Source: Candidatus Micrarchaeota archaeon (lineage in GTDB: Archaea; Micrarchaeota; Micrarchaeia; Anstonellales; Bilamarchaeaceae). From it: 45,354 nt of DNA. The stretch covers positions 13,526 through 58,879 of the forward strand of contig JAHFFJ010000003.1 of NCBI GenBank assembly GCA_023248035.1, in the 5' to 3' direction. Of this stretch, positions 1 through 45,354 are shown piece by piece. The position numbers and the translations under genes are program-made. Under the pieces are notes generated by a model. That model did no database searches. It saw only the letters and a program-made list of their open reading frames with translations, and had not been told where the DNA came from. Each line of letters begins with the position of its first letter. Positions within the stretch are counted from its first letter, which is position 1.

Positions 1-561
1 GGCGCAGAGGCAGTAGTTAAGAAAGTTCGGATCATAGGCAGGCCGGCAATTGCCAAAATCAGAATGGCAAAAAGCTATAGGATAGATAAACTTGACAATA
101 AATTACGCACCGAACGAACACGAAGCGAAGCAAGACTACTAAATAAGGCGAAAATGGCCGGAGTGGAATGCCCTACTGTTTTTGAGGTAAGCGATTTTGA
201 GATCGTGATGAGTTTTGTTAATGGCAAAAGGCCAGCTATGAAAGGATGGGAAGCAATTGAAGCAGGGAGGATACTTGCAAAGCTTCATGGAAATGACATA
301 ATACACGGTGATTATACTCCAGCAAATCTCATATGCACTAATAGAGACAAAAGAAATTCTCTGATTGTAATAGATTTTGGTTTGGGTTATATTTCAAAAG
401 ATATTGAGGATAAGGCAGTAGATGTTTTTACCATGCTTAGGGCGATTGACAAAAAAATGCACCAGGACTTCGTTAAAGGTTATAATGATTATACCAACGC
501 CAGTGATGTGATTAGCAGGGTAAAGATTGTAGAAAAACGAGTAAGATATGCTGTGGTATAA
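1..561 (+). CDS. bud32: Bud32/PRPK-type atypical protein kinase (KEOPS subunit), 5' end cut by the window edge
   Basis: Frame 1 is open from base 1 (GAEAVVKKVRIIGRPAIAKIR) into the 64..561 ORF. It has the HGDYTPANL catalytic loop and a DFGL motif, and its small size is typical of archaeal Bud32. Confidence 0.8.
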   Translation, partial: GAEAVVKKVRIIGRPAIAKIRMAKSYRIDKLDNKLRTERTRSEARLLNKAKMAGVECPTVFEVSDFEIVMSFVNGKRPAMKGWEAIEAGRILAKLHGNDIIHGDYTPANLICTNRDKRNSLIVIDFGLGYISKDIEDKAVDVFTMLRAIDKKMHQDFVKGYNDYTNASDVISRVKIVEKRVRYAVV

Positions 562-573
562 TAGATCCTTATT

Positions 574-957
574 TTAGTCTATAAAAATAACATTCTTTTT
601 TCCTTTGAAATCAGGATCACCAGTAAGTAACTGCGCCCCCAAATTCATTGCCGCTGCATATCCAAAGGCATCAATAGAAGATAATTTCTCTGTTTTATGG
701 ATTTTTGCCGCTGACATCGCAAGAGCTTCATCTATAAAAACAACTTTTGCCCTATCTTTTATTGAAACGATAAATTCAGTTGCTGCTTCATCACCTATTC
801 GATCTATAGCACGATAGTAAACTTCATAGATATTCAATATAGTTGTGTATAATGAATTATCAGAGTTATCGAGAAATTTTATGGTCTTTCGATAACATGG
901 ATCATTTTGATCTTCCAAAAGATTAAGCCAAGACCAGCTATCTACGAGAATGTCCAT
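574..957 (-). CDS. vapC: PIN-domain ribonuclease toxin VapC
   Basis: 127 aa with the four PIN acidic positions in the expected order: MDILVDSW, NIYEVYY, SSIDAF, LLTGDPDF. It overlaps the upstream antitoxin gene by 20 nt. Confidence 0.8.
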   Translation of the reverse strand: MDILVDSWSWLNLLEDQNDPCYRKTIKFLDNSDNSLYTTILNIYEVYYRAIDRIGDEAATEFIVSIKDRAKVVFIDEALAMSAAKIHKTEKLSSIDAFGYAAAMNLGAQLLTGDPDFKGKKNVIFID

Positions 958-1171
958 CCCAATCCTCTTTGTGTGTTTTTAGGTAGTCTTTGGTTATTCC
1001 TTTTGATTTACCTGCCCAATATTTTAAGTTTCGCACAGGCACTACGTGTACATCTTTGTTTTTTTCGTCATAAACAAAGACGATATCATTGGTTTTGAGC
1101 TTATCGCGAATTTCTTTTGGCACTACAACTCGACCATATTCATCAATAGTTGAAACGTTTTCATTTGCCAT
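938..1171 (-). CDS. vapB: AbrB/SpoVT-fold antitoxin (VapB-like)
   Basis: 77 aa. The N-terminal GRVVVPKEIRDKL is the swapped-hairpin AbrB/MazE signature. The gene sits directly upstream of and overlaps the PIN gene. Confidence 0.75.
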   Translation of the reverse strand: MANENVSTIDEYGRVVVPKEIRDKLKTNDIVFVYDEKNKDVHVVPVRNLKYWAGKSKGITKDYLKTHKEDWDGHSRR

Positions 1172-1233
1172 TTTTATGCTTTAAATGGCAAAATATTTAA
1201 ATATTGGCAATTGGTTATATATGTGGCAAATGA
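1161..1233. promoter_or_regulatory. vapBC promoter/operator region: 10-bp inverted repeat plus TGGCAA direct repeats around an AT-rich TATA-like box
   Basis: tcatttgcca (1161-1170, covering the vapB start codon) is the exact reverse complement of tggcaaatga (1224-1233). TGGCAA(A/T) recurs at 1186, 1205 and 1224. The palindromic atatttaaatat lies ~25-35 nt upstream of the ATG, which suggests a leaderless transcript. Confidence 0.4.
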
Positions 1234-1472
1234 ACTAGCTACTTTTGGGCAGGTTGTTTTTGAGAGTGGAAGAAACTACCAAAAAATCAAAAGAGGAAAT
1301 GAAAAAAAATTCAATGGCAAAATTGTTACGCACATAGTTCCAGCCTTGGACTTCTAGCGGGCAGAAGAATACCATCAGAGATATTTTTGAGAAACACGGA
1401 TGGGAAGTCTGTAACATATAATTTTTTGAATCAACGAGCTCATATTTATACTTAAGCCCACAATTTATTTTT

Positions 1473-2273
1473 ATGACTAGTTGCCTTTTAACAGCTACAA
1501 AAGGATCCACAATTCCGGAACAACGAAGTGGTGGCTTTTTATTACAAAAATTAATGCCAAAAATTGAAAGATTGGTTTTAGAGGAAGCTGAAAAAAATCC
1601 AGTCGCTCTTTCTGTTGGAAATGTAAGGTTAGATAGTGATGCAGCATATCAAAGAACGATTTCAGGACTTTTGGATATTGGAGGAACCCTTTCACACAAA
1701 TTAGGTGGATGTTATATTTTTCGAATAGTAGATGATCGAAATTTAACAATAGATAGAGCAGAACGCACATTTTTAGATGAGCAAAATCGTGAATTAGAAA
1801 TGCCTCTCCTTACATATTACGAAAGTAGTTTTAGGAAAAGTGGTTCGATTAAAATTAGAGGATTGTTAGGAGAAGAAGATAAAAGGATAGTAAGACCGGA
1901 AAACGCAGCGGTAGAATATTATGCATTATCAAGACACTTATCCGATGTACCATTAGCACAAATAAAACCAGAATATCTTGAAAAAGTGGATGAAGAAGGT
2001 TTTTCACCAGCTCCAAAAGATTATCTTTTACCATTTTATCCGATTATTGCTGCGGAATATTTTGATGAGATGACCAGAGCGGGTAAAAATAAAACACTGA
2101 TAAATTTCTTTCATGCTGGACGATTTCCTTGCCCGGATAATGGAGCAAAGATACACATGGAACTTTACGGTCGGGAATTAAGGATAATCAATTTTTACGT
2201 AGAAGAATCTGCAGGTGAAATGGTTGTTGTTTCAGCATGGGATTCTGAAACTTATAAAGTGGCTAATGGATAG
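1473..2273 (+). CDS. hypothetical protein (no family recognised); the true start may be the internal Met at 1554
   Basis: Long ORF with ordinary amino-acid composition. The competing antisense ORFs are short and low-complexity. Confidence 0.5.
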   Translation: MTSCLLTATKGSTIPEQRSGGFLLQKLMPKIERLVLEEAEKNPVALSVGNVRLDSDAAYQRTISGLLDIGGTLSHKLGGCYIFRIVDDRNLTIDRAERTFLDEQNRELEMPLLTYYESSFRKSGSIKIRGLLGEEDKRIVRPENAAVEYYALSRHLSDVPLAQIKPEYLEKVDEEGFSPAPKDYLLPFYPIIAAEYFDEMTRAGKNKTLINFFHAGRFPCPDNGAKIHMELYGRELRIINFYVEESAGEMVVVSAWDSETYKVANG

Positions 2274-2312
2274 AACATATGCTCTTAAATTAATATTTGG
2301 CTATTTATTATC

Positions 2313-2565
2313 GGGCTAGAGCGGGGCCAGGGGTCCCGGCACCGTAAATCCCCTTAGACGGCTCGAATGCCCGGGGCGTTTTGTCTTTTATGCATGCCCA
2401 TTTTCTTAAGCGTTGATGTCCTGCCTTATATGGCGGATCAGTATGTGAAACGGGTCAGGCCGAAAGGAGCAGCCATAAACATTTTGAACCGTGCTTGTAA
2501 GAAACAGGATGGAGTAGAGGAAAGTGGCTCCTTGCATAGTTGCCAGGGCTAACCGGGAAGCTCAT
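2313..2565 (+). ncRNA. signal recognition particle RNA (archaeal 7S RNA); ends approximate
   Basis: GGGUCAGGCCGAAAGGAGCAGCC at 2452-2474 matches the universally conserved SRP RNA helix-8 motif (compare E. coli 4.5S GGUCAGGUCCGGAAGGAAGCAGCC). The 5' end is G-rich (GGGCUAGAGCGGGGCC) and is preceded by an AT-rich TATA-like box near 2285-2295. The only ORF here (2367..2552) has no protein-like features. Confidence 0.7.
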
Positions 2566-2587
2566 AAAATTTTAAGTTGATAAATTT

Positions 2588-2883
2588 TGCTCCGTCTGGG
2601 ATTTGAACCCAGGTCGATGGAGTCCTCCAAACTTTTGGAAAAAGTTTGATCAAAACTGACTTGCTAATTTTTGCTTTTTTCTGTACGCTCGCCTTATCGG
2701 CTCGCACAGAACTGATAACAAAAATGGTTTACTAAAGTTCAGTAATTTTCCGATAAGGAAAATTCAACTGAACAAAAACCAAAAACCCGAATGGGTTTTT
2801 CAACAACCAGTTTTTTGTAAAACTTTTTTCCTAAAAAAGTTTTTGAAAGTCCACTATCCTTGACCGGTCTAGACGAACGGAGC
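2588..2883 (-). tRNA. tRNA-Glu (anticodon UUC) interrupted by a ~221-nt intron at the canonical 37/38 position; no encoded CCA
   Basis: Minus-strand exon 1 (2883-2844): GCTCCGT TC GTCT AGACCGGTCAA GGAT A GTGGA CTTTCA. Exon 2 (2622-2588): C TCCAT CGAC CTGGG TTCAAAT CCCAG ACGGAGC A. All four stems pair, the T-loop is TTCAAAT, and the D-arm and variable region closely resemble my recalled archaeal tRNA-Glu sequences. Confidence 0.8.
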
Positions 2884-3441
2884 TAGGGCCTTTAAAATTT
2901 CTTTATGCACAGACTGAACATCCATGCATGCATCAATTTTATGCCAATTTGGTGTTAAAAATCTTTGCTCAAAAAGTTTCAGGTAGTTAGAGCGCACTTC
3001 TTCTAGGTAAGATGCGTTTTCCTCATAACGGTCAAGAGCCTTTTGCTTTGATTTTCTCTTCTGTGATGTTTGTGAATCTATATCCAGTAAAAGAACAAGA
3101 TCAGGTTTTAGGTAATCCACACCAGTGATTATTTTTTTACCATCTTCGAATTTGATCCCATCTACTTCGTATGAAATTGTAGAGAAAACGTAGCGGTCAA
3201 GTATTACAAGTTTTTTTTCTGAAAGTGCACGTTTAATGTTTTTCTGATCTTCTGCAATATCAGCAAGGAAAAGCAGGAATAGTGCTTTTGGATCTAAAGA
3301 AACTTTCTTCTCAAGGTAGTCATTAAGCATGGGATAGATTCTAGTAGGGTACTTGAAAATTTCACAATTGAATTTTGAACGGAGAAGATCGATCTGACCG
3401 CCTTTGCCACAACCATCAATTCCCTCGATAACAATAAGCAT
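2869..3441 (-). CDS. tmk: thymidylate (dTMP) kinase
   Basis: N-terminal MLIVIEGIDGCGKGGQ P-loop, a DRY motif (LDRYVFS), and the 190-aa length typical of Tmk. Confidence 0.85.
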   Translation of the reverse strand: MLIVIEGIDGCGKGGQIDLLRSKFNCEIFKYPTRIYPMLNDYLEKKVSLDPKALFLLFLADIAEDQKNIKRALSEKKLVILDRYVFSTISYEVDGIKFEDGKKIITGVDYLKPDLVLLLDIDSQTSQKRKSKQKALDRYEENASYLEEVRSNYLKLFEQRFLTPNWHKIDACMDVQSVHKEILKALAPFV

Positions 3442-3559
3442 ATATGGAATGGGAAAACTAAATTTTTAAACTTTGCATAGCGCAAAAGTCAGAAATTCGC
3501 TTATGTAACCCTTACTTGGCCGTTTTTATTTTTTATCCTTTATAACTTGTTAGATATAC

Positions 3560-4441
3560 ATGGTAGACCTAATTTCGATAAGGGACTTGGATAAGAAGGC
3601 TATCGAGAGCCTTATCAAATCGGCGCAGGAGATAGCAGAGGGAAGAGAAGTAGATCTTGATGGCATAGTAGCCACGATGTTTTTTGAACCATCCACAAGA
3701 ACTAAACTTTCTTTCCAATCGGCAGCTCTCCGAAGCGGCATGGAATACATTGACTTCCAACCGGAAAGCAGCTCGCTTAAGAAAGGTGAAAGTTACTCTG
3801 ACACGATAAAAGTAGTTTCCGGTTATTCTGATGTTCTTGTAGTTAGGCATCCTAAAGAAGGGGCTGCAAGACTAGCGGCTGACCTTACTGATAAACCGGT
3901 AATAAACGCCGGAGATGGTGCAAACCAACACCCAACCCAAACACTTATCGATCTTTTTTCGATAAAGAAAAATAAGGGCAGAATAGGGGGATTAAAAATT
4001 GCGCTTCTTGGCGATTTAAAGCACGCACGCACCATGCGTTCACTTGTTTATGGACTTGCGATGTTTGGAAGTAATGTAACATTGATTTCCCCAGAAGGCC
4101 TTGAAATGGAACCTGAGTACATAAAAGAGCTGGGGGATAAATTTTCATTTAAACCAAAAATAACAAATGAGCCGAATTTTAGTGAGGCCGATGTGCTTTA
4201 TGTCTGCAGAATACAACAGGAAAGATTTGCAGACCCATATGAAGCAAAAAGAGTAACGGATCAATTCAGGATAAAAGCGCAGGACATAAAGGATGCTAAA
4301 GAAGATTTGGTCATACTTGATCCCTTGCCAAAACTCAATGAGATAGATAGTGCAATAGATAAAATGAAGCAGGCCAAATATTTTGAGCAGGCACATTTTG
4401 GCATACCTATAAGGCAGGCAGTTCTTGAATATGTGAGGTGA
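3560..4441 (+). CDS. pyrB: aspartate carbamoyltransferase catalytic subunit
   Basis: STRTKLSF carbamoyl-phosphate motif and HPTQ motif, 293 aa, followed directly by pyrI. Confidence 0.95.
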   Translation: MVDLISIRDLDKKAIESLIKSAQEIAEGREVDLDGIVATMFFEPSTRTKLSFQSAALRSGMEYIDFQPESSSLKKGESYSDTIKVVSGYSDVLVVRHPKEGAARLAADLTDKPVINAGDGANQHPTQTLIDLFSIKKNKGRIGGLKIALLGDLKHARTMRSLVYGLAMFGSNVTLISPEGLEMEPEYIKELGDKFSFKPKITNEPNFSEADVLYVCRIQQERFADPYEAKRVTDQFRIKAQDIKDAKEDLVILDPLPKLNEIDSAIDKMKQAKYFEQAHFGIPIRQAVLEYVR

Positions 4442-4445
4442 TAAC

Positions 4446-4871
4446 TTGCAGGTTGACAATATAGAAATTGGAACGGTAGTTGATCATATAGAGGCAGGTA
4501 AAGCAGCAAAAGTGATGAAACTTCTCGATATAGGGGAAAACTACCCCCATCGGGTTGCAGTAGTACTAAATGTCCCGAGCAAGAAAATGGGGACAAAAGA
4601 TATTGTAAAAATAGAGGGAAAACTTGTCAATCAGGAAACCGCCAATATAATAGCATTAATTTCACCTGGTGCAACGGTGAACATAATAAAAAACGGCAAA
4701 CTCGGACAAAAATATAATGTCGAATTGCCAAACGAGATTCGTGGAAGTGGCAAGTGCCCAAATCCAAACTGCATAAGTGTTGAAAGTGAAGAAAGATTCT
4801 TTAGCAAAGAAAAGAACTCCTACCGCTGCCATTATTGCGAAAGAATATTTAATGCTCCTGAGCTGGTCTGA
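4446..4871 (+). CDS. pyrI: aspartate carbamoyltransferase regulatory subunit
   Basis: 141 aa. The C-terminal zinc domain has CPNPNC...CHYC. The gene lies 4 nt after the pyrB stop. Confidence 0.9.
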   Translation: MQVDNIEIGTVVDHIEAGKAAKVMKLLDIGENYPHRVAVVLNVPSKKMGTKDIVKIEGKLVNQETANIIALISPGATVNIIKNGKLGQKYNVELPNEIRGSGKCPNPNCISVESEERFFSKEKNSYRCHYCERIFNAPELV

Positions 4872-5302
4872 TGGATTATAGGAAAACTGAGCGTGGACTT
4901 GTTATCAGACTAGATGATGGAGATGAAATAGTTGACACTTTAAAAAAATTAGCAGAAAGGGAAAAAATTCTTAGTGCAACTGTAACTGGTATTGGTGCAG
5001 CAAAGAAAGCTGAGATTGCTCATTTTGATACAAAAAAGAAAAAGTATAACACAAAAAAACTTGAAGGAATGTTAGAGATAATTGCACTTAATGGAAATAT
5101 TTGCATTCTTGATGGAACCCCTGCAGTTCACATTCATATTGCAATAAGTAGGCATGATTTTTCTACTCTTTCCGGCCACCTGATGAACGCGGAGGTTTAT
5201 CCTACTTGCGAAATAGTAGTAACTGAAATTGGGATTAAAATAGAGCGAAAGTTTGATGAGAAAACTGGATTAAATTTACAAAGTTTCAGCTCTGGTAAGT
5301 AA
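4871..5302 (+). CDS. PPC (DUF296) domain protein
   Basis: The pattern VIRLDDGDEIVDTLKKLAERE...TGIGA...LEIIALNGNI...HIHIAIS...GHL matches the PPC/DUF296 fold. The start codon overlaps the pyrI stop (TGATG). Confidence 0.65.
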   Translation: MDYRKTERGLVIRLDDGDEIVDTLKKLAEREKILSATVTGIGAAKKAEIAHFDTKKKKYNTKKLEGMLEIIALNGNICILDGTPAVHIHIAISRHDFSTLSGHLMNAEVYPTCEIVVTEIGIKIERKFDEKTGLNLQSFSSGK

Positions 5303-5440
5303 TGAGGGGGTGGCAACACCCAAGCGCGGTAAAGAATACAACCTCCATTTTTGCCACGTTTAGGATATGTACGCAACTAACCTCTTTCCATCCACCCCAT
5401 AAATTCTTGGAAGATAGTAAATTGAAATGTTTCTGGGACG

Positions 5441-6172
5441 CTAAGAACGAAGAGGATATTGAAGCACAACAAACAAATGATCCTTGTCAAATGGTTCGAG
5501 TTTTATTTTTTCCAGAACCTTAAACACACGCTCGAGCTTTGAGAGAACTTCGTCAAAAACCACATTTGGGGGCTTGGTTACATCGATGCTCTGACTCTTT
5601 ATACAGATCATCGCTACCCCACCAGACTTGAGAAAGGCATGGGCGTTCTTGATCAAAAGGTCATCCTGATCAGGCTGGGCAACATCCTGGTATATTACAT
5701 CCACTTTACCCACATCAGCGTACTCCTGGGGCTGGCGAGCATCACCATGGATTGGGATAATGTTATTACGGCGTTCCGAAAGGGCGATAAGAGGGCGCAT
5801 ACACTGGGGAGAAATTTCTACAGCATATATTTCGCCGCTTGGACCAACGATATCAGATATATGAGAAATGGTAGTTCCGGTTGATGCACCAAGGTAGAGT
5901 ACTTTGCTTCCAAGGTCGAATGGAAAATTTTTAAGCCCCTTTTTTATGGCACCACAAAGCTTGCTCCGGTGTGGATCCCACAAACGATATTCGCCATCGG
6001 AGTCACGAAGAATTTTTTCACCATAGACTTTATGACCAGGATCAATACTTAACGTTCCAACCGATCGATCAAGAGCATATACTCTAGGAAAAAGAAGTTT
6101 CATATGGGAAGAAGATAAAAGATAACTTTTAATAGGATTGCGTATTAATTCTTCCCTGCAAATTATATCCAA
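5441..6172 (-). CDS. flpA: fibrillarin-like rRNA/tRNA 2'-O-methyltransferase (the true start may be the Met at 6103, MKLLFPRVY)
   Basis: YRLWDPHRSKL, VLYLGASTGTTISHISDIVG (SAM motif), IIPIHGDARQPQEY, DVIYQDVAQPDQ and EPFDKDH all align with archaeal fibrillarin. Confidence 0.9.
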   Translation of the reverse strand: MDIICREELIRNPIKSYLLSSSHMKLLFPRVYALDRSVGTLSIDPGHKVYGEKILRDSDGEYRLWDPHRSKLCGAIKKGLKNFPFDLGSKVLYLGASTGTTISHISDIVGPSGEIYAVEISPQCMRPLIALSERRNNIIPIHGDARQPQEYADVGKVDVIYQDVAQPDQDDLLIKNAHAFLKSGGVAMICIKSQSIDVTKPPNVVFDEVLSKLERVFKVLEKIKLEPFDKDHLFVVLQYPLRS

Positions 6173-6214
6173 TTTTCCGAATAATTAGGAAATTCAATAG
6201 AGGAGAGTGTTAAT

Positions 6215-6622
6215 ATGGTCACAGCGTATGACGTTGAAGCAAACAAACTCATAGAAAAAGCAGCCGAAAAGCTGAAAGATATGCAGCTAACAAAACCAGC
6301 ATTTGTAGGCCTGGTAAAGACAGGAGCGCACGCATCACGCCCCCCACAACAGGAGAATTTCTGGTATATTCGATGCGCTTCGATATTAAGGCAAGCTTAC
6401 ATAACAGATGCCGTAGGGAGCAACAGGCTCAGAAGGCATTATGGAGGAAAGAAAAGACGGGGAGTAAGGCCAGCAAGGCATGCTCCAGCAGGTGGATCAA
6501 CAATAAGAAAGGCCATGCAGGAGCTTGAAAAAGCAGGGCTTCTTGCAAAACAGAAAATTGGCCGGGTGTTGACACCAAAAGGAAGAAAATTCCTCGATTC
6601 TGTCGCAAAAGAGAGCGGCTGA
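6215..6622 (+). CDS. rps19e: 30S ribosomal protein S19e
   Basis: VTAYDVEANKLIEKAAEKLK... WYIRCASILR... GGSTIRKAMQELEKAGL match eS19, in the conserved gene context. Confidence 0.9.
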   Translation: MVTAYDVEANKLIEKAAEKLKDMQLTKPAFVGLVKTGAHASRPPQQENFWYIRCASILRQAYITDAVGSNRLRRHYGGKKRRGVRPARHAPAGGSTIRKAMQELEKAGLLAKQKIGRVLTPKGRKFLDSVAKESG

Positions 6623-6623
6623 T

Positions 6624-6914
6624 ATGGAAGATGAAGAATTAGGAGATGTAAGAAAGAAGAAACTGGATGCTAAAAAAGCTCAGGAGCAGCTCAAGAGCGC
6701 ATTAAGAAGTGCACTTGAAGAGGCTGCATATGAGAGACTAATGAATGTTGCCGTGGCTAATAAGGAAGTATACCTTAATGCTGCTCAGAGTGCCCTGATG
6801 TTTTACAAAAGAACGGGCGGAAGGAAAATAACCGAGAGCGAGATTCTCGCTCTTTTGAAGGCTATAAAAGAGCAGAATGAAACGAAAACAACGATAACGT
6901 TTCACAAGAAATAA
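6624..6914 (+). CDS. PDCD5/TFAR19-family dsDNA-binding protein
   Basis: 96-aa helical protein (RKKKLDAKKAQEQ... AYERLMNV...) in the position after S19e usually held by the MTH1615-like protein. It starts 1 nt after rps19e. Confidence 0.7.
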   Translation: MEDEELGDVRKKKLDAKKAQEQLKSALRSALEEAAYERLMNVAVANKEVYLNAAQSALMFYKRTGGRKITESEILALLKAIKEQNETKTTITFHKK

Positions 6915-7216
6915 AAAGAACCGATGGTTCTTTTTGAATCTCCTTTGAATTTGGGAAGATATTAAGAAGCTAAGAAGAGATGTTGAACACGATTAGAAAA
7001 ACGTTCAAATAAAAAGGAAGTTAAAAAGAAACCGTAGGTTTCTTTTAGTTCAAAGAAAAGGAGATCAAATAAAAAGGAGATTAGAAAAGAACCTTGGTTC
7101 TTTTCATAGGAGGATAAAAAGGAACCTTGGTTCCTTTTAGGAGTGGGTTTTCAAACCGGAGTAAATAAGGTTGACGGATCGAAAACCGACCGGTGTCGGT
7201 AAGGAGTGGGTTTTCA
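6914..7216. repeat. cluster of four related palindromic hairpins plus a duplicated 16-nt leader segment in an unusually long spacer
   Basis: Hairpins: aaaaagaaccGATGggttcttttt (6914-6936), aaaagaaaccGTAggtttctttt (7024-7046), gaaaagaaccttggttcttttc (7084-7105), aaaaggaaccttggttcctttt (7117-7138). caaataaaaagga(a/g) is repeated before hairpins 2 and 3. aggagtgggttttcaa occurs at 7139-7154 and again at 7202-7217, where it runs into the L39e ATG. Confidence 0.6.
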
Positions 7217-7375
7217 ATGGGTAGCAAAGGTTTAACAAAAAAAATGAGACTTGCCAAGGCTGCAAGAAAGATAAAGAGAATACCAGCTTTTGTCATAATA
7301 AGGACAAGACGAAGAGTAAGTTTTAACCGAAGAAAAAGAGACTGGAGAACGGATAAACTTAGGATAGCTGATTAA
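7217..7375 (+). CDS. rpl39e: 50S ribosomal protein L39e
   Basis: MGSKGLTKKMRLAKAARKIKRIPAFVIIRTRRRV...DWRTDKL matches eL39. I used the internal ATG at 7217 rather than the ORF-track start at 7193. Confidence 0.85.
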   Translation: MGSKGLTKKMRLAKAARKIKRIPAFVIIRTRRRVSFNRRKRDWRTDKLRIAD

Positions 7376-7376
7376 C

Positions 7377-7685
7377 ATGACTAAACTAGAAAGAGTATAT
7401 ACGGTTCCACTGGGAGATGCATACGAAATAGCCAGAAACAAGAGAACTCCACGTGCGGTCAAGATATTGAGGGCATTTATAACCAGGCACATGAAAGCCA
7501 AAGAAGAGCGGATTACCATAAGCGGTGCACTAAATACCTATTTATGGGCAAGAAGCATACAAAAACCTCCAAGAAGGGTAAAAGTACGTCTGGTCAAAGA
7601 AGGAGAAACAATCAAAGCCTATCTTGCTGATGAAAAGGTAGAAATTAAGAAGGAGGAAAAAACCGAAAAGAAGGAGAAGGCTTAA
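7377..7685 (+). CDS. rpl31e: 50S ribosomal protein L31e
   Basis: ERVYTVPLGDAY...RTPRAVKILRAFITRHMK matches eL31. It starts 1 nt after rpl39e. Confidence 0.85.
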   Translation: MTKLERVYTVPLGDAYEIARNKRTPRAVKILRAFITRHMKAKEERITISGALNTYLWARSIQKPPRRVKVRLVKEGETIKAYLADEKVEIKKEEKTEKKEKA

Positions 7686-7710
7686 ACGCCCCCGTTAGCA
7701 GTGAACTCAG

Positions 7711-8370
7711 ATGAAAACAACTTATTTCGGAAATTCCTGGATAGGAATGTTCGCAAAAACCAACGATAACATAACCATGCTGCCGATTGACAGTATGGAA
7801 AAATTCGAGAATGCCATAAGAGACGGGCTAAAAACAGAACCATTAAAGGTGAGCATAGCAGACTCAAACCTTCTTGGAATATACGTTGCCATAAATTCTA
7901 ATGGAGTTATAGTACCAAATGTGGTAAAGGATCATGAGATCCTCGAGATCAAAAAAACAGGCCTCAACGTTTATCGCTCGAACGAGACAAATAATGCACA
8001 TGGAAATAACATGGCAGTCAACGATCATGGTGGCATCATTAATCCAGAAGTGGGTATTGCTGAACGTAAAGCCATTGGTGAAACACTAGGAATTGAAATG
8101 GTGCCCATGAGGATCGGAAACTATAGCACACTTGGAAGTGCATGCATAGCAAGCAACAGCGGCTTTCTGGTTCATTATAAGACAACAGATGATGAGATGA
8201 CCGGGGTAGAAGACGCCCTTAAGGTAAGCGGTAATCGGGGAACGATAAATACCGGAACGGGTTTTGTTGCCTATGGCGCTTTAGTAAATAAAAATGGTTA
8301 TTTAGTAGGTGAAGATACCACCGCTTTTGAGATGGGAAGGCTTGAAGAAGCTTTGGGTATGATTAAATAA
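7711..8370 (+). CDS. eif6: translation initiation factor 6 (aIF6)
   Basis: 219 aa with the pentein-repeat pattern (GNSWIGMFAKTND..., NLLGIYVAINSNG..., STLGSACIASNSG...), in the conserved position after L31e. Confidence 0.9.
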   Translation: MKTTYFGNSWIGMFAKTNDNITMLPIDSMEKFENAIRDGLKTEPLKVSIADSNLLGIYVAINSNGVIVPNVVKDHEILEIKKTGLNVYRSNETNNAHGNNMAVNDHGGIINPEVGIAERKAIGETLGIEMVPMRIGNYSTLGSACIASNSGFLVHYKTTDDEMTGVEDALKVSGNRGTINTGTGFVAYGALVNKNGYLVGEDTTAFEMGRLEEALGMIK

Positions 8371-8382
8371 GAGGGAAACTTT

Positions 8383-8559
8383 ATGGTAAAATTTAGCATA
8401 AACGGGAAGATAACACTCGGAAAGGAAGTCAGAACATTTTCCAAAGAGCTGGAAGCAGAAAGCGAAGGTGACGCAAAACACAAAACTTATGCACTTTTTG
8501 GTTCTGTAAATGGAGTAAAAAGGAATAAAATTAAAATCGAGAAGGTTGCAAAGGTATAG
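8383..8559 (+). CDS. rplX: 50S ribosomal protein LX (L18Ae family); 58 aa, below the ORF-track cutoff
   Basis: ATG at 8383 to TAG at 8557-8559 translates to MVKFSINGKITLGKEVRTFSKELEAESEGDAKHKTYALFGSVNGVKRNKIKIEKVAKV. This resembles archaeal LX (F.KE..AE.E.DA....Y...GS...VKR..I.I) and fills the expected slot between aIF6 and prefoldin alpha. Confidence 0.65.
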   Translation: MVKFSINGKITLGKEVRTFSKELEAESEGDAKHKTYALFGSVNGVKRNKIKIEKVAKV

Positions 8560-8561
8560 AT

Positions 8562-9008
8562 ATGGCACAAGCTGACGGAATTCAAGCTCAACTAAATTAT
8601 GAAATTGCAATTTATCGTGAGCAGATAGCCATGATAAAACGCGAAACCGAAAGAGTCAGTCTTACCACCATGGACCTTACAAACGCACTCAAAACAATAG
8701 AGAATATAGGTGAGGAAAATGCCCTCATACCAATAGGCGGGGGGGCGCTGATAAAGGGAAAGGTAGCCAGTACCGATATACTAGTGCCGATAGGTGCAGA
8801 ATATCTTCTTGTGATGGATAAAGAACATGCAGGGGAAGAGATCAAAAAGAGAATAGAGGCAACAAGAAAAGCAATTGAAAGGCTTACAGAAGAATTCAAT
8901 AAGATAGCAAAAAAACTCCAGGAAGTCTCGGCTCAGATGCAACAAGTCCAAACACAAAACATGATTAATCGTCGTGTGGACGGAAACATCCGCGAAGATT
9001 ATATATAG
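8562..9008 (+). CDS. pfdA: prefoldin alpha subunit
   Basis: 148 aa: coiled coil, central beta-hairpin region (ALIPIGGGALIKGKV...ILVPIGAEYLL), coiled coil. Conserved synteny. Confidence 0.85.
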   Translation: MAQADGIQAQLNYEIAIYREQIAMIKRETERVSLTTMDLTNALKTIENIGEENALIPIGGGALIKGKVASTDILVPIGAEYLLVMDKEHAGEEIKKRIEATRKAIERLTEEFNKIAKKLQEVSAQMQQVQTQNMINRRVDGNIREDYI

Positions 9009-9032
9009 CACTCGTTTTAAGCGTGATTTAGC

Positions 9033-10409
9033 TTGTTTGATTTTCTTAAGAAGAAAATAGGCGGCCTCATAGACGGTCTTACAAAAAAAGAACCGAAGAA
9101 AGAAAGTGAAATTTTAGAGCACCACGAGCCACTGCCAAAAGTTGAGCAGGAAAAACCAAAGAAGATAGACAGAGAAATAGAAGTTGAAAAGAAAATAGAA
9201 GAGAAATTTGAGGTAGAAAAAGCTCAGGAGAAAATTGAACCAGAAAAGATTCAAAAGAAGAAAGAAACTATCGTAAAAGAAGAAAAACCCAAAGAGAAAC
9301 CAACTAAACATATTAAAGTTGAAAAACCAAAACAACAAATTCCGCCCAGAAATGAGCCTAAATCACTTGAAAATTTAGAACCATTAAAAGTAGAAAGAGA
9401 AGAGAAAACTGAACCGATTTCAGTGGAAATTGAGGAGCAAAAACCAATAGATAGAATACAGTTATCCAAGCTGCAAAAAGAAGCACCCGCAAAAAGCGAA
9501 CCTCCCAACAAGGAACGGATGAAAATTGGCATAGTAAGTGCGGTAAAAAGCATTATAACAAATGAAGTGGAAATAAAAGCGAACGAAGTAGAAGAAATGC
9601 TCGAAACTTTTGAACTTGAACTACTTGAATCAGATGTCGAATTTTCAGTTGCGGAAGGAATAAAGGAAGAACTTAGTTCAAAATTGATAGGAAAGAAAAT
9701 AAAGAGAGGTGGCTTGCATAATTTTGTAAGTGGAGCAATAAAAGAAACCATAGTGGACACCCTTAGTAATGAAAAGGCTGCAAATTTGGTTGAAAAACTT
9801 GAAGGGGCACAAGGCAAGCCACTAAAGGTTATGTTTTTTGGCATAAACGGAGCGGGAAAAACCACCACCATAGCAAAAGTCGCAAAGCTACTTATGGATA
9901 ATAAAAAAAAGGTAGTGTTTGCAGCAGCAGATACTTTTCGTGCAGCAGCAATTGAGCAAATGATGGTCCATGCAGATAGGCTTTCAGTGAAAGTGATAAA
10001 AAGAGAATACGGAAGCGACCCCACATCAGTTGCATATGATGCAGTAAGCTATGCAAGGGCACATGCAATAGATGCAGTCCTTATAGATACTGCAGGAAGA
10101 CAGGACACTAATCTTAGTTTGATAAATGAAATGAAAAAGATGGTTCGTGTGATTGAACCGGACATAAAAATATATATTGGGGAAAGTATTGCAGGAAATG
10201 CAATAATTGAACAGATTTCAACTTTTAATCGGGAAATAGGAGTGGATGGAGTTATTCTGACAAAACTCGATTGCGACCCTAAAGGCGGAACCATGCTTTC
10301 GATAAACAAAGCAACCGGGATACCCATAATTTATCTTGGTATAGGCCAGAAATACGAAGACCTTGAAAGATTTGAAGCAGTAAAGATCGCAGAACGTATT
10401 GTGGGGTAG
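9033..10409 (+). CDS. ftsY: signal recognition particle receptor FtsY with a long Lys/Glu-rich N-terminal extension (TTG start per the ORF track)
   Basis: NG domain motifs GINGAGKTTT, DTAGR, TKLD and GIGQKYEDL. The first ~170 aa are KE-rich low complexity. Confidence 0.9.
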   Translation: MFDFLKKKIGGLIDGLTKKEPKKESEILEHHEPLPKVEQEKPKKIDREIEVEKKIEEKFEVEKAQEKIEPEKIQKKKETIVKEEKPKEKPTKHIKVEKPKQQIPPRNEPKSLENLEPLKVEREEKTEPISVEIEEQKPIDRIQLSKLQKEAPAKSEPPNKERMKIGIVSAVKSIITNEVEIKANEVEEMLETFELELLESDVEFSVAEGIKEELSSKLIGKKIKRGGLHNFVSGAIKETIVDTLSNEKAANLVEKLEGAQGKPLKVMFFGINGAGKTTTIAKVAKLLMDNKKKVVFAAADTFRAAAIEQMMVHADRLSVKVIKREYGSDPTSVAYDAVSYARAHAIDAVLIDTAGRQDTNLSLINEMKKMVRVIEPDIKIYIGESIAGNAIIEQISTFNREIGVDGVILTKLDCDPKGGTMLSINKATGIPIIYLGIGQKYEDLERFEAVKIAERIVG

Positions 10410-10410
10410 T

Positions 10411-10737
10411 TTAAGATATTAGTGGACTGCGATAGACAGGAAAGAGTAAATTTGCAACTTCATTTTTCTCTGGGGAGTTAAACTGAATAAGATATTCGTT
10501 ATCTGTTTCTTTTTTTATTTCGCACAATAATTGTTTTATTTCGGCTTTTGAAACTGTCCTGTTAAATATTTTTGATATTTGTTCACTTGCACTTAATATT
10601 TCAAATCCGACTACAGTCCCATTATTAGTAATGTCAACGAGAATATGTTCGGTTAGTTCAAGTGTTCTATGAATTTTATTGGAGCCAAGATCAAGCGTTA
10701 TTGCATCACATTCGGCATCATAATCTATAATTTTCAT
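10411..10737 (-). CDS. DUF2283-family small protein (putative antitoxin partner of DUF4258)
   Basis: N-terminal IDYDAECDAITLDLG...HILVDITNNGTVVGFEIL fits the DUF2283 pattern. It lies directly downstream of a DUF4258-like gene. Confidence 0.6.
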   Translation of the reverse strand: MKIIDYDAECDAITLDLGSNKIHRTLELTEHILVDITNNGTVVGFEILSASEQISKIFNRTVSKAEIKQLLCEIKKETDNEYLIQFNSPEKNEVANLLFPVYRSPLIS

Positions 10738-10765
10738 TGTATTATATCACCATTTCTACCTTATA

Positions 10766-11137
10766 TTACTTTCTTTTAGTTCTTCGAACTGTTGATTTCT
10801 CATAGTCATACATTTTTTGCTGTAGCTTTTTACTGGTTTTATATGTACTAATCAGACGGGTTTGACTATTTAGCACAAGAATATAAACCATAAATCCCCC
10901 ACCCGAAGCTTGATAGTAAGCTTTGAATTTTCTTTCTTTGGGATTTTCTGACTCGCACTCGACAACTCTATATGGTTTTTCACTTAGATCTCTTTCGAAT
11001 ACCGGAATCATACCTTCTTTATCTAGGATGATATTCCTTTTTCTAGCCTGAGCAATAGCATGATTAGTGTAAACGATAGTACGCTTTTTTGCATGAACAA
11101 GCTTTCTAAAGATCTCACAATCAAGTATTTGTTCCAA
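10766..11137 (-). CDS. DUF4258-family protein (putative toxin)
   Basis: IVYTNHAIAQARKRNI near the N terminus is the DUF4258 H-x(3)-R-x(2)-R-x-I style motif. The gene is paired with DUF2283. Confidence 0.55.
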   Translation of the reverse strand: MEQILDCEIFRKLVHAKKRTIVYTNHAIAQARKRNIILDKEGMIPVFERDLSEKPYRVVECESENPKERKFKAYYQASGGGFMVYILVLNSQTRLISTYKTSKKLQQKMYDYEKSTVRRTKRK

Positions 11138-11167
11138 AGAATCCCCTTAGAACAATCTTCTTAGATG

Positions 11168-11176
11168 TTTAAATTA
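11168..11176 (+). promoter_or_regulatory. TATA-like box upstream of the giant-protein operon
   Basis: tttaaatta is centred ~28 nt upstream of the ATG at 11200, a spacing compatible with a leaderless archaeal transcript. Confidence 0.3.
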
Positions 11177-11193
11177 CTAATTTTTGTTAGTAG

Positions 11194-14100
11194 TTGCACA
11201 TGAACTTGGATAGAACACGAAAAACCATAAATAGTTACTTTTATAAAGAGTTTCTGCCATATTTTATCACTACATTTCTGAGAGATGATATTATGGCAGG
11301 TTTACCAACTAGGACACGAGAGAACATAAGAGCAGACAGAGAGGCACTTGGAAGAAGAGCATTGGTACCTTGGAGCGGCGCAAGAAAAATGGCAAAAGCT
11401 CTTGCAGTAGAAGAAGCGAATCTTGAAAGATTAGAAGGTGTGCGTAGTGAAGAAATTGTTAGAAAAGAAGTACGTGAAGGAACTATAAACAGATCACCAG
11501 AAGCAACAGCAGTTGCTGGTGGATTTGTAGTAGAATTTACTAATGCACTCCAGAGAGAATTAACAAGCGGACAGGAACGAACTCAAACGGGTCTTGATGG
11601 GGATGCAAGCATAAGAAGAGTGCTTTGTAATGGTACTTTCGTCGCCGGAATATTAAATACAATTAGAAAAACACCGCTTGAGGAGAAGGATAGTCAATAC
11701 GCAAATGCAATGACAAGAGTGCGGCAGAACCTGGGAGCAAAACTTGCTGCAGGATCTAACCCAGCACATACAATACCTGCTCTTAACGCCCAAGAATGGG
11801 ATATTATTTACGTTACAGCATCCGAACTCCAGCAACGGAATGAAGTTAATGCAATTGATGAGATCATTACATTTGCTGAGCAGGTAGGATTACGGAGATA
11901 TGCGGCCGACAGCAACAAAAATCCAGGAGAATTTGTAGCTTCTGTACTTGCCGATCTTGCAACAAAAGTAACAATAAGCGATGACTCCCCAGCAGGAACA
12001 CGTTCAAAATTGATAGATGATAGCCCGATAAAAAGTTATCTTGATAATAAAGCCAACGCAGCAATAGAAGATGCAGTTGGTGAACTAAAACAAATTACAA
12101 GAATCATTAGATTGGATTCCGGTCAACTTGGTTCTGTGGTAGATAGTTTCCGTGCGGGATTGACTGAAGGTCTTGATTCAACTGCACTAAAGCAGCGTGT
12201 GGTAGAATTAGTAGGTGCTGAAGGAGAGTTGGTAGGTAGGATAGGAGAGGCAGTAGATAATATTTTTGGGAGACTCAATAAACGCAAACCAGGAAGCCTT
12301 ACTGATGGGGAGTGGATAAAATCAATTAGTGTATGGGAAAGACGACCACAAGGAATAGCAAGTCCACCAATGCCAAATGAAGGAAAGATGGAGAGAGCCG
12401 GCAAAGCAATAGCCTATCTTGCCACAGCAGAAGCTTGGTTACGATTGGTAGCATGGCTGTGGGATAAGAGTTTCAAAACTGATTTTGAACACCTTACACA
12501 CCCAACAGATAAAATAATGACAACTGACCAGAATGGGATTGCCCGTCCGACCTGGATGCCAAGAATATTCAAATTAATTCCAAGAATGCTTACCAGATAT
12601 GTTGTGTATGGCCTTATTTTGGGTTCAGTAACAGGAACTACACTTATTGGCGGCCCTTATTATTATGCACCTGAAAGAAGCTGGGCTAAAACATGGACAT
12701 GGCTAGCCGCTCAGGAAAAAGACCGCAAAATTGTCCGAACAATAACTGACGGTTACGAGAACCCAAAAAAACTCACTAAGCGCGAAGATGACTATTACAA
12801 AAAAACATTTGGATTAGATAAAAGAACCGGTAGTGAGACTGATGATAATGGGATAAATGATAGGGTAAATTGGCTTAAGGAACATCCGGAAGTATTGACC
12901 TATCTTCAGGAACATGTAACAGGAAGAAAAATATTGGAATATAAAGAACTCCACGAAAATCCGGACACTTGCGGCGTGGTAGGAGGAGCGAAAAAGAAGG
13001 TTGCAGTTACCGCAGGCCCACAACCAAAAGTGAGCAAAAGCTGCGATAAATTGGGAGTAACTACAGTCCAGCAAGTAGAAGAATACCAGCCAGTCGATAA
13101 GGATGATAAATGGAAGCCCGGGAAAACTATTTGCTGCCTTATAGATATGGAAGTAGAACCAGTAGCAGATGGTTTAAGGCTCAATCCTCACTTTGCTGCA
13201 CAGTTTGTAGCCGAACTTAAAGAAGTTTCAGATAAAGGCACAAATGTAGATAGGGCATATCTTGAGGATGTTGATAGGCGTGCTAGCCTTGTAGAAAAAG
13301 GAATTCTCATAAGTGAATCTCAGAAAAAGATAATGGATGAATGTGGAATAAAAGAGTACAAGAATGCACAATTTGTAGCCACACAAGGAGTGTTTGAATT
13401 ACTCCGTCCACGATGTAAAAAGGGCGAAGCTGTAGTTTTCATTCCTGAAGATAAACGAGATGCCTATGTTGCAACATGGATTGCTACAGTACAAAAAGTA
13501 CAACCGGGAGTAGATCCTATAGCTTATGCAATTTCAGAGGATGTGATTAAACAAACTGATTCTGCAATTCTTAGTGCAGGAGTTAGCCAACAAATACTCG
13601 TAGATTCTTCCGCACTTTATAAACAAACCCAGATAAGGAAAAAATTCGAAGTGCTTGATTTCAAAACTCAGACCGCAGTAGATATTTTAGTTGCACAGCC
13701 GGACATTGCAGAGCTTCTTGAAAAGTTCATTAAAGATGGTGCAAGCTATAAGGTCAACCCAGCACGTTCGGATGAACTGGTTGCTGCTATTGCAAGATAT
13801 AAGTCAACGAGGAAAAACATTGGTGACTTTGATCCATTTACCGATCCGCCAGGAGTAATGGTTAAAGGTGCATTAGGAAATGGATTAGTGACTACCACCC
13901 AAACCGAAATTAAAGCGGATAAAAAACCACAAATAAAGTGGGATGATGATACAAAAAAATTCTATGAAACAAATGCATCTTTAGATGGTATTGTAGATGC
14001 GATTTTAACCATCATCCAAAAGGAAGCTGTGAGGGATGGGTCAGATTCAGAACTTATAGAAAAACTAACGAAGGAAAAATTCAACGGAAAGAAGGATGAC

Positions 14101-14322
14101 ATGGTACAATATTTCAAAGCTGCTGCAAAGGATTTCCTTACAAGCAAAGATGATGATATAGTAAAAATCCGCGATGGAAGTGGTGAAAAAGGAAGTCTTG
14201 TTGGTATGAAAATAACTGGTGAGGGTAACGATATGAAAGTAGATATTGCAGCCAGTGATGTAAAAAAAGCCAGGGACGCAATGAGGCAACGACTACATGC
14301 ATGGCTCACTGAGCAGAAGTAA
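11194..14322 (+). CDS. orphan large protein A (1042 aa) with two internal hydrophobic helices; alternative starts at ATG 11200 or ATG 11293 (MAGLPTRTRE)
   Basis: 3.1-kb ORF with normal composition and no N-terminal signal peptide. Hydrophobic segments are AIAYLATAEAWLRLVAWLW (about aa 405-424) and YVVYGLILGSVTGTTLIGGPYYY (about aa 467-490). No family recognised. Confidence 0.8.
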   Translation: MHMNLDRTRKTINSYFYKEFLPYFITTFLRDDIMAGLPTRTRENIRADREALGRRALVPWSGARKMAKALAVEEANLERLEGVRSEEIVRKEVREGTINRSPEATAVAGGFVVEFTNALQRELTSGQERTQTGLDGDASIRRVLCNGTFVAGILNTIRKTPLEEKDSQYANAMTRVRQNLGAKLAAGSNPAHTIPALNAQEWDIIYVTASELQQRNEVNAIDEIITFAEQVGLRRYAADSNKNPGEFVASVLADLATKVTISDDSPAGTRSKLIDDSPIKSYLDNKANAAIEDAVGELKQITRIIRLDSGQLGSVVDSFRAGLTEGLDSTALKQRVVELVGAEGELVGRIGEAVDNIFGRLNKRKPGSLTDGEWIKSISVWERRPQGIASPPMPNEGKMERAGKAIAYLATAEAWLRLVAWLWDKSFKTDFEHLTHPTDKIMTTDQNGIARPTWMPRIFKLIPRMLTRYVVYGLILGSVTGTTLIGGPYYYAPERSWAKTWTWLAAQEKDRKIVRTITDGYENPKKLTKREDDYYKKTFGLDKRTGSETDDNGINDRVNWLKEHPEVLTYLQEHVTGRKILEYKELHENPDTCGVVGGAKKKVAVTAGPQPKVSKSCDKLGVTTVQQVEEYQPVDKDDKWKPGKTICCLIDMEVEPVADGLRLNPHFAAQFVAELKEVSDKGTNVDRAYLEDVDRRASLVEKGILISESQKKIMDECGIKEYKNAQFVATQGVFELLRPRCKKGEAVVFIPEDKRDAYVATWIATVQKVQPGVDPIAYAISEDVIKQTDSAILSAGVSQQILVDSSALYKQTQIRKKFEVLDFKTQTAVDILVAQPDIAELLEKFIKDGASYKVNPARSDELVAAIARYKSTRKNIGDFDPFTDPPGVMVKGALGNGLVTTTQTEIKADKKPQIKWDDDTKKFYETNASLDGIVDAILTIIQKEAVRDGSDSELIEKLTKEKFNGKKDDMVQYFKAAAKDFLTSKDDDIVKIRDGSGEKGSLVGMKITGEGNDMKVDIAASDVKKARDAMRQRLHAWLTEQK

Positions 14323-14427
14323 ATTTTTTAATTTAAAAATAGATTAAGCCTTTGCGGGAACTTGGTTCCGACGAAAGCTCCCTTAGGCTTATAAAGTTGC
14401 CCAGGGAAAGGAAAGTGCGGTGCTCTT

Positions 14428-14709
14428 ATGCCCAAGAAGAAAACAACCAAGAGGATACATGATGCTAGTTCTTTAGAGCAGGAAACGCTAAAACGAGTGG
14501 AGCGAACTCTTGAAACATTGGGAAATTTTTTAGCAAAATGGAATTCTTCTAAAAAACCAGAGGCCATTTCAGGGCAAGTTAATATGATTAAAAAATTCTA
14601 CACTAGCCTGCAGAATTGGAAAAAAGAAGCAGACGAAGGAGAGAGGGAAGGGGCAACGCAACGACTGCGGGATTTTGTACTCATATGCCGCAGTTATGAG
14701 GTGAAATAA
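14428..14709 (+). CDS. small helical protein B (93 aa), translationally coupled to giant protein C
   Basis: Its stop TAA (14707-14709) abuts the ATG of the next gene (14710). A GAGGTGA Shine-Dalgarno for the downstream gene lies inside its 3' end. The sequence is charged and helical. Confidence 0.6.
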   Translation: MPKKKTTKRIHDASSLEQETLKRVERTLETLGNFLAKWNSSKKPEAISGQVNMIKKFYTSLQNWKKEADEGEREGATQRLRDFVLICRSYEVK

Positions 14710-17700
14710 ATGGCTGGCGAACTTATACGAAAAGACCAAACCGCAGAAAAACCAATAGTAATTCCACGAAGAACACCAGTTCTGGATGATACCGAAAATA
14801 AAAATCTTGAAGCTGCTATGAACAAAGCTGGAATTGCAATTTCAGATATAGTAAATCACGCTCATGTAGTAGAAAAGCGGATACCGGTGGGTTTAGAAAT
14901 AAAAAAGGAGATTGTCGAACTTAAAACAACTATTTTAGCCCTCAAAAAGGAGATCGTTCCAAATGTACCAGTGCTCGGTGAGCAATATGCAATAGACCTG
15001 GAATATATAGAAAAAATAGTAAACAGGGCAGAAAAGTCATTTACAGAAAAGAGATGGGTGGAGTGCGTTGATCTTCTTCGTCAGGCACGAAAGATGATAG
15101 GAGCAATGCCAGAAGTTTTTGGAGTCCAGAGAGAGGTTATACTTATGGGCTACCCAATAGAGATGGGTCCCGAAAAACTCGATCGCTTTCTTAATGCAAT
15201 AGCAGGTTCACTTCATGATTTTGGAACTGGCAATGAGAGGCGCGCAAAATTCATACTTGACCTCACTAGGCACTATATCAAGTACGGCGGAATTTATACT
15301 ATCAAGAATGATTTGGTTGTTGCAGAGCGCGATCGACTTGTAGATACTACGATAGCAAGGGGTTTAGCTTCACGTAAAAATGTTAGATATACCGATTATG
15401 ATGCAGCAGTTGACCGGGATGCACTTGCAGCATTCAGAAAGACTGCAGAAATTATTGCAGATCAAATCAGACAGGAAAATACCAGGATATTCCGATTGTG
15501 GAGAGCAGATATAAGTGCCATTCTTACTGAGCGTGTCGATGAGACTACCAGAAAAAGATATGAGAGTTTTGGTAAGGAACTCGATGCTATGCTAGTAAGA
15601 TTACGTACTGCACAAACCGCAGGAAAAATAACAAGTGACGAACTAAATGAGATTGCAACAAGGTACTTTACACTGAGTGGCCGTGAAACTGCAGATGAAA
15701 GGGGGGAGAGAATAGTACAATCGGCAATGATGATTGGTACACCCAAGGCACTTGATGGAACTGCGGGGTGGTTTGCGCAAAGAGCAATTGATGCAGTTGC
15801 AGAAAGGCGCTATGGAGTTGCCGAACTCGCACTTGCAATGACATTATACATAAATGCAAGTGGACAGAAAAACGCTTCTAAAGACAAATATTACAAACAA
15901 GTAACAGATGTGATTAGAAATAATACTGAACCCAATAGCAAACTTATTGCAGAACTTGAAGCACTAACCTTCTTCCATAGAGTAGAGCGTGTAAAAAAGC
16001 GTCAACCAAAAAGCCCGCAGTTAGCAAGAATGATGGAGGTGCAAAAGACAGCACTTGAATATATAGCGAAAGGAAAACCCGAGGATGGGCGAACGCTAAT
16101 TGCAATGGGACAACGGTATCTGGATATTTTTACTGCAAACGGAAAAACTTCACCTGCAATCACTATAATAGAAGGCGCACTTGATCAGGCCATAAATGGC
16201 AAAGAGACATTTTTACAGTTCAACAATGGCGTTAGCTTATACAACTTTACATTAGATACAGGCAAACTTCGAACTTTGGCCTCAGAATGGGGAGCAGGAT
16301 TATCCCATGGGCGTGAATTTGTAGAAAAAATCTGTGGAAGAGTGGAGCAACTTGCTGCAAATGGCGATACTTGGGAAGCAAGAAAAGTTATGACATACCT
16401 GTTGATGTATAGCGATGCAGTGATACGCCTGGGCGAAATTAAGGGAGGGAAGGTAGTAGGGCATAGGCCACAATTTAGCGGTAAGGGAATGGAAAGTGCA
16501 CTTGATGCAGCCGCAGCAGGACAAAAAACAGTGGGCGGTAAGAAAGTAGAAAACGCTTTCATGGATGGCTGGAATGCCAATCAGATAGAATACGTCATAA
16601 TAGAGGCCAGAAGAATAAGTGACCTTGCCCAGAAAAGGAAGGTTGGGTCGGAAACAATAATCGAGGCTATGAAAGTTGCAACGCAACGGGGAGAGCAAGC
16701 AAAGAAAGATGAAAGCCTGCTTCCAGATGCATTAAGACTTGTATCTTATGCAGGTGAGTTTTATGGCCTCTTAGAGAAAAATAAAAACGAGGGTTGGAGA
16801 TACCAGCTCATAACAAGCAGTGTTGAAGGTTATCGCAAGGGCGGAAAGGATATTCTTGATGCTATTAGAATGGAGGCACAAGCAGAAACTGATCAGGATT
16901 TGGATGCAGCAGCCAATCTTTTTGAAGTTGGAATGGCAAGAGTGGATAGTACAAAACAAACAGTAGTGATGCTACTCCATGATTTCACTCAGGTAAAACT
17001 TACATTAAATACATTAGTAAGCCAACAGAGAGACCAAACTAACCTTAAGAGGCTTGTTGCATTTGAACAGGATTACTCAGCTGATTTGATTCTTAAGAAT
17101 GATATTGCGAATAGGAGTAAAGGAACGATAAATCAGCACCTTTCTGCAATGGAAAGTGCAGCAAAAGCAGGGGATTTTGAAGGATATAAAAGAGCAAGAG
17201 CAGCACTCGAAAGAAGAGTTGAACTTGTTTCTACTCAAAGTGAAAAATACCAGCTTATGGCTGCTGTTGCAGGTCTGGAAAATGCAAAGAAGGATTTGAT
17301 TGGACTTTATCAAAAGCATTTCGGAATAGACCAGTTGAAGACAGTAATTGATCTTTCACTTATGAGTGATGATCAGCTTGCTGCGCTTGCAAACACCACC
17401 GGAAGTACCCCTGGTGAAAACCTGAGGAACAGGTTTGCAGGATTAGAACTTAGAAGACACCAGCTTATTGCAAAAATAAGAGAAAGTGGAAGAACTGAGC
17501 TCAAATTGCCAGAAGCACTCAAAAAAGAGTTCATGGCTTTGGTTACCGATTATGATAGCGAAAGAAGAGTGGCAATTGCCTATCATGAAATATCTATGCA
17601 GCTTAAGCTTAATGACAGCTACCGTGAATCAGTATTCCATAGTGACCATGCCATGCGGGCTACAGTATTACAAGAGCTTGATGAGTCAAAAAAGCATCTT

Positions 17701-20700
17701 TTTAATGCACTTGGATTTTTGTTTAATGAACCATTTGGTGGAGGACCAGGGCCCCGAGTGAATAAAGTAGAAGTCGAATATAAGAATGCAATTGAATTAC
17801 GTGCAAGAGCATTGCAAAACTTTAGTGCAGAATTAAATCGAGGTAAAACTACAGCCGTGTTTTCACAACTTGAAGCTGACCCTACCGGAGTGTTAGGCTT
17901 CTACATAAAAGCGCATGAGGATTCATTAGGCGCAATTCTTGAAGGCTCCCCGGATGCAGGAGTTAAGAAAGCGCGGATAGCATCGATTATGGAGCAGTCA
18001 ATATTCTACATCAACACCACCCAGCTCTATCAGGGCAAAGCTGGAGATGGAAGCACGTATGGTGAATTGCAAACTGGAGTATTCATGCTTGCAAGCAAGG
18101 CGTTACGTGGAAATGCTGATGAAAGCCAAGTTGAAGCAAAGTACCACGAACTTAGTGAACTTGTAAAGAGTAATGACCAGATTAGTAGTGCAATAAAAGT
18201 TGGGGGGGCATTGTCACTTAATCTGGTTAATTTCTTAGTTCCCGGATTTGGAACTTATTTATCGACCGGGGCATTTGCAGGAATGGCAACTGATCAGGCT
18301 ATAACAGACTACAGAAGAGAGGGTACCTTATCACCTATGACAATGGTGCATCTTGGATTAGCAGTACTTCCATTGAAATTCGCAGTGCTTAAAGGTTTTG
18401 CAAAATCAAGGGCAGGAGCAGCACTATTAGCAGCAGAAAGTAGTAGTTTAACTAGAACAACCGAGCTTCTTGAAACTGGAGAAAGTTGGTCTAAAGCAGG
18501 CAGAGTAATCAATATTGTTGAGCGCCCCCTTATCGGATATTTCATGCTTGCTGGGGGAGGTGCTGCATATGAATCTTATAAGGAAAAGGATTGGGCGAAC
18601 TTCATACTAAATGCAGGAATGTTGGTTGCACCATTAGTACCTCACGTAGCAAAAGGCTATGAGAAAGCAAGCGAGTATATCGCACTTAGAAGAGCAGGAC
18701 TTGAAACAGTTGAAGAGGGTTATACTCACAAAAATCTTGCAGGCAAGATCTATACAGCAGCGCAGGTAGAAGTTGCATTGAGGCTTACAGAACGTATGAA
18801 AGAAAATGCAACGCTACGTGGTACTGATGATGTTAAACGAATGGAGATGGCACTTCGCCTGGTAGATTCCCAGCAACCAGTTCCTATTCCAAAAGAGGTA
18901 TCTGGAGTTCCAAACAGACCGGCAAATGATGTGGAACAACCTAAAGTTGTCATAAAACTAACCGAGGTCCCATTAACTTCAGCAGAAACACTTGCAGCCA
19001 GCCTTCAGGCTCCAGATGGGCTTTTCACATTCTTAAGAGAATATTTCAATCCTGCAACAACAGGAAGTGCGATGGCAAAAATTGCATCACTTCGTGAAAT
19101 TTATCCAGATACTTATTCAGGCATAAGAAAGGTGATAAATTCTATTGCAGAAAATGATGGGGCAAGAAATGCAATAATGAATGCAACGGGACCGCGCGAT
19201 CCCAATGTACAAATGCAGCAGGCACTTAGGAATGGCGCATCTCAAATCGGAAAACTACTCACTCCACCAGAAGCATTTGCGATGCCCGAAGTCCTGGCAG
19301 CAACAGGAACATATGGCCAGCAACTTCGTGTAGTACCTCGATTAAGGGTGGTTGGAGATGAGGTGCGTGCAACTGATCAAGCAGCACCACCAGGACCCAA
19401 TGCAGAAGTTGCTGCTCAGGATGGTAGATCTGCACCAACTGTAGTGGGAAGAGCGAGGCAGGCAGTAGCTCGAGTTATTCTTGGTAAAAAACCAGATTTA
19501 AAAACACCAGAACCACCAACAAAACTTGGTGAACTTCCAAAAACATTGATTGATGGTGCACAGAATATTCCAACTGAAAGTTCAGCTCAAATAGTAAAAG
19601 CAGCCTATGATGTTTACATAAAAGGAGCAATAGGTGATGTACCGCTAAGTCCTGAGGGAAAGGCAATTTATCTGGAAATAATAAAGAAATTATATTCTAA
19701 GGCAGTACGTAGCGAACTTGAAAAAGATGCAACCACAACAAAAATGAGAAAATGGTTAGATGATAAGATTGGCGCAACTGTAGATGCAAGAGAGGTTGAA
19801 AAAACAAGGCTACGGAGAGCAGGTGGAAAAATAATAAGCCCTGATGAACTGGAAAAAATAATTGATCTTGTAGGTGGAGCGCAACCAGTAGATAGTATAT
19901 CGACACTACTTAATGTCACCCTCAATCCTGCAGAGAGAGCAGCGCTTACTCTTAGAAGAGTAGATAGTTTACCCCCATCTGCATTGGATGGTCTTGTTAG
20001 TGAAGTACGTAGTTCAGAAGCTGCAGCAATACAAGCACTTGATATTGCTTTAAGTCCAGCGGCAAGAGCAATGCGAGTGCAGGTAATTCAAAAGGTAGGA
20101 GTGGTAGAAAGTTTGGATAGTGCTATGCTCGATGGGATGAAAGAAAGTAAAGAGATACTAGCTATAGTTAGGCAACAAGGAGAGGCAAAATACGCAAACG
20201 ATCCGAACCCACGATTACGCGACAAAGCGCCTGCTGATGGAGAAGCAGCCGTAAACGCATTCAAAGCAGCCACCACTCTGGATGATGCAGTTAAGTTATT
20301 ACCCAATTACATGGCAAGAGAATTGCAAAGTCTCCTTGGAGCAAGAAATGAATTTTCAGCTGCTTACAGTTTTGCAGAAGCAAATAGAATGGTTCTTGCC
20401 CGGGTGAGTGAAGGCGAAATAGGAAGGGCGGAGAGAGGAAGACCTATTGGGCCAGGTGCCATGAGAGCATTATCTTCTGGTGGCAAGAAGACATTAAATT
20501 TAGCAGGAACGGTTTTAGGTTATCTTTTTGATCCCGCAGGATTGGGTCATGGGGTATCTTTAGTGCGTGAGGCCCCGGTAGGTGGAAAGGTAAGAACAGG
20601 TTTAGGAAGGGCAGCTCGCGGAGTACCTTGGGGGATTGCCCAATTTGGAATCGGATATTATGGTTATGGTGCGTGGATGCGCTATGTTAAAGACGCACCC

Positions 20701-22896
20701 GAACGCGAGAAAATAATTCTAGAAATGGCACAGCAATATTACGGAAAAGTTTCTTTCGATAATGCTGGTTTCTTAATGACCAAAGATGGTAAAAGAGTGC
20801 GAGCGGACATAAGCCTTGGTCAACCTAAATCCGATGATTTACGAGTTACCAGCCGTCAGGGATTGAAAACCGCACTTGCAGATGAAACCCCAACTGTGAT
20901 CAATCCATCCAAACTGGACGAGATGATAAGTCAGTCAAAAGTTATGGCAGAAAAAGTTAGTGAACTAAATGATTATCTGGCAGCTGCATTAGGCCCAGCT
21001 CCTGGGAAAGTAGCCTCAGTAGTTAAAAAAACTCCAGATGAGGCAAAACAAGCTTTGACTGATAGTCTTGCTAAAATGGGCATAACCATAGCTTTCGAAA
21101 AATTAAGAGCAGAAATGGGAACAAAGAAAGAATTGGACATTGATTTACTTATAAAATTGAGAAAAGGCAAATACGGAGACTGGCAAAATGGAACGATGTT
21201 CACTCGTGCGCAGGCAGTTGCCTACCAGTTCTGCATTGATTCAGGAATGCTTGCCAATGAGGCAATGGAAAAATATCCATTCCTGCTTCAAAACAAGGAT
21301 CTCTTTGAATTCCTATGGCAGAGTACAACCACTAGGGTGATGCCAGCATCCTATGTTAGTAACGTTATTGCAGCACTTGAAGCTACCGCCCAGCTTGGAA
21401 ACGCTCGAGCTGATCCCGCCAAATTTGATAGTAACATGACTGCATGGGCAAAAACAAAAAACTTCATATTGGAAGCTCCAATCAGACCGCTTTCTTTCCT
21501 GAGCATTTTTGATAGGCAAGCTACAGAAGATATAGCAGGAGCTACAAAGACCGGATTTTTTGGTTTGGTTACTGCTAATCGAGCGAATGCTGCAGCAATG
21601 CAAAAATTGAATGACTTTGTAATAGATAGCAGTGAAAGAATATATGGTAACCCCTCAGATCTTGCAAAAATAATATTTGACACTGATCTTTCAAAGATAA
21701 ATCCCCTTCTCAATATAGCCAGAATAAGCCAACTAGTTAGGGATGGAAACACAACTGAACTAGAGTTGATACTTACAGGAACCGGAATCACACTAGAGCA
21801 GCTCGAAGCAACAAAAACAAGAGAAGGAAGAGATATTAGACTCTCAGACTTGAAAGATCCGATAACAAAAATACTGCAACCACTTGGAATATCATTTGAG
21901 GATATGCAGGCATATATCATAAGGCACAATAGAACGGATATCAACTTAGTAGATATTGCAAAACTACGTGGATTTGTTGGACCTGCAATGCTGGCAGAAA
22001 TCGATCCAAGAATGCGAGATTCACCTGAACTCGTCGCATTTGTAGGTAACAATTCGGATGGAACCGATCGCGGAGTTTTGAGATTTGTAAAAGATGGTCA
22101 AAAGCAGATGATAAAGCAGGATAAAACTTCCTCGCTTTATGAGATTCTTCAGGATCTCGCAACCAATACAACAGATAAAAAACCAGAAGAAATCTATGCT
22201 ATGAAAAGTGCAGTAAAAGATGAAAAAGTAGTTGGCGGTGGGAAGTTAGTACCTACCGGATATGCTGCAGATAAAGAGGATGTTTATCAGACAGAAGGAC
22301 TTTGGAGAGGCCCTACAGCTAGTAAGATTCGAGGTACCGCTCCTGGAAAAGAACTTACCGATGCAGAACTCGAAACCAGATCACAAAGCATATTCCAAAG
22401 GAGATATCTTCCTGATTATGCAGGTCAGCAATTTAAAGCAGATAAACCAAAAGAAGCCGAATTAAGCCCGCTCGAAATAGAGGCGAATAAATTTTATAGT
22501 AGTGAAAGAGGAAGTGAATTAGCTGGTCTGATAGAGGGCATAATAGCCCGAATGTATATAGATCAGAAAGGGGATGGACAACTTATTCGCGATGCATTTA
22601 CTCCCCAGAGAAGAGCCGAATTAGATACGGCAGCAGATATTGAAGCAGATAAAAAAATTACAAATACAGAGCAAAAACTAGAAACGCAGGCAAAAAGACG
22701 GGCGATGCGTGCAGTAATGAGTGCACTTTATGACACCATAAAAAGTACTGAGGCTGCAGATAAAAATAAGGTAGCTAGTTGGGGAATGGTCATAAGTGGT
22801 TCTGATGAAGAGATAAAAGTAACAATAAGCGATACCCGAAGAAGTGAAACCCCCATAAAGCAGTTTATAATCGGAGTTTTAAAGGTGGATAAATGA
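14710..22896 (+). CDS. orphan giant protein C (2728 aa), mostly helical, with a central cluster of 4-5 hydrophobic helices
   Basis: Uninterrupted 8.2-kb ORF preceded by a strong SD, with no N-terminal signal peptide. Hydrophobic cluster at about aa 1160-1312 (GGALSLNLVNFLVPGFGTYLSTGAFAGMA; MTMVHLGLAVLPLKFAVL; PLIGYFMLAGGGAA; FILNAGMLVAPLVP). A second Gly/aromatic hydrophobic patch lies at about aa 1927-1992. Confidence 0.9.
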   Translation: MAGELIRKDQTAEKPIVIPRRTPVLDDTENKNLEAAMNKAGIAISDIVNHAHVVEKRIPVGLEIKKEIVELKTTILALKKEIVPNVPVLGEQYAIDLEYIEKIVNRAEKSFTEKRWVECVDLLRQARKMIGAMPEVFGVQREVILMGYPIEMGPEKLDRFLNAIAGSLHDFGTGNERRAKFILDLTRHYIKYGGIYTIKNDLVVAERDRLVDTTIARGLASRKNVRYTDYDAAVDRDALAAFRKTAEIIADQIRQENTRIFRLWRADISAILTERVDETTRKRYESFGKELDAMLVRLRTAQTAGKITSDELNEIATRYFTLSGRETADERGERIVQSAMMIGTPKALDGTAGWFAQRAIDAVAERRYGVAELALAMTLYINASGQKNASKDKYYKQVTDVIRNNTEPNSKLIAELEALTFFHRVERVKKRQPKSPQLARMMEVQKTALEYIAKGKPEDGRTLIAMGQRYLDIFTANGKTSPAITIIEGALDQAINGKETFLQFNNGVSLYNFTLDTGKLRTLASEWGAGLSHGREFVEKICGRVEQLAANGDTWEARKVMTYLLMYSDAVIRLGEIKGGKVVGHRPQFSGKGMESALDAAAAGQKTVGGKKVENAFMDGWNANQIEYVIIEARRISDLAQKRKVGSETIIEAMKVATQRGEQAKKDESLLPDALRLVSYAGEFYGLLEKNKNEGWRYQLITSSVEGYRKGGKDILDAIRMEAQAETDQDLDAAANLFEVGMARVDSTKQTVVMLLHDFTQVKLTLNTLVSQQRDQTNLKRLVAFEQDYSADLILKNDIANRSKGTINQHLSAMESAAKAGDFEGYKRARAALERRVELVSTQSEKYQLMAAVAGLENAKKDLIGLYQKHFGIDQLKTVIDLSLMSDDQLAALANTTGSTPGENLRNRFAGLELRRHQLIAKIRESGRTELKLPEALKKEFMALVTDYDSERRVAIAYHEISMQLKLNDSYRESVFHSDHAMRATVLQELDESKKHLFNALGFLFNEPFGGGPGPRVNKVEVEYKNAIELRARALQNFSAELNRGKTTAVFSQLEADPTGVLGFYIKAHEDSLGAILEGSPDAGVKKARIASIMEQSIFYINTTQLYQGKAGDGSTYGELQTGVFMLASKALRGNADESQVEAKYHELSELVKSNDQISSAIKVGGALSLNLVNFLVPGFGTYLSTGAFAGMATDQAITDYRREGTLSPMTMVHLGLAVLPLKFAVLKGFAKSRAGAALLAAESSSLTRTTELLETGESWSKAGRVINIVERPLIGYFMLAGGGAAYESYKEKDWANFILNAGMLVAPLVPHVAKGYEKASEYIALRRAGLETVEEGYTHKNLAGKIYTAAQVEVALRLTERMKENATLRGTDDVKRMEMALRLVDSQQPVPIPKEVSGVPNRPANDVEQPKVVIKLTEVPLTSAETLAASLQAPDGLFTFLREYFNPATTGSAMAKIASLREIYPDTYSGIRKVINSIAENDGARNAIMNATGPRDPNVQMQQALRNGASQIGKLLTPPEAFAMPEVLAATGTYGQQLRVVPRLRVVGDEVRATDQAAPPGPNAEVAAQDGRSAPTVVGRARQAVARVILGKKPDLKTPEPPTKLGELPKTLIDGAQNIPTESSAQIVKAAYDVYIKGAIGDVPLSPEGKAIYLEIIKKLYSKAVRSELEKDATTTKMRKWLDDKIGATVDAREVEKTRLRRAGGKIISPDELEKIIDLVGGAQPVDSISTLLNVTLNPAERAALTLRRVDSLPPSALDGLVSEVRSSEAAAIQALDIALSPAARAMRVQVIQKVGVVESLDSAMLDGMKESKEILAIVRQQGEAKYANDPNPRLRDKAPADGEAAVNAFKAATTLDDAVKLLPNYMARELQSLLGARNEFSAAYSFAEANRMVLARVSEGEIGRAERGRPIGPGAMRALSSGGKKTLNLAGTVLGYLFDPAGLGHGVSLVREAPVGGKVRTGLGRAARGVPWGIAQFGIGYYGYGAWMRYVKDAPEREKIILEMAQQYYGKVSFDNAGFLMTKDGKRVRADISLGQPKSDDLRVTSRQGLKTALADETPTVINPSKLDEMISQSKVMAEKVSELNDYLAAALGPAPGKVASVVKKTPDEAKQALTDSLAKMGITIAFEKLRAEMGTKKELDIDLLIKLRKGKYGDWQNGTMFTRAQAVAYQFCIDSGMLANEAMEKYPFLLQNKDLFEFLWQSTTTRVMPASYVSNVIAALEATAQLGNARADPAKFDSNMTAWAKTKNFILEAPIRPLSFLSIFDRQATEDIAGATKTGFFGLVTANRANAAAMQKLNDFVIDSSERIYGNPSDLAKIIFDTDLSKINPLLNIARISQLVRDGNTTELELILTGTGITLEQLEATKTREGRDIRLSDLKDPITKILQPLGISFEDMQAYIIRHNRTDINLVDIAKLRGFVGPAMLAEIDPRMRDSPELVAFVGNNSDGTDRGVLRFVKDGQKQMIKQDKTSSLYEILQDLATNTTDKKPEEIYAMKSAVKDEKVVGGGKLVPTGYAADKEDVYQTEGLWRGPTASKIRGTAPGKELTDAELETRSQSIFQRRYLPDYAGQQFKADKPKEAELSPLEIEANKFYSSERGSELAGLIEGIIARMYIDQKGDGQLIRDAFTPQRRAELDTAADIEADKKITNTEQKLETQAKRRAMRAVMSALYDTIKSTEAADKNKVASWGMVISGSDEEIKVTISDTRRSETPIKQFIIGVLKVDK

Positions 22897-25361
22897 CAGC
22901 AAGCGTATCATTATCCGGAAACCAAATAGTAATATTTTGCGACAAGGGAGGCTTATCAAAAAGCAGGTCTACTGGAATAATGATTGATACCAACAACCCA
23001 CAAAACATAGCTGCACAGATAGAGAGTGCAAAAAAAGCAGCAGCTGCATTTTTTAAAACTTTTAATGGTGGCGATGCTGATGTGATGGCAATAAATGCAA
23101 ATGCAGCTGCCAATGCCATAAAGAAGAGTCTTGGAATTGCTGATACTAAAGCAGAGCCAGTAGCACCTCCAGTTGCAAAAGCTCCTGCTCCAAAACAAGT
23201 GGCACCGAAACCTCAACCATCCACTCGAACTGAACAAAAAGTGCCTCCAAAAAAAGAGGCAGCAAAACCTGGAAACCCCGCTCCTGAACCGAAAGCTGCC
23301 GAACCAAAACCCAATATGGGAGGATGGAGGCCACTTAGAAGCAATGAGGTTTTACCTGAAGTTCGTGCAGTAGCAACTCCATTGCAAGGTAAACTCAAAC
23401 AAGGAGAATATCAACAGCAAACAGTAGGTACATTTAGCTATCGTTTCCGTGCTGAGCAACACGATCCAAGAGTACCAAATGGCATAAGCATTTACATAAT
23501 TCAAACACAATACGATCAGCTAAAAAAATACCTCGAAAAACTGGGAGCAGGAACGAATCCGGTAGATTCCACCCCACGCCCAACAATATCTGTGGAATGG
23601 ATACAACAGCAACTTCGCGATTCAAAAGATGATAGAAAAGGTTTAGCAGCAGCAACTTTAGCCCATCAAAATCGAGAGTATGTTGATGGTTACATTTCCG
23701 GTAATAGGAAAGAAACCACAGTAGCTTTATTTGACGCCCTTTCAGATATACCGAGCTTTAAACTTTATTTGGATTCAGTTGCCTCAAGAAAAGTACTTCC
23801 GGAATTTATAGATCTGCAAAAATCGCTCACTGAAAATCGAGGAAAAATTGAAGATAAGCAAGTAAAAGCTGCAGATTTGTACATAAGATATTTCTTATTC
23901 GGATTTGGTGCAATAAATAACCCCCAATACAATAAGGAAGTAAACCAGATTACTGCGATAATAAATGGATTAAAAGAATCCGATCCATCTGGCCAAGTAC
24001 TTATGCGAATTTATGGTTCTGGATCGGTAGATGGTGATACATTAACATCAGCATTACTTTACATAAGAAGATGGAATGCAACTCATCCAAAAAGTGGCAT
24101 CGTAAAACCAGATGAACAGGTAGCTTCTTGGAACGCACCAAAACAGGCGATGCCAGAACAAAAAATAACTGCAGGGGATGCATTTAGCCATCCAAGAATG
24201 ATTATAGTTGGAGATTCTATTTTTGCTGGGGATATAATGACCCCAAAATTACGGGCTCATCTTTTAACTGTTGATCAAAAAGCCACATTATTGAACAAAG
24301 CAGCTTCCAGTGCTCATCTTGAGGATATAAAAAGGCAGCTAGATGCAGCATTAGCTGATAAAAGTTCGAATATTATACTTATTGACGGGGGAGTTAACGA
24401 CATTGGTGCCAAACCAGAAGACATAATAAAAAAAATTGCAGCCATGCGCGATAGCGCATTAGCTGCGGGAAAAGTGGTGATGGTAGCAAAGCTTACGCCT
24501 TGGGGTAACTCCAGGTTTTGGAAAGAAAACTTACAAGAAACCTGGGAGAAGGTAAATGCAGAGATTACAAAATGGAATGATCCGCAAAAAGGAGTTTATG
24601 TAGTTGATTTTGACTGGCTTGGAGAGGGCAACCCCCCGCACATGAAACACGAGTATGCTAGCATAAGCAGCAAGGGAGAAACAGACTGGCTTCATCCAAA
24701 TACCAAAGGAAGGCAGGAGATGGCAGATTTCATATTTAGGATGATGAGTGCACGAACTACCAGCGGGTTTGCGGAAGGAAACGTGAATGTTCTGCCAGAT
24801 CTCTACCAAAAAGTTGCATTGGCAACACCAGAAGGCCTAGTAAAAATAGTTAGGGATAAATCCCAGAAAGTAGAGGATTTCGAAAAACAAAATAAAGATA
24901 GTATAAGAAAAACTTTTGATAGTGCATTTAATGAACTGCTTCATGAAAAAACCAAACCAGTTGGCCGAAATTTTATGACTTTCATACTATCGCAAACAAA
25001 ATACCGTGCCCTTGCAATGGCTGCAACAAGACTAAGTGATGAATCAAAAGAAGAGGATAGAAAGTTGGTTGCACAAGCAGTAGGAGAATTCTTAGCGAAA
25101 GAGGCGACAAATCCTAAATTCAAAATCGACCTTGCAGTTCTCAATGATAATAAGGCTTTTGGAGCGGGAACTATAAATGAACCTGACATGCGAACACTCA
25201 CTGCAATTGCGGTTTATGGCTGGAGAGTGAAGAATCCCCAGGCAGCTGGAGGAGAATGGGGAAGAGCACTTGGCATAGAGCCTCCCAAGGAGATAAAGGT
25301 AGAGCCACCAGTTGTTGAAAAAAATGCTCCACCACCAGAAAGAAGAACATTATCTTTCTGA
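22893..25361 (+). CDS. multidomain protein D (822 aa): N-terminal domain, Pro/Ala/Lys-rich linker, unknown domain, SGNH/GDSL hydrolase domain, C-terminal helical region
   Basis: ATGA overlap with gene C. SGNH blocks: I MIIVGDSIFAGD (aa 436-447), III LIDGGVNDIG (aa 496-505), V DWLHPNTKG (aa 598-606). The linker is aa 85-140 (EPVAPPVAKAPAPKQVAPKPQP...PEPKAAEPKP). Confidence 0.85.
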   Translation: MTASVSLSGNQIVIFCDKGGLSKSRSTGIMIDTNNPQNIAAQIESAKKAAAAFFKTFNGGDADVMAINANAAANAIKKSLGIADTKAEPVAPPVAKAPAPKQVAPKPQPSTRTEQKVPPKKEAAKPGNPAPEPKAAEPKPNMGGWRPLRSNEVLPEVRAVATPLQGKLKQGEYQQQTVGTFSYRFRAEQHDPRVPNGISIYIIQTQYDQLKKYLEKLGAGTNPVDSTPRPTISVEWIQQQLRDSKDDRKGLAAATLAHQNREYVDGYISGNRKETTVALFDALSDIPSFKLYLDSVASRKVLPEFIDLQKSLTENRGKIEDKQVKAADLYIRYFLFGFGAINNPQYNKEVNQITAIINGLKESDPSGQVLMRIYGSGSVDGDTLTSALLYIRRWNATHPKSGIVKPDEQVASWNAPKQAMPEQKITAGDAFSHPRMIIVGDSIFAGDIMTPKLRAHLLTVDQKATLLNKAASSAHLEDIKRQLDAALADKSSNIILIDGGVNDIGAKPEDIIKKIAAMRDSALAAGKVVMVAKLTPWGNSRFWKENLQETWEKVNAEITKWNDPQKGVYVVDFDWLGEGNPPHMKHEYASISSKGETDWLHPNTKGRQEMADFIFRMMSARTTSGFAEGNVNVLPDLYQKVALATPEGLVKIVRDKSQKVEDFEKQNKDSIRKTFDSAFNELLHEKTKPVGRNFMTFILSQTKYRALAMAATRLSDESKEEDRKLVAQAVGEFLAKEATNPKFKIDLAVLNDNKAFGAGTINEPDMRTLTAIAVYGWRVKNPQAAGGEWGRALGIEPPKEIKVEPPVVEKNAPPPERRTLSF

Positions 25362-25459
25362 TTGTCAACTTTCTCGCCCCGCCTTTTTGGAATGCACTTG
25401 GACTGGCATTTTGAGGAGCCGTTAGATTTTTATCATAGTGTGGTTAATAGACAATAGAT

Positions 25460-26587
25460 ATGACACTAATTCAGTCTGGAGTGAAATTAGAATATTCCAA
25501 AGGAGATGCAGGAATTATTCGCAACAGACGTCCTTTTCTTAATCCAAGAATGATGGCACTTGGGGATGGACGGGATGGCATCAATCCTGCGACATTTATA
25601 GAAAGAGTACGCAATAAATTTTTCCCCCTAACTGCAGATCTGGAAAGGGTGGATATGGAATTTTTATCTGCAATGAATCGCGGGGCAAAAACTCTCAATT
25701 TTTTAATGGGTGAATATTTACCTGATAGATTATCCGATTTAAAAGTAGGCCATTTTAGCGAAGAAACCAAGTTAGAAGACTTGATTAGAGAAGCACGAAG
25801 AAGATATCGATCACTAGCAGGAACAGGAAGTGCGGAAAATAAACGCTCAATATACGAATTAATACGAGCAATTGAACTGGGCCACCAAATACTTAAGGTG
25901 GATACCGAAAAAGAAGTCCAGCTTTCCTTGAGGCATTACCAATCACTTGTAGAATGGTTCAATAAGTTCTTGGGAATTACTAGTGGAGTACCCTGCGATA
26001 GACTTCCATTTAGGAATATTTTCAATACCACAATAGATGTTGATCTTTATGGCGAAGATGATCAGGCATTTCACTCACGATTAAAATGCCTTACTTCGGA
26101 TGGAAGGATAAAATATGGTTCAATTATTATGAAAACTTATCTCGATTTACTAGATGAGGGATCTAAACCAAGGTATAGTGCAACAAAAGATTATACTGGT
26201 GTAGAATTTTTAGTTTCAAACGAAAAAGAGGCAAATGATCTTGCGGAGGCCTTTAGGTACACCAACCCCATGAGATTGTTGGAAGGATTTAAGCAACGTA
26301 AAAGAGCATCGGAGATAAAAGACAATCCAGAAGCCAGTCCTGCATTTGGACTGACAAAATTCATCTTAAGAATTCCGGTAAAAGTCGAACCAATAAAAGG
26401 CCATCCACTAGGTGATTTGTTGTGCCAATTGCTTCCAGTAGAGGTGCAGATATTAACATTAGAGGATCAACATATTAGAGCAAGCAATCCTGATGCAAAA
26501 CATGAAAGCTACAAAAAACGTCAGTTCGAAAGAGTAGTTCCAGGACTTTTCCCAAGAGAGATCTATAGGAAGGAGCTTTATAGTTAG
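25460..26587 (+). CDS. protein E (375 aa) with RelA/SpoT-synthetase-like (RSH/SAS, nucleotidyltransferase-fold) motifs in its C-terminal half
   Basis: GRIKYGSIIMK (aa 215-225; compare G-R-x-K-x(2-3)-S-I-x-x-K), KDYTGVEFLV (aa 243-252; compare D-x-x-G-x-R-h-h) and LPVEVQILTLEDQH...AKHESYKK (aa 325-353; compare EVQIRT..QH.WAE..H..YK) occur in the canonical order and spacing. Confidence 0.45.
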   Translation: MTLIQSGVKLEYSKGDAGIIRNRRPFLNPRMMALGDGRDGINPATFIERVRNKFFPLTADLERVDMEFLSAMNRGAKTLNFLMGEYLPDRLSDLKVGHFSEETKLEDLIREARRRYRSLAGTGSAENKRSIYELIRAIELGHQILKVDTEKEVQLSLRHYQSLVEWFNKFLGITSGVPCDRLPFRNIFNTTIDVDLYGEDDQAFHSRLKCLTSDGRIKYGSIIMKTYLDLLDEGSKPRYSATKDYTGVEFLVSNEKEANDLAEAFRYTNPMRLLEGFKQRKRASEIKDNPEASPAFGLTKFILRIPVKVEPIKGHPLGDLLCQLLPVEVQILTLEDQHIRASNPDAKHESYKKRQFERVVPGLFPREIYRKELYS

Positions 26588-26661
26588 GTTCAGGCAAAAT
26601 AATTAATTGTTTTAGCAAAATAAGTTAATTATTTAAAAGTTTTGTTCATAATATTTAACTT

Positions 26662-27192
26662 ATGTTCAAAAAATTGAACTTATTTTCAAAAACAGAAATG
26701 GAACTTTTAACTTTTATTGCATCTAAAGATGGCGAATTTTATGAAAGGGAGATAACACGACTTACTGGTATAAGTGTTGGTTCAGTAAATAACATTCTAA
26801 AAAAATTTACTGACCTGCATTTTGTAAACAAAAAGAAGAAAGGACGGATGCAATTTTATAGTAGAAACCAGGAAAACCCTTTAATACGGCAGTTTAAGGT
26901 TTTCATTATAATATATGGCCTAATTCCATTTTTATCAAAAGCCTCACCACATAGCAAACGGATAATACTTTTTGGAAGCTGCGCTAAGGGACTTAATACC
27001 GAAAAAAGCGATATAGACTTAGTTATAATTTCAAAAGAAAAAGAACTGCTAAGAAGAATATTTGACCAAGAGGCAAGAATACAATTAATAGTTCTAGATT
27101 CTGTTGAATATGCTGAGCTTGAACAAAATGATAAACCACTTTATGAACGCATTGAAATGGGGATAGAATTACATGGTGAAGGGTATGGATGA
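26662..27192 (+). CDS. winged-helix + minimal nucleotidyltransferase (MNT) protein, antitoxin-like partner of HEPN
   Basis: N-terminal wHTH (EREITRLTGISVGSVNNILKKF), then ILFGSCAKGLNTEKSDIDLVII (the G-S-x(n)-D-x-D NTase motif). It overlaps the next gene by 20 nt. Confidence 0.75.
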   Translation: MFKKLNLFSKTEMELLTFIASKDGEFYEREITRLTGISVGSVNNILKKFTDLHFVNKKKKGRMQFYSRNQENPLIRQFKVFIIIYGLIPFLSKASPHSKRIILFGSCAKGLNTEKSDIDLVIISKEKELLRRIFDQEARIQLIVLDSVEYAELEQNDKPLYERIEMGIELHGEGYG

Positions 27193-27616
27193 GAGATTTC
27201 AAAGGTGCGTTCAAGAGGGGAAATTAGTAAAGGGAGAAATAGAATTAGATCTAGTAAAGAAAGAACTTGATGCGGCTCAATCTGATCTAAAAATTGCAGA
27301 AAAATCTTTAAGTGAGCATAACTTCAAGTGGGCAACAATTCAAGCTTATTATTCAATGTTCCACACCGCAAAAGCACTTGTGCTTAGTAAAGGTTATAGG
27401 GAAAAAAGTCATCAATGTCTTTCAGTTGCACTTAAGGCACTTTTTGTAGATAGTAGCCTTTTAAAGAAAAATCATTTCGATCATTTTAGAGACTGCATGA
27501 ATCTTAGGCAGGATGCAGACTACGGACTTATTTATTCAGAAACATCAGCAGTTGGAGCAGTGAATTGGGCAGAAGATTTTTTAGAAGCTGGAGGGGCCAT
27601 CTTAAGCAAAAGTTAA
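27173..27616 (+). CDS. HEPN-domain protein (toxin-like partner of MNT)
   Basis: WATIQAYYSMFHTAKALVLSKGY...SH and the LRQDADYG motif are typical of PF05168-type HEPN. The gene is paired with the MNT gene. Confidence 0.7.
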   Translation: MVKGMDERFQRCVQEGKLVKGEIELDLVKKELDAAQSDLKIAEKSLSEHNFKWATIQAYYSMFHTAKALVLSKGYREKSHQCLSVALKALFVDSSLLKKNHFDHFRDCMNLRQDADYGLIYSETSAVGAVNWAEDFLEAGGAILSKS

Positions 27617-27653
27617 ATTAGACTGGATAGAATAAGCTAGTTTTATTTGCATT

Positions 27654-28142
27654 TTGATCCCGTGGAATGAATTAATAGAAAAATTAGAGCTTGCGATAGT
27701 TTTTTATTTTAGAAAGGGTTGGTATGAACGTGATAAAATGTTAAAGGTAGTCGATGTAACACCAAACAGTGCAGAGATAAGGAAGATGGCGAATGGCGTA
27801 CCAAAAGGTCTTTCCATAAAAGTTGATATGGATAAGATCAGTTCGACAGACCCGCAGACAGTAGTAATAGCCTTCACATACACAGTTGACTACGAACCCG
27901 AAGTGGCAATTGTTAAAGTAAAGGGAACAGCATTGTGCAGGGACACGCCGGAGAATATCAAAAAGCTTCTTTTAGAGCATAAAAAAGGAAAGGTACCTCT
28001 TGAAATTGCAGGAAGTGCAATAAATGCCATAAATTCAAATGTCGGATTAAGTACAATATTCATGGTAAGGCCATTCAACCTTTTGCCACCATTTATGCCG
28101 CCAGCTCTGGTGGATGAAACAGCATTAAAGGGTAAAAAATAG
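27654..28142 (+). CDS. hypothetical protein, possibly a SecB-like chaperone fold; likely true start at the Met at 27738 (MLKVVDV)
   Basis: The layout is beta-rich segments (VVIAFTYTVDYEPEVAIVKVKGTALC), then a helix, then RPFNLLPPFMPP. This loosely parallels E. coli SecB (...FLCEVQQGGIF..., GTFPQLNLAPVNF). The resemblance is weak. Confidence 0.3.
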   Translation: MIPWNELIEKLELAIVFYFRKGWYERDKMLKVVDVTPNSAEIRKMANGVPKGLSIKVDMDKISSTDPQTVVIAFTYTVDYEPEVAIVKVKGTALCRDTPENIKKLLLEHKKGKVPLEIAGSAINAINSNVGLSTIFMVRPFNLLPPFMPPALVDETALKGKK

Positions 28143-28166
28143 TCTATAATCAGTGGAGTGGAATAA

Positions 28167-28649
28167 ATGGCAGCTTTGCATAAAATAACTGATCTGCGAG
28201 GAAGAGAAAGAAAAATTAACTGTATTGCATGCTCAATTCAACAAGGAAAAGTTGAAAATCCAGGTAAAATTGCAGAGACTGAATATTTTGTTGCAGAACA
28301 GGATTATGAGGTACCTATTCCAGCTTTTGTTATTGTTGCTGCAAAACGACACATATATAGTATTGACGAACTAACAGAAAACGAGCAGCAGGATCTGATT
28401 AAATTTATTTTTAGGTTACGGAAGATGATGCGAAAGTTAGATATCGAAAACATTTATCTAATACAGGAAGAAGATACTTCAAACAGCCATTTCCATATAT
28501 GGTTGTTTCCGCGATTCAAATGGATGCATAAGATTGGGACAAAAGTGCAATCACTCAAACCAATAATGGATTATGCTCATGAAAACTTAAAAGTAGAAGA
28601 AGTAGATTATGCTACTGAAAAAATGCGCCAGTGGATGAAAATGCAATAA
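28167..28649 (+). CDS. HIT-family (histidine triad) nucleotide hydrolase/transferase-like protein
   Basis: N-terminal C-x-x-C (CIACSI), then NSHFHIWLFPR, which matches the H-phi-H-phi-H-phi-phi triad with the first His replaced by Asn. Confidence 0.6.
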   Translation: MAALHKITDLRGRERKINCIACSIQQGKVENPGKIAETEYFVAEQDYEVPIPAFVIVAAKRHIYSIDELTENEQQDLIKFIFRLRKMMRKLDIENIYLIQEEDTSNSHFHIWLFPRFKWMHKIGTKVQSLKPIMDYAHENLKVEEVDYATEKMRQWMKMQ

Positions 28650-28678
28650 AGAAAAAATAGAAATGAAAATTTATTTTA

Positions 28679-31600
28679 TCAGAAACTCACTTTTGCATAT
28701 CCCATAATCCATAATGGCATTCTGCCATTGGTTATGCTTGTTGCATAAGGCTGCATGGTTTCTTCCTGAGTAATATCAGCAGCTACATTAGGCCAGGTTC
28801 CGCGTGCTCCCGTTAATGAGAATGTATATGAACTACCAATTAATTCTCTTTGTTGATCACTAAAAGAAACCCCTACACCTGCCCGGAACACAAACTGGTT
28901 GGTAAGGTCAGATGCAGAACTAACAGTGCTTTTGTAGCCTGTATATCCTGGGTAGGTTGCCTGTTCACTAGCAACATAAAAGTCCCGCCTTGATTCAACA
29001 CCACCCTCAAAGAAGAGATGGAGTGCTAGACTGCTTCCGCTTGATATATTGGCTCTTGCCCAGGTGTAACCAGTACCAATTGTAGTACGGCTAAAGTTTC
29101 CAAGATCACACTTGCCTTCGTTTACGCAAAGATCGTGTTCTTCCTGGGTAGTTACGATTACTTTTCTTTCAGTGCGATTAAAGGCGATGTAGAAATAATG
29201 ATTACTGCTCATTTTTTCGGTTGTAATGCCGCTCACTCTTGCAGTGGTTGCTACTTTCCATGATTTCCAGTCTTCGTTTCCAAACTCACGTATTCCATAA
29301 AGCGCACCTGCAAGCCAGTCTCCTTTTTGATCCTGAAGGAGTTGAACAAGACCACCAACGGTGAAGTTCTTTCCAGCTTGGTATGTGGTTCCAAGAATTT
29401 CAGAATTCAAAGGCAAAGTTATTCCTCCAACCACACGGGCTGCAGTAAGGAAGCTCATTCTGCGATCTCCGGAAAATACAAAGTCATAGCCATCACCACT
29501 GCGTTTTATTTCAACTTTGACTATACCCCTGCCAATGAAATAGCCTTTCTTTTGCCAGTCTTCAAGATCAAGGTCATTACCAAGACGAAGAGAGTAACGT
29601 GCACCTGGATTTGCAGCATCACCAGTAACTAGCATATAAAGATGATCATAGCGAGGTGCCTTGGCTCCAAGTGCAGCTTCTTTCTGTAGCTGCGCCCCTA
29701 GAATTACATCATAATTTTCAGGATGCCTTGCAAGGATAGGATCGGGAAGCGATTGCAACACAACAGCGGCCATGTTCTGCTCAAATAGCTGGGCAACTTC
29801 ACCGCCAGATAATTTTTCTGAACCTTGAGACTGTTTTATAGGCGCATCAGCGATTGCCTTTAGCACTCCTTCTGAATTCTTTTTGAACTGTGAATCCATT
29901 CTCTTTTCTGGTAGGAGTACCCATTCAAGTGCAACTGGAGAATGACGAATCACACTCACAAGATCTTTACCATATTTAGATTCGAGTCTTTGTACATCAG
30001 GTGTAGGAGCACGAAGTTCGCTATAGATATCTGCAAGAGCCTTTGCAAGATCAGCAGTCTTGTCCTCTGATTTTATAGTTGGCTTAAAGTTGACCATCAT
30101 TTGCCTAACTGCGGGCTCTTCGAGCCTTGCACTTATTTCCCGATCGATTTCAGAAACAGGACGAACAACCCAACTAAGATTAGCCTGGCTGCCCCTAACT
30201 GCAGTTACAAATGGTTTTCCATAAGCATCCTCAAGGCGGCTGAAGTTTGAAAAGTCTGAACCAAATTCAACATAGCAGTCACGAAGTGCGCGAACGGGTT
30301 GTGCCTGCTTAGAAACATGCAACTCGTGTTCATAACGATTTACTTGGATTGCTGGCCAGTCCACCACTCCAAAGCCACCATAAAGACTGGTGTATGGAGT
30401 AGATTTTTGTCTTTGCACATCAAGACGAGCAGTTCCAGTTGCTGCATCTCCACTTTCAGTTATGACAACAGGTGCGTATTGGAATGCGTGTGCAGCAACA
30501 TCGAAATATGTGCTGGTTGGCCTTCCGAAAAGTACAAGTCCATAAAGGCTTCCATAAGCAGATGAAAGATCATCGTATGCAGGATTCTTACCTGCTGCAG
30601 CTACAACATAAATTCTTGTCTGTTCTCCATCATACCCATAACCTAGAGCAAACTTCCAGATGTCCTGTTTCATTGCATTTTGCATATCCTTAGATAGACC
30701 TTCAAGTATCGATTGCTCGTTTTCCGGTGAGGTAGTAATTTCATTCATTGCCCGATCAATGCGATCGGAAATTGCACGGAAACCAGGAACCCGCTCACCA
30801 CCAACAAGAATGCCATGGCGATTGGCCCAGTACATCATAAGCACTGAAACATAATTAGGATTGAGCCTTGGAACAGTCTTGCCATTTGCATCGACTTCTT
30901 GTGTTGAAGTAGAATAACTACCATCAGGATTTTTCACTACCCAATTCTCAAGCTGGCTGTACATGTAGCTTGCAGAAACCAGCCACCCAACATTGCGTGC
31001 TTCATCTTCCGACCAGTGATAGGCATGAACAAGACTATTTACTGTCTTGGTGTACATTTTGTCGGTTTCCGCACTCACTGCACGGAAATCCTGTAAAAGG
31101 TCGACTTCGTGATGAGAAAGTGTAAGTCCATATGCAGTAGTACGTGTTTTTGTAGGACGATCTTCACGACGATATCTTGCACCAATTGTTGGTTGCGGAC
31201 CTCCTCCTGCAAGCCTTAATTCCCAGCTTGATTCTAGTGGGTCAATACGCACCGTACGCCACATAAGTTCTCCTGTTCCCTCTGACCAGTGCGAACCTGT
31301 TATTGAAGGAGCAGCAGTGGGATTTTTTGGATCAACTGCAGCACGATCAAGAACCTGAGTGCCGCGATAGAATCCTGCATAAATGCTTCTTTGTTTCTTG
31401 CTGCTAAGAAGATCAGTAATTGCCATACCAGCAGCCTGCTCGACATGAAGGGGATCCATGGTGTTGATGTTTCTTACAAGTTCACCAAAAGTGAGGGCAG
31501 CAAAATTATCACCAACTCCACGAGGTATAGTTATACCTACAGCAGCACCATCAAAACCGTGGGCTGCCGAATCGCTAGTAAGCATTTTACTTCCCATAAA

Positions 31601-34600
31601 TTTAAGCGAGGCAAGAATGTTGTCCTGATTGGTATTGCCAAAAAGGTAGTTGAGTATTTGTACCGAAGTATCATTTCCAACTGCATCCCGGCTGCTATTA
31701 AGTCCATATGCAACCTGATAGATCCCGCCTTCTGGTGTAAGGATATAGGCACGGGTCTTTAGCTTGTCGTTCTTGGTCTGGACAACAGTACCAGCACTAT
31801 CCTTTAGTTCTGGAACATGTTCGCCTGCAACAAGAAGGAGCATGTCAGTTCCGCTATTACGAGCTATTCTTGAATAACTTTCAAAAAGTCCAGAAGTTTT
31901 TAATGCAGTAGTAAGGCTTTGTGAAGTTGGATCTGCCATTGTCCCGCCGGAAACTTCTTTATCAGTAGAAGCAAATTCGTGATGGAATAAAGCACGGGAA
32001 CGAATAAGGTCATCTGCACCTGGAACACCAAGTCTTATTCCCCCTGCCCTTGCCTCCACATCTGCGTTACGAGTGACTGTTGAGGTTGCAGTTTTTATTG
32101 GTGGTGCATCTGGTTGGTCGGCTAGTGGAGGTGCACTATAAGCATCATCAGTTTTCGTCTCACCAGTATAAATGGCACGTTCAGTTACACCGCCAGTTAT
32201 ACCACGATGAACCCCAAGAGCAGCAGCACCCGCACGACTGGTGGTAGCCGCCCGGTCACTTTCAATAGAACCAAATCCACCAGCTTCTGCATTGTGACTA
32301 AGCCAATAGCTGCTGTAGTCGGTGGGCATTGGACCAAAGAGCTTGGTGAGGCTGCGAATTATTGTTGCTTCACCTATTGCATCGATCTTAAATGGTGAAG
32401 GCACTCTCAAACGGAATAATCTTTCAGTTGGTGGTCTTAGCCCTTCATACATTCTTGTGAAACCTGCTCGCGCACCGGAATCTAATGTAAAGCCACCAGG
32501 AACTGGAAGGCTTGGGCTAGTTGGTGCAGTTGGACTAAAGTCAATTGAAAATGGGAATGGGTTGACACCATAAAGATTTGGTATTTGCGGGGGTTGGGCG
32601 AAAAGAGGAGAGGGTTTGTAACGATAGAGGAATGGGTTTAGGTAGCTTTCATCAGTTAGAGGTTCTGGTATTCTCCTAAGTTCATCCTGAAGACGGGTGT
32701 GATCGTAGGTACTTGTGATGATGGGAAGATTCTTTCCAATTTTTTCGAAGACTTCGAGGAAATATTTACGATTAATTGAAGTGCTATAAGCAAGGTCACG
32801 CATACCATCCTGATAGCGGGTGGAGAAGAGGTTGTTAAATGCAGTAATTGCTGCGACCAGGCTCTTTTCATCAGGACAAACTTCAATAAGAGCTGGAAGG
32901 ACATTGAGAAGATAGGGACCAACAAGATAAGGATCCCGGTGAGCAATAAGAAGTACTGAATCCATGGTTGCCCGTGCAGCCTGGGAACTGAATGCAGAAT
33001 CTGTTCCTCCGATATGTTCAAGAGCTACACCAAGATAAAGTGCATCAAGTATGCTTAGCTGATTTCTTAGGCTCTTGATAGAATCATCACTATACTCCCA
33101 TCCAAGCGAACTCACATTGGTTCCTTCTTTTTCTCTCGACATGAGATAGTTGGTCTCGAGCTGATCGTAGAATTTATGTCCGGCAGCAACAAGCGACCGT
33201 CCGGATTCTGAAGTTAAAAATGATACCATATCTTCTGGTGAACGTAAGCCTCTTGAAGCAACTGAACCAGTTAGTGATAGGTTGTAACGTTTTGCAAGAC
33301 GTCCAACACTTTTATTGAGCAAATCGAGGTTTATGTATTGCCCAAATAGATAGTCGCTTGCACCAAATTCCGATCTATAATGTTCTACTGCATGACGAAG
33401 GTTGATTTCAAAACTACCTACCTGACCTGGTGTTGAATCAACTGCATTGGAAAATGAAAGCGCGGATTTAATATCAACATAAACCTGTGGCACAACATCA
33501 GCAACATGATGGAAATTATACATAAAGTTTGCACGTCCAGGCCCAGGGCCTTTATCAAATGCAGCATTAAGTCCCTCCTCTAATCCTGGTTTGAGGTTGT
33601 GAAGATCATTTGGATCTTTTATCGAGCTAAGCTCTTTCTGGTTGGCAAAAACAAAACGTACCAATTCCGGACCGTATGCCTCCCGAAGCTCATTGACCAC
33701 CCTTATATAATCTGCTTTGTATGGCTCCGAATCTTGCGGAGTAGGTGCATGGGTAATTCCATCTTCATAAATTTTCACAACTGCATCATAAAGGTGGTTG
33801 TCCTGTTTTCGGTAGGCATGCATGAGTATCTTGTTAATTTTAGGAGGGATATCAGAAACTTTGAATGCTGGATTTTCAAGAACCCTAAGATCATGAAGAT
33901 TGCTTTCTACTCCAGCTACAAATGCTGACCCATATTGTTCATTAAGCCTTACACGATTGCGCTCATCCAGGCCTCCTGCCCTAAGTTCGGAATACAGCCT
34001 TCCAAGAACCTGAGGATAGGTCCGATCATCCATACTGTTTATGAATCGATAAAGTTCGGGAGTGGCACGATAAAGCACGCTTGCAACCACATCACCAATT
34101 GCAGATTGTTTTTCATGGGTGAGGTCTTTTTGTCCGGTACTTTCATACCATGCAAGGAGTCTTTGAAGAGTTACCGTATCCCCACTTGAAACTGAAAATC
34201 CTGAAGTGGAATTTATATCTCCGCCAGTTTCGGCAAGATGAATCATTGCAAATGCAAGTTCAGCAGCTTTCCTAAGTTCAAATCCGTTTACCATCTGATT
34301 TCTTAGTTGGTCCTGCTGATCACTGATTCTTTTTAGGGATTGGTGATCTCCGCTTGATTCAGCTGCTGTTTTGAGGCGTTCGTTTTCCCTCCTCCATTTC
34401 CATAGATGCTCACGTAAAACCGCTCTTGCTGGGACAAAAATATCTTCACCAAGCTGGCGTTCAACATCTTTAGCTGCAGCTTCCAGTTCATTATAAGTAT
34501 TGCTTATTTCTTGGATTTTATCGCTAATTTCATTGCCAGAAACAACTGGCCCGCTAGAAATCGTAACACGTGAGGTTACAGGATTGACAAAGAGCGTACC

Positions 34601-37066
34601 TAGCGAATCTTCTACATCCATTTTTTCAAGTGCACTTGCACTTATTGCAAGACGTGCACGCACCATGGAAGAAGAAAGCTGGGTGGGTGTAAAGCTATAA
34701 AGAAGATTTGCTTCGCCAACACGAAGAGAAATTGGATCATTAGTGTTAGATATGTTCTCTTGGGCATCACGCTCATTCTTCCAGTTTAATCGTGAATAGT
34801 TCGCTTGGACAATCTTTAGTGCATTTTCACCATAAGCCGCAACAAGAGCAGCGCGATCAGGTGAGGATTTACCAAGTTCAAGATAAATTGCATAAAATGC
34901 TCTTGAGAGGCCATCTACAGAATAGCCAACCGATGGATTTCGATAGAGCGGGAGTAGCTCTTTATTTCTTTTACCCATTTCCTCATCAATCTGCTCTACT
35001 GGCCTTACTATCCAGCTCAATGCCTGAAGATTGGATGAAACAGTATCGTAGAATTTTTGGCCTTCTTTGCCTTGAGCTGTTACAAATGCCGCCCGTTTTT
35101 GCCTTACCCCAGAGATCTCAGCATAAGCAGTGTTCATTTGTAGGATATTTACTTTTTGCATTCCTGCTCCAGAAAGGGCAAGTGCAAGTTTATCTTTTGC
35201 ACTAACAAGAGCAGTGAAATCGGAATACGCATCTCCAGGTAGTTTGGATAACCATGATAATTGATCAAAATTCTTGTCTATTAGGTCAACCAACTTGCGA
35301 CCATCTACCGGAGGTACCGCTTCCCGATTTGTTCTTGCAAGTACAATTTCATTATAATTTGTAGAAAGCCAGGCAAGATCACTAACTTGTATACCTGCAT
35401 TTGCAAGTGCAATAGCAGTGGGATCACGAATAGAAAGTAGACGGTTATATTCCGCACTCAGATCAGCAACAGGTTTAGAAAGCCAGGATAGACTAGTGAA
35501 ATTTTTCTGAATAATATTTGCAGTCTCAAGTTTTTCACCTAATGCCTGCTTACTCATTCTTTCGGTAAGTGCAATGGAATAAGCAACCGAAGTCGCCTTA
35601 CCTTTTTGATCAGTAGTTGACATTTCCCAAAGTCTCTTTGCAACAGCATCCCCTTCACTGGCTCTTGCATTCATCATAGTTGCAACATTGCCTGCGGGAC
35701 GAATGAGCCAACCCAGCGTAGAGTAATTTTGGAAAACAAAATTAACCAGCTGCGAACCATAGTCTCTTTTAAGAGCATCACGATCTGAATTTTTGGCAAG
35801 TGAAGTGTAGATATCTCGTAATGATATTGCAAAGAAATTACGATTAAGACGAAGGGCAAGGGTACCAATAAGGACATTTGAACGCAATTTTTCACGATAG
35901 AGATTCTTGAATTCGTCAAAGAAAACGTTGTCGTTTATTATTGAATCTCCTAGGTATGTTCCCTTGAGTATTTGTGAAAAATCCTGCCCTGCCTTTGCTA
36001 TTTCAAGGCGGGTGGATGCAGTAGTTATGCCTTCAAGAGTGGATGCAGCCCTTCTTGCTAGAGCAAGCCTATAGAGAGTGGCTACTGGTTCAACTATTTT
36101 GACTCCTAGAGAATCATTATCATACTGGACCTTTAATGTTTCAATTTTTTTGGAGTCACCCTTTGGAAGGTCTTTATATATTTCAGACACAACAGCTGCA
36201 AATTCCCTTGGATCTACCCCTCGTTTTGCAGGGTCAGGGTCATTGTCTTTCTTTTTCTTATATGCCTGGAAAATAGGACCTAGTTGTTTATCGGAAGAAA
36301 TGCTTTCATGGAATGCTGCACTAAAGCCAATCATGAATTCTGGTGAAGTATTCGCAGCAAAAATTGCACTAAATTCTGCCCCCTTTACGCTATCGCCAGT
36401 AAGAAGGTGGGCTTTTAATGCCGCAATAGCCATTCTGGCAGCTTCAGTTGGCATTCTATTGGACAATTCAGAAACAAGATGATTACCAAACTTATTTTTC
36501 AGATCTTCCATTGCAGCAGGTGTTTTTATACTCCCAATTTCAGAGCGGATTTTCGATACTGTAAGAATAAAGTCTACAAGCAGTATTGCAGGCTCCATCC
36601 TTACAAATAGTACGTGCGGTTTGTCCTTTTTGAAAGCCTCATAAAGTGAACTTAGTTCGGGTTGTTTTAGGTAGTTTTGGATCTCGCTTATAAGCGAGTT
36701 ACGAAATACTCTTTGGTTGTTAAAGGCTAAACCATTGAAGGGCTGATCGTAAATACTCATAAAGCGCTGGTAACTTGCTGGATTACCTGAAAGAAGATAA
36801 TCGCGATAGGCAGTTGCCGCCTCTTTTGCACTTGAAAGCAAATGCCTCTTACTTTCATCCGTAGTTAGCTGGGAGGGTTGTGCCATAGCAGATCTTACTC
36901 CTAAATTGTTTATATTGTTTGCGCTCTCGGTCGTCATAACGGTTGCAAGAGCAGCAGCACTAAAAATAGAAAAGTAACGGCCAAATGTGAAAAGTTTTCT
37001 TCTGTGCGAAAGTGATTGGCCTAACCCCCCTTTTTGATCCTCCGGATTTATACGGGAACCGGCCAT
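28679..37066 (-). CDS. orphan giant protein F (2795 aa): long RR-containing leader, helical repeat region, Pro-rich hinge, globular region, C-terminal beta-strand-rich domain ending in KVSF
   Basis: Uninterrupted 8.4-kb ORF. The N terminus is MAGSRINPEDQKGGLGQSLSHRRKLFTFGRYFSIFSAAALATVMTT...SAMAQP. Repeated Y-G-x-x-L-V...L-S-W-h-x-R/K-P modules. The last 308 aa have about 12 amphipathic strand-like segments. Confidence 0.9.
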   Translation of the reverse strand: MAGSRINPEDQKGGLGQSLSHRRKLFTFGRYFSIFSAAALATVMTTESANNINNLGVRSAMAQPSQLTTDESKRHLLSSAKEAATAYRDYLLSGNPASYQRFMSIYDQPFNGLAFNNQRVFRNSLISEIQNYLKQPELSSLYEAFKKDKPHVLFVRMEPAILLVDFILTVSKIRSEIGSIKTPAAMEDLKNKFGNHLVSELSNRMPTEAARMAIAALKAHLLTGDSVKGAEFSAIFAANTSPEFMIGFSAAFHESISSDKQLGPIFQAYKKKKDNDPDPAKRGVDPREFAAVVSEIYKDLPKGDSKKIETLKVQYDNDSLGVKIVEPVATLYRLALARRAASTLEGITTASTRLEIAKAGQDFSQILKGTYLGDSIINDNVFFDEFKNLYREKLRSNVLIGTLALRLNRNFFAISLRDIYTSLAKNSDRDALKRDYGSQLVNFVFQNYSTLGWLIRPAGNVATMMNARASEGDAVAKRLWEMSTTDQKGKATSVAYSIALTERMSKQALGEKLETANIIQKNFTSLSWLSKPVADLSAEYNRLLSIRDPTAIALANAGIQVSDLAWLSTNYNEIVLARTNREAVPPVDGRKLVDLIDKNFDQLSWLSKLPGDAYSDFTALVSAKDKLALALSGAGMQKVNILQMNTAYAEISGVRQKRAAFVTAQGKEGQKFYDTVSSNLQALSWIVRPVEQIDEEMGKRNKELLPLYRNPSVGYSVDGLSRAFYAIYLELGKSSPDRAALVAAYGENALKIVQANYSRLNWKNERDAQENISNTNDPISLRVGEANLLYSFTPTQLSSSMVRARLAISASALEKMDVEDSLGTLFVNPVTSRVTISSGPVVSGNEISDKIQEISNTYNELEAAAKDVERQLGEDIFVPARAVLREHLWKWRRENERLKTAAESSGDHQSLKRISDQQDQLRNQMVNGFELRKAAELAFAMIHLAETGGDINSTSGFSVSSGDTVTLQRLLAWYESTGQKDLTHEKQSAIGDVVASVLYRATPELYRFINSMDDRTYPQVLGRLYSELRAGGLDERNRVRLNEQYGSAFVAGVESNLHDLRVLENPAFKVSDIPPKINKILMHAYRKQDNHLYDAVVKIYEDGITHAPTPQDSEPYKADYIRVVNELREAYGPELVRFVFANQKELSSIKDPNDLHNLKPGLEEGLNAAFDKGPGPGRANFMYNFHHVADVVPQVYVDIKSALSFSNAVDSTPGQVGSFEINLRHAVEHYRSEFGASDYLFGQYINLDLLNKSVGRLAKRYNLSLTGSVASRGLRSPEDMVSFLTSESGRSLVAAGHKFYDQLETNYLMSREKEGTNVSSLGWEYSDDSIKSLRNQLSILDALYLGVALEHIGGTDSAFSSQAARATMDSVLLIAHRDPYLVGPYLLNVLPALIEVCPDEKSLVAAITAFNNLFSTRYQDGMRDLAYSTSINRKYFLEVFEKIGKNLPIITSTYDHTRLQDELRRIPEPLTDESYLNPFLYRYKPSPLFAQPPQIPNLYGVNPFPFSIDFSPTAPTSPSLPVPGGFTLDSGARAGFTRMYEGLRPPTERLFRLRVPSPFKIDAIGEATIIRSLTKLFGPMPTDYSSYWLSHNAEAGGFGSIESDRAATTSRAGAAALGVHRGITGGVTERAIYTGETKTDDAYSAPPLADQPDAPPIKTATSTVTRNADVEARAGGIRLGVPGADDLIRSRALFHHEFASTDKEVSGGTMADPTSQSLTTALKTSGLFESYSRIARNSGTDMLLLVAGEHVPELKDSAGTVVQTKNDKLKTRAYILTPEGGIYQVAYGLNSSRDAVGNDTSVQILNYLFGNTNQDNILASLKFMGSKMLTSDSAAHGFDGAAVGITIPRGVGDNFAALTFGELVRNINTMDPLHVEQAAGMAITDLLSSKKQRSIYAGFYRGTQVLDRAAVDPKNPTAAPSITGSHWSEGTGELMWRTVRIDPLESSWELRLAGGGPQPTIGARYRREDRPTKTRTTAYGLTLSHHEVDLLQDFRAVSAETDKMYTKTVNSLVHAYHWSEDEARNVGWLVSASYMYSQLENWVVKNPDGSYSTSTQEVDANGKTVPRLNPNYVSVLMMYWANRHGILVGGERVPGFRAISDRIDRAMNEITTSPENEQSILEGLSKDMQNAMKQDIWKFALGYGYDGEQTRIYVVAAAGKNPAYDDLSSAYGSLYGLVLFGRPTSTYFDVAAHAFQYAPVVITESGDAATGTARLDVQRQKSTPYTSLYGGFGVVDWPAIQVNRYEHELHVSKQAQPVRALRDCYVEFGSDFSNFSRLEDAYGKPFVTAVRGSQANLSWVVRPVSEIDREISARLEEPAVRQMMVNFKPTIKSEDKTADLAKALADIYSELRAPTPDVQRLESKYGKDLVSVIRHSPVALEWVLLPEKRMDSQFKKNSEGVLKAIADAPIKQSQGSEKLSGGEVAQLFEQNMAAVVLQSLPDPILARHPENYDVILGAQLQKEAALGAKAPRYDHLYMLVTGDAANPGARYSLRLGNDLDLEDWQKKGYFIGRGIVKVEIKRSGDGYDFVFSGDRRMSFLTAARVVGGITLPLNSEILGTTYQAGKNFTVGGLVQLLQDQKGDWLAGALYGIREFGNEDWKSWKVATTARVSGITTEKMSSNHYFYIAFNRTERKVIVTTQEEHDLCVNEGKCDLGNFSRTTIGTGYTWARANISSGSSLALHLFFEGGVESRRDFYVASEQATYPGYTGYKSTVSSASDLTNQFVFRAGVGVSFSDQQRELIGSSYTFSLTGARGTWPNVAADITQEETMQPYATSITNGRMPLWIMGYAKVSF

Positions 37067-37211
37067 ACTAAGACCTATTTGGGACTAAACGCATCCATAG
37101 TTATTGTGGTTGGAAAGATTAAAAAAAGGGTGTCACAAGAGGTGGACGTCTGGAAATTTATAGCGATAACAATTTCTGCGTATATTTGAGTTTTAGTATC
37201 AAAAAAGATAA

Positions 37212-37246
37212 CTTTATACTATAGTAGTTATATTATTTTATACTAT
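37212..37246 (+). promoter_or_regulatory. putative promoter/operator of the wHTH gene: 10-bp direct repeat tttatactat x2
   Basis: tttatactat occurs at 37213-37222 (TATA-like, ~27 nt upstream of the ATG at 37245) and again at 37237-37246, overlapping the start codon. Both lie in the 178-nt region shared divergently with giant gene F. Confidence 0.35.
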
Positions 37247-38144
37247 GAAGATAAGTAACAGGGAGATAGAGATTCTAGATTACCTAATGGGCAGAAAAGC
37301 TACTTTCAAATCGGTTGCCATAACACTAGGGATAAAAAAATCCAACCTCACAAAATACATAAAAAAACTTGAAAGATACCGACTAGTTACTCTTAGGAGA
37401 GATGGCCAGCATAAAGAAATACATCTTGAGTATGCAATTTGGTTTGGTTTTTTTGGGGTAAGACAAACATTTCCAGAAATTAAACTAAAGGATATTTTGA
37501 TTGGTAGAGTACCGTTTCTTTTAAGCTTTATTAAAAATAGGCAAAAATTCAGGATACGGGATTTGGATATTCCTGCAGTATCTGCTAAGAAGATTTTAAG
37601 CAAACTTAGAAAAACAGGAATAATTTTTATGCCCACTAGAGGAGTGTATAGTTTGAGAGAAGAAGCTTTGCCTGCAGCTGAATTTTGCAGGGATGTATTA
37701 ATGCAGATGTATGTGGCAGAGGGTGAACATGAAATGGAAGATATAAAACAAGTATTTTTCTCATTTGATAGTGTGTTGGGGGTTGAGGTAGTTTTTGTCA
37801 CTGGACAGGAAAATTCGCCTAAAAATTATTGGCTTACATCTTATAGTGTGTTTCACAAATACGGCATAGATTTAATTCTTGCAGGAAAATATTATTACAC
37901 GAATATTAAACCTGATTTAGAGGATATAATAATTCATACTTTAGCTCTTAGCAGAGATATAAGAAGCATAGCTTACGTTGCTTCTCTTATGTTTAGGCAC
38001 AAATTTAGTGATAAATTGCTAAAAAAGAAGCAGCGTTTTGGCCTGAAAGAAGAATTCATAACGAAGCTGATCCAGTTTGTAGAATCAAAAAACGGGAAAA
38101 CTTTCGAAGGATTCCCTTCATGGGAAGAAGTTGAGGCGGTCTAG
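37245..38144 (+). CDS. winged-helix DNA-binding protein (AbiEi-like antitoxin/regulator candidate)
   Basis: N-terminal wHTH (REIEILDYLMGRKATFKSVAITLGIKKSNLTKYIKKLERYRLV). Its stop TAG abuts the ATG of the downstream nucleotidyltransferase gene. Confidence 0.5.
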   Translation: MKISNREIEILDYLMGRKATFKSVAITLGIKKSNLTKYIKKLERYRLVTLRRDGQHKEIHLEYAIWFGFFGVRQTFPEIKLKDILIGRVPFLLSFIKNRQKFRIRDLDIPAVSAKKILSKLRKTGIIFMPTRGVYSLREEALPAAEFCRDVLMQMYVAEGEHEMEDIKQVFFSFDSVLGVEVVFVTGQENSPKNYWLTSYSVFHKYGIDLILAGKYYYTNIKPDLEDIIIHTLALSRDIRSIAYVASLMFRHKFSDKLLKKKQRFGLKEEFITKLIQFVESKNGKTFEGFPSWEEVEAV

Positions 38145-38774
38145 ATGTTTGACGCAAAATATATCGATACCGAACTTGAAATCATTGGTTCACGAATTAA
38201 AAGACCGCTCAGCGTCTACCTTATAGGGGGCTGTGCCATGTCCTTCCGCGGACTGAAGGAATCAACAAAGGATATTGATATTGTTTTCAAAAATGACCTG
38301 GATTACGAGCTATTTTGCGATGCGCTCTTTGGAGCACAATATTTTGAACCATTTACTATAAAATCAGAACATGAAAACCTTAAAGCTGCAAGGATGTTCG
38401 AGAATAAAGATGGTTTTCATTTAGACTTGTTTGTTAAGCAAGTAGTAGGAAAACTAATTCTGTCAAAGTCAATGATTCAGAGGGCAGAAAAATACAAGCA
38501 ATACGGTAAACTAACGGTTTATATTCTATCAAGAGAAGATATTTTCCTTTTCAAGGGACTTGCAAGCGAAAGTAGAAAAAGAGACTTGGGAGATATGCAA
38601 ATTTTGTACCCAAACCTTAACTGGAAGTATATTGAAGCAGAATTGAGAACTCAAGCTTTGACAACAGAATTGATTCAACTGTTCATAAGGAGGCTTGATG
38701 AGTTTAGCAGGATTTACAGACTGGATGTACCGATAATGGCAAGGCTAAAGACAACGGTAAGGAAACTGAAATGA
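38145..38774 (+). CDS. Pol-beta-superfamily nucleotidyltransferase (AbiEii/DUF6036-like toxin candidate)
   Basis: VYLIGGCAMSFRGLKESTKDIDIVF (G-G-x(n)-D-I-D) plus the downstream acidic GFHLDLFV motif. The gene is translationally coupled to the wHTH gene. Confidence 0.5.
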   Translation: MFDAKYIDTELEIIGSRIKRPLSVYLIGGCAMSFRGLKESTKDIDIVFKNDLDYELFCDALFGAQYFEPFTIKSEHENLKAARMFENKDGFHLDLFVKQVVGKLILSKSMIQRAEKYKQYGKLTVYILSREDIFLFKGLASESRKRDLGDMQILYPNLNWKYIEAELRTQALTTELIQLFIRRLDEFSRIYRLDVPIMARLKTTVRKLK

Positions 38775-38786
38775 TAGGTTGTGTAA

Positions 38787-39344
38787 TCATTTTTTTTGAT
38801 TAATTACACAAAGACTCTTCCCCCTCGCTTTTGGTTCAATTTCCACTTTGCCGCCAAACTCAATACCCCCCGCAACAGCTTTTCCATCTAGGATCCTATC
38901 AAGAGCGATTGCAAGTGCAGCCACTTCGCTATGAGGCTGGTTTGTTATTGAGATGTTGAAGTCTGCAAGGTGGTAAATTTCAGCTGGAACCTGCTCAGAC
39001 CCTACAACCATAATCACTCGCTCGAGTTTTCTTATTTCATTTAATTTTTGGTTTATAGGTAGTCCATACATAGTAAGATGAACAATGGCAAAGCCATCCT
39101 TTTTTTTCTTTTTGATAAACGGAATTGGGTTTTTTATGTACTCGATAGAAAAATCGCCATTTTCCTTTGCTCCTTTGCCCCATTGATCAGTAATACGTGA
39201 AACACTTAGTTCAAGGCCAGAGTCATGCTGACCGGAATAGAATATAGATGACGCTCCAAATGCCCTTGCCACAAGTGCAACATGAGTGGAGATACGCTCA
39301 TCGCGTGGGAGCCGATGACCAAGACGGAGAATTTGGATTTGCAT
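38787..39344 (-). CDS. trm56: tRNA (cytidine56-2'-O)-methyltransferase, SPOUT family
   Basis: ILRLGHRLPRDERISTHVALVARAFGA..., VHLTMYG, VVGSEQVPAEIYHLADFNISITNQPHSEVAALAIALDRIL closely parallel my recalled archaeal Trm56. Confidence 0.85.
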   Translation of the reverse strand: MQIQILRLGHRLPRDERISTHVALVARAFGASSIFYSGQHDSGLELSVSRITDQWGKGAKENGDFSIEYIKNPIPFIKKKKKDGFAIVHLTMYGLPINQKLNEIRKLERVIMVVGSEQVPAEIYHLADFNISITNQPHSEVAALAIALDRILDGKAVAGGIEFGGKVEIEPKARGKSLCVINQKK

Positions 39345-39392
39345 GGGATCTAATCTAATTTTAACTGTTTATATATATTATCACAGTAGTGA

Positions 39393-39590
39393 GTGTGTAT
39401 GAAAAATGTTGATATAAATACTGTTTACGAAGAAATCAGGTTAGTTAGAAAAAAACTAGAATATTTGGAAAATATTCTAATACCAGAGGAGACTCTTTCA
39501 GAAAAAGAATTAAAAGAAATTGACAAATTAAGAGCGGAAGCCTTAGAAGAGCACAAAAAAGGACAGACAATAAAACTTGATGAACTCTAG
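39393..39590 (+). CDS. small antitoxin-like protein upstream of RelE/ParE (likely true start at ATG 39399)
   Basis: About 63 aa, helical and acidic. Its 3' end overlaps the start of the toxin ORF. Confidence 0.5.
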   Translation: MCMKNVDINTVYEEIRLVRKKLEYLENILIPEETLSEKELKEIDKLRAEALEEHKKGQTIKLDEL

Positions 39591-39870
39591 GGTTTTGCTG
39601 ATGTTCCAGGTTGAATTTAAAAAATCCGCGAAAAAGGAAATAGATGAATGTCCTTTGGAATATAGAGCAAAGGTCATTGAAGCTTGTAAATTTTTAAGAG
39701 ATGAGCCGTACCCATTCAGATTTTATGACGTTAGGAAGGTTGCTGGAAGAGAACATATATATGGCATAAGAATTGGCAGGTACAGGCTGATATACGAAGT
39801 ATTTAAGGAAGAGAAATTGATTTTGATACTTAAGATACAGATTAAGTCTGAAACTATTTATAAATTTTAA
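39577..39870 (+). CDS. RelE/ParE-family toxin (alternative start at ATG 39601, MFQVEFKK)
   Basis: VEFKKSAKKEIDECP... and GIRIGRYRLIYEVFKEEKLILILKI match the RelE/ParE core pattern (R-I-G-x-Y-R-h-I-Y). Confidence 0.75.
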   Translation: MMNSRVLLMFQVEFKKSAKKEIDECPLEYRAKVIEACKFLRDEPYPFRFYDVRKVAGREHIYGIRIGRYRLIYEVFKEEKLILILKIQIKSETIYKF

Positions 39871-39932
39871 TTTGAAGTTTTTTTAATTGATTATAAATAT
39901 GAAAGGTTAAATCAAAACTTGCAGGTGGAAAA

Positions 39933-40910
39933 TTGAACATAATAAGCATTAAAAATTTGACCAAAAAATTTGGCGATTTTACAGCTGTAAATGGGATATC
40001 ACTTGAGATAGATGAGGGTGAGATTTTTGGATTACTTGGCCCAAATGGAGCAGGTAAAACTACTACTATTTCTATGTTAGCAACCCTTCTGGATCCTACA
40101 TCAGGCGAAGCTAGCGTTGCAAACAATTCGATTACCAAAAAGGATGAAGTACGAAAATCTATAGGAGTTGTTTTCCAGGATCCGAGCCTGGATGATGAAC
40201 TTACCGCAAGAGAAAATATGGATTTCCACGGCCGACTTTATAGGATGTCTGGGAACGAGCGCAAAGCACGAACAGATGAACTTCTTAAACTGGTGGAATT
40301 GGATGATAGGGCAGATAGCCTTGTGCGAAGCTTTTCGGGTGGGATGAAAAGACGCCTCGAAATTGCACGCGGCCTTATGCATCTCCCAAAAGTACTTTTT
40401 CTGGATGAACCTACTATTGGCCTTGACCCACAAACAAGGAGAAAGCTCTGGGATCATATTAAGCAGATAAAGAAACAAGGAGTTACTGTCATACTTACAA
40501 CGCACTATCTTGATGAGGCTGATTCACTTTGTGATAGGATAGCAATAATAGATCATGGCAATATTGTTGCCTTGGACACACCAGAAAAACTAAAGGGAAT
40601 ATTGGGTGGGGATATTGTAACAATAAAAGTGGATGATATAAAGAAAATGGAAGAACTTCTTTCAAAGGAAAAAGAGGTAAAGGAAGTGAGAAATTTTGAT
40701 AGTAGCCTCAATATCCTGATAGATGATGGTGCAATTGCGCTGCCAAAAATAATCCAGCTAGCACAAAAAGCCAAATTAACAGTAAGTTCTGCAACCATAA
40801 AAAGACCGAGCCTCGAGGATGTTTTCATACACTACACTGGCCGTGCGATAAGGGAAGAAGAAGGAGATAACAAACAGACGATAAGGGCAATGAAGGGAAG
40901 GTGGCGCTAG
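39933..40910 (+). CDS. ABC transporter ATP-binding protein (ABC-2/DrrA-like)
   Basis: Walker A GLLGPNGAGKTTT, signature FSGGMKRRLEIARGL, Walker B VLFLDEPTIGLD, H-loop TTHYLDEA. Confidence 0.9.
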   Translation: MNIISIKNLTKKFGDFTAVNGISLEIDEGEIFGLLGPNGAGKTTTISMLATLLDPTSGEASVANNSITKKDEVRKSIGVVFQDPSLDDELTARENMDFHGRLYRMSGNERKARTDELLKLVELDDRADSLVRSFSGGMKRRLEIARGLMHLPKVLFLDEPTIGLDPQTRRKLWDHIKQIKKQGVTVILTTHYLDEADSLCDRIAIIDHGNIVALDTPEKLKGILGGDIVTIKVDDIKKMEELLSKEKEVKEVRNFDSSLNILIDDGAIALPKIIQLAQKAKLTVSSATIKRPSLEDVFIHYTGRAIREEEGDNKQTIRAMKGRWR

Positions 40911-41662
40911 TGGATCTTGGAATAATTTACACTATATGGCTTAGAGAGATAAAAAAATTCACACGTGAAAAACCAAGGATAATAGGAAATCTTGCAATGC
41001 CATTTTTGTGGCTTGGGATAATGGGAGTTGGATTAAGTGCCACTATAGCTTCTGGCGGTAATTACATGGCATTCATAACTCCAGGAGTGATAGGGATGTC
41101 GCTCTTATTCACATCGATATTTTCAGGTGTTTCCGTAATATATGATCGCCAGTTTGGTTTCCTAAAGGAAATATTAGTTGCACCTGCTTCCAGAACGGAT
41201 ATAGTACTTGGAAAGGTTGCCGGGAGTGCGACCATATCGATTTTGAATGGCATACTTGTACTTATTTTGGGGATGCTTTTTGGGGGGATAACAATAGAGA
41301 TGATAACGCCAGGGGGTTTCCTCTTGGCATTGTTGTTCATGGCTCTTATTTCTGCTGCTTTTGTTTCGCTTGGGCTTGTAATTGCAGCAAGCATGAACAG
41401 TATGGAAGGCTTCCAGGTTATTATGAGCCTTCTTGTTATGCCGATATTCCTTCTTTCCGGAGCGTTTTTCCCTTTGGATAATGTGCCCCCAGTAATGGGA
41501 ATAGCAGCTGCAATAGATCCGCTTATGTACGGAGTGGATGGACTACGTGGAGCATTGATAGATGTATCGCGATTTGCATTTTACACCGATCTTGGTGTTC
41601 TTGCAGCTTTTAGTGCAGCAATGATTGGACTTGCAGCATCAATGTTTGGAAAACTCAAATAG
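40901..41662 (+). CDS. ABC-2 type transporter permease
   Basis: 253 aa with about six hydrophobic spans. It overlaps the ATPase gene by 10 nt. Confidence 0.8.
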   Translation: MALVDLGIIYTIWLREIKKFTREKPRIIGNLAMPFLWLGIMGVGLSATIASGGNYMAFITPGVIGMSLLFTSIFSGVSVIYDRQFGFLKEILVAPASRTDIVLGKVAGSATISILNGILVLILGMLFGGITIEMITPGGFLLALLFMALISAAFVSLGLVIAASMNSMEGFQVIMSLLVMPIFLLSGAFFPLDNVPPVMGIAAAIDPLMYGVDGLRGALIDVSRFAFYTDLGVLAAFSAAMIGLAASMFGKLK

Positions 41663-41677
41663 CAGAAAGCTTAAAAT

Positions 41678-43066
41678 TTGATAAACCAAATCCAATTCAT
41701 GTACTTTGGAACAAACGGTGTGCGTGGCAAATTCGATCAACTTACACCAGAACTTACGCTTAAGCTTGCGCAGGCAATAGGAATCTACCTCAAAAACTCG
41801 AAATCATCTTCAGATAAAGTAGGGGAAAAACCAAAAATAATTGTAGCGCGAGACTGTAGAATGACAGGTGAACTTTTACAGTCAATAGTAATGGGTGCTC
41901 TTGCCAGTGTTGGCTGTGATGTCTTGGATATTGGAATTGCCAGTTCCCCTACCGCGGAATTCATGATAAAGACTGGTGCAGCAGGCTGCATTATAGTGAG
42001 CGCATCGCATAACCCACCTGAATGGAATGCCCTTAAGGTAGTTGATGGTTTTGGAGTTGCTATTTCCCATGAGCGTGGGGGGAAAATAGAAAAACTGATG
42101 GAAAAAATCAGCCTTGCAAAGTGGGATGATATTGGAAAAATAACCAAATATGACCGGGCAACTTTGGAACATATAGAAGCGATAGGGAATGCCGTTAATC
42201 GCGAAGCGATAGCTGCGAAAAGGCCAAAAATAGTATTGGATTGCGGTAATGGAACAGCATGTGTGATCGCACCAAAGTTGTTCAAAGAACTTGGTTGTGA
42301 GATTCTGACGCTTAATTCGCATCCTGATGGCAAATTTCCCGGCCGAGCATCTGAACCAAGTGAGGGGAACGTGAAGGACCTGGTTGCACTGGTTCAGTCT
42401 AGTGGTGCGAATGCCGGAGTTGCATGGGATGGCGATGGGGATAGAGTAATTTTTGTTGATGAAAAAGGGGGCTATGTCATTGGGGATAAAGTTTTTGCAC
42501 TCTCGATAATTTGGAAATTCAACTCTGTCCTGGCAAGAGGAGACGTGGTTACAACAGTAGCGACTAGCAAAGCGGTTGAAGATGTTGCAAAATCATATGG
42601 TGGAAAAATACGCTACACCGCAATTGGCGCACCTTACCTTTGTGAAGAGATGATAAAGAAGCCAGCAGCAATTGGTGGGGAGGAAGTTGGTGGAGTGATT
42701 TTTCCTGAATTCTCACTTGCCAAAGATGGATTTTTAACTGCGGCAAAAATGGTGGAAGCTATTTGCCAAAAGCCATTGAGCAACTGGTTAGAACTTGTCC
42801 CAAAATACTATAATATCAAAACCAAAATAGATGCAAAGAACGAAAAAACAAAAAAGCAAATGATAGCTAGAGTTCTCAAATATGCAAAAAGCAAAAAACT
42901 AGATTATATCGATATCGATGGCGTAAGAATCAACATGAAAGAGTCTTGGGTGATTGTCCGCCCTTCGGGAACCGAACCATACGTGAGGATTTTTGCAGAA
43001 GCTAAAGGTGAAGAGGAAGCGAAAAGGCTCGTGAAGGAGTATGAAGGAGTAGCCAAACAAAAATAG
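41678..43066 (+). CDS. phosphohexomutase (phosphoglucosamine mutase or phosphomannomutase/phosphoglucomutase); likely true start at ATG 41699 (MYFGTNGVRG)
   Basis: FGTNGVRG, active-site SASHNPPEWNALK, metal-binding GVAWDGDGDR, and sugar-binding GGEEVGG. Confidence 0.85.
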   Translation: MINQIQFMYFGTNGVRGKFDQLTPELTLKLAQAIGIYLKNSKSSSDKVGEKPKIIVARDCRMTGELLQSIVMGALASVGCDVLDIGIASSPTAEFMIKTGAAGCIIVSASHNPPEWNALKVVDGFGVAISHERGGKIEKLMEKISLAKWDDIGKITKYDRATLEHIEAIGNAVNREAIAAKRPKIVLDCGNGTACVIAPKLFKELGCEILTLNSHPDGKFPGRASEPSEGNVKDLVALVQSSGANAGVAWDGDGDRVIFVDEKGGYVIGDKVFALSIIWKFNSVLARGDVVTTVATSKAVEDVAKSYGGKIRYTAIGAPYLCEEMIKKPAAIGGEEVGGVIFPEFSLAKDGFLTAAKMVEAICQKPLSNWLELVPKYYNIKTKIDAKNEKTKKQMIARVLKYAKSKKLDYIDIDGVRINMKESWVIVRPSGTEPYVRIFAEAKGEEEAKRLVKEYEGVAKQK

Positions 43067-43294
43067 GATAAACCAAATCCATGAATGAAGTTATGAAGAA
43101 ATATTCGACCTTGAAATTCGGGGATGCGATTCACGGATCGGTATCTTTATCATGGGGTGTTTTTACAATTTATTCGGATGGCCCAGATTTTGATTCTTTG
43201 AGTGAACTGAAGCGAATGTCGCTGAATTAGGAGATATGCAGTTGCACGATCTTCAGGATAAAAATATAAGCATTAAGCAAGTTCTAGAGAACCA

Positions 43295-45354
43295 ATGGAC
43301 AAAAGATTAATCGTGTTCGGCTTAGTAGTCATAGTATTAGTTCTTGGGGTATTCTTTTTTGTTTCTAAACCTAGCAGCGATAAAACGAATGCTGTAAACA
43401 CGAGCATAAACACCAAAAACGATAGCGATCTTGATGGAGTTTTAGATAGGGCTGATAATTGCCCGCAGAACAGCAACCAGGATCAAGCTGACAAAGATGG
43501 GGATGGAAAAGGAGACGCATGTGACAGTAATCTTTTTATAAGAAATTTTGCTTTTGATCCATTAACGGAGCAACCCGGAATAGCAAAGGAACTCATATCT
43601 GATAAAGAAAGCGGATATTACGTAGTTCAGTACGAAGAGGGAAAGGGTGGAAATCTGTTTAGCCTGCTTTCAGGCTCAATAATAGGTTACATTCCAGATA
43701 ACGGACTACTTGTCCATGGAGCATCCAAAAGCCAGTTCCAGACAATTGGGGGTGTTCGTTATGTTGATAGTTATCAACCTGCATACAAACTCGATCCGAT
43801 TCTTTATGATAAATTCGTAAATGGGGAATTAACTGATCCAAATGAAAAAATTTCGCTTCGGGTCGTCTTATTTAGCGAAAAGCAGGATAGTGGTTTTGTT
43901 GAGAGCATTGTCAAGCTCGGTGGGGAAATCAAAGAGGCATATGCGCCTGATGATTCTAAGTATGGTGAAGAATTTAATGTCACAGTTCCTCAAACAAAAG
44001 TGAAAGAAATCGCATTCATTGACGAAGTGAAAGAGATAACGATCAACACACCTGAAACTTATCGGATGGATGTTGCCTCGACCATAACCGGGGTAAGATC
44101 TCCGGGAACTGGACAGATACTTGACCTTAGCGGACAGGGACAGATGATAGGTATAACAGACACCGGACTGGATACTGGCAACCTGACCACTCTGAATAGC
44201 GATATACGCAACCGAGTGATAAACGTAACAGCAATCTGGAAGGACAGTAATGGCCATGGTACTCATGTAGTTGGAATAGCAGCAGGAAACGGGTCTTCTT
44301 CTGGAATAATTGGTATAACAGGCGTAGCACCAAAAGCAAGTGTAGTTTTTTCCTCAAGTACGGGGTCTATCATGCAAAGGCTGACACTCGTATATAATGC
44401 GAATGCAAAGGTGCAGAGCAACAGTTGGGGGTGGGATGATGGCCCAAACTATGACACACGGGAAGGAGATGTGGATAATTTCACTTACATGAATCAGGAT
44501 GCACTTGTGATATTTGCCTCGACAAACAGTGGTCCGCCACCAGGACTTGGACTTGGAACTCCGGACGTTTCGAAAAACGCACTTGTGATCGGGGCATCTG
44601 AAAATACAAATCCACCTGGATACAACGGTGGCTGCGGAACAGGGTGCGACAACATGAACGACTGGTCAGGATTCACCGGTATTGGACCAACTACTGATGG
44701 CAGAATTAAGCCGGATGCACTGGCACCAGGGGTTGACATTTCATCAATGCTCTCAAGCCAGGCTCCACTAAATTGGTGTGGTGCTAACAAAATAGACACG
44801 AGAAATCCAAAATACGTTTATTGCTCTGGAGCATCTATGTCTGCACCACACGTTGCGGGGATTGCAGCTTTGATAAGGGAGTATCTCCAAACCATGCGGG
44901 CAACAAACTCAAGCGGCATGCTGCTTAAGGCGTTCATATTAAACGGCGCAATTGACATGGATAATAGTCGGAATACCGGATCAGTACCAGACACAAAAGA
45001 GGGTTGGGGACGGGTGAACATAACAAATTCTATAGCTCCCGAAAATCACACAGCTAGAGTACAGTTTGTTGACAACATAACGCTCAGTAACGGTGATACT
45101 TATAAAATAGAGAATGTCAGATTCACATCAAACAAACCACTTACTATGACGCTAACATGGTACGATCCGCCAAATGTAGCTGGTGGTGGTGTAATAATAA
45201 ACGATCTTGATCTCGAGCTTTTGTCACCTTCTGGAAAGATTTACCGAGGCGGGACTCCAAGCTTTGTAAATGGAGAGACAAATAACGGAAAAGTTAAGGA
45301 CAACAAAAATAACGTCGAAAAAATCATAATAAAACATCCAGAGGATGGTCTTTA
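43295..45354 (+). CDS. membrane-anchored subtilisin-like (S8) serine protease with an N-terminal thrombospondin-type-3-like calcium-binding repeat; 3' end runs off the window
   Basis: This ORF is absent from the ORF track because it is open-ended. It starts MDKRLIVFGLVVIVLVLGVFFFV (TM anchor), followed by DSDLDGVLDRADNCPQNSNQDQADKDGDGKGDACD. The catalytic triad motifs are GITDTGLD, HGTHVVGIAAG and GASMSAPHVAG. Confidence 0.85.
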   Translation, partial: MDKRLIVFGLVVIVLVLGVFFFVSKPSSDKTNAVNTSINTKNDSDLDGVLDRADNCPQNSNQDQADKDGDGKGDACDSNLFIRNFAFDPLTEQPGIAKELISDKESGYYVVQYEEGKGGNLFSLLSGSIIGYIPDNGLLVHGASKSQFQTIGGVRYVDSYQPAYKLDPILYDKFVNGELTDPNEKISLRVVLFSEKQDSGFVESIVKLGGEIKEAYAPDDSKYGEEFNVTVPQTKVKEIAFIDEVKEITINTPETYRMDVASTITGVRSPGTGQILDLSGQGQMIGITDTGLDTGNLTTLNSDIRNRVINVTAIWKDSNGHGTHVVGIAAGNGSSSGIIGITGVAPKASVVFSSSTGSIMQRLTLVYNANAKVQSNSWGWDDGPNYDTREGDVDNFTYMNQDALVIFASTNSGPPPGLGLGTPDVSKNALVIGASENTNPPGYNGGCGTGCDNMNDWSGFTGIGPTTDGRIKPDALAPGVDISSMLSSQAPLNWCGANKIDTRNPKYVYCSGASMSAPHVAGIAALIREYLQTMRATNSSGMLLKAFILNGAIDMDNSRNTGSVPDTKEGWGRVNITNSIAPENHTARVQFVDNITLSNGDTYKIENVRFTSNKPLTMTLTWYDPPNVAGGGVIINDLDLELLSPSGKIYRGGTPSFVNGETNNGKVKDNKNNVEKIIIKHPEDGL

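What the first reader, a model, noticed from the sequence alone, without database searches (positions are those of the whole stretch)
11194..26587. 15.4-kb operon of orphan giant proteins (1042 + 93 + 2728 + 822 + 375 aa) combining internal membrane hairpins with two enzyme-like modules
Five co-directional genes occupy a third of the window. The junctions imply co-translation: 14709/14710 is a stop-start abutment with a GAGGTGA SD, and 22893-22896 is an ATGA overlap. Proteins A, B and C match no family I can recognise. A, C and D have no N-terminal signal peptide. A and C instead carry hydrophobic helices in the middle of long, mostly helical polypeptides, and that arrangement is reminiscent of translocator or pore-forming proteins. 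The two downstream proteins carry an SGNH hydrolase (lipase/esterase-type) domain and RelA/SpoT-like nucleotidyltransferase motifs, which are typical effector activities in bacterial contact-dependent systems. In a very compact archaeal genome, 15 kb of orphan sequence is a large investment. My hypothesis is a membrane-inserting, cell-cell interaction or effector-delivery apparatus, possibly for symbiont-host contact.
Basis: partly seen in the sequence, partly recalled or inferred. Interest (0 to 1): 0.85.

Follow-up and report, generated by a model that had tools for sequence, protein, structure and literature searches.

The report
Conserved giant-protein gene block in Micrarchaeota
The giant genes are real and are not orphans: they are the core of a gene block of unknown function, with no detectable relative in any described family, that sits at the same chromosomal spot in many Micrarchaeota (tiny symbiotic archaea), making it a concrete candidate for their unexplained cell-envelope or host-contact structures.

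Summary
All five ORFs, the 14709/14710 abutment with GAGGTGA, and the ATGA overlap are as described. The interpretation needs correcting. (1) It is not one five-gene operon. B-C-D is one tightly coupled unit, A has its own promoter-like region, and E is an unrelated gene. (2) The proteins are not orphans. C belongs to a family of at least 54 cluster representatives, and every member that carries a name comes from a Micrarchaeota MAG. A, B and D have orthologues in the same order in other Micrarchaeota genomes; in three of those genomes the block lies between ftsY and trm56, as it does here. (3) The conserved block also includes a 162-aa gene (27654-28142) and the exported 2795-aa giant G (28679-37066, minus strand), both outside the stated coordinates. 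C has an N-terminal all-alpha domain of about 1100 aa with no structural match, a conserved Gly-rich hydrophobic cluster, a variable linker, and a C-terminal region whose last ~125 aa are shared with A. D is an SGNH esterase with intact catalytic motifs. E has a RelA/SpoT-type fold but occurs elsewhere in DPANN archaea without the giants. No viral, plasmid or defence link was found. The function is inferred only; my best guess is a membrane-anchored envelope or host-interface complex.

The parts
11293..14322 (+). Gene A (about 1009 aa from ATG 11293; the maximal ORF starts at 11194 and databases call 11200). Large partner protein with one borderline hydrophobic segment, five invariant Cys, and a C-terminal ~125-aa domain shared with C.
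   Evidence: ORF. Database call of 1040 aa. Orthologues directly upstream of B/C in L006, L009 and L010 (E 8e-64, 2e-67, 2e-39). Orthologue N-termini align to the internal Met. hhalign of the A family against the C C-terminal family gives 97.6% probability, E 4.6e-12. Invariant Cys (C143, C591, C615, C645, C646).
11240..11247 (+). TATA-like box TTTATAAA upstream of A. A GAGAG SD-like motif lies at 11280-11284.
   Evidence: Read from the sequence. A consensus resemblance only.
14324..14395 (+). A-B intergenic region: oligo-T run (14324-14329) after A's stop, then TTATAAA (14389-14395) 39-33 nt before B's ATG. Inferred terminator plus the B-C-D promoter.
   Evidence: Sequence. A TATA-like box at the same distance before B is present in L006, L009 and L010.
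14428..14709 (+). Gene B, 93 aa. Small basic protein (net charge +7 here; +2 to +23 across the family; no match to any solved structure) with a conserved C-terminal RLRDFVLICRxY motif. Always lies immediately upstream of the giant. Inferred to be a dedicated partner or chaperone of C.
   Evidence: Homologues in six other loci (E 4e-23 to 4.5e-10). Charge. No PDB or Pfam match.
14698..14704 (+). SD-like GAGGTGA, 5 nt before C's ATG, lying inside the end of B.
   Evidence: (G)AGGTG occurs 5-9 nt before C in 6 of 7 genomes.
14710..18129 (+). Gene C, N-terminal domain (aa 1-1140). The family-defining all-alpha region.
   Evidence: Profile search: 54 representatives, 37 at E<=1e-30. AF2 model of aa 201-1400 has pLDDT mostly 80-96 over aa ~200-760 and 70-90 up to ~1100, all helices. 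No significant Foldseek match in PDB or BFVD.
18187..18654 (+). Gene C, conserved Gly-rich hydrophobic cluster (aa 1160-1315). Five short segments with conserved polar residues (D, E-Y-R, S..SW, FP..H). Inferred to form two membrane hairpins.
   Evidence: Found in 40 family members by jackhmmer. Consensus and family hydrophobicity. K/R-rich loops after segments 3 and 5. Low AF2 confidence in this region.
18670..20529 (+). Gene C, variable middle region (aa ~1321-1940).
   Evidence: Few or no BLAST matches across the family, and no jackhmmer members.
20542..22896 (+). Gene C, conserved C-terminal region (aa ~1945-2728, two subdomains, present only in the long forms). The last ~125-140 aa (about nt 22477-22893) are homologous to A's C-terminus.
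   Evidence: 26 members. Alignment A5. A/C shared domain. No PDB sequence match.
22893..25361 (+). Gene D, 822 aa. It has an N-terminal ~90-aa domain, a Pro/Ala/Lys-rich linker, a helical region, an SGNH/GDSL hydrolase domain (aa 438-613, nt 24204-24731) and a conserved C-terminal ~200 aa. Its start overlaps C's stop (ATGA).
   Evidence: Pfam. Catalytic blocks. Orthologues directly after the giant in L001, L006, L009, L010 and L011, with gaps of -1 to +15 nt (-4 in the window).
25384..25437 (+). D-E intergenic region: a T5 run (25384-25388) and an AT-rich box (25428-25437) about 25-30 nt before E's ATG. Inferred end of the B-C-D unit and E's own promoter.
   Evidence: Sequence. A consensus resemblance only.
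27654..28142 (+). Gene F, 162 aa, outside the finding's coordinates. A small conserved protein that lies between D and the G-like giant in other genomes.
   Evidence: BLASTP E 8e-13, 2e-9 and 4e-9 to the small genes in L011, L001 and L010. Alignment A8. No Pfam or PDB match.
28679..37066 (-). Gene G, 2795 aa, outside the finding's coordinates. A giant whose N-terminal signal- or anchor-like segment suggests export. It has at least 6 copies of a ~80-aa module with an L-S-W-L/V-x-x-P motif. It is a conserved neighbour of the block.
   Evidence: ORF and sequence. Repeats. Orthologue 367 nt after D in L009 (38% identity over 1475 aa). A weakly G-like giant (E 6e-4) starts 5 nt after D in L001. The N-terminal part matches the L010 giant (E 8e-7), which is itself homologous to the L011 giant.

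Best explanation
SHOWN. The finding is the core of a Micrarchaeota-specific gene block: A | B-C-D | F | G. In this window and in three other genomes (L006, L010, L011) at least one edge of the block is the same housekeeping neighbour. FtsY lies upstream in L006 and L010, and trm56/PGM lie downstream in L010 and L011. B-C-D is one translationally coupled operon with a conserved TATA-like box before B. C belongs to a large family of giant proteins (1,700-3,600 aa). Each has a ~1100-aa all-alpha N-terminal domain of no recognisable fold class. This is followed by a conserved Gly-rich hydrophobic cluster with conserved polar residues, and then a variable linker. The long forms also have a conserved C-terminal region whose terminal ~125 aa recur at the end of A. 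D is an SGNH esterase with an intact catalytic set. B is a small, very basic partner. G has an N-terminal signal- or anchor-like segment, so it is probably exported.

INFERRED. C, and probably A, are anchored in the symbiont's own cytoplasmic membrane by hairpins, and their large helical domains stay in the cytoplasm as scaffolds. B binds nascent C as a dedicated chaperone or assembly factor. D is made in step with C and is recruited to it. G forms the extracellular part. Together they would make a lineage-specific envelope complex. Its most plausible role is to organise the contact and exchange zone with the host, with D processing ester-linked groups on acquired lipids or glycans. E is not part of it.
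For: Family and conservation:
- 54 representatives for C's N domain.
- All seven named members are from Micrarchaeota/Micrarchaeia MAGs.
- The same gene order occurs in L001, L006, L009, L010 and L011, and B+C occur in L008.
- FtsY lies upstream and/or Trm56/PGM downstream in L006, L010 and L011.
- All copies are intact across genomes of GC 0.37-0.62.

Coupling:
- B->C gaps are 0-13 nt in six of seven genomes. C->D gaps are -4 to +15 nt. SD-like AGGTG motifs and a TATA-like box before B are present.

Architecture:
-.
- Charge bias fits two hairpins with cytoplasmic flanks.
- A and C share a C-terminal domain.
- D's catalytic residues are intact.
- G has a signal- or anchor-like N-terminus and is linked to D in L001 and L009.

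Context from the literature:
- Micrarchaeota depend on cell contact with hosts and lack complete lipid synthesis (PMC8975820).
- Cultivated Micrarchaeota show envelope and intracellular assemblies whose proteins are unknown (bioRxiv 10.1101/2024.05.20.594898, section 10 and Discussion).
Against: - No direct evidence of localisation, expression or interaction.
- The hydrophobic segments are short (15-18 aa) and only moderately hydrophobic. In C itself only one reaches the classical Kyte-Doolittle threshold. AF2 models the cluster with low confidence, so it could be a buried core rather than a transmembrane domain.
- D has no export signal, and archaeal membrane lipids are ether-linked, so a 'lipase' role on host lipids is doubtful.
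- Composition and sequon counts did not separate cytoplasmic from extracellular parts.
- F and the L010/L011 G-like genes vary in orientation, and the latter match G only at the N-terminus.
- The HD-domain short form stands alone, so the N domain can work without D or G.
Confidence: 0.4

Rival explanations
1. An intracellular structural scaffold. C and A (with B) would build or anchor one of the large cytoplasmic assemblies seen in Micrarchaeota (cage- or barrel-like bodies, filament stacks), or act as a membrane skeleton. There would be no direct role in host contact, and D and G would be functionally separate neighbours.
For: - The N domain is a ~1100-aa all-alpha helical array with no export signal.
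- Composition is like that of the cytoplasmic control proteins.
- The block lies among housekeeping genes and looks vertically inherited.
- Unexplained cage-like assemblies over 100 nm long are reported in ARM-1 (10.1101/2024.05.20.594898, section 10).
- Short forms exist without D or G.
Against: - Tight C-D translational coupling is conserved in five other genomes, which argues that D works with C.
- The conserved hydrophobic cluster with conserved polar residues suggests a membrane function.
- G-like genes are linked to D in L001 and L009.
Confidence: 0.25
2. A and C would be translocator or pore-forming proteins that insert into the host membrane, and D (and E) would be delivered effectors. 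The family would behave like polymorphic effectors with exchangeable C-terminal heads.
For: - Internal hydrophobic Gly-rich segments sit in long helical proteins.
- A small partner gene lies upstream, as for translocator chaperones.
- A hydrolase gene lies downstream.
- The C-terminal parts vary, including HD_5 domains in two short forms.
- Sequence divergence is fast (about 25-30% identity between genomes).
Against: - No secretion ATPase, needle, pilus or signal peptide is associated with A, C or D in any locus.
- E is unlinked to the giants elsewhere.
- B is strongly basic and unlike known chaperones.
- Exporting an 1100-aa N-terminal domain without a signal is unlikely (inference).
- No known toxin, trafficking or immunity domains were found.
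Confidence: 0.12
3. The genes are only neighbours. B-C-D is a unit, but A, F and G merely share a conserved, rearrangement-poor chromosomal region and have unrelated functions.
For: - A, F and G have their own intergenic regions, and orientation varies.
- Insertions (E, MNT/HEPN, HIT) are tolerated inside the block in this genome.
- L011 lacks an A-like gene.
Against: - A shares a C-terminal domain with C.
- A G-like gene starts 5 nt after D in L001.
- These fast-evolving genes co-occur in most of the syntenic loci (A in three of five, F-like in three, a G-related giant in four), across a GC range of 0.37-0.62.
Confidence: 0.1
4. A remnant of a virus or mobile element. C would be a tape-measure-like protein, B its chaperone and D a tail-associated hydrolase.
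For: Generic resemblance only: a long helical protein with internal Gly-rich hydrophobic segments, a small upstream ORF and a downstream hydrolase. The top BFVD Foldseek hits include tape-measure proteins. Toxin-antitoxin modules lie nearby.
Against: - The BFVD hits have TM 0.05-0.11 and rmsd 35-70 A, so they are not meaningful.
- No PHROG hits for A, B or C.
- No capsid, terminase, tube, sheath or integrase genes in any locus.
- No relatives in IMG/VR, phage genomes or plasmids.
- Fixed chromosomal position in divergent genomes.
- No tRNA or composition break.
Confidence: 0.03

Closest known systems
Giant surface ('SPEARE') proteins of Nanohaloarchaeota (PMC10266531)
   Same: Very large genes in a tiny DPANN symbiont genome, taking up over 1% of coding capacity and proposed to mediate host interaction. 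G resembles them in having an N-terminal export or anchor signal and repeated modules.
   Different: SPEARE-type proteins have a Sec signal, Ig-like, beta-propeller and LamG-type ectodomains, and a VirB4/TraG-like ATPase domain with a second such ATPase encoded next door. A, C and D have no signal, no such domains and no ATPase neighbour. C's N domain is all-alpha. No sequence similarity was detected.
Phage tail tape-measure protein with its chaperone and tail-associated hydrolase
   Same: A long alpha-helical protein with internal Gly-rich hydrophobic segments, a small gene immediately upstream and a hydrolase gene immediately downstream.
   Different: No sequence or meaningful structural similarity. 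No other virion genes. Fixed chromosomal position in several genomes. Absent from viral collections.
Type III secretion translocators (IpaB/YopB class) with dedicated chaperones
   Same: Helical proteins with central hydrophobic hairpins and no N-terminal signal peptide, encoded next to a small partner gene.
   Different: C is 5-8 times larger. B is strongly basic and has no TPR-like match. No injectisome or any secretion ATPase is encoded nearby. Injectisomes are not known in archaea (general knowledge, not tested here). No homology was detected.
SGNH/GDSL hydrolases (protein D only)
   Same: Pfam match above the gathering cutoff, with catalytic Ser, Asn and Asp/His blocks present.
   Different: The catalytic domain is only about 175 of 822 residues. 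It is embedded between conserved regions of unknown function and always follows a giant gene.
RelA/SpoT homologue superfamily, small alarmone synthetases (protein E only)
   Same: The C-terminal half has the RSH nucleotidyltransferase fold. The D-x-x-G and E-x-Q...H-x-x-Y-K motif regions align collinearly with RelA.
   Different: No Pfam RelA_SpoT hit. It has a long N-terminal helical domain of its own. The family is small and known only from DPANN-type contigs, and it is not linked to the giant genes elsewhere.

Membership tests
Phage tape-measure / virion module | Sequence or profile match to tape-measure or other virion protein families | tested here: not met
   PHROGs: 0 families for A, B and C. 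Pfam: none. tblastn against 50,697 phage genomes: no match.
Phage tape-measure / virion module | Neighbouring capsid, terminase, tail tube or baseplate genes | tested here: not met
   The window's neighbours are ribosomal proteins, aIF6, FtsY, TA pairs, Trm56 and PGM. The same is seen in L006, L010 and L011.
Phage tape-measure / virion module | Occurrence on viral contigs | tested here: not met
   IMG/VR scan with the family profile found no relative.
Phage tape-measure / virion module | Structural similarity of the helical region | tested here: not met
   Best BFVD hits have E 4.5e-3 to 0.5, TM <= 0.13 and rmsd 35-70 A.
SPEARE-type DPANN giant surface proteins | N-terminal Sec signal peptide | tested here: not met
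   No hydrophobic N-terminal segment in A, C or D. One is present only in G.
SPEARE-type DPANN giant surface proteins | Ig-like / beta-propeller / LamG ectodomains | tested here: not met
   No Pfam hits in A, C or G. C 201-1400 is all-alpha.
SPEARE-type DPANN giant surface proteins | VirB4/TraG-like ATPase domain, or a neighbouring gene encoding one | tested here: not met
   None in the window or in six related loci.
T3SS-type translocator plus chaperone | Central hydrophobic hairpins in a helical protein without a signal peptide | tested here: inconclusive
   The conserved cluster at 1160-1315 fits two hairpins by charge bias. Hydrophobicity is moderate and AF2 confidence is low.
T3SS-type translocator plus chaperone | Associated secretion machine (ATPase, export gate) | tested here: not met
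   None encoded in any locus examined.
Polymorphic toxin / effector systems | Known N-terminal trafficking domain and known toxin domain | tested here: not met
   No Pfam, NCBIfam or PADLOC hits in A or C.
Polymorphic toxin / effector systems | Conserved N-terminal part with exchangeable C-terminal domains | tested here: inconclusive
   Long and short forms differ after the hydrophobic cluster. Two short forms carry HD_5. The other short forms have no recognisable domain.
Bridge-like lipid-transfer proteins (VPS13/TamB/AsmA type) | Repeating beta-groove architecture | tested here: not met
   C 201-1400 is all-alpha apart from one small beta-hairpin. C's C-terminal region, A and G were not modelled.
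SGNH/GDSL hydrolase (protein D) | Profile match above the curated cutoff | tested here: met
   PF13472 scores 42.1 bits against a cutoff of 32.9. PF00657 scores 36.9 against 23.6.
SGNH/GDSL hydrolase (protein D) | Catalytic blocks I (GDS), III (GxND) and V (DxxH) | tested here: met
   S442, N502 and D598/H601 in D. The equivalent motifs are present in the L001 orthologue.
SGNH/GDSL hydrolase (protein D) | Esterase activity and substrate | not testable with these tools
   Needs biochemistry.
RelA/SpoT homologue superfamily (protein E) | Pfam RelA_SpoT profile match | tested here: not met
   0 Pfam families at E<=0.1. Only a weak C-terminal match to TIGR04552/TIGR04562 (26.6 and 26.5 bits, against cutoffs of 125 and 140).
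RelA/SpoT homologue superfamily (protein E) | RSH synthetase fold | tested here: met
   AF2 model has pLDDT 86. The top 24 PDB matches are all SAS, Rel or SpoT proteins, with probability up to 1.00, E 5e-3 and TM (target) up to 0.46.
RelA/SpoT homologue superfamily (protein E) | Collinear catalytic motifs | tested here: inconclusive
   The family profile hits only RelA chains in PDB, with both motif regions aligned, but at E 0.1.

The most novel reading that the evidence does not exclude
The A/B-C-D/F/G block may encode the protein parts of a Micrarchaeota-specific supramolecular machine that has been seen by cryo-ET but never assigned to genes. Candidates are the envelope docking platform that receives host nanotubes, or the large intracellular cage or tubule bodies. 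On this reading, C's membrane-embedded domain and all-alpha scaffold, A's shared docking domain, the SGNH enzyme and the exported giant G would form a new kind of archaeal cell-cell exchange or lipid-acquisition apparatus, unrelated to any known secretion or transfer system.
Probability: 0.15. Interest if true: 0.9.

Novelty: categorically new. Interest (0 to 1): 0.66.

Why it matters
Micrarchaeota are obligate, contact-dependent symbionts with genomes of roughly 1 Mb. How they attach to hosts, obtain lipids and metabolites, and build their unusual envelope and intracellular structures is an open question, and no genes have been assigned to these tasks. This block takes up about 23 kb, roughly 2% of such a genome. 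It keeps the same gene order across Micrarchaeota genomes whose GC content ranges from 37% to 62%. Apart from one esterase domain, it has no relative in any described protein family or solved structure. That gives a short, specific list of candidate genes that can be followed in the existing co-cultures by proteomics, cryo-ET labelling and biochemistry. It also defines several new protein families: C's N domain and membrane cluster, the shared A/C C-terminal domain, and B, F and G. Separately, E is a DPANN family with a RelA/SpoT-type fold, which is of interest because alarmone-type enzymes are rarely described in archaea (general knowledge, not tested here).

Tried and rejected
- **Word-indexed homology searches.** They made A and C look like orphans. 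The exhaustive profile search and synteny-guided BLAST overturned that.
- **First profile job.** It failed because the profile exceeded 1200 positions.
- **Genome scan.** It only re-found L001. The metagenome pattern scan found nothing.
- **Bacterial promoter and terminator scan.** Uninformative: fewer sites than in shuffles, and the organism is an archaeon.
- **PADLOC.** No defence-system match for A-E or G. Only the neighbouring MNT/HEPN pair matched.
- **F as a SecB-like chaperone.** This was an impression from the sequence pattern. The profile had no PDB sequence hit, so I dropped it.
- **By-eye guesses that short C-family forms end in GNAT or PI3/4-kinase-like domains.** No Pfam or PDB support, so I dropped them. 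Only HD_5 in P0035 and P0048 is supported.
- **PDB sequence searches with profiles of B, A and C's C-terminal region.** Nothing meaningful.
- **A shared module between D and A or C.** None found by hhalign.
- **Composition and N-glycosylation sequon density as a proxy for sidedness.** Inconclusive, because even the exported control G is not enriched.
- **G as the Micrarchaeota S-layer protein.** Rejected. That protein is about 101 kDa with an S-layer Pfam domain (10.1101/2021.04.28.441871), whereas G has no Pfam hit.
- **Viral or plasmid origin.** Rejected.
- **Organism name of the window's own record.** Could not be retrieved. Placement in Micrarchaeota rests on synteny and on the closest relatives.

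Full report
**1. The observation**

The window is archaeal chromosomal DNA with about 40% GC. Upstream of the finding lie thymidylate kinase, PyrB/PyrI, fibrillarin, S19e, aIF6, prefoldin and FtsY. Downstream lie aTrm56, an ABC-2 transporter and a phosphoglucomutase. No tRNA or Rfam family was found.

The TAA/ATG abutment at 14709/14710, preceded by GAGGTGA, is real, and so is the 4-nt C/D overlap. The same gene set was assembled independently in three sources.

A, B and C have no hit in Pfam, NCBIfam, PHROGs or PADLOC, or in PDB sequences for C. D carries a GDSL/SGNH domain above Pfam's cutoff with the catalytic Ser, Asn and Asp/His blocks intact.

**2. The proteins are not orphans**

The word-indexed search found one relative for C, a 3373-aa Micrarchaeota protein with 25% identity over 30% of C. 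It found none for A.

An exhaustive profile search with C residues 30-1000 plus that relative found 54 cluster representatives, 37 of them at E<=1e-30. Most are 1,700-3,600 aa long, with the match at their N-terminus. Every member that carries a name comes from a Candidatus Micrarchaeota or Micrarchaeia MAG.

Mapping the family onto C gives this architecture:
- **N region (aa 1 to ~1140):** present in almost all members.
- **Hydrophobic cluster (aa ~1160-1315):** Gly-rich, found in 40 members.
- **Middle (aa ~1320-1940):** non-conserved.
- **Two C-terminal subdomains (aa ~1945-2325 and ~2410-2725):** present in 26 long forms.

Some short forms replace the C-terminal part. Two of them carry an HD_5 domain.

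**3. Synteny**

Contexts of family members show a recurrent block:
- **L010:** L39e-L31e-aIF6-LX-prefoldin-FtsY | A-like (1611 aa) | B-like (106 aa) | giant (3081 aa) | GDSL (804 aa) | 131-aa gene (minus strand) | 1691-aa giant (minus strand) | Trm56 (minus strand) | PGM. This is the window's own neighbourhood.
- **L006:** the same upstream genes and FtsY, then A-like (1309 aa), two paralogous giants (51% identical) with a B-like gene between them, then GDSL.
- **L009, L011 and L001:** B-giant-GDSL, followed by G-related giants.

By BLASTP:
- A matches the A-like proteins at E 2e-67, 8e-64 and 2e-39.
- B matches six small proteins at E 4e-23 to 4.5e-10.
- D matches five GDSL proteins at E 5e-74 down to 9e-7.
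- G has a strong orthologue 367 nt after D in L009 (38% identity over 1475 aa).
- The window's 162-aa ORF at 27654-28142 matches the small gene between D and the G-like gene in L001, L010 and L011 (E 1e-9 to 1e-13).

The conserved block is therefore A | B-C-D | F | G. In this window it is interrupted by E, an MNT/HEPN pair and a HIT gene, and G is inverted.

**4. Transcription units**

After A's stop there is a T6 run. A TTATAAA box then lies 39-33 nt before B's ATG. After D's stop there is a T5 run and an AT-rich box before E.

Across seven genomes with GC from 0.37 to 0.62:
- B->C gaps are 0-13 nt, with one case of 83 nt.
- C->D gaps are -4 to +15 nt.
- (G)AGGTG lies 5-9 nt before most starts.
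- A TATA-like box precedes B in four genomes.

So B-C-D is a conserved, translationally coupled operon, while A and E are separate units. These are sequence-level inferences, not transcript data.

A's orthologues begin at the position of A's internal Met. The likely start is therefore ATG 11293, preceded by TTTATAAA at 11240-11247 and a GAGAG motif.

**5. Protein E**

E belongs to a 17-member family of ~375-aa proteins, one of which is labelled Woesearchaeota. Its homologues lie among housekeeping genes with no giants or GDSL genes nearby, and no syntenic locus contains an E-like gene.

A family profile hits only RelA chains in PDB, with both catalytic motif regions collinear, at E 0.1. A confident AF2 model (pLDDT 86) has small alarmone synthetases, Rel or SpoT as all of its top 24 structural matches. 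Probability reaches 1.00, E is about 5e-3, and TM on the target is up to 0.46.

**6. Structure and topology of C**

An AF2 model of C 201-1400 was built with 31 sequences. It is entirely alpha-helical apart from one small hairpin. pLDDT is 80-96 over roughly aa 200-760 and 70-90 up to about aa 1100. Over the hydrophobic cluster it falls to only 35-60.

Foldseek finds nothing significant. The best PDB hits are de novo designed helical repeats (E >= 0.12, TM about 0.1). The best viral hits are tape-measure proteins with TM <= 0.11 and rmsd around 50 A.

The cluster consists of five short segments separated by conserved polar motifs: D, E-Y-R, S-x-x-S-W and F-P-x-x-H. The loops after segments 3 and 5 are K/R-rich. 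This fits two hairpins with both flanks in the cytoplasm, but it is an inference.

The A family and the C-terminal region of the C family share a terminal ~125-aa domain. hhalign gives 97.6% probability and E 4.6e-12, and BLASTP between L006 proteins gives 36% identity and E 8e-17.

**7. What it most likely is**

*Shown:* a lineage-specific, apparently vertically inherited block of fast-evolving but intact giant genes. It has a coupled B-C-D core, an A paralogue-like partner that shares C's terminal domain, a catalytically intact SGNH enzyme, and a probably exported giant.

*Inferred:* C and A sit in the symbiont's own membrane with large cytoplasmic scaffolds. B assists C. D is recruited to C. 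G forms the external part. The whole would be an envelope complex, plausibly at the host interface.

This agrees with what is known of Micrarchaeota biology. They depend on host contact and lack complete lipid synthesis (PMC8975820). They also show envelope and intracellular assemblies of unknown composition (10.1101/2024.05.20.594898). No localisation or expression evidence exists, so I give this reading 0.4.

The main rival is a purely intracellular scaffold (0.25). A viral or mobile origin fails every test.

**8. Comparison with known systems**

The nearest concept is the giant SPEARE-type surface proteins of Nanohaloarchaeota. Their defining features are a Sec signal, Ig/beta-propeller/LamG ectodomains and a VirB4/TraG-like ATPase (PMC10266531), and all of these are absent here.

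Tape-measure/chaperone/hydrolase modules and T3SS translocator/chaperone pairs resemble the B-C-D layout only in outline. A bridge-like lipid-transfer architecture is excluded for the modelled part of C, because it is all-alpha.

I found no paper describing this family.

**9. Verdict**

Its boundaries and the 'orphan operon' description need correction.

The block matches no known kind of system at the level of sequence, fold or defining features. The exceptions are D's esterase domain and E, which is unlinked. I therefore rate it categorically new, with function unknown and mechanism only inferred.

Interest is 0.66. The result would surprise and be useful to DPANN specialists, and it is directly testable in existing co-cultures, but no function has yet been demonstrated.

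Noticed in passing
window 28679-37066 (-): G is a 2795-aa giant with an N-terminal signal- or anchor-like segment and at least six copies of a ~80-aa module carrying an L-S-W-L/V-x-x-P motif. Its C-terminus ends in ...GYAKVSF, which recalls the terminal aromatic residue of bacterial beta-barrel proteins (a resemblance from memory, not tested). It has no Pfam hit. It has a strong orthologue after the GDSL gene in L009, and it is not the known ~101-kDa Micrarchaeota S-layer protein.
   Followed up: partly
window 27654-28142 (+): A 162-aa ORF is homologous to small genes with Lys-rich tails that lie between the GDSL gene and the G-like giant in L001, L010 and L011. It has no Pfam or PDB match. 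An impression that it resembles SecB was not supported.
   Followed up: partly
window 25460-26587 (+): E defines a small DPANN family (17 cluster representatives, one labelled Woesearchaeota) with a RelA/SpoT / small-alarmone-synthetase fold plus its own N-terminal helical domain. It is an archaeal RSH-like enzyme of unknown substrate, and it is genomically independent of the giants.
   Followed up: yes
window 26662-27616 (+): A minimal nucleotidyltransferase (MNT, with an N-terminal HTH) and HEPN pair with overlapping genes, matching PADLOC candidate system PDC-M05A/B. It looks like a toxin-antitoxin or defence insertion inside the conserved block.
   Followed up: partly
window 37245-38774 (+): An AbiEi-like / HVO_2833-type HTH protein is followed directly by a DUF6036 nucleotidyltransferase. 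This is a second TA-like pair, lying between G and trm56.
   Followed up: no
window 10411-11137 (-): A DUF2283 protein (108 aa) and an unannotated 123-aa ORF form a small pair on the opposite strand between ftsY and A. They are absent from the syntenic loci, so this is probably another small insertion.
   Followed up: no
window 11194-11295: A's annotated start (11200 in databases, 11194 as the maximal ORF) is probably about 31-33 codons too early. Orthologues align from the Met at 11293, which has a TTTATAAA box 46-53 nt upstream and a GAGAG motif.
   Followed up: yes
L007 10001-15649; P0035 and P0048: Short C-family members (about 1,700-1,900 aa) keep the N domain and the hydrophobic cluster but end in an HD_5 (HD-GYP-type) phosphohydrolase domain. 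P0035 (L007) stands alone, with no B, GDSL or G-like neighbours; P0048's genomic context was not examined.
   Followed up: partly
L006 10001-27663: One Micrarchaeia genome carries two tandem paralogous giants (2825 and 2895 aa, 51% identical), with the B-like gene placed before the second one only.
   Followed up: partly
window and L001, L006, L008-L011, gene starts: An SD-like (G)AGGTG motif lies 5-9 nt before most genes of the block, in genomes ranging from 37% to 62% GC. This suggests that SD-led initiation is common inside operons in these Micrarchaeota.
   Followed up: partly

Follow-up and report, generated by a model that had tools for sequence, protein, structure and literature searches.

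The window analysed here, a stretch of 45,354 nucleotides, belongs to a Micrarchaeota genome of 1.17 Mb, the relatives of which carry the label Ca. Bilamarchaeum. Downstream of ftsY, a conserved gene cluster opens with gene A (11194-14322, plus strand), an orphan of 1042 aa, and continues with gene B (14710-22896, plus strand), an orphan giant of 2728 aa, and gene D (22893-25361, plus strand; protein P0001), which encodes 822 aa without signal peptide; gene G (28679-37066, minus strand) encodes a further giant of 2795 aa with a hydrophobic N-terminal leader. The B stop and the D start overlap as ATGA, with GGTGGA upstream of the D ATG, and the original placement of D in a giant operon is supported, D being encoded alongside giant proteins and coupled to B in translation. 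Those giants had also been described as membrane-inserting, and B does carry a central cluster of 2-3 hydrophobic helices that is kept in its orthologues; leaders are missing from A and from the first 1160 aa of B. In most relatives, G is co-directional and directly follows D; in the window it is inverted and five other genes lie between D and G. Neither A, B nor G has any Pfam match.

The protein encoded by D is modular, all coordinates below being on the plus strand. It begins with an N-terminal module (aa 1-80, 23132 being the last nucleotide of 22893-23132) of three β-strands and helices carrying the motif M..V.L.GN.IVI...G..R.TG, which is kept at the extreme start of all D orthologues and occurs in three tandem copies in the protein P0038; an HMM of this module found no second copy in the genome of D, so that if the C-termini of A and B resemble it, they do so below the level of detection. 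A flexible Pro/Ala/Lys-rich linker follows (aa 85-140, 23145-23312; pLDDT <40), recovered where it had been announced, with 56 residues instead of 55 and with P, A or K at 37 of them. The subsequent region of about 290 aa, previously left unassigned, does exist and can now be resolved into a small α/β domain (aa 141-218, 23313-23546; strand-helix-three strands-helix) and a first helical repeat (aa 228-425, 23574-24167) with the C-terminal motif D.DT...LYIRRW...W.AP. The small α/β domain is absent from the aligned D orthologues and is common only to a paralogue encoded on another contig (C59) of the same genome; modelled alone it reached a pLDDT of 73, and its best structural match (E 0.29) fell short of significance, leaving only hints of a PAS-like, longin-like or Cache-like fold. 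A PepSY or cystatin-like fold was considered for it and is unsupported by any significant structural match.

Beyond the SGNH/GDSL hydrolase domain (aa 434-620, 24192-24752), the part of D that had been called a helical tail is helical indeed, and is more precisely a second repeat (aa 625-802, 24765-25298), modelled better than the rest of the scaffold (pLDDT 73-92). It is homologous to the first repeat (hhalign probability 89%, E 2e-6), and, judged from this sequence comparison, D has as its core a helical domain of about 190 aa that was duplicated in tandem, with the SGNH domain inserted between the two copies. The protein ends with a Pro-rich spacer and a conserved C-terminal tail (25299-25358), reading PPPERRTLSF in D and RRRV[IL]xx at the end of orthologues. 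The helical repeats had no match among PDB sequences, and a Foldseek search with the full D model returned none to them among the matches listed, which were all SGNH folds.

The SGNH/GDSL domain inside this leaderless protein is real, and the span originally proposed for it (24192-24746, i.e. aa 434-618) nearly coincides with the one given above. Both Pfam families suggested for its verification score above their curated gathering thresholds, namely PF13472 with 42.1 bits where 32.9 are required (aa 438-613, model positions 2-177 of 178) and PF00657 with 36.9 bits against 23.6. A profile of D and 14 orthologues retrieved solved SGNH hydrolases with E values of 4e-17 to 1e-14. The AlphaFold2 model of D, built from 7 sequences only, has a mean pLDDT of 62 overall and of about 70-90 over the SGNH domain, where it predicts a three-layer α/β/α arrangement of five parallel strands (435-439, 465-468, 494-498, 528-532 and 568-571) with flanking helices. 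Structural comparison of this model with the PDB by Foldseek, likewise proposed at the outset, bore out the fold, as all 50 of the 50 matches listed were SGNH folds with a probability of 1.00.

Blocks I, III and V occur in order within the open reading frame, as predicted, with the Ser, Asn, Asp and His residues intact. Block I (IVGDSIFAGD, aa 438-447, 24204-24233) places G440-D441-S442 just after strand 435-439, Ser442 (codon 24216-24218, assigned by profile alignment) being the GDS nucleophile; Block III (GGVNDIG, aa 499-505, 24387-24407) carries Asn502, and Block V (DWLHPN, aa 598-603, 24684-24701) carries Asp598 and His601, with D598-W-L-H601 aligning with the DFLHPN of 7TOJ. In the family profile, these four residues of D align with Ser188, Asn265, Asp363 and His366 of the acetyl-xylan esterase PbeAcXE, the catalytic residues of which have been defined experimentally (PMC9105624). 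The Block II region (NKAASSAH, aa 468-475, 24294-24317) departs from this pattern, since the usual oxyanion-hole Gly corresponds to Ser472/Ser473 and D reads A470-A471-S472-S473-A474 against G-V-S-G-E in most orthologues. This replacement was not mentioned in the original prediction. The Block II Gly contributes to the oxyanion hole by its backbone amide, the side chain not acting. Because the backbone acts, and because a Ser is found at the same position in OatA of Streptococcus pneumoniae (PMC9487903), activity of D is compatible with its Block II Ser. With Ser442, Asp598, His601 and Asn502 all kept, the SGNH domain of D is probably catalytically competent despite this substitution, as far as conservation can tell. 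Within the family, almost every member with an SGNH domain retains Ser and His; a subgroup of orthologues has GAS instead of GDS together with a degenerate Block III.

Matches to D were found in 30 of 36 genomes of its own genus, at a locus with ftsY–A–B–D–G synteny in every case, and in 0 of 24 genomes from other genera of the order. From this comparison, full-length relatives appear to be confined to one Micrarchaeota genus only. An exhaustive HMMER search of 1.84 billion representatives gave 76 matches to D. Word-indexed homologue searches, with D or with a 15-sequence alignment, recovered D alone, low-complexity words probably swamping them; a JGI metagenome scan contained no relatives, and NCBIfam no match. 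The SGNH domain is missing in about one third of D family members, which points to repeated loss: at least two losses are required and parsimony gives about five, in a setting where the SGNH-domain tree is poorly resolved and does not itself prove a single insertion. Since SGNH-less orthologues retain both the scaffold and the cluster, the domain is an accessory and not the core of the system. Its activity seems besides to be dispensable, as two genomes encoding an SGNH-less D (G004 and G028) have no other PF13472 match.

A hydropathy scan of D revealed neither signal peptide nor transmembrane segment, in line with its earlier description as leaderless, and the same holds for about 45 members of the family, so that an extracellular D would have to be exported by a pathway so far uncharacterised. 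Among stand-alone SGNH proteins, the closest relatives (P0045, P0055, P0060 and P0061) have signal-peptide, lipoprotein-like or membrane-anchor N-termini, from which the sequence group around the SGNH domain of D can be considered as largely extracytoplasmic. The paralogue on contig C59 combines the same helical repeat, the small α/β domain and an SGNH domain, and lies directly downstream of the S-layer gene of the genome; it has no full-length orthologues in the genus.

Taken together, we infer that D may be a tethered accessory protein without signal peptide, acting as a dispensable glycan/ester deacylase in the ftsY–A–B–D–G cluster, a reading to which we would give a probability of about 0.45. 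D would be tethered to the giant proteins via conserved terminal β-motifs and flexible Pro-rich linkers, and its SGNH module would strip acetyl or short acyl groups off glycans or similar esters, at the cell envelope or at a cell-cell contact, as an optional payload comparable to a phage tail-fibre esterase. This reading is preferred because the nearest structures are acetyl/short-acyl esterases and phage tail-fibre esterases.

The lack of any signal peptide or transmembrane helix in D and all its orthologues would also suit a cytoplasmic esterase or thioesterase acting on small acyl (thio)esters, such as acyl-CoA or scavenged acylated metabolites, perhaps associated with the cytoplasmic portions of A and B, without direct action on the envelope. 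A and the first 1160 aa of B are leaderless too, and TesA-type thioesterases/lysophospholipases are among the best structural matches (TM-score 0.70-0.78). However, the export signals and anchors of the stand-alone relatives, the leader of the partner G, the S-layer gene adjoining the paralogue and the fact that the best natural profile matches are polymer or glycan acetylesterases, not TesA, make such a cytoplasmic role rather unlikely. The same neighbourhood of TesA/lysophospholipase L1, together with that of PAF acetylhydrolase and the Pfam family names (GDSL-like lipase/acylhydrolase), could be invoked for a lipase or phospholipase harvesting or perturbing the membrane lipids of a partner cell, as was suggested when the domain was first noticed, and DPANN archaea are generally thought to rely on their hosts for lipids. 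However, archaeal membrane lipids are ether-linked, their core lipid having no ester bond, so that D is unlikely to act as a lipase on a partner that is itself an archaeon; the hosts known for Micrarchaeota are archaea. Moreover, acetyl groups are the target of the closest relatives that have been characterised, most of the nearest solved structures are acetyl/short-acyl esterases and the module is dispensable in many relatives, so that lipid harvesting loses ground from its original formulation and a lipase is on the whole improbable.

Repeated loss also raises the question of whether the SGNH domain is a decaying module or a purely structural spacer between the helical repeats, devoid of catalysis, to which the GAS subgroup with its degenerate Block III and the missing Block II Gly of D would lend weight. 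Against this, Ser442, Asn502, Asp598 and His601 are intact in D, and the conservation of Ser and His among family members of only about 30% identity argues for selection on catalysis; a dead module thus appears quite improbable. PatB being among the Foldseek matches, D could alternatively be an O-acyltransferase of the OatA/PatB type, with its SGNH domain acetylating a glycan such as one carried by the S-layer or by the giant G. Yet the match to PatB is weaker than those to esterases, most orthologues keep the Block II Gly, and a search for MBOAT (PF03062) and AT3 (PF01757) in this 90%-complete genome found neither acyl-donor partner, which leaves acyl transfer very improbable.

SGNH esterases are common, and no unusual chemistry is evident in D; what sets D apart is its setting, as a lineage-specific protein encoded between giant genes. 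Little is known about the means by which DPANN archaea bind their partner cells and exploit them, and there are few experimental handles on their giant orphan proteins. As D is the sole protein of the cluster in which an enzyme domain can be recognised, and one that is easy to assay, its substrate specificity and location could give a first biochemical clue to the function of the cluster, for which SGNH-bearing and SGNH-less orthologues offer a ready-made natural comparison. A bolder and unlikely extension of the tethered deacylase, drawn by analogy, would see A–B–D–G as a genus-specific contact apparatus made of giant proteins, in which D would be an exchangeable adaptor with its payload, the repeats docking the giants via terminal β-motifs and the SGNH domain, exported non-classically, acting as a "receptor-destroying" deacetylase against partner surface glycans. 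Were this true, it would represent an archaeal counterpart to the tailspike esterases of phages and the haemagglutinin-esterases of viruses.

Regarding known systems, the SGNH domain of D resembles, by sequence and predicted fold, short-acyl and acetyl esterases, namely acetyl-xylan esterases, sialate O-acetylesterases, TesA and phage tail-fibre esterases. The D model finds its best Foldseek match in PbeAcXE (E 3.5e-6, 22-23% identity), which also matches the D family profile with an E value of 7e-15. The FjoAcXE-like acetyl-xylan esterases to which it belongs (PbeAcXE 7TOG/7TOH; CspAcXE 7TOJ) have in common with D the SGNH fold, the DxLHP of Block V, the GVNDI of Block III and an extra domain N-terminal of the SGNH domain. 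They are secreted bacterial enzymes with a β-sandwich CBM-like domain, GNSI in Block I and GIGG in Block II (PMC9105624), whereas the archaeal D has GDS(I), AASS without the Block II Gly, no signal peptide, and helical and α/β flanks. Lacking GNSI, GIGG, the CBM-like domain and the secretion signal, D is not a member of this family and is a structural neighbour only. The best natural profile matches (E 5e-16 to 4e-13) are the Bacteroides-type GDSL acylhydrolases and sialate O-acetylesterases (4PPY, 4IYJ, 3P94, 4HF7, 7PZH and 6NJC), whose SGNH core has the length and block order of that in D; unlike D, they are secreted, have a single domain and span about 200 aa, and most are uncharacterised structural-genomics targets. 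In E. coli, TesA/TAP (thioesterase I / protease I / lysophospholipase L1) gives the highest target-normalised TM-scores to D (0.70-0.78) and has the same arrangement of Ser, Asn, Asp and His in sequence, but is periplasmic and single-domain, with a canonical Gly44 and an identity to D of only 16-20%. The SGNH O-acetyltransferases OatA (C-terminal domain) and PatB share the fold, and OatA from S. pneumoniae the Block II Ser (PMC9487903), but they differ from D by a membrane AT3 or MBOAT partner and match its structure less well than esterases do. Finally, the viral matches of the D model, retrieved from BFVD, are phage tail-fibre or tailspike esterases, in which the SGNH module is built into a large attachment structure of several domains or proteins. 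Homology to D is limited to the SGNH domain, D being chromosomal and archaeal and having no known place in a virion or attachment organelle, and within these bounds they would provide the best analogy for an esterase carried as a tethered payload.

The three motifs that the original prediction had read in the 822-aa protein D (P0001; ORF 22893-25361, + strand), namely IVGDSIFAGD for Block I (aa 438-447, nt 24204-24233), GGVNDIG for Block III (aa 499-505, nt 24387-24407) and DWLHPN for Block V (aa 598-603, nt 24684-24701), are all found on the + strand, in that order and at the places proposed for them. The assignment of the region as an SGNH domain (aa 434-620, + strand; Pfam and model) is borne out by PF13472, which scores 42.1 bits against a cut-off of 32.9 over 176 of its 178 model positions, and by PF00657 (36.9 bits vs. 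a cut-off of 23.6), while a profile built from D and 14 of its orthologues matches SGNH hydrolases of solved structure (E = 4e-17 to 1e-14). Regarding structure, an AlphaFold2 model of D built on a shallow alignment of 7 sequences (mean pLDDT 62) reaches a pLDDT of ~70-90 over aa 434-620, where five parallel strands are flanked by helices. All 50 PDB matches listed for this model by Foldseek are SGNH folds with a probability of 1.00, including the acetyl-xylan esterase PbeAcXE (7TOH; E 3.5e-6, 22% identity), E. coli TesA (TM 0.70-0.78), sialate O-acetylesterases, PAF acetylhydrolase and PatB.

In the family profile, GDS, GxND and DxLHP align to Ser188, Asn265, Asp363 and His366 of PbeAcXE, which were assigned experimentally as triad and oxyanion residues (PMC9105624). 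The equivalents in D by this profile alignment are Ser442, Asn502, Asp598 and His601, so that the Ser-Asp-His set, earlier thought to be intact, does appear complete at Ser442, Asp598 and His601. D thus displays four of the five SGNH sequence hallmarks together with the modelled fold, the exception being the Gly of Block II, where D reads A-A-S-S-A vs. G-V-S-G-E in most orthologues and the oxyanion-hole Gly is replaced by Ser. As the residue at this position acts through its backbone amide, and as there is a precedent for the substitution, the Ser is treated as a probable variation rather than an inactivation. The precedent is a Gly-to-Ser change at the same position recorded in an active OatA domain from S. 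pneumoniae (PMC9487903).

Around this domain, the architecture of D was derived from the alignment of 15 orthologues and the AlphaFold2 model, all features lying on the + strand. A conserved N-terminal module of three strands and helices begins at the initiator Met (aa 1-80, 22893-23132) and is followed by the P/A/K linker (aa 85-140). The "unassigned" region of ~290 aa then resolves into a small alpha/beta domain (aa 141-218) and a first helical repeat (aa 228-425), whereas the tail behind the SGNH domain, rightly described as helical, is now recognized as a second repeat (aa 625-802) homologous to the first (hhalign probability 89%, E 2e-6, 113 columns). This homology argues that a helical domain is present in duplicate, with the SGNH domain inserted between its copies, neither of which has a match in Pfam or PDB sequences. 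The small alpha/beta domain is not present in the orthologues aligned with D and is common only to a second SGNH-bearing protein encoded in the source genome (Smith-Waterman z = 7.6, 0/2000 shuffles); modelled alone (pLDDT 73), it gave no structural match of significance (best E 0.29).

Both termini of D carry conserved elements. The N-terminal module occurs as three tandem copies in a metagenomic protein (P0038), no further copy is found in the source genome with its HMM, and it may be a candidate docking tag. Its V.L.GN.IVI… pattern bears a loose and tentative resemblance to 'GM.I[ST]G…[IM]KV.I' stretches at the C-termini of the 1042-aa orphan A (14170-14322) and of the 2728-aa giant B (22740-22896). 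At the other end (25299-25358, + strand; alignment), a Pro-rich spacer precedes the tail RRTLSF; orthologues end, likewise behind a Pro-rich spacer, in a conserved and strand-like RRRV[IL]xx. The 2795-aa giant G ends in …AKVSF (28679-28700, - strand), and the two C-termini could be a common docking or sorting signature.

D is nearly an orphan in sequence terms. Word-indexed homologue searches with D and the alignment returned nothing beyond D itself, and an exhaustive search with HMMER through 1.84 billion representatives retrieved 76 proteins (E ≤ 1e-3), of which about 45 have the non-SGNH scaffold. Matches, mostly of ~800 aa at 30-36% identity, occur in 30 of the 36 sampled genomes of the same genus and in none of the 24 sampled from other genera of the order. 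The window lies in a 1.17-Mb genome of 83 contigs, 90% complete, and is archaeal DNA judging by its neighbouring genes for a Bud32-like kinase, fibrillarin, ribosomal protein S19e, aIF6, prefoldin, the SRP receptor FtsY and aTrm56; its GC content of ~40% agrees with Ca. Bilamarchaeum, described from groundwater at 40% GC (PMC8561730). In every locus examined, the gene order is ftsY, A (~1040-1480 aa), B (~2830-3190 aa), D and G (~2800-3100 aa), B orthologues retaining two or three hydrophobic helices at residues ~1220-1335. While most relatives (compared for L019-L027) have G directly behind D in the same orientation, it is inverted in the window (28679-37066) and separated from D by five genes (25460-28649), i.e. 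the 375-aa gene E, which is outside the conserved cluster, a nucleotidyltransferase/HEPN pair, a 162-aa ORF and a HIT-family gene; the layout suggests that a local rearrangement or an insertion has taken place. A nucleotidyltransferase/HEPN pair also lies between ftsY and A in one relative (L030). Adjoining the start of G is an AbiE-like toxin-antitoxin-type pair (37245-38774), in which a DUF6036 nucleotidyltransferase comes after a winged-helix/AbiEi-like regulator (HVO_2833_C). The gene for a probably secreted protease, a subtilase (Peptidase_S8) that also carries a thrombospondin type-3 repeat, runs past the window end (43295-45352, +).

The SGNH module is not a constant part of D. The helical repeats directly abut in 4 of the 15 orthologues of the alignment and, among complete family members, in ~15 of 40, and such SGNH-less proteins still lie within the same cluster (L028-L031). 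Mapped on a tree of the scaffold alone, presence and absence require about five changes, at least two of which are forced by well-supported branches, one being an SGNH-less pair inside an SGNH-bearing clade (99% support); this pattern fits repeated loss. No PF13472 match exists anywhere in two genomes with an SGNH-less D (G004 and G028, 90% and 81% complete), which argues that the activity is dispensable and not compensated for elsewhere. Among SGNH-bearing members, Ser and His are kept nearly always, and in one subgroup Block I reads GAS and Block III is degenerate. The SGNH-domain tree is poorly resolved; D-embedded domains group far above chance, and they may have a single origin.

The second SGNH-bearing protein of the source genome is encoded at C59:8451-11492 (at least 1014 aa, ending at the contig edge), with a D-type helical repeat (E 3.5e-10), the small alpha/beta domain and an SGNH domain in that order. 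The gene 138 nt upstream of it (C59:5331-8261) encodes a protein with a signal peptide and Pfam S_layer_C. No full-length orthologue of this second protein occurs in 39 genomes of the genus. PF13472 is also embedded in other very large ORFs of related genomes (4312 aa on G005:C9, 1288 aa on G005:C3 and 1942 aa on G018:C1), which suggests that esterase modules in giant proteins recur in this lineage.

As to function, the closest sequence and structure neighbours of the domain cleave acetyl or short acyl groups off glycans or polymers (PbeAcXE, CspAcXE, polyvinyl-alcohol acetyl esterase, Bacteroides acylhydrolases and sialate O-acetylesterases), TesA being also close. Together with the tail-fibre and tailspike esterases matched among predicted viral structures, the signal-peptide, lipoprotein-like or membrane-anchor N-termini of the nearest stand-alone relatives and the S-layer-adjacent paralogue, this favours D as a putative deacylase of envelope-associated glycans or similar esters, in which the scaffold would hold the SGNH domain as a tethered payload. 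What weakens any envelope-directed reading most is the missing secretion signal: in hydropathy scans, a hydrophobic N-terminal leader is present in G but not in A or D, and no secretion signal is seen in the whole D family, which makes action in the cytoplasm a serious rival. A lipase harvesting lipids from a partner organism seems less likely, given that the core lipids of archaea are ether-linked, as is an OatA/PatB-type transferase since no MBOAT or AT3 gene was found in the 90% complete source genome.

The enzyme domain of D is a new, divergent member of the very well-known SGNH superfamily, and nothing yet indicates new chemistry. What is new is its architecture, with an SGNH domain between duplicated orphan helical domains and terminal beta-motifs on Pro-rich tethers, its setting in a conserved cluster of giant orphan genes within one Micrarchaeota genus, for which D offers the most tractable experimental way in, and the status of the SGNH domain as a module discarded repeatedly in evolution.

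Follow-up and report, generated by a model that had tools for sequence, protein, structure and literature searches.

A DPANN archaeal protein family with a very divergent RSH synthetase-type domain linked to a helical N-terminal domain

The locus and its gene product

The window, i.e., the whole stretch of 45,354 nucleotides from a Candidatus Micrarchaeota archaeon that was analysed, contains a gene whose product combines two structurally distinct domains. At the level of the gene and its domains, the following features were distinguished:

25428..25435, + strand: TATA-like box TTTTTATC, putative own promoter, lying some 28 nt ahead of the ATG (sequence reading)
25460..26587, + strand: gene, complete ORF of 375 amino acids plus stop
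25499..25972, + strand: N-terminal all-α domain, with its helices within residues 14-171 (AF2 models)
26015..26584, + strand: C-terminal α/β domain, residues 186-375, with an RSH (RelA_SpoT) synthetase-like nucleotidyltransferase fold (Foldseek, profiles)

The product of ORF 25460-26587 is a member of a DPANN archaeal protein family without previous annotation, which comprises about 68 representatives at 50% identity. All of the family sources that carry an organism name are DPANN archaea. None of the 17 close homologues displays a Pfam domain in standard annotation, and those with a named source are labelled "hypothetical protein". No description of the family was found in a literature search, where TIGR04552, a related name, appears solely as that of an uncharacterised protein. 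The residue counts given below refer to a family alignment of 62 sequences, and the set of close members comprises 17 sequences.

Genomic context

Judging from its TATA-like box, the gene would possess a putative promoter of its own, with a short or absent leader, and would be transcribed alone. Similar A/T boxes occur 25-33 nt before the start codon at the loci L001, L002, L004, L006 and L008, and at six of the eight loci overall. When all ORFs of the window and of seven other independent loci were compared by all-against-all BLAST, the gene itself was the only cluster common to the eight loci, and no conserved adjacent gene was found across them. The flanking genes are variable, often convergent or divergent or on the opposite strand, and located 74-395 nt away; in other genomes they correspond to housekeeping genes, e.g., those of ribosomal proteins, ScpA, gyrase and FeoB. 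The preliminary description regarded the gene as the last one of an operon, a reading that is not supported by the 98-nt gap which separates the ORF from the upstream gene, by the promoter-like box, also occurring in homologues, and by the lack of conservation of the upstream synteny.

A conserved operon with the upstream giant or GDSL-domain genes and a conserved linkage with the downstream MNT/HEPN pair or the HIT hydrolase were both considered and rejected, since neither recurs beside the homologues. In the window, the gene adjoins the MNT/HEPN pair, and another pair, of the AbiE-like type, is located 11 kb away. A viral or mobile origin was similarly discarded, no relatives being found in IMG/VR contigs. 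The search of the window for an HD-type small alarmone hydrolase, and those of the window protein against PADLOC and PHROG, gave no match, and no DPANN taxa occur in the accessible part of the toxSAS survey supplements. The toxin reading is not supported either: the proposal of a toxSAS or a secreted effector is at odds with the absence of any conserved neighbour at the eight loci, the often convergent or divergent flanks and the absence of viral relatives. The gene most likely behaves as a chromosomal housekeeping or signalling gene, unlike a toxin gene paired with an antitoxin gene in a two-gene module.

The N-terminal helical domain

The N-terminal part, for which no assignment had been proposed, indeed has none: the ~180 residues concerned give no Pfam match, and a separate AF2 model of the domain (pLDDT 83.5) had no significant structural match in the PDB (best E 1.0, probability 0.14). 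A degenerate HD hydrolase, as it occurs in RelA, was ruled out on account of the lack of any HD match and of this best E-value of 1.0. The domain contains an "AMNRG" motif and a set of residues (P29, R74, G75, N80, Y132, R136 and D148) that are invariant in the 17 sequences. It is common only to the family and to a sister group of metagenomic proteins, D1, with which the alignment extends over the full length (hhalign 99.9%).

The RSH-type fold of the C-terminal domain

Taken as a single sequence, the window protein gave no relevant match in Pfam, PADLOC, PHROGs and the PDB (phmmer), apart from one weak match in NCBIfam, to the C-terminal part of TIGR04552. The HMM of PF04607 (RelA_SpoT), recommended as a check in the preliminary description, did not match the window protein even at E<=10, but it matched 11 of the 17 close members at E<=1 and 33 of the 62 family members at E<=0.01, with a best E-value of 3.7e-6; no other family recurs in the per-member Pfam searches. 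A profile built from the 62 sequences retrieved six Rel/RelA structures as its best matches in the PDB (E 4e-5 to 5e-4), aligned across the catalytic motifs, with S221/K225/D244/G247 facing S247/K251/D264 of RelSeq and E328/Q330/H348/Y351/K352 facing the "EVQIRT...HWxYK" segment. Comparison by hhalign with a RelA-domain profile gave an E-value of 1.1e-4 over 156 columns (3e-6 for the sister group D1), and that of the 17-sequence alignment with the lone E. coli RelA sequence was uninformative.

The structure prediction that had been advocated points in the same direction. The full-length AF2 model (pLDDT 86, pTM 0.83) has RelP, RelQ, Rel or SpoT synthetases as its 24 best Foldseek matches in the PDB, with probabilities up to 1.00 and E-values from 5e-3; these E-values are modest, none being below 1e-3, the TM-scores normalised on the target range from 0.43 to 0.46 and the whole-chain RMSDs are large. 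RelA/SpoT proteins also come out on top in a viral structure library. The elements of the model follow the order β1-helix-β2-helix-β3-loop-β4-β5-helix-helix, which corresponds to the topology described for small alarmone synthetases (PMC11782079). At the family level, the fold proposed from the motifs is supported: in its C-terminal half the protein is remotely homologous to RSH synthetases, though very divergent, and the helix with Ser and Lys, the two catalytic residues (Asp and Glu) and the H..YK motif all align in their expected places.

Conserved residues of the catalytic domain

The three RSH-like motifs on which the preliminary description was built, quoted as four strings, are all located within 25937-26540 and correspond exactly to the translated ORF: GRIKYGSIIMK to residues 215-225 (nt 26102-26134), KDYTGVEFLV to residues 243-252 (nt 26186-26215), VEVQILTLEDQH to residues 327-338 (nt 26438-26473) and HESYKK to residues 348-353 (nt 26501-26518). 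Their conservation across the about 68 representatives of the family indicates that they are not chance strings. Along the domain, the following elements, all on the + strand, were distinguished:

26078..26086, + strand: R207-L-K209, almost invariant pair of basic residues in the strand that precedes the phosphate-binding helix (R in 59/60, K in 60/60)
26087..26110, + strand: C210-I217, variable mini-hairpin (DSSP bridges at L211 and I217; variable columns)
26111..26134, + strand: K218-Y-G-S221-I-I-M-K225, start of the phosphate-binding helix (alignments; S221/K225 correspond to SaRelP S84/K88 and RelSeq S247/K251)
26189..26215, + strand: D244-Y-T-G247-V-E249-F-L-V252, DxxGxR strand with the putative Mg-binding Asp and the Gly (alignment)
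26324..26371, + strand: N289..S292-S293..F296...K300-F301..R304, equivalent of the β3-β4 "G-loop" and start of β4 (conservation, strand order, hhalign)
26438..26458, + strand: V327-E328-V-Q330-I-L-T333, "EVQIRT" strand with the predicted catalytic Glu and adenine-contacting Gln (alignment)
26501..26515, + strand: H348-E-S-Y351-K352, H..YK helix motif with the predicted ribose-contacting His (aligned to the Rel "AAHWxYK")
26522..26566, + strand: Q355-F....P361..F-P365..I-Y369, conserved C-terminal tail (conservation)

Four residues, K225, D244, F301 and E328, are invariant in the 62 sequences, and R207, K209, Y219, S221, G247, E249, E275, K300, R304, Q330, H348, Y351 and K352 are conserved in at least 90% of them. 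D244 (62/62), followed by G247 (57/62), is aligned to D264 of RelSeq and D265 of Rel_Mtb, and E328 (62/62), followed by Q330 (60/62), to E323 and E325 of the same enzymes, respectively; H348 and Y351 are each found in 61, and K352 in 56, of the 62 members. In SaRelP, S84/K88 bind the phosphates, D107/E174 the Mg and H190 the ribose (PMC5794853), and the equivalents of all these residues are either invariant in the family or kept in at least 90% of its members. The same holds for the equivalents of G93, E145 and Q147, which contact the adenine in FaRel2, where the roles of the catalytic Glu and of the adenine-contacting Gln of the EVQIRT strand have been described (PMC11782079). Beyond the H..YK motif, the tail spanning Q355 to Y369 is common to the family, to group D1 and to TIGR04552/04562, and is absent from canonical RSH enzymes.

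Departures from characterised RSH enzymes

The basic substrate-binding motif read in GRIKYGSIIMK holds for its second half, S221 and K225 being conserved, but not for its Arg, since R216 is variable (12 K, 11 E, 9 S, 8 N and others); K218 is a Lys or an Arg in just 44 of the 62 members. The conserved pair is R207-x-K209, located nine residues upstream of R216-x-K218 and 8 residues farther from the Ser than in the canonical motif; it is a candidate equivalent of the canonical β1 R-x-K. The Lys of the canonical RelA "RPK" pairs with K209 in hhalign but with K218 in HMMER. Were C210-I217 an insertion, the canonical R-x-K-x-x-x-S spacing would be restored. The β1 Arg is either lost, at the variable position 216, or shifted to R207, and the third base of the helix (R91 of SaRelP) has no basic equivalent in the window protein.

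A further departure affects the DxxGxR strand. The preliminary description took D-x-x-G-x-[RE] for an accepted variant, a view that is not supported, as the Arg of this motif pi-stacks on the adenine of the donor ATP in characterised enzymes, e.g., R112 of SaRelP (PMC5794853) and R95 of FaRel2 (PMC11782079), so that Glu249 represents a real departure. At position 249, the window protein has a Glu instead of the adenine-stacking Arg, as do 57 of the 62 members; an Arg is found there only in the four most divergent members, and one member has a Thr.

The third departure concerns the segment N289-R304, the putative acceptor site, which appears from the alignments to carry a Phe where RSH enzymes have a Tyr. 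Position 296 is a Phe in 43 and a Tyr in 12 of the 62 members, followed by the better conserved K300 (58/62), F301 (62/62) and R304 (57/62). The equivalence of F296 with the G-loop aromatic residue rests on the sister-group hhalign alignment, in which the corresponding Tyr pairs with the G-loop Tyr of RelA. In FaRel2, a Tyr-to-Phe change at the G-loop aromatic residue cripples the enzyme (PMC11782079).

Proposed function and alternative readings

With a probability of roughly 0.6, we consider the window protein as a two-domain RSH-type enzyme, a stand-alone ATP-dependent pyrophosphokinase that probably uses a non-canonical acceptor and is not a toxin of the toxin-antitoxin type. The protein would be cytoplasmic, with residues ~186-375 forming an RSH synthetase-type nucleotidyltransferase that apparently keeps its catalytic core and competence, uses ATP as donor and performs pyrophosphotransfer chemistry, as judged from the residues conserved. 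Residues ~14-171, all-helical and predicted to pack on the catalytic domain, would probably regulate or complete the active site. The reaction would consist of the Mg2+-dependent transfer of the β,γ-pyrophosphate of ATP to the 3'-OH of the ribose of an acceptor, which could be a purine nucleotide or the 3' end of an RNA. Owing to the predicted changes in the donor site, with Glu249 for the DxxGxR Arg, and in the acceptor loop, with "N..SS..F...KF..R" for "K.NGY.S.H", the acceptor is probably bound unlike GDP/GTP in RelP, RelQ or Rel.

The same features could be read as those of an RSH fold devoted to another job, either with a different donor or acceptor (a small metabolite, a protein, a non-adenine NTP) or as a nucleotide-binding regulator with low or no turnover. 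Both adenine-stacking arginines are lost or moved, the conserved Glu249 adds a carboxylate beside D244 and E328, E275 is likewise acidic and conserved, a Phe takes the place of the Tyr in a remodelled acceptor loop, and the nearest families, D1 and TIGR04552/04562, are functionally uncharacterised. We nevertheless consider this reading rather unlikely. The residues that are specific to ATP-dependent pyrophosphotransfer in RSH enzymes, namely the Glu and Gln of E-x-Q that contact the adenine, the Ser and Lys of the triphosphate-binding helix and the His at the ribose, are strongly constrained, and one would not expect a mere pseudoenzyme to preserve its two metal ligands in every one of the 62 sequences. 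A chance resemblance to RSH enzymes without any relationship appears very improbable: taken alone, the sequence matches nothing in Pfam or among the PDB sequences, and no Foldseek E-value falls below 1e-3, but the per-member Pfam searches, the profile against the PDB, hhalign and Foldseek, with both the PDB and the viral libraries, converge on RSH alone, the motifs align in order and the catalytic residues are invariant. Such a coincidence is in effect already refuted.

Another reading takes the protein for a toxSAS-like growth-arrest or defence protein fused in a single gene. Its C-terminal domain would then either pyrophosphorylate the CCA ends of tRNAs or synthesise (p)ppApp, and its N-terminal helical domain would serve as an internal autoinhibitor or sensor, as in CapRel, likewise a single polypeptide. 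An enzyme joined to an extra domain of no known function, next to an MNT/HEPN pair and 11 kb from an AbiE-like one, would suit such a role; CapRel occurs, weakly, among the structural matches (Foldseek rank 35, E 0.15), and the tRNA-targeting toxSAS possess no sequence signature that would exclude the window protein. It is nonetheless quite unlikely in our view, given the lack of any PADLOC match, viral relatives, or Zn-finger or YXXY-type antitoxin domain, the housekeeping neighbours in other genomes, and profile matches that favour the long Rel/RelA and the housekeeping RelP/RelQ over toxSAS. Moreover, the N-terminal domain is conserved in the family and confidently packed (pTM 0.83), unlike fast-evolving sensor domains.

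Beyond the pyrophosphokinase reading preferred here, the DPANN family, D1 and TIGR04552/04562 might together form a deep, unrecognised branch of RSH proteins making a product other than (p)ppGpp, a possibility that we hold as doubtful. The rebuilt sites would then comprise the Glu for the stacking Arg, the Phe-type loop and a helical domain contributing conserved Arg residues. If true, the product might be RNA pyrophosphorylated at its 3' end or a nucleotide messenger of a new kind, serving growth control or the dealings of these genome-reduced symbiotic archaea with their hosts.

Significance

Signalling of the (p)ppGpp type is regarded as essentially bacterial. (p)ppGpp had been detected in no archaeon as of PMC8646023. 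For DPANN, the statement that RSH enzymes are rare in archaea is correct in part only, since canonical RelA/SpoT annotations have been reported for 19-69% of the genomes in several of their phyla (PMC8407392). The family now defined is an RSH-like group that is conserved, apparently catalytically intact from its sequences, and invisible to standard annotation, and it offers a concrete route to asking whether DPANN archaea produce nucleotides of the alarmone type or modify the ends of RNA. As two positions of importance in bacterial enzymes, that of the Arg stacking on the adenine and that of the acceptor Tyr, are naturally substituted in it, the family should be useful as a probe of substrate selection in RSH enzymes. 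For the bacterial TIGR04552/04562 proteins, so far uncharacterised, it also provides an initial lead to a function.

Comparison with known systems

With RelP/RelQ and the synthetase (SYNTH) domain of Rel/RelA/SpoT (PF04607), the window protein shares the fold, the order of the elements, the Mg ligands, the Ser/Lys helix, the E-x-Q strand and the H..YK motif. It differs by an identity of ~15%, under the Pfam threshold, by the Glu and the "N..SS..F...KF..R" segment which the family has for the DxxGxR Arg and the G-loop "K.NGY.S.H", by an 8-residue hairpin or shift in the R-x-K...S segment, and by the extra ~180-residue helical, non-HD domain and the conserved C-terminal tail. Long RSH enzymes associate an HD (pseudo)hydrolase with TGS/ACT domains, whereas the window protein has no HD, TGS or ACT Pfam match and terminates 23 residues past the H..YK motif.

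The toxSAS (FaRel, FaRel2, PhRel, PhRel2, CapRel, Tas1) resemble the window protein in possessing an RSH synthetase-type domain that stands alone instead of being part of a long RSH enzyme, and an acceptor specificity that is not readable from the sequence. In contrast, the window gene has no conserved bicistronic partner, fused pZFD-type antitoxin domain or phage association, and the structural similarity of its product (Foldseek) is weaker to toxSAS than to the housekeeping small alarmone synthetases.

The TIGR04552/TIGR04562 proteins, bacterial rather than archaeal and named in Bdellovibrio and Myxococcus genomes, are of similar size (~350-380 residues), with an N-terminal region also devoid of assigned domain. 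Their C-terminal domain is homologous (hhalign 99.2%, E 1.4e-19, residues 201-365), including the tail after H..YK, whereas no N-terminal homology to the window protein was detected. The latter scores only 26.6 and 26.5 bits against the two models, over its C-terminal 85 residues, far below the curated cut-offs of 125 and 140, and is therefore not a member; true members score 218-321 bits. In addition, TIGR04552 proteins keep the DxxGxR Arg (e.g., "DHVGVRF" in P0127) where the window family has Glu, and carry a long insertion between β2 and the acceptor loop.

The sister group D1 (e.g., P0092, P0095 and P0097), which falls below every NCBIfam cut-off, has the same full-length architecture, N-terminal helical domain included (hhalign 99.9%, E 1.5e-33, 346 columns), and the common motifs "SIL.KM", "D..G..F.V", "N..SS..Y/F...K", "PVEVQI", "H..YK.RQ" and "FP..IY". 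It differs from the window family by an identity of only 18%, by a variable residue (M, K or T) in place of Glu at position 249, and by large insertions before the catalytic domain, some members reaching 839-866 residues. The closest relatives of the DPANN family are this sister group and the bacterial TIGR04552/04562 proteins.

The RSH-Like Gene and Its Archaeal Family

The target gene is an open reading frame of 375 aa located at 25460-26587 on the + strand of the window, which is archaeal chromosome coding for fibrillarin, S19e, L31e, eIF6, prefoldin, FtsY and aTrm56. The three motif strings that the preliminary description ascribed to a RelA/SpoT homologue (RSH) synthetase are exact matches at residues 215-225, 243-252 and 327-353, all inside 25937-26540. 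A word-indexed search retrieved 17 homologues (30-100% identity), 0/17 with a precomputed Pfam domain; those named by their source, one of which is a Woesearchaeota protein, are labelled "hypothetical protein". When 1.8 billion cluster representatives were searched exhaustively with a profile, 149 matched, including 68 below 1e-30 which, fragments aside, mostly share the full-length architecture of ~375 aa. Among the GTDB species genomes, copies turned up in Micrarchaeota (57% identity), Woesearchaeota, Pacearchaeota, Nanoarchaeia and Nanoarchaeota MAGs, so that the named sources are all DPANN archaea. In the closest GTDB homologue (57% identity; locus L004, Micrarchaeota MAG JACRGB010000001.1), an in-frame TGA occupies the conserved Trp of "EWFNKF" (L004 5469-5471) in an otherwise intact reading frame, and could be a recent pseudogene mutation, a sequencing error or a TGA read as Trp.

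Across the 62-sequence family alignment, K225, D244, F301 and E328 are invariant and R207, K209, Y219, S221, G247, E249, E275, K300, R304, Q330, H348, Y351 and K352 are at least 90% conserved. The motifs are therefore no accidental strings; selection acts on them. One aligned member displays a Peptidase_S8 match.

The Predicted Synthetase Fold

Taken alone, the target protein has no relevant Pfam match, no PADLOC or PHROG match, and no phmmer match among PDB chains; the one signal comes from its C-terminus, which weakly matches NCBIfam TIGR04552/TIGR04562 (26.5 bits, the cut-offs being 125 and 140). Among family members scanned singly, the RelA_SpoT synthetase domain PF04607 is matched by 11 of the 17 close members at E≤1 and by 33 of 62 at E≤0.01 (best 3.7e-6), and no other Pfam family recurs. 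When the 62-sequence profile is compared with all PDB sequences, the best six matches are Rel/RelA proteins (E 4e-5 to 5e-4), with S221/K225/D244/G247 aligned to RelSeq S247/K251/D264 (Rel_Mtb D265) in the first motif block and E328/Q330/H348/Y351/K352 aligned to "EVQIRT...AAHWxYK" in the second; a 17-sequence profile gives the identical alignment, more weakly. When the family is aligned locally by hhalign with a RelA-domain profile made from E. coli RelA plus 24 relatives, E is 1.1e-4 over 156 columns; for its sister group D1, E is 3e-6. Moreover, Foldseek of the AlphaFold2 model of the target protein (pLDDT 86, pTM 0.83) returns only RelP, RelQ, Rel and SpoT at PDB ranks 1-24 (prob up to 1.00, E from 5e-3, TM 0.43-0.46 normalised on the target), and RelA/SpoT proteins at ranks 1, 2 and 6 of a viral structure library. 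The predicted elements, β(204-208), helix(219-232), β(246-252), helix(255-266), β(275-280), loop, β(298-308), β(322-333), helix and helix(348-363), follow the order of the small alarmone synthetase (SAS) topology of FaRel2 and RelP (PMC11782079). These four independent lines (HMM scan, profile, hhalign and structural model) support the RSH synthetase fold of the preliminary description as the predicted fold of the C-terminal half, and a chance resemblance is most improbable.

Residues ~14-171 form an all-helical domain with conserved P29, R74, G75, N80, Y132, R136 and D148. Modelled separately (pLDDT 83.5), it has no significant PDB match (best E 1.0, prob 0.14) and no HD-domain match, and is therefore not a degenerate RelA-type hydrolase domain.

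Genomic Context

The following features surround the target gene in the window:

11194-14322, +, very large ORF of 1042 aa, no Pfam match at E≤0.01
14710-22896, +, very large ORF of 2728 aa, no Pfam match at E≤0.01
22893-25361, ORF of 822 aa adjoining the giant ORFs, Pro/Ala/Lys-rich linker and GDSL lipase/acylhydrolase domain
25428-25435, +, TATA-like box TTTTTATC, ~28 nt before the ATG, in the 98-nt upstream gap
26662-27616, +, MNT/HEPN pair with a 20-nt overlap, a 176-aa HTH and minimal nucleotidyltransferase (NTP_transf_2/Polbeta) protein, then a 147-aa HEPN protein
28167-28649, +, HIT-family nucleotide hydrolase/transferase, 1.6 kb 3' of the RSH-like gene
28679-37066, -, very large ORF of 2795 aa, no Pfam match at E≤0.01
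37245-38774, +, second toxin-antitoxin-like pair, an AbiEi/MarR-like HTH protein (299 aa) followed directly by a DUF6036 nucleotidyltransferase (209 aa)

The 822-aa protein and the three very large ORFs may be DPANN-type giant surface proteins; directly downstream of the target gene, the overlapping pair is a typical MNT/HEPN toxin-antitoxin module, and the HIT protein beyond it could act on unusual nucleotides. None of the neighbours (GDSL protein, the two preceding giant ORFs, MNT/HEPN pair, HIT hydrolase) recurs beside the homologues examined. All-against-all BLAST of the window and seven other independent loci (L002, L003 and L005 coming from one genome) found a single common ORF cluster, the target gene itself. 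Elsewhere the homologues lie among genes with housekeeping roles (ScpA, ribosomal proteins, gyrase, RidA and FeoB, for example), and the gene 3' of them is usually convergent. Comparable A/T-rich boxes occur 25-33 nt before the start codon at L001, L002, L004, L006 and L008, a pattern in the sequence which suggests that the family has its own promoter and leaderless or short-leader transcripts. A search of viral contigs turned up no relatives. Owing to the non-recurring neighbours, the TATA-like box and the lack of viral relatives, the earlier placement of the gene as the last of an operon is unsupported, and so is its reading as part of a two-gene toxin.

Active Site and Possible Function

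SaRelP stacks R78 and R112 on the adenine of ATP, binds the phosphates through K80/K88/R91/S84, holds Mg2+ with D107 and E174, and contacts the ribose through H190 (PMC5794853); the FaRel2 equivalents are R64, R95, G93, E145, Q147, D90, K66, S70, K74 and R77, with Y128 in the G-loop (PMC11782079). The archaeal protein keeps both metal ligands (D244, E328), the Ser/Lys helix (S221, K225), Gly247, the E-x-Q strand (E328, Q330), the ribose His (H348), and Y351 and K352. In contrast, the Arg of the DxxGxR motif is replaced by Glu249 in 57/62 members, being retained in only the four most divergent ones, and SaRelP R91, the third base of the helix, has no equivalent, L228 standing at that place. The loop reads "N..SS..F...KF..R" instead of "K.NGY.S.H", and the aromatic residue ending the β3-β4 loop is Phe in 43/62 and Tyr in 12/62; FaRel2 is usually crippled by a Tyr-to-Phe change at the putatively equivalent G-loop position (PMC11782079). 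As for the basic "GRIK" motif of the preliminary description, the string is present but its Arg (position 216) is not conserved in the family. The near-invariant pair is R207-x-K209, on the strand preceding a variable eight-residue mini-hairpin (C210-I217); taking this hairpin as an insertion would restore the canonical R-x-K-x-x-x-S spacing. The Lys of the RelA "RPK" is paired with K209 by hhalign and with K218 by HMMER.

In the best-supported reading, to which we give a probability of about 0.6, the protein stands alone as an RSH-type pyrophosphokinase, is probably catalytically competent and carries an additional helical domain. The E-x-Q, Ser/Lys and His contacts being kept, ATP is suggested as the donor, and the acceptor is probably bound non-canonically; its class is not callable from sequence, since tRNA-targeting toxic SAS enzymes bear no diagnostic signature. 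It is doubtful that the protein uses its RSH fold for another chemistry, or for binding only. The extra domain and the toxin-antitoxin-rich surroundings in the window would fit a fused protein of CapRel type, acting as a toxin or in defence, but this is rather unlikely in view of the conserved N-terminal domain, the housekeeping contexts, the absence of PADLOC or viral matches and the closer similarity to housekeeping RSH enzymes.

Relationship to Known RSH Proteins

The distant profile-search matches, 16/54 of which match PF04607 at E≤0.001 (best E 1.9e-7), fall into two groups. D2 consists of true TIGR04552/TIGR04562 proteins (218-321 bits), an uncharacterised family named in Bdellovibrio and Myxococcus genomes; it matches the archaeal family by the C-terminal domain alone (hhalign 99.2%, E 1.4e-19) and, unlike the latter, keeps the canonical DxxGxR Arg (P0127). 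The unnamed D1 lies below all NCBIfam cut-offs and aligns full-length, helical domain included (hhalign 99.9%, E 1.5e-33, 346 columns). Some D1 members, among them P0124 (866 aa) and P0141 (839 aa), possess a 650-700-aa N-terminal extension ahead of the RSH-like domain; domain fusions, to judge from these and from the Peptidase_S8 match in the 62-sequence alignment, may hint at function. After H..YK, the archaeal family, D1 and D2 all continue in a conserved tail ("RQF...FP..FP..IY") absent from canonical RSH enzymes.

RSH genes have previously been annotated in 19-69% of DPANN genomes of four phyla (PMC8407392); these are presumably canonical. RSH surveys apply SYNTH-HMM cut-offs of 1e-4, and the Pfam RelA_SpoT model gives no match at all on the target protein. 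No description of the archaeal family was found in the literature. Proof of a non-canonical product would make it far more interesting. With natural replacements at two positions that matter for function, and with a new partner domain, the family represents a novel and strongly divergent form of an enzyme type already known.

Follow-up and report, generated by a model that had tools for sequence, protein, structure and literature searches.

The last ~320 residues of a 2,795-aa protein encoded by a Candidatus Micrarchaeota archaeon are predicted to form a domain that resembles the barrels of bacterial outer membranes, and the chain ends as such barrels do. Our preferred reading, to which we give a probability of about 0.45, is that this domain is an anchor or pore of barrel-like form, particular to this lineage and embedded in a membrane, probably at the interface with the host. 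The gene lies in a window of 45,354 nucleotides, the whole stretch of DNA that was analysed, and all positions below refer to it.

Architecture of the giant protein

The giant gene and the parts of its product are as follows.

28679..37066, minus strand: giant gene (open reading frame call) for a 2,795-aa probable secreted envelope protein, specific to Micrarchaeota
36881..37066, minus strand: N-terminal leader, aa 1-62 (alignment of 20 family N-termini and hydropathy)
34781..35914, minus strand: array of ~75-aa alpha-helical repeats, aa ~385-762 (internal BLAST repeats)
30311..31546, minus strand: upstream long beta-hairpin modules, aa 1841-1985 and 2135-2252, with helices between them (AlphaFold2, AF2)
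29870..30310, minus strand: two further helical repeat modules, aa 2253-2399 (repeats and AF2)
28682..29644, minus strand: C-terminal beta domain, aa 2475-2795 (AF2, Foldseek, family alignment and strand-face analysis)
28682..28714, minus strand: last strand, LWIMGYAKVSF, with its terminal aromatic residue (family C-terminus comparison)

The protein ends in PLWIMGYAKVSF, its last residues being KVSF, and positions 28682-29605, where the first-pass annotation placed a terminal beta domain, are exactly residues 2488-2795 on the minus strand. The whole protein matches no Pfam family at E <= 1 (hmmscan).

The long leader claimed in the first pass is real, and it is conserved in 20 family N-termini, which share a basic n-region followed by a hydrophobic stretch of ~11-15 aa and NINNxG...AMA|QP. 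In this protein the leader comprises a polar/basic n-region, the hydrophobic stretch IFSAAALATVM (mean KD 2.08 over an 11-aa window), the conserved NINNLG motif and a putative signal-peptidase site at AMA|QP, where it is probably cleaved. The basic n-region, the hydrophobic stretch and the AxA-like AMA|QP have the appearance of Sec-type signal peptide features throughout the family. Together with a conserved Cys pair near the C-terminus, the putative secretion leader fits an extracytoplasmic location.

The ~75-aa helical repeats carry a recurring motif (L.W[LIV]..P), and further copies are found at aa ~1046-1152. The two helical modules at aa 2253-2399 have a strong period-3.6 hydrophobic signal (z = 7.6) and are modelled as helices; they are missing from the shorter family members P0012, P0016 and P0018, and a ~75-aa helical linker separates them from the C-terminal domain. 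The first-pass annotation held that the protein changes character completely in its last 308 aa. Such a change is not confined to the end, as aa 1841-1985 and 2135-2252 are predicted to form long beta-hairpin modules too (positions 246-390 and 540-657 of the AF2 model of aa 1596-2795, pLDDT mostly 55-89). With a conservation of 39-53%, they are among the most conserved parts of the giant protein. No homology between these upstream modules and the C-terminal domain was detectable with hhalign (probabilities below 3%), and an internal duplication of beta modules was rejected.

Predicted fold of the C-terminal domain

AF2 modelled the last 333 aa as nearly all beta, with a mean pLDDT of 75 (below 70 for about a third of the residues) and a pTM of 0.63. 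The predicted domain opens with a sub-domain (two strands, one helix) and contains 14 long antiparallel strands, one variable hairpin and a helix bearing the conserved Cys pair. The 14 strands, 11-18 residues long, follow each other in meander order and pair antiparallel with their neighbours. A model of 1,200 aa (aa 1596-2795, pTM 0.38) independently recovered the same C-terminal strands in the same order, placed helices before them and predicted about 31-36 strands over aa 1600-2795. The alignments underlying both models are shallow (17-21 sequences). Since AF2 adds the sub-domain before the meander, the domain starts slightly earlier than residue 2488, at ~aa 2475 (window position 29644).

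The ~12 strand-like segments picked out by eye in the first pass all coincide with predicted strands of the 333-aa model (12/12), and with the same strands of the 1,200-aa model. Their described amphipathic character holds in part: AF2 predicts a meander of long amphipathic strands, but the alternation of hydrophobic and polar residues reaches only z = 1.4-2.2. Strict alternating runs in the single sequence give z = 1.4-1.6 (p about 0.1), the hydrophobicity autocorrelation of the family profile gives z about -2.2 at lag 1 and about +2.2 at lag 2, and beta-amphipathic windows are not enriched by hydrophobic moment (z = -0.5, Eisenberg scale, 170 degrees). The alternation in the C-terminal domain is thus modestly, and marginally, above chance; the strong support for a strand domain is structure prediction and family conservation, not the pattern count. 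By strand-face analysis, strands 136-153, 216-229, 262-275 and 323-333 of the domain each present 5-6 alternate hydrophobic positions opposite a polar/Gly face, often with aromatic residues at the ends of the hydrophobic stripe. Strands 106-133 and 157-174 are hydrophobic on both faces, which counts against a membrane barrel.

The end of the chain was first described as a stop directly after hydrophobic-x-Phe, and as the C-terminal signature of bacterial outer-membrane barrels. Both descriptions are borne out across the family, in which the hydrophobic-x-aromatic end is conserved. The last strand, LWIMGYAKVSF, is hydrophobic at positions 1, 3, 5, 7, 9 and 11 from the C-terminus. Among 34 non-redundant family C-termini, 25 end exactly in F, W or Y and the hydrophobic fraction is 0.7-1.0 at positions 3, 5, 7, 9 and 11 from the end; a hydrophobic-x-W ending is found in all ten genome orthologues (10/10). 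The C-terminal beta-signal, as Struyve et al. are said to have described it in 1991, consists of a terminal aromatic residue preceded by hydrophobic ones at positions 3, 5, 7 and 9, counted from the end. Judged by its residue pattern, the chain end of this family matches that classical outer-membrane-protein signal.

The best 50 PDB matches of the 333-aa model (Foldseek) are all beta-barrel membrane proteins (50/50): 48 are bacterial or mitochondrial outer-membrane barrels and two are chains of the pore toxin alpha-hemolysin. The barrels include FhuA, BamA, FadL, a Legionella porin, Sam50 and TonB-dependent transporters, with the top probabilities for FadL (0.96-0.99) and Legionella porin I (0.98). 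The scores are weak (E 5e-3 to 7e-2, TM 0.13-0.37, rmsd 9-23 A), and no solved barrel reaches a TM-score >= 0.5 (best TMq 0.37, best TMt 0.34). Outer-membrane-type barrels are again the best matches in the viral structure library (BFVD), which is expected to be rich in capsid jelly rolls, and no jelly roll or sandwich is found among the 50 matches listed from either the PDB or the viral library.

With the 333-aa model, Foldseek probabilities and TM-scores were highest for FadL and the TonB-dependent transporters (FhuA, PqqU, YncD; PqqU TMq 0.37). Like the C-terminal domain, they have a small N-terminal sub-domain (a plug or hatch in their case) followed by a long-stranded meander, and FadL has 14 strands and carries hydrophobic substrates. 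The match is nevertheless distant (E 0.005-0.07, rmsd 9-18 A), and neither Toluene_X nor TonB_dep_Rec was found by Pfam. For the 1,200-aa model the best matches are giant single-chain outer-membrane barrels (E 1.8e-5 to 1.3e-3), led by Deinococcus SlpA (8ae1, 8agd; E = 1.8e-5) and followed by the type 9 translocon SprA (8gl6, 6h3i), LptD (9fz5) and MtrB (6r2q). These proteins are very large, with about 26-36 long strands and inserted domains, a number close to the about 31-36 strands predicted here. They show no sequence homology to the giant protein, and the TM-scores are only 0.05-0.23, so there is no global superposition.

The overall design recalls type Va autotransporters (PF03797), which also combine a long leader, a huge N-terminal part and a ~300-aa all-beta C-terminal domain with a hydrophobic-x-aromatic end. 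The autotransporter identity proposed in the first pass is not upheld, as hmmscan found neither PF03797 nor any other Pfam family of autotransporters or outer-membrane proteins at E <= 1 in the whole protein, its last 333 aa or 21 family domains. Nor does the proposed 12-stranded translocator agree with the prediction of ~14 strands plus a sub-domain, with more beta-meander modules upstream. The N-terminal part of the giant protein consists of alpha-helical repeats and not of a beta-helix passenger, and the organism is an archaeon without known BAM/TAM or outer membrane. One autotransporter-type protein is present among the structural matches, weakly, in the viral library (E = 0.28). NCBIfam gave nothing significant and a profile search of PDB sequences no significant match; hits to DUF481 (E = 0.06, one member), a dicistrovirus capsid (E = 0.34) and Glyco_hydro_42C (E = 0.03) were treated as noise. 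The resemblance to bacterial outer-membrane proteins is one of fold and principle, not of detectable homology.

Competing readings and the origin of the gene

The main rival of the membrane barrel, which we consider possible if somewhat doubtful, is a non-membrane amphipathic beta-sheet, in which open sheets or grooves made by the C-terminal and upstream modules would hold lipid or protein on their hydrophobic face. The beta-hairpin modules extend over about 1,000 aa and are not confined to one terminal barrel, and several strands are hydrophobic on both faces. The TM-scores to closed barrels are low; by this score the model aligns best with portions of wide 22-strand barrels, suggestive of a sheet with little curvature. 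Lipid binders of the ApoB/vitellogenin type, such as ApoB100 (9e9r), and the bridge-like lipid-transfer proteins TamB and VPS13 are likewise giants of long beta-meanders with one hydrophobic face. ApoB100 is among the Foldseek matches of the long model (E = 0.015), but its probabilities are only 0.04-0.09, and no TamB/VPS13-type protein occurs among the 50 matches listed for either model. Pfam likewise detected no Chorein_N, AsmA, TamB or lipid-transfer family, and in the hhalign comparison above the beta modules cannot be recognised as copies of a single unit. The strictly conserved aromatic chain end with its 1-3-5-7-9 hydrophobic pattern argues for a barrel, as it is a membrane-barrel hallmark and not a lipid-groove trait; an outer-membrane-protein-like C-terminal signature is not a feature of ApoB/TamB/VPS13-type proteins. 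Scavenging of lipids would be a fitting role in a symbiont that has to obtain them from its host (PMC8975820), and among the conserved neighbours is a gene for an SGNH/GDSL hydrolase. Folded as an amphipathic sheet, the giant protein would not cross the bilayer but would ferry lipids of the host or bind to the S-layer.

A soluble or mispredicted fold appears unlikely. The domain would then be an ordinary extracellular beta-sandwich, jelly roll or adhesin module in which the terminal Trp/Phe is a core residue, and the barrel-like model would stem from the shallow alignment. The small number of sequences, the third of residues with low pLDDT, the pTM of the long model and an alternation barely above chance are all compatible with this, and there is a faint profile match to the jelly-roll capsid proteins of dicistroviruses. 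That match is insignificant, however, and neither library yielded a jelly roll or sandwich among the 50 matches listed. The secondary structure is the same in two independent AF2 runs, and the hairpin strands of 14-18 residues are unlike those of beta-sandwiches.

The idea that the gene is a horizontally acquired bacterial autotransporter or outer-membrane-protein gene, or a mis-joined bacterial fragment, draws on its overall design (a leader, a long N-terminal part and a C-terminal beta domain ending in hydrophobic-x-F) and on a GC content (0.40-0.47) somewhat above that of the immediate flanks (0.34-0.39), but it is effectively refuted already by the distribution, synteny and assembly of the gene and by the lack of any family match to autotransporters or outer-membrane proteins. 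Comparable GC is found in the other large genes of the window. Full-length orthologues with 32-43% identity and the same gene neighbourhood are present in every Micrarchaeota genome recovered (10/10, all MAGs; genome scan with a 9-sequence alignment), and divergent members keep this neighbourhood. An exhaustive representative search of 1.84 billion proteins returned only about 29 clusters, nearly all of them giants of the same design, with no bacterial cluster among those that could be placed; a word-indexed protein search gave one fragment, even with the family profile. The identical protein was assembled three times (NCBI, Logan and ENA). As the first pass had stated, the neighbouring genes are archaeal (aTrm56, eIF6 and FtsY). 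Chimerism and import from bacteria are both rejected for the giant gene, which is best explained as a vertically inherited envelope protein gene specific to Micrarchaeota.

A syntenic module and its possible role at the host interface

Three further genes of the window accompany the giant gene.

27738..28142, plus strand: small conserved neighbour, 'o162' (tblastn and blastp on 11 loci)
22893..25361, plus strand: 822-aa protein with an SGNH/GDSL hydrolase domain (Pfam PF13472 and PF00657, synteny)
14710..22896, plus strand: second giant protein of 2,728 aa, which lacks a leader and has hydrophobic segments in its interior

The conserved order is ftsY, a giant, a protein of ~500-800 aa, the giant gene described here, a small open reading frame, trm56 and pgm, and this ftsY-to-pgm cluster is kept even among the most divergent family members. 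The small neighbour 'o162' (~134 aa, true start probably M29, Lys-rich tail) adjoins the giant gene in all 11 loci examined. Its homologues are found in Micrarchaeota only, it has no Pfam, NCBIfam or PDB match, and a SecB- or Skp-like role for it is without family or PDB support. In most relatives the SGNH/GDSL hydrolase gene immediately precedes the giant gene and shares its strand. A C-terminal sorting motif shared by the two proteins was considered, as the GDSL protein also ends in ...TLSF, and was dismissed because its orthologues do not have that ending. A counterpart of the second giant precedes the GDSL-like gene in related loci, two of which, L012 and L013, have giant open reading frames of 1,628 and 3,192 aa at this position. 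No tRNA genes or Rfam RNAs were found in the window, and no Omp85 or POTRA protein among the window open reading frames scanned. These four syntenic genes appear to form a module that is a core trait of the present Micrarchaeota lineage.

We propose that the giant protein is exported via Sec by its conserved ~62-aa leader. At the sequence level its N-terminal half consists of ~75-aa helical repeats, and its C-terminal ~1,000 aa are predicted to form long amphipathic beta-hairpin meanders; the last ~320 aa would fold into the 14-strand domain, similar to a barrel of the bacterial outer membrane that carries a small sub-domain at its N-terminus. The chain closes with a last strand of the outer-membrane-protein type, whose final residue is aromatic. 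The C-terminal domain could then insert into a lipid membrane unaided by a BAM machine and serve there as a barrel-type anchor or pore. The target would most probably be a membrane at the symbiont-host interface, either that of the wall-less host or one at the contact site, in preference to an outer membrane of the symbiont itself. A Micrarchaeon in culture relies on lipids from a host that itself has a single membrane (PMC8975820), and for one cultured Micrarchaeon an S-layer replaces the earlier idea of an outer membrane of its own (bioRxiv 10.1101/2021.04.28.441871). Tetraether membranes of the host may resist spontaneous insertion of a barrel, which counts against a membrane barrel. We know of no archaeal membrane beta-barrel and no archaeal insertase, which also speaks against this reading, and searches of the literature for such barrels in archaea or DPANN yielded no pertinent report.

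More speculatively, the giant protein may act with the co-conserved giant membrane protein, the SGNH/GDSL hydrolase and the small neighbour in host attachment and in the uptake of lipids or metabolites. In its fullest form the hypothesis, which we put forward only tentatively, is that Micrarchaeota possess a transmembrane beta-barrel which arose within the archaea and does without a BAM machine, either the ~320-aa barrel or one giant barrel of ~30 strands formed by the ~1,200-aa region, like SlpA or SprA. After secretion it would insert into the host or contact-site membrane as a pore or anchor, serving attachment and drawing lipids or metabolites, and the bacterial beta-signal would have been reached by convergence. 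The SPEARE proteins of Ca. Nanohaloarchaeum antarcticus are also very large, lineage-specific and secreted, and are suspected to act in host attachment or membrane breaching. They carry recognisable protease, adhesion and nuclease domains; the giant family differs in having no recognisable domain and in ending in a beta domain predicted to be barrel-like.

Beta-barrels in membranes count as a defining trait of the bacterial outer membrane and of organelles with bacterial ancestry. If it is truly seated in a membrane, the C-terminal domain would be, as far as we know, the first such barrel family in archaea and a test case for the insertion of large barrels without an insertase. It could also reopen the identity of the second layer once seen around ARMAN/Micrarchaeota cells, and it would provide a concrete candidate for the long-sought molecule that links DPANN symbionts to host membranes and to lipid acquisition. 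Should it instead be a non-membrane, lipid-binding sheet, the family would still define an uncharacterised, syntenic four-gene module of Micrarchaeota.

The C-terminal domain of a giant protein

The minus-strand ORF at 28679..37066 is a single unbroken reading frame of 2,795 aa (the giant gene) whose C-terminal end reads ...PLWIMGYAKVSF. On the best-supported reading, with a probability of roughly 0.45, the product is a secreted envelope protein specific to its lineage, and its C-terminal domain would sit in a membrane as an anchor or pore of the barrel type. The stretch 28682-29605, previously described as autotransporter-like, corresponds exactly to residues 2488-2795. AlphaFold2 on the last 333 aa, with a family alignment of 21 sequences, returned a nearly all-beta model (mean pLDDT 75, pTM 0.63), and the domain had the same secondary structure in an independent run on 1,200 aa (aa 1596-2795). 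In the model, two strands and a helix form a small sub-domain, after which come 14 antiparallel meander strands of ~8-18 residues each; a helix that bears the conserved Cys pair and a single hairpin that varies in length are also present. Since the sub-domain lies ahead of the meander, the domain start was set near aa 2475 (window 29644). All 12 of the amphipathic beta-strand-like segments listed in the first-pass annotation fall on predicted strands.

Pfam returned no match at E <= 1 for the whole protein, the domain or any of the 21 family members, and neither did the NCBIfam search or a profile search of PDB sequences. In Foldseek searches of the PDB with the 333-aa model, all 50 listed matches are beta-barrel membrane proteins: 48 outer-membrane barrels, including FhuA, BamA, FadL (probability 0.96-0.99), Legionella porin I (0.98), Sam50 and several TonB-dependent transporters, and two alpha-hemolysin chains. 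The scores of these matches are weak (E 5e-3 to 7e-2, TM-scores 0.13-0.37, rmsd 9-23 A). A viral structure library, in which capsid jelly rolls should abound, again gave outer-membrane-type proteins as its best matches, and no capsid jelly roll is among those listed. First came an S8 protease, whose name does not identify it as a barrel; the best matches also include a major outer-membrane protein of the Legionella type, OmpW, OmpC and the beta-domain of an autotransporter. These matches argue against a soluble sandwich or jelly roll, the outcome named beforehand as fatal to the barrel proposal, without establishing a closed barrel. A barrel-like fold class is supported at the level of structural models.

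Raw hydrophobic/polar alternation exceeds chance only modestly: counted as strict alternating runs in the single sequence it gave z = 1.4-1.6 (p ~0.1), and as family-profile autocorrelation z ~-2.2 (lag 1) and ~+2.2 (lag 2); a hydrophobic-moment count gave no signal. The observation therefore rests on structure prediction and conservation rather than on pattern counts. When predicted strands were combined with the family alignment, five (136-153, 216-229, 262-275, 283-293 and 323-333, domain numbering) carried 5-6 successive alternate hydrophobic positions, a stripe about as long as a bilayer core is thick; the residues facing the other way are polar or charged or rich in Gly, and the stripes often end in aromatics. 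The main rival explanation is that this amphipathic beta-sheet lies outside any membrane and binds or transfers lipid, which we consider less likely; ApoB100 occurs among the matches of the 1,200-aa model (E = 0.015, low probability). In strands 106-133 and 157-174 both faces are hydrophobic, which fits plug-like packing on the N-terminal sub-domain or, equally, a soluble core. A mispredicted or ordinary soluble beta domain is less likely again but keeps some probability, since the alignments behind the models are shallow.

The chain ends in h-x-W in all 10 genomic orthologues, and the exact last residue is F, W or Y in 25 of 34 non-redundant family C-termini (17 W, 6 F, 2 Y), bearing out the terminal hydrophobic-x-Phe signature reported earlier. 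The hydrophobic fraction is 0.7-1.0 at positions 3, 5, 7, 9 and 11 from the C-terminus. An aromatic chain end with spaced hydrophobics is reportedly (Struyve et al. 1991) the classical C-terminal signature of bacterial outer-membrane proteins. As the residue and the stop position are conserved at a family identity of only 20-40%, the sequences point to selection on both.

Leader, helical repeats and upstream beta modules

The long N-terminal leader already noted is conserved over ~62 aa: a polar/basic n-region precedes ~11-15 hydrophobic residues, and then come a seemingly invariant NINNxG and an AxA-like AMA|QP site. The whole resembles a Sec signal of extended length, with a putative cleavage site. 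The family motif [GS]-x-N-I-N-N-x-G-x-N-x-A-M-A-Q-P (window 36881-37066, minus strand) lies between the hydrophobic stretch and this site, and the c-region of ~16 aa is unusually long compared with Sec signals; the NINNxG-type motif may point to a dedicated step in processing or targeting.

Helical repeat modules of ~75 aa occupy residues ~385-762 and ~1046-1152, and a further helical repeat region precedes the final domain (aa 2253-2399, within model 662-856; period-3.6 hydrophobic signal, z = 7.6). The 1,200-aa model (pLDDT 62.7, pTM 0.38) contains ~31-36 long strands in total, with long beta-hairpin modules at aa 1841-1985 and 2135-2252 (pLDDT mostly 55-89) and one of lower confidence at aa ~1608-1730. 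The change of character claimed for the last 308 aa is therefore not confined to the end of the protein, as beta-hairpins are also predicted upstream. Comparison of the beta modules with one another revealed no detectable repeat relation. The most conserved parts of the protein are aa 1300-1600, 1800-2200 and 2500-2600. The best Foldseek matches of the 1,200-aa model are giant single-chain outer-membrane barrels, led by Deinococcus SlpA (E = 1.8e-5) and followed by the type 9 translocon SprA, LptD and MtrB, at TM-scores of only 0.05-0.23; no structural match reached a TM-score of 0.5.

In outline the protein resembles an autotransporter: behind the leader comes a very large N-terminal part, and the C-terminal beta domain stops on an aromatic residue. 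However, it differs in having 14 predicted strands rather than the 12 of the proposed type Va translocator, a helical rather than beta-helical N-terminal part, extra beta modules upstream and no family match. Autotransporter homology was rejected after the Pfam, NCBIfam and PDB-sequence profile searches. Large plugged or inserted barrels (FadL, TonB-dependent transporters, SlpA, SprA, LptD) are nearer in principle. The literature searched contained no description of a beta-barrel membrane protein from archaea or from DPANN.

Distribution and gene neighbourhood in Micrarchaeota

When 1.84 billion representative proteins were scanned exhaustively with HMMER, the domain matched in only 29 clusters, most of them proteins of 2,000-3,000 aa with the domain at the extreme C-terminus. 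Scanning one genome per GTDB species recovered 10 loci, all labelled Candidatus Micrarchaeota or Micrarchaeia, which retain the full protein (residues 1-2795) at 32-43% identity. The neighbours are archaeal, as first described, and include aTrm56, eIF6, an FtsY-type SRP receptor and HEPN/nucleotidyltransferase pairs; the slightly raised GC of the giant gene is shared by other large genes of the window. Because the identical 2,795-aa protein occurs in NCBI, Logan and ENA assemblies (contigs of 46-59 kb, same neighbours) and is conserved at full length with shared neighbours in all 10 loci, the mis-join and the recent bacterial acquisition raised in the first-pass annotation are excluded for practical purposes, and a bacterial origin, horizontal transfer or chimerism is rejected as highly improbable.

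Neighbours of the giant gene in the window
14710-22896 (+): leaderless second giant protein with internal hydrophobic segments; conserved neighbour
22893-25361 (+): SGNH/GDSL hydrolase protein, 822 aa; conserved neighbour
27738-28142 (+): small ORF 'o162', ~134 aa, Lys-rich tail; adjoins the giant gene in all 11 related loci

Across the 10 scanned loci, 'o162' adjoins the giant gene and trm56 is present in every one, the SGNH/GDSL hydrolase is nearby in nine and pgm in eight. Homologues of 'o162' are restricted to Micrarchaeota, family and PDB searches with it gave no match, and it may be a partner of the giant protein. Three divergent members were also looked up (P0016, P0027 and P0029; domain identity down to ~28%): only a small ORF follows the giant gene in one, trm56 is nearby in the other two, and one of those two has the full order ftsY, giant protein, ~500-aa protein, beta-tailed giant, small ORF, trm56, pgm.

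In most relatives the partner giant, the hydrolase and the beta-tailed giant are adjacent and co-directional, 3' of ftsY, whereas here they are separated by an inversion and by insertions of toxin-antitoxin genes. Downstream of ftsY, 11194-25361 (+) holds three large co-directional ORFs of 1,042, 2,728 and 822 aa; the first two have no Pfam match, and the last combines an SGNH/GDSL hydrolase domain with a Pro/Ala/Lys-rich N-terminal region. In related loci their counterparts lie ahead of the beta-tailed giant, an arrangement that suggests a single envelope module of several genes. Several toxin-antitoxin-like pairs stand on either side of the giant gene at 26662-27616 (+), 37245-38774 (+) and ~39577-39870 (+) (nucleotidyltransferase and HEPN; MarR/AbiEi-like and DUF6036 nucleotidyltransferase; ParE-type toxin) and, lying where the gene order departs from that of relatives, may be linked to local rearrangement.

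In the locus of P0016 (L014, 5026-7838), SecD/SecF-like genes lie directly upstream of the giant gene in divergent orientation; with ftsY in other relatives, they hint at a recurrent but unproven association with genes of protein export. A large protein whose N-terminus carries a membrane anchor or signal (MDKRLIVFGLVVIVLVLGVFFFV) starts at ~43295 (~43295-45354, plus strand) and runs past the window end; on a longer public contig it has 1,514 aa, a subtilisin-type Peptidase_S8 domain and a weak PG_binding_1 match, and may be a further surface or host-directed enzyme. A 375-aa ORF at 25460-26587 (+) has weak C-terminal matches to the uncharacterised families TIGR04552 and TIGR04562 (E ~3e-6, far under family cut-offs), and its adjacency to the giant gene is not conserved in relatives.

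Possible membrane location

The observation of the first-pass annotation is confirmed and its interpretation partly supported; the support extends to a barrel-like class of fold, the signature at the C-terminus, the leader and the archaeal surroundings. We hypothesize that the domain inserts into a membrane. The symbiont's own outer membrane is a less likely location, because in cultured Ca. Micrarchaeum harzensis an S-layer replaces the two-membrane view of ARMAN/Micrarchaeota cells and 38 of 49 Micrarchaeota genomes encode homologues of the S-layer protein (bioRxiv 10.1101/2021.04.28.441871). Lipid synthesis in Ca. Micrarchaeum harzensis is incomplete and its lipids are identical to those of its host, which has a single bounding membrane, and surfaces are remodelled where the cells touch (PMC8975820). 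These features favour the host interface, where the giant protein would act.
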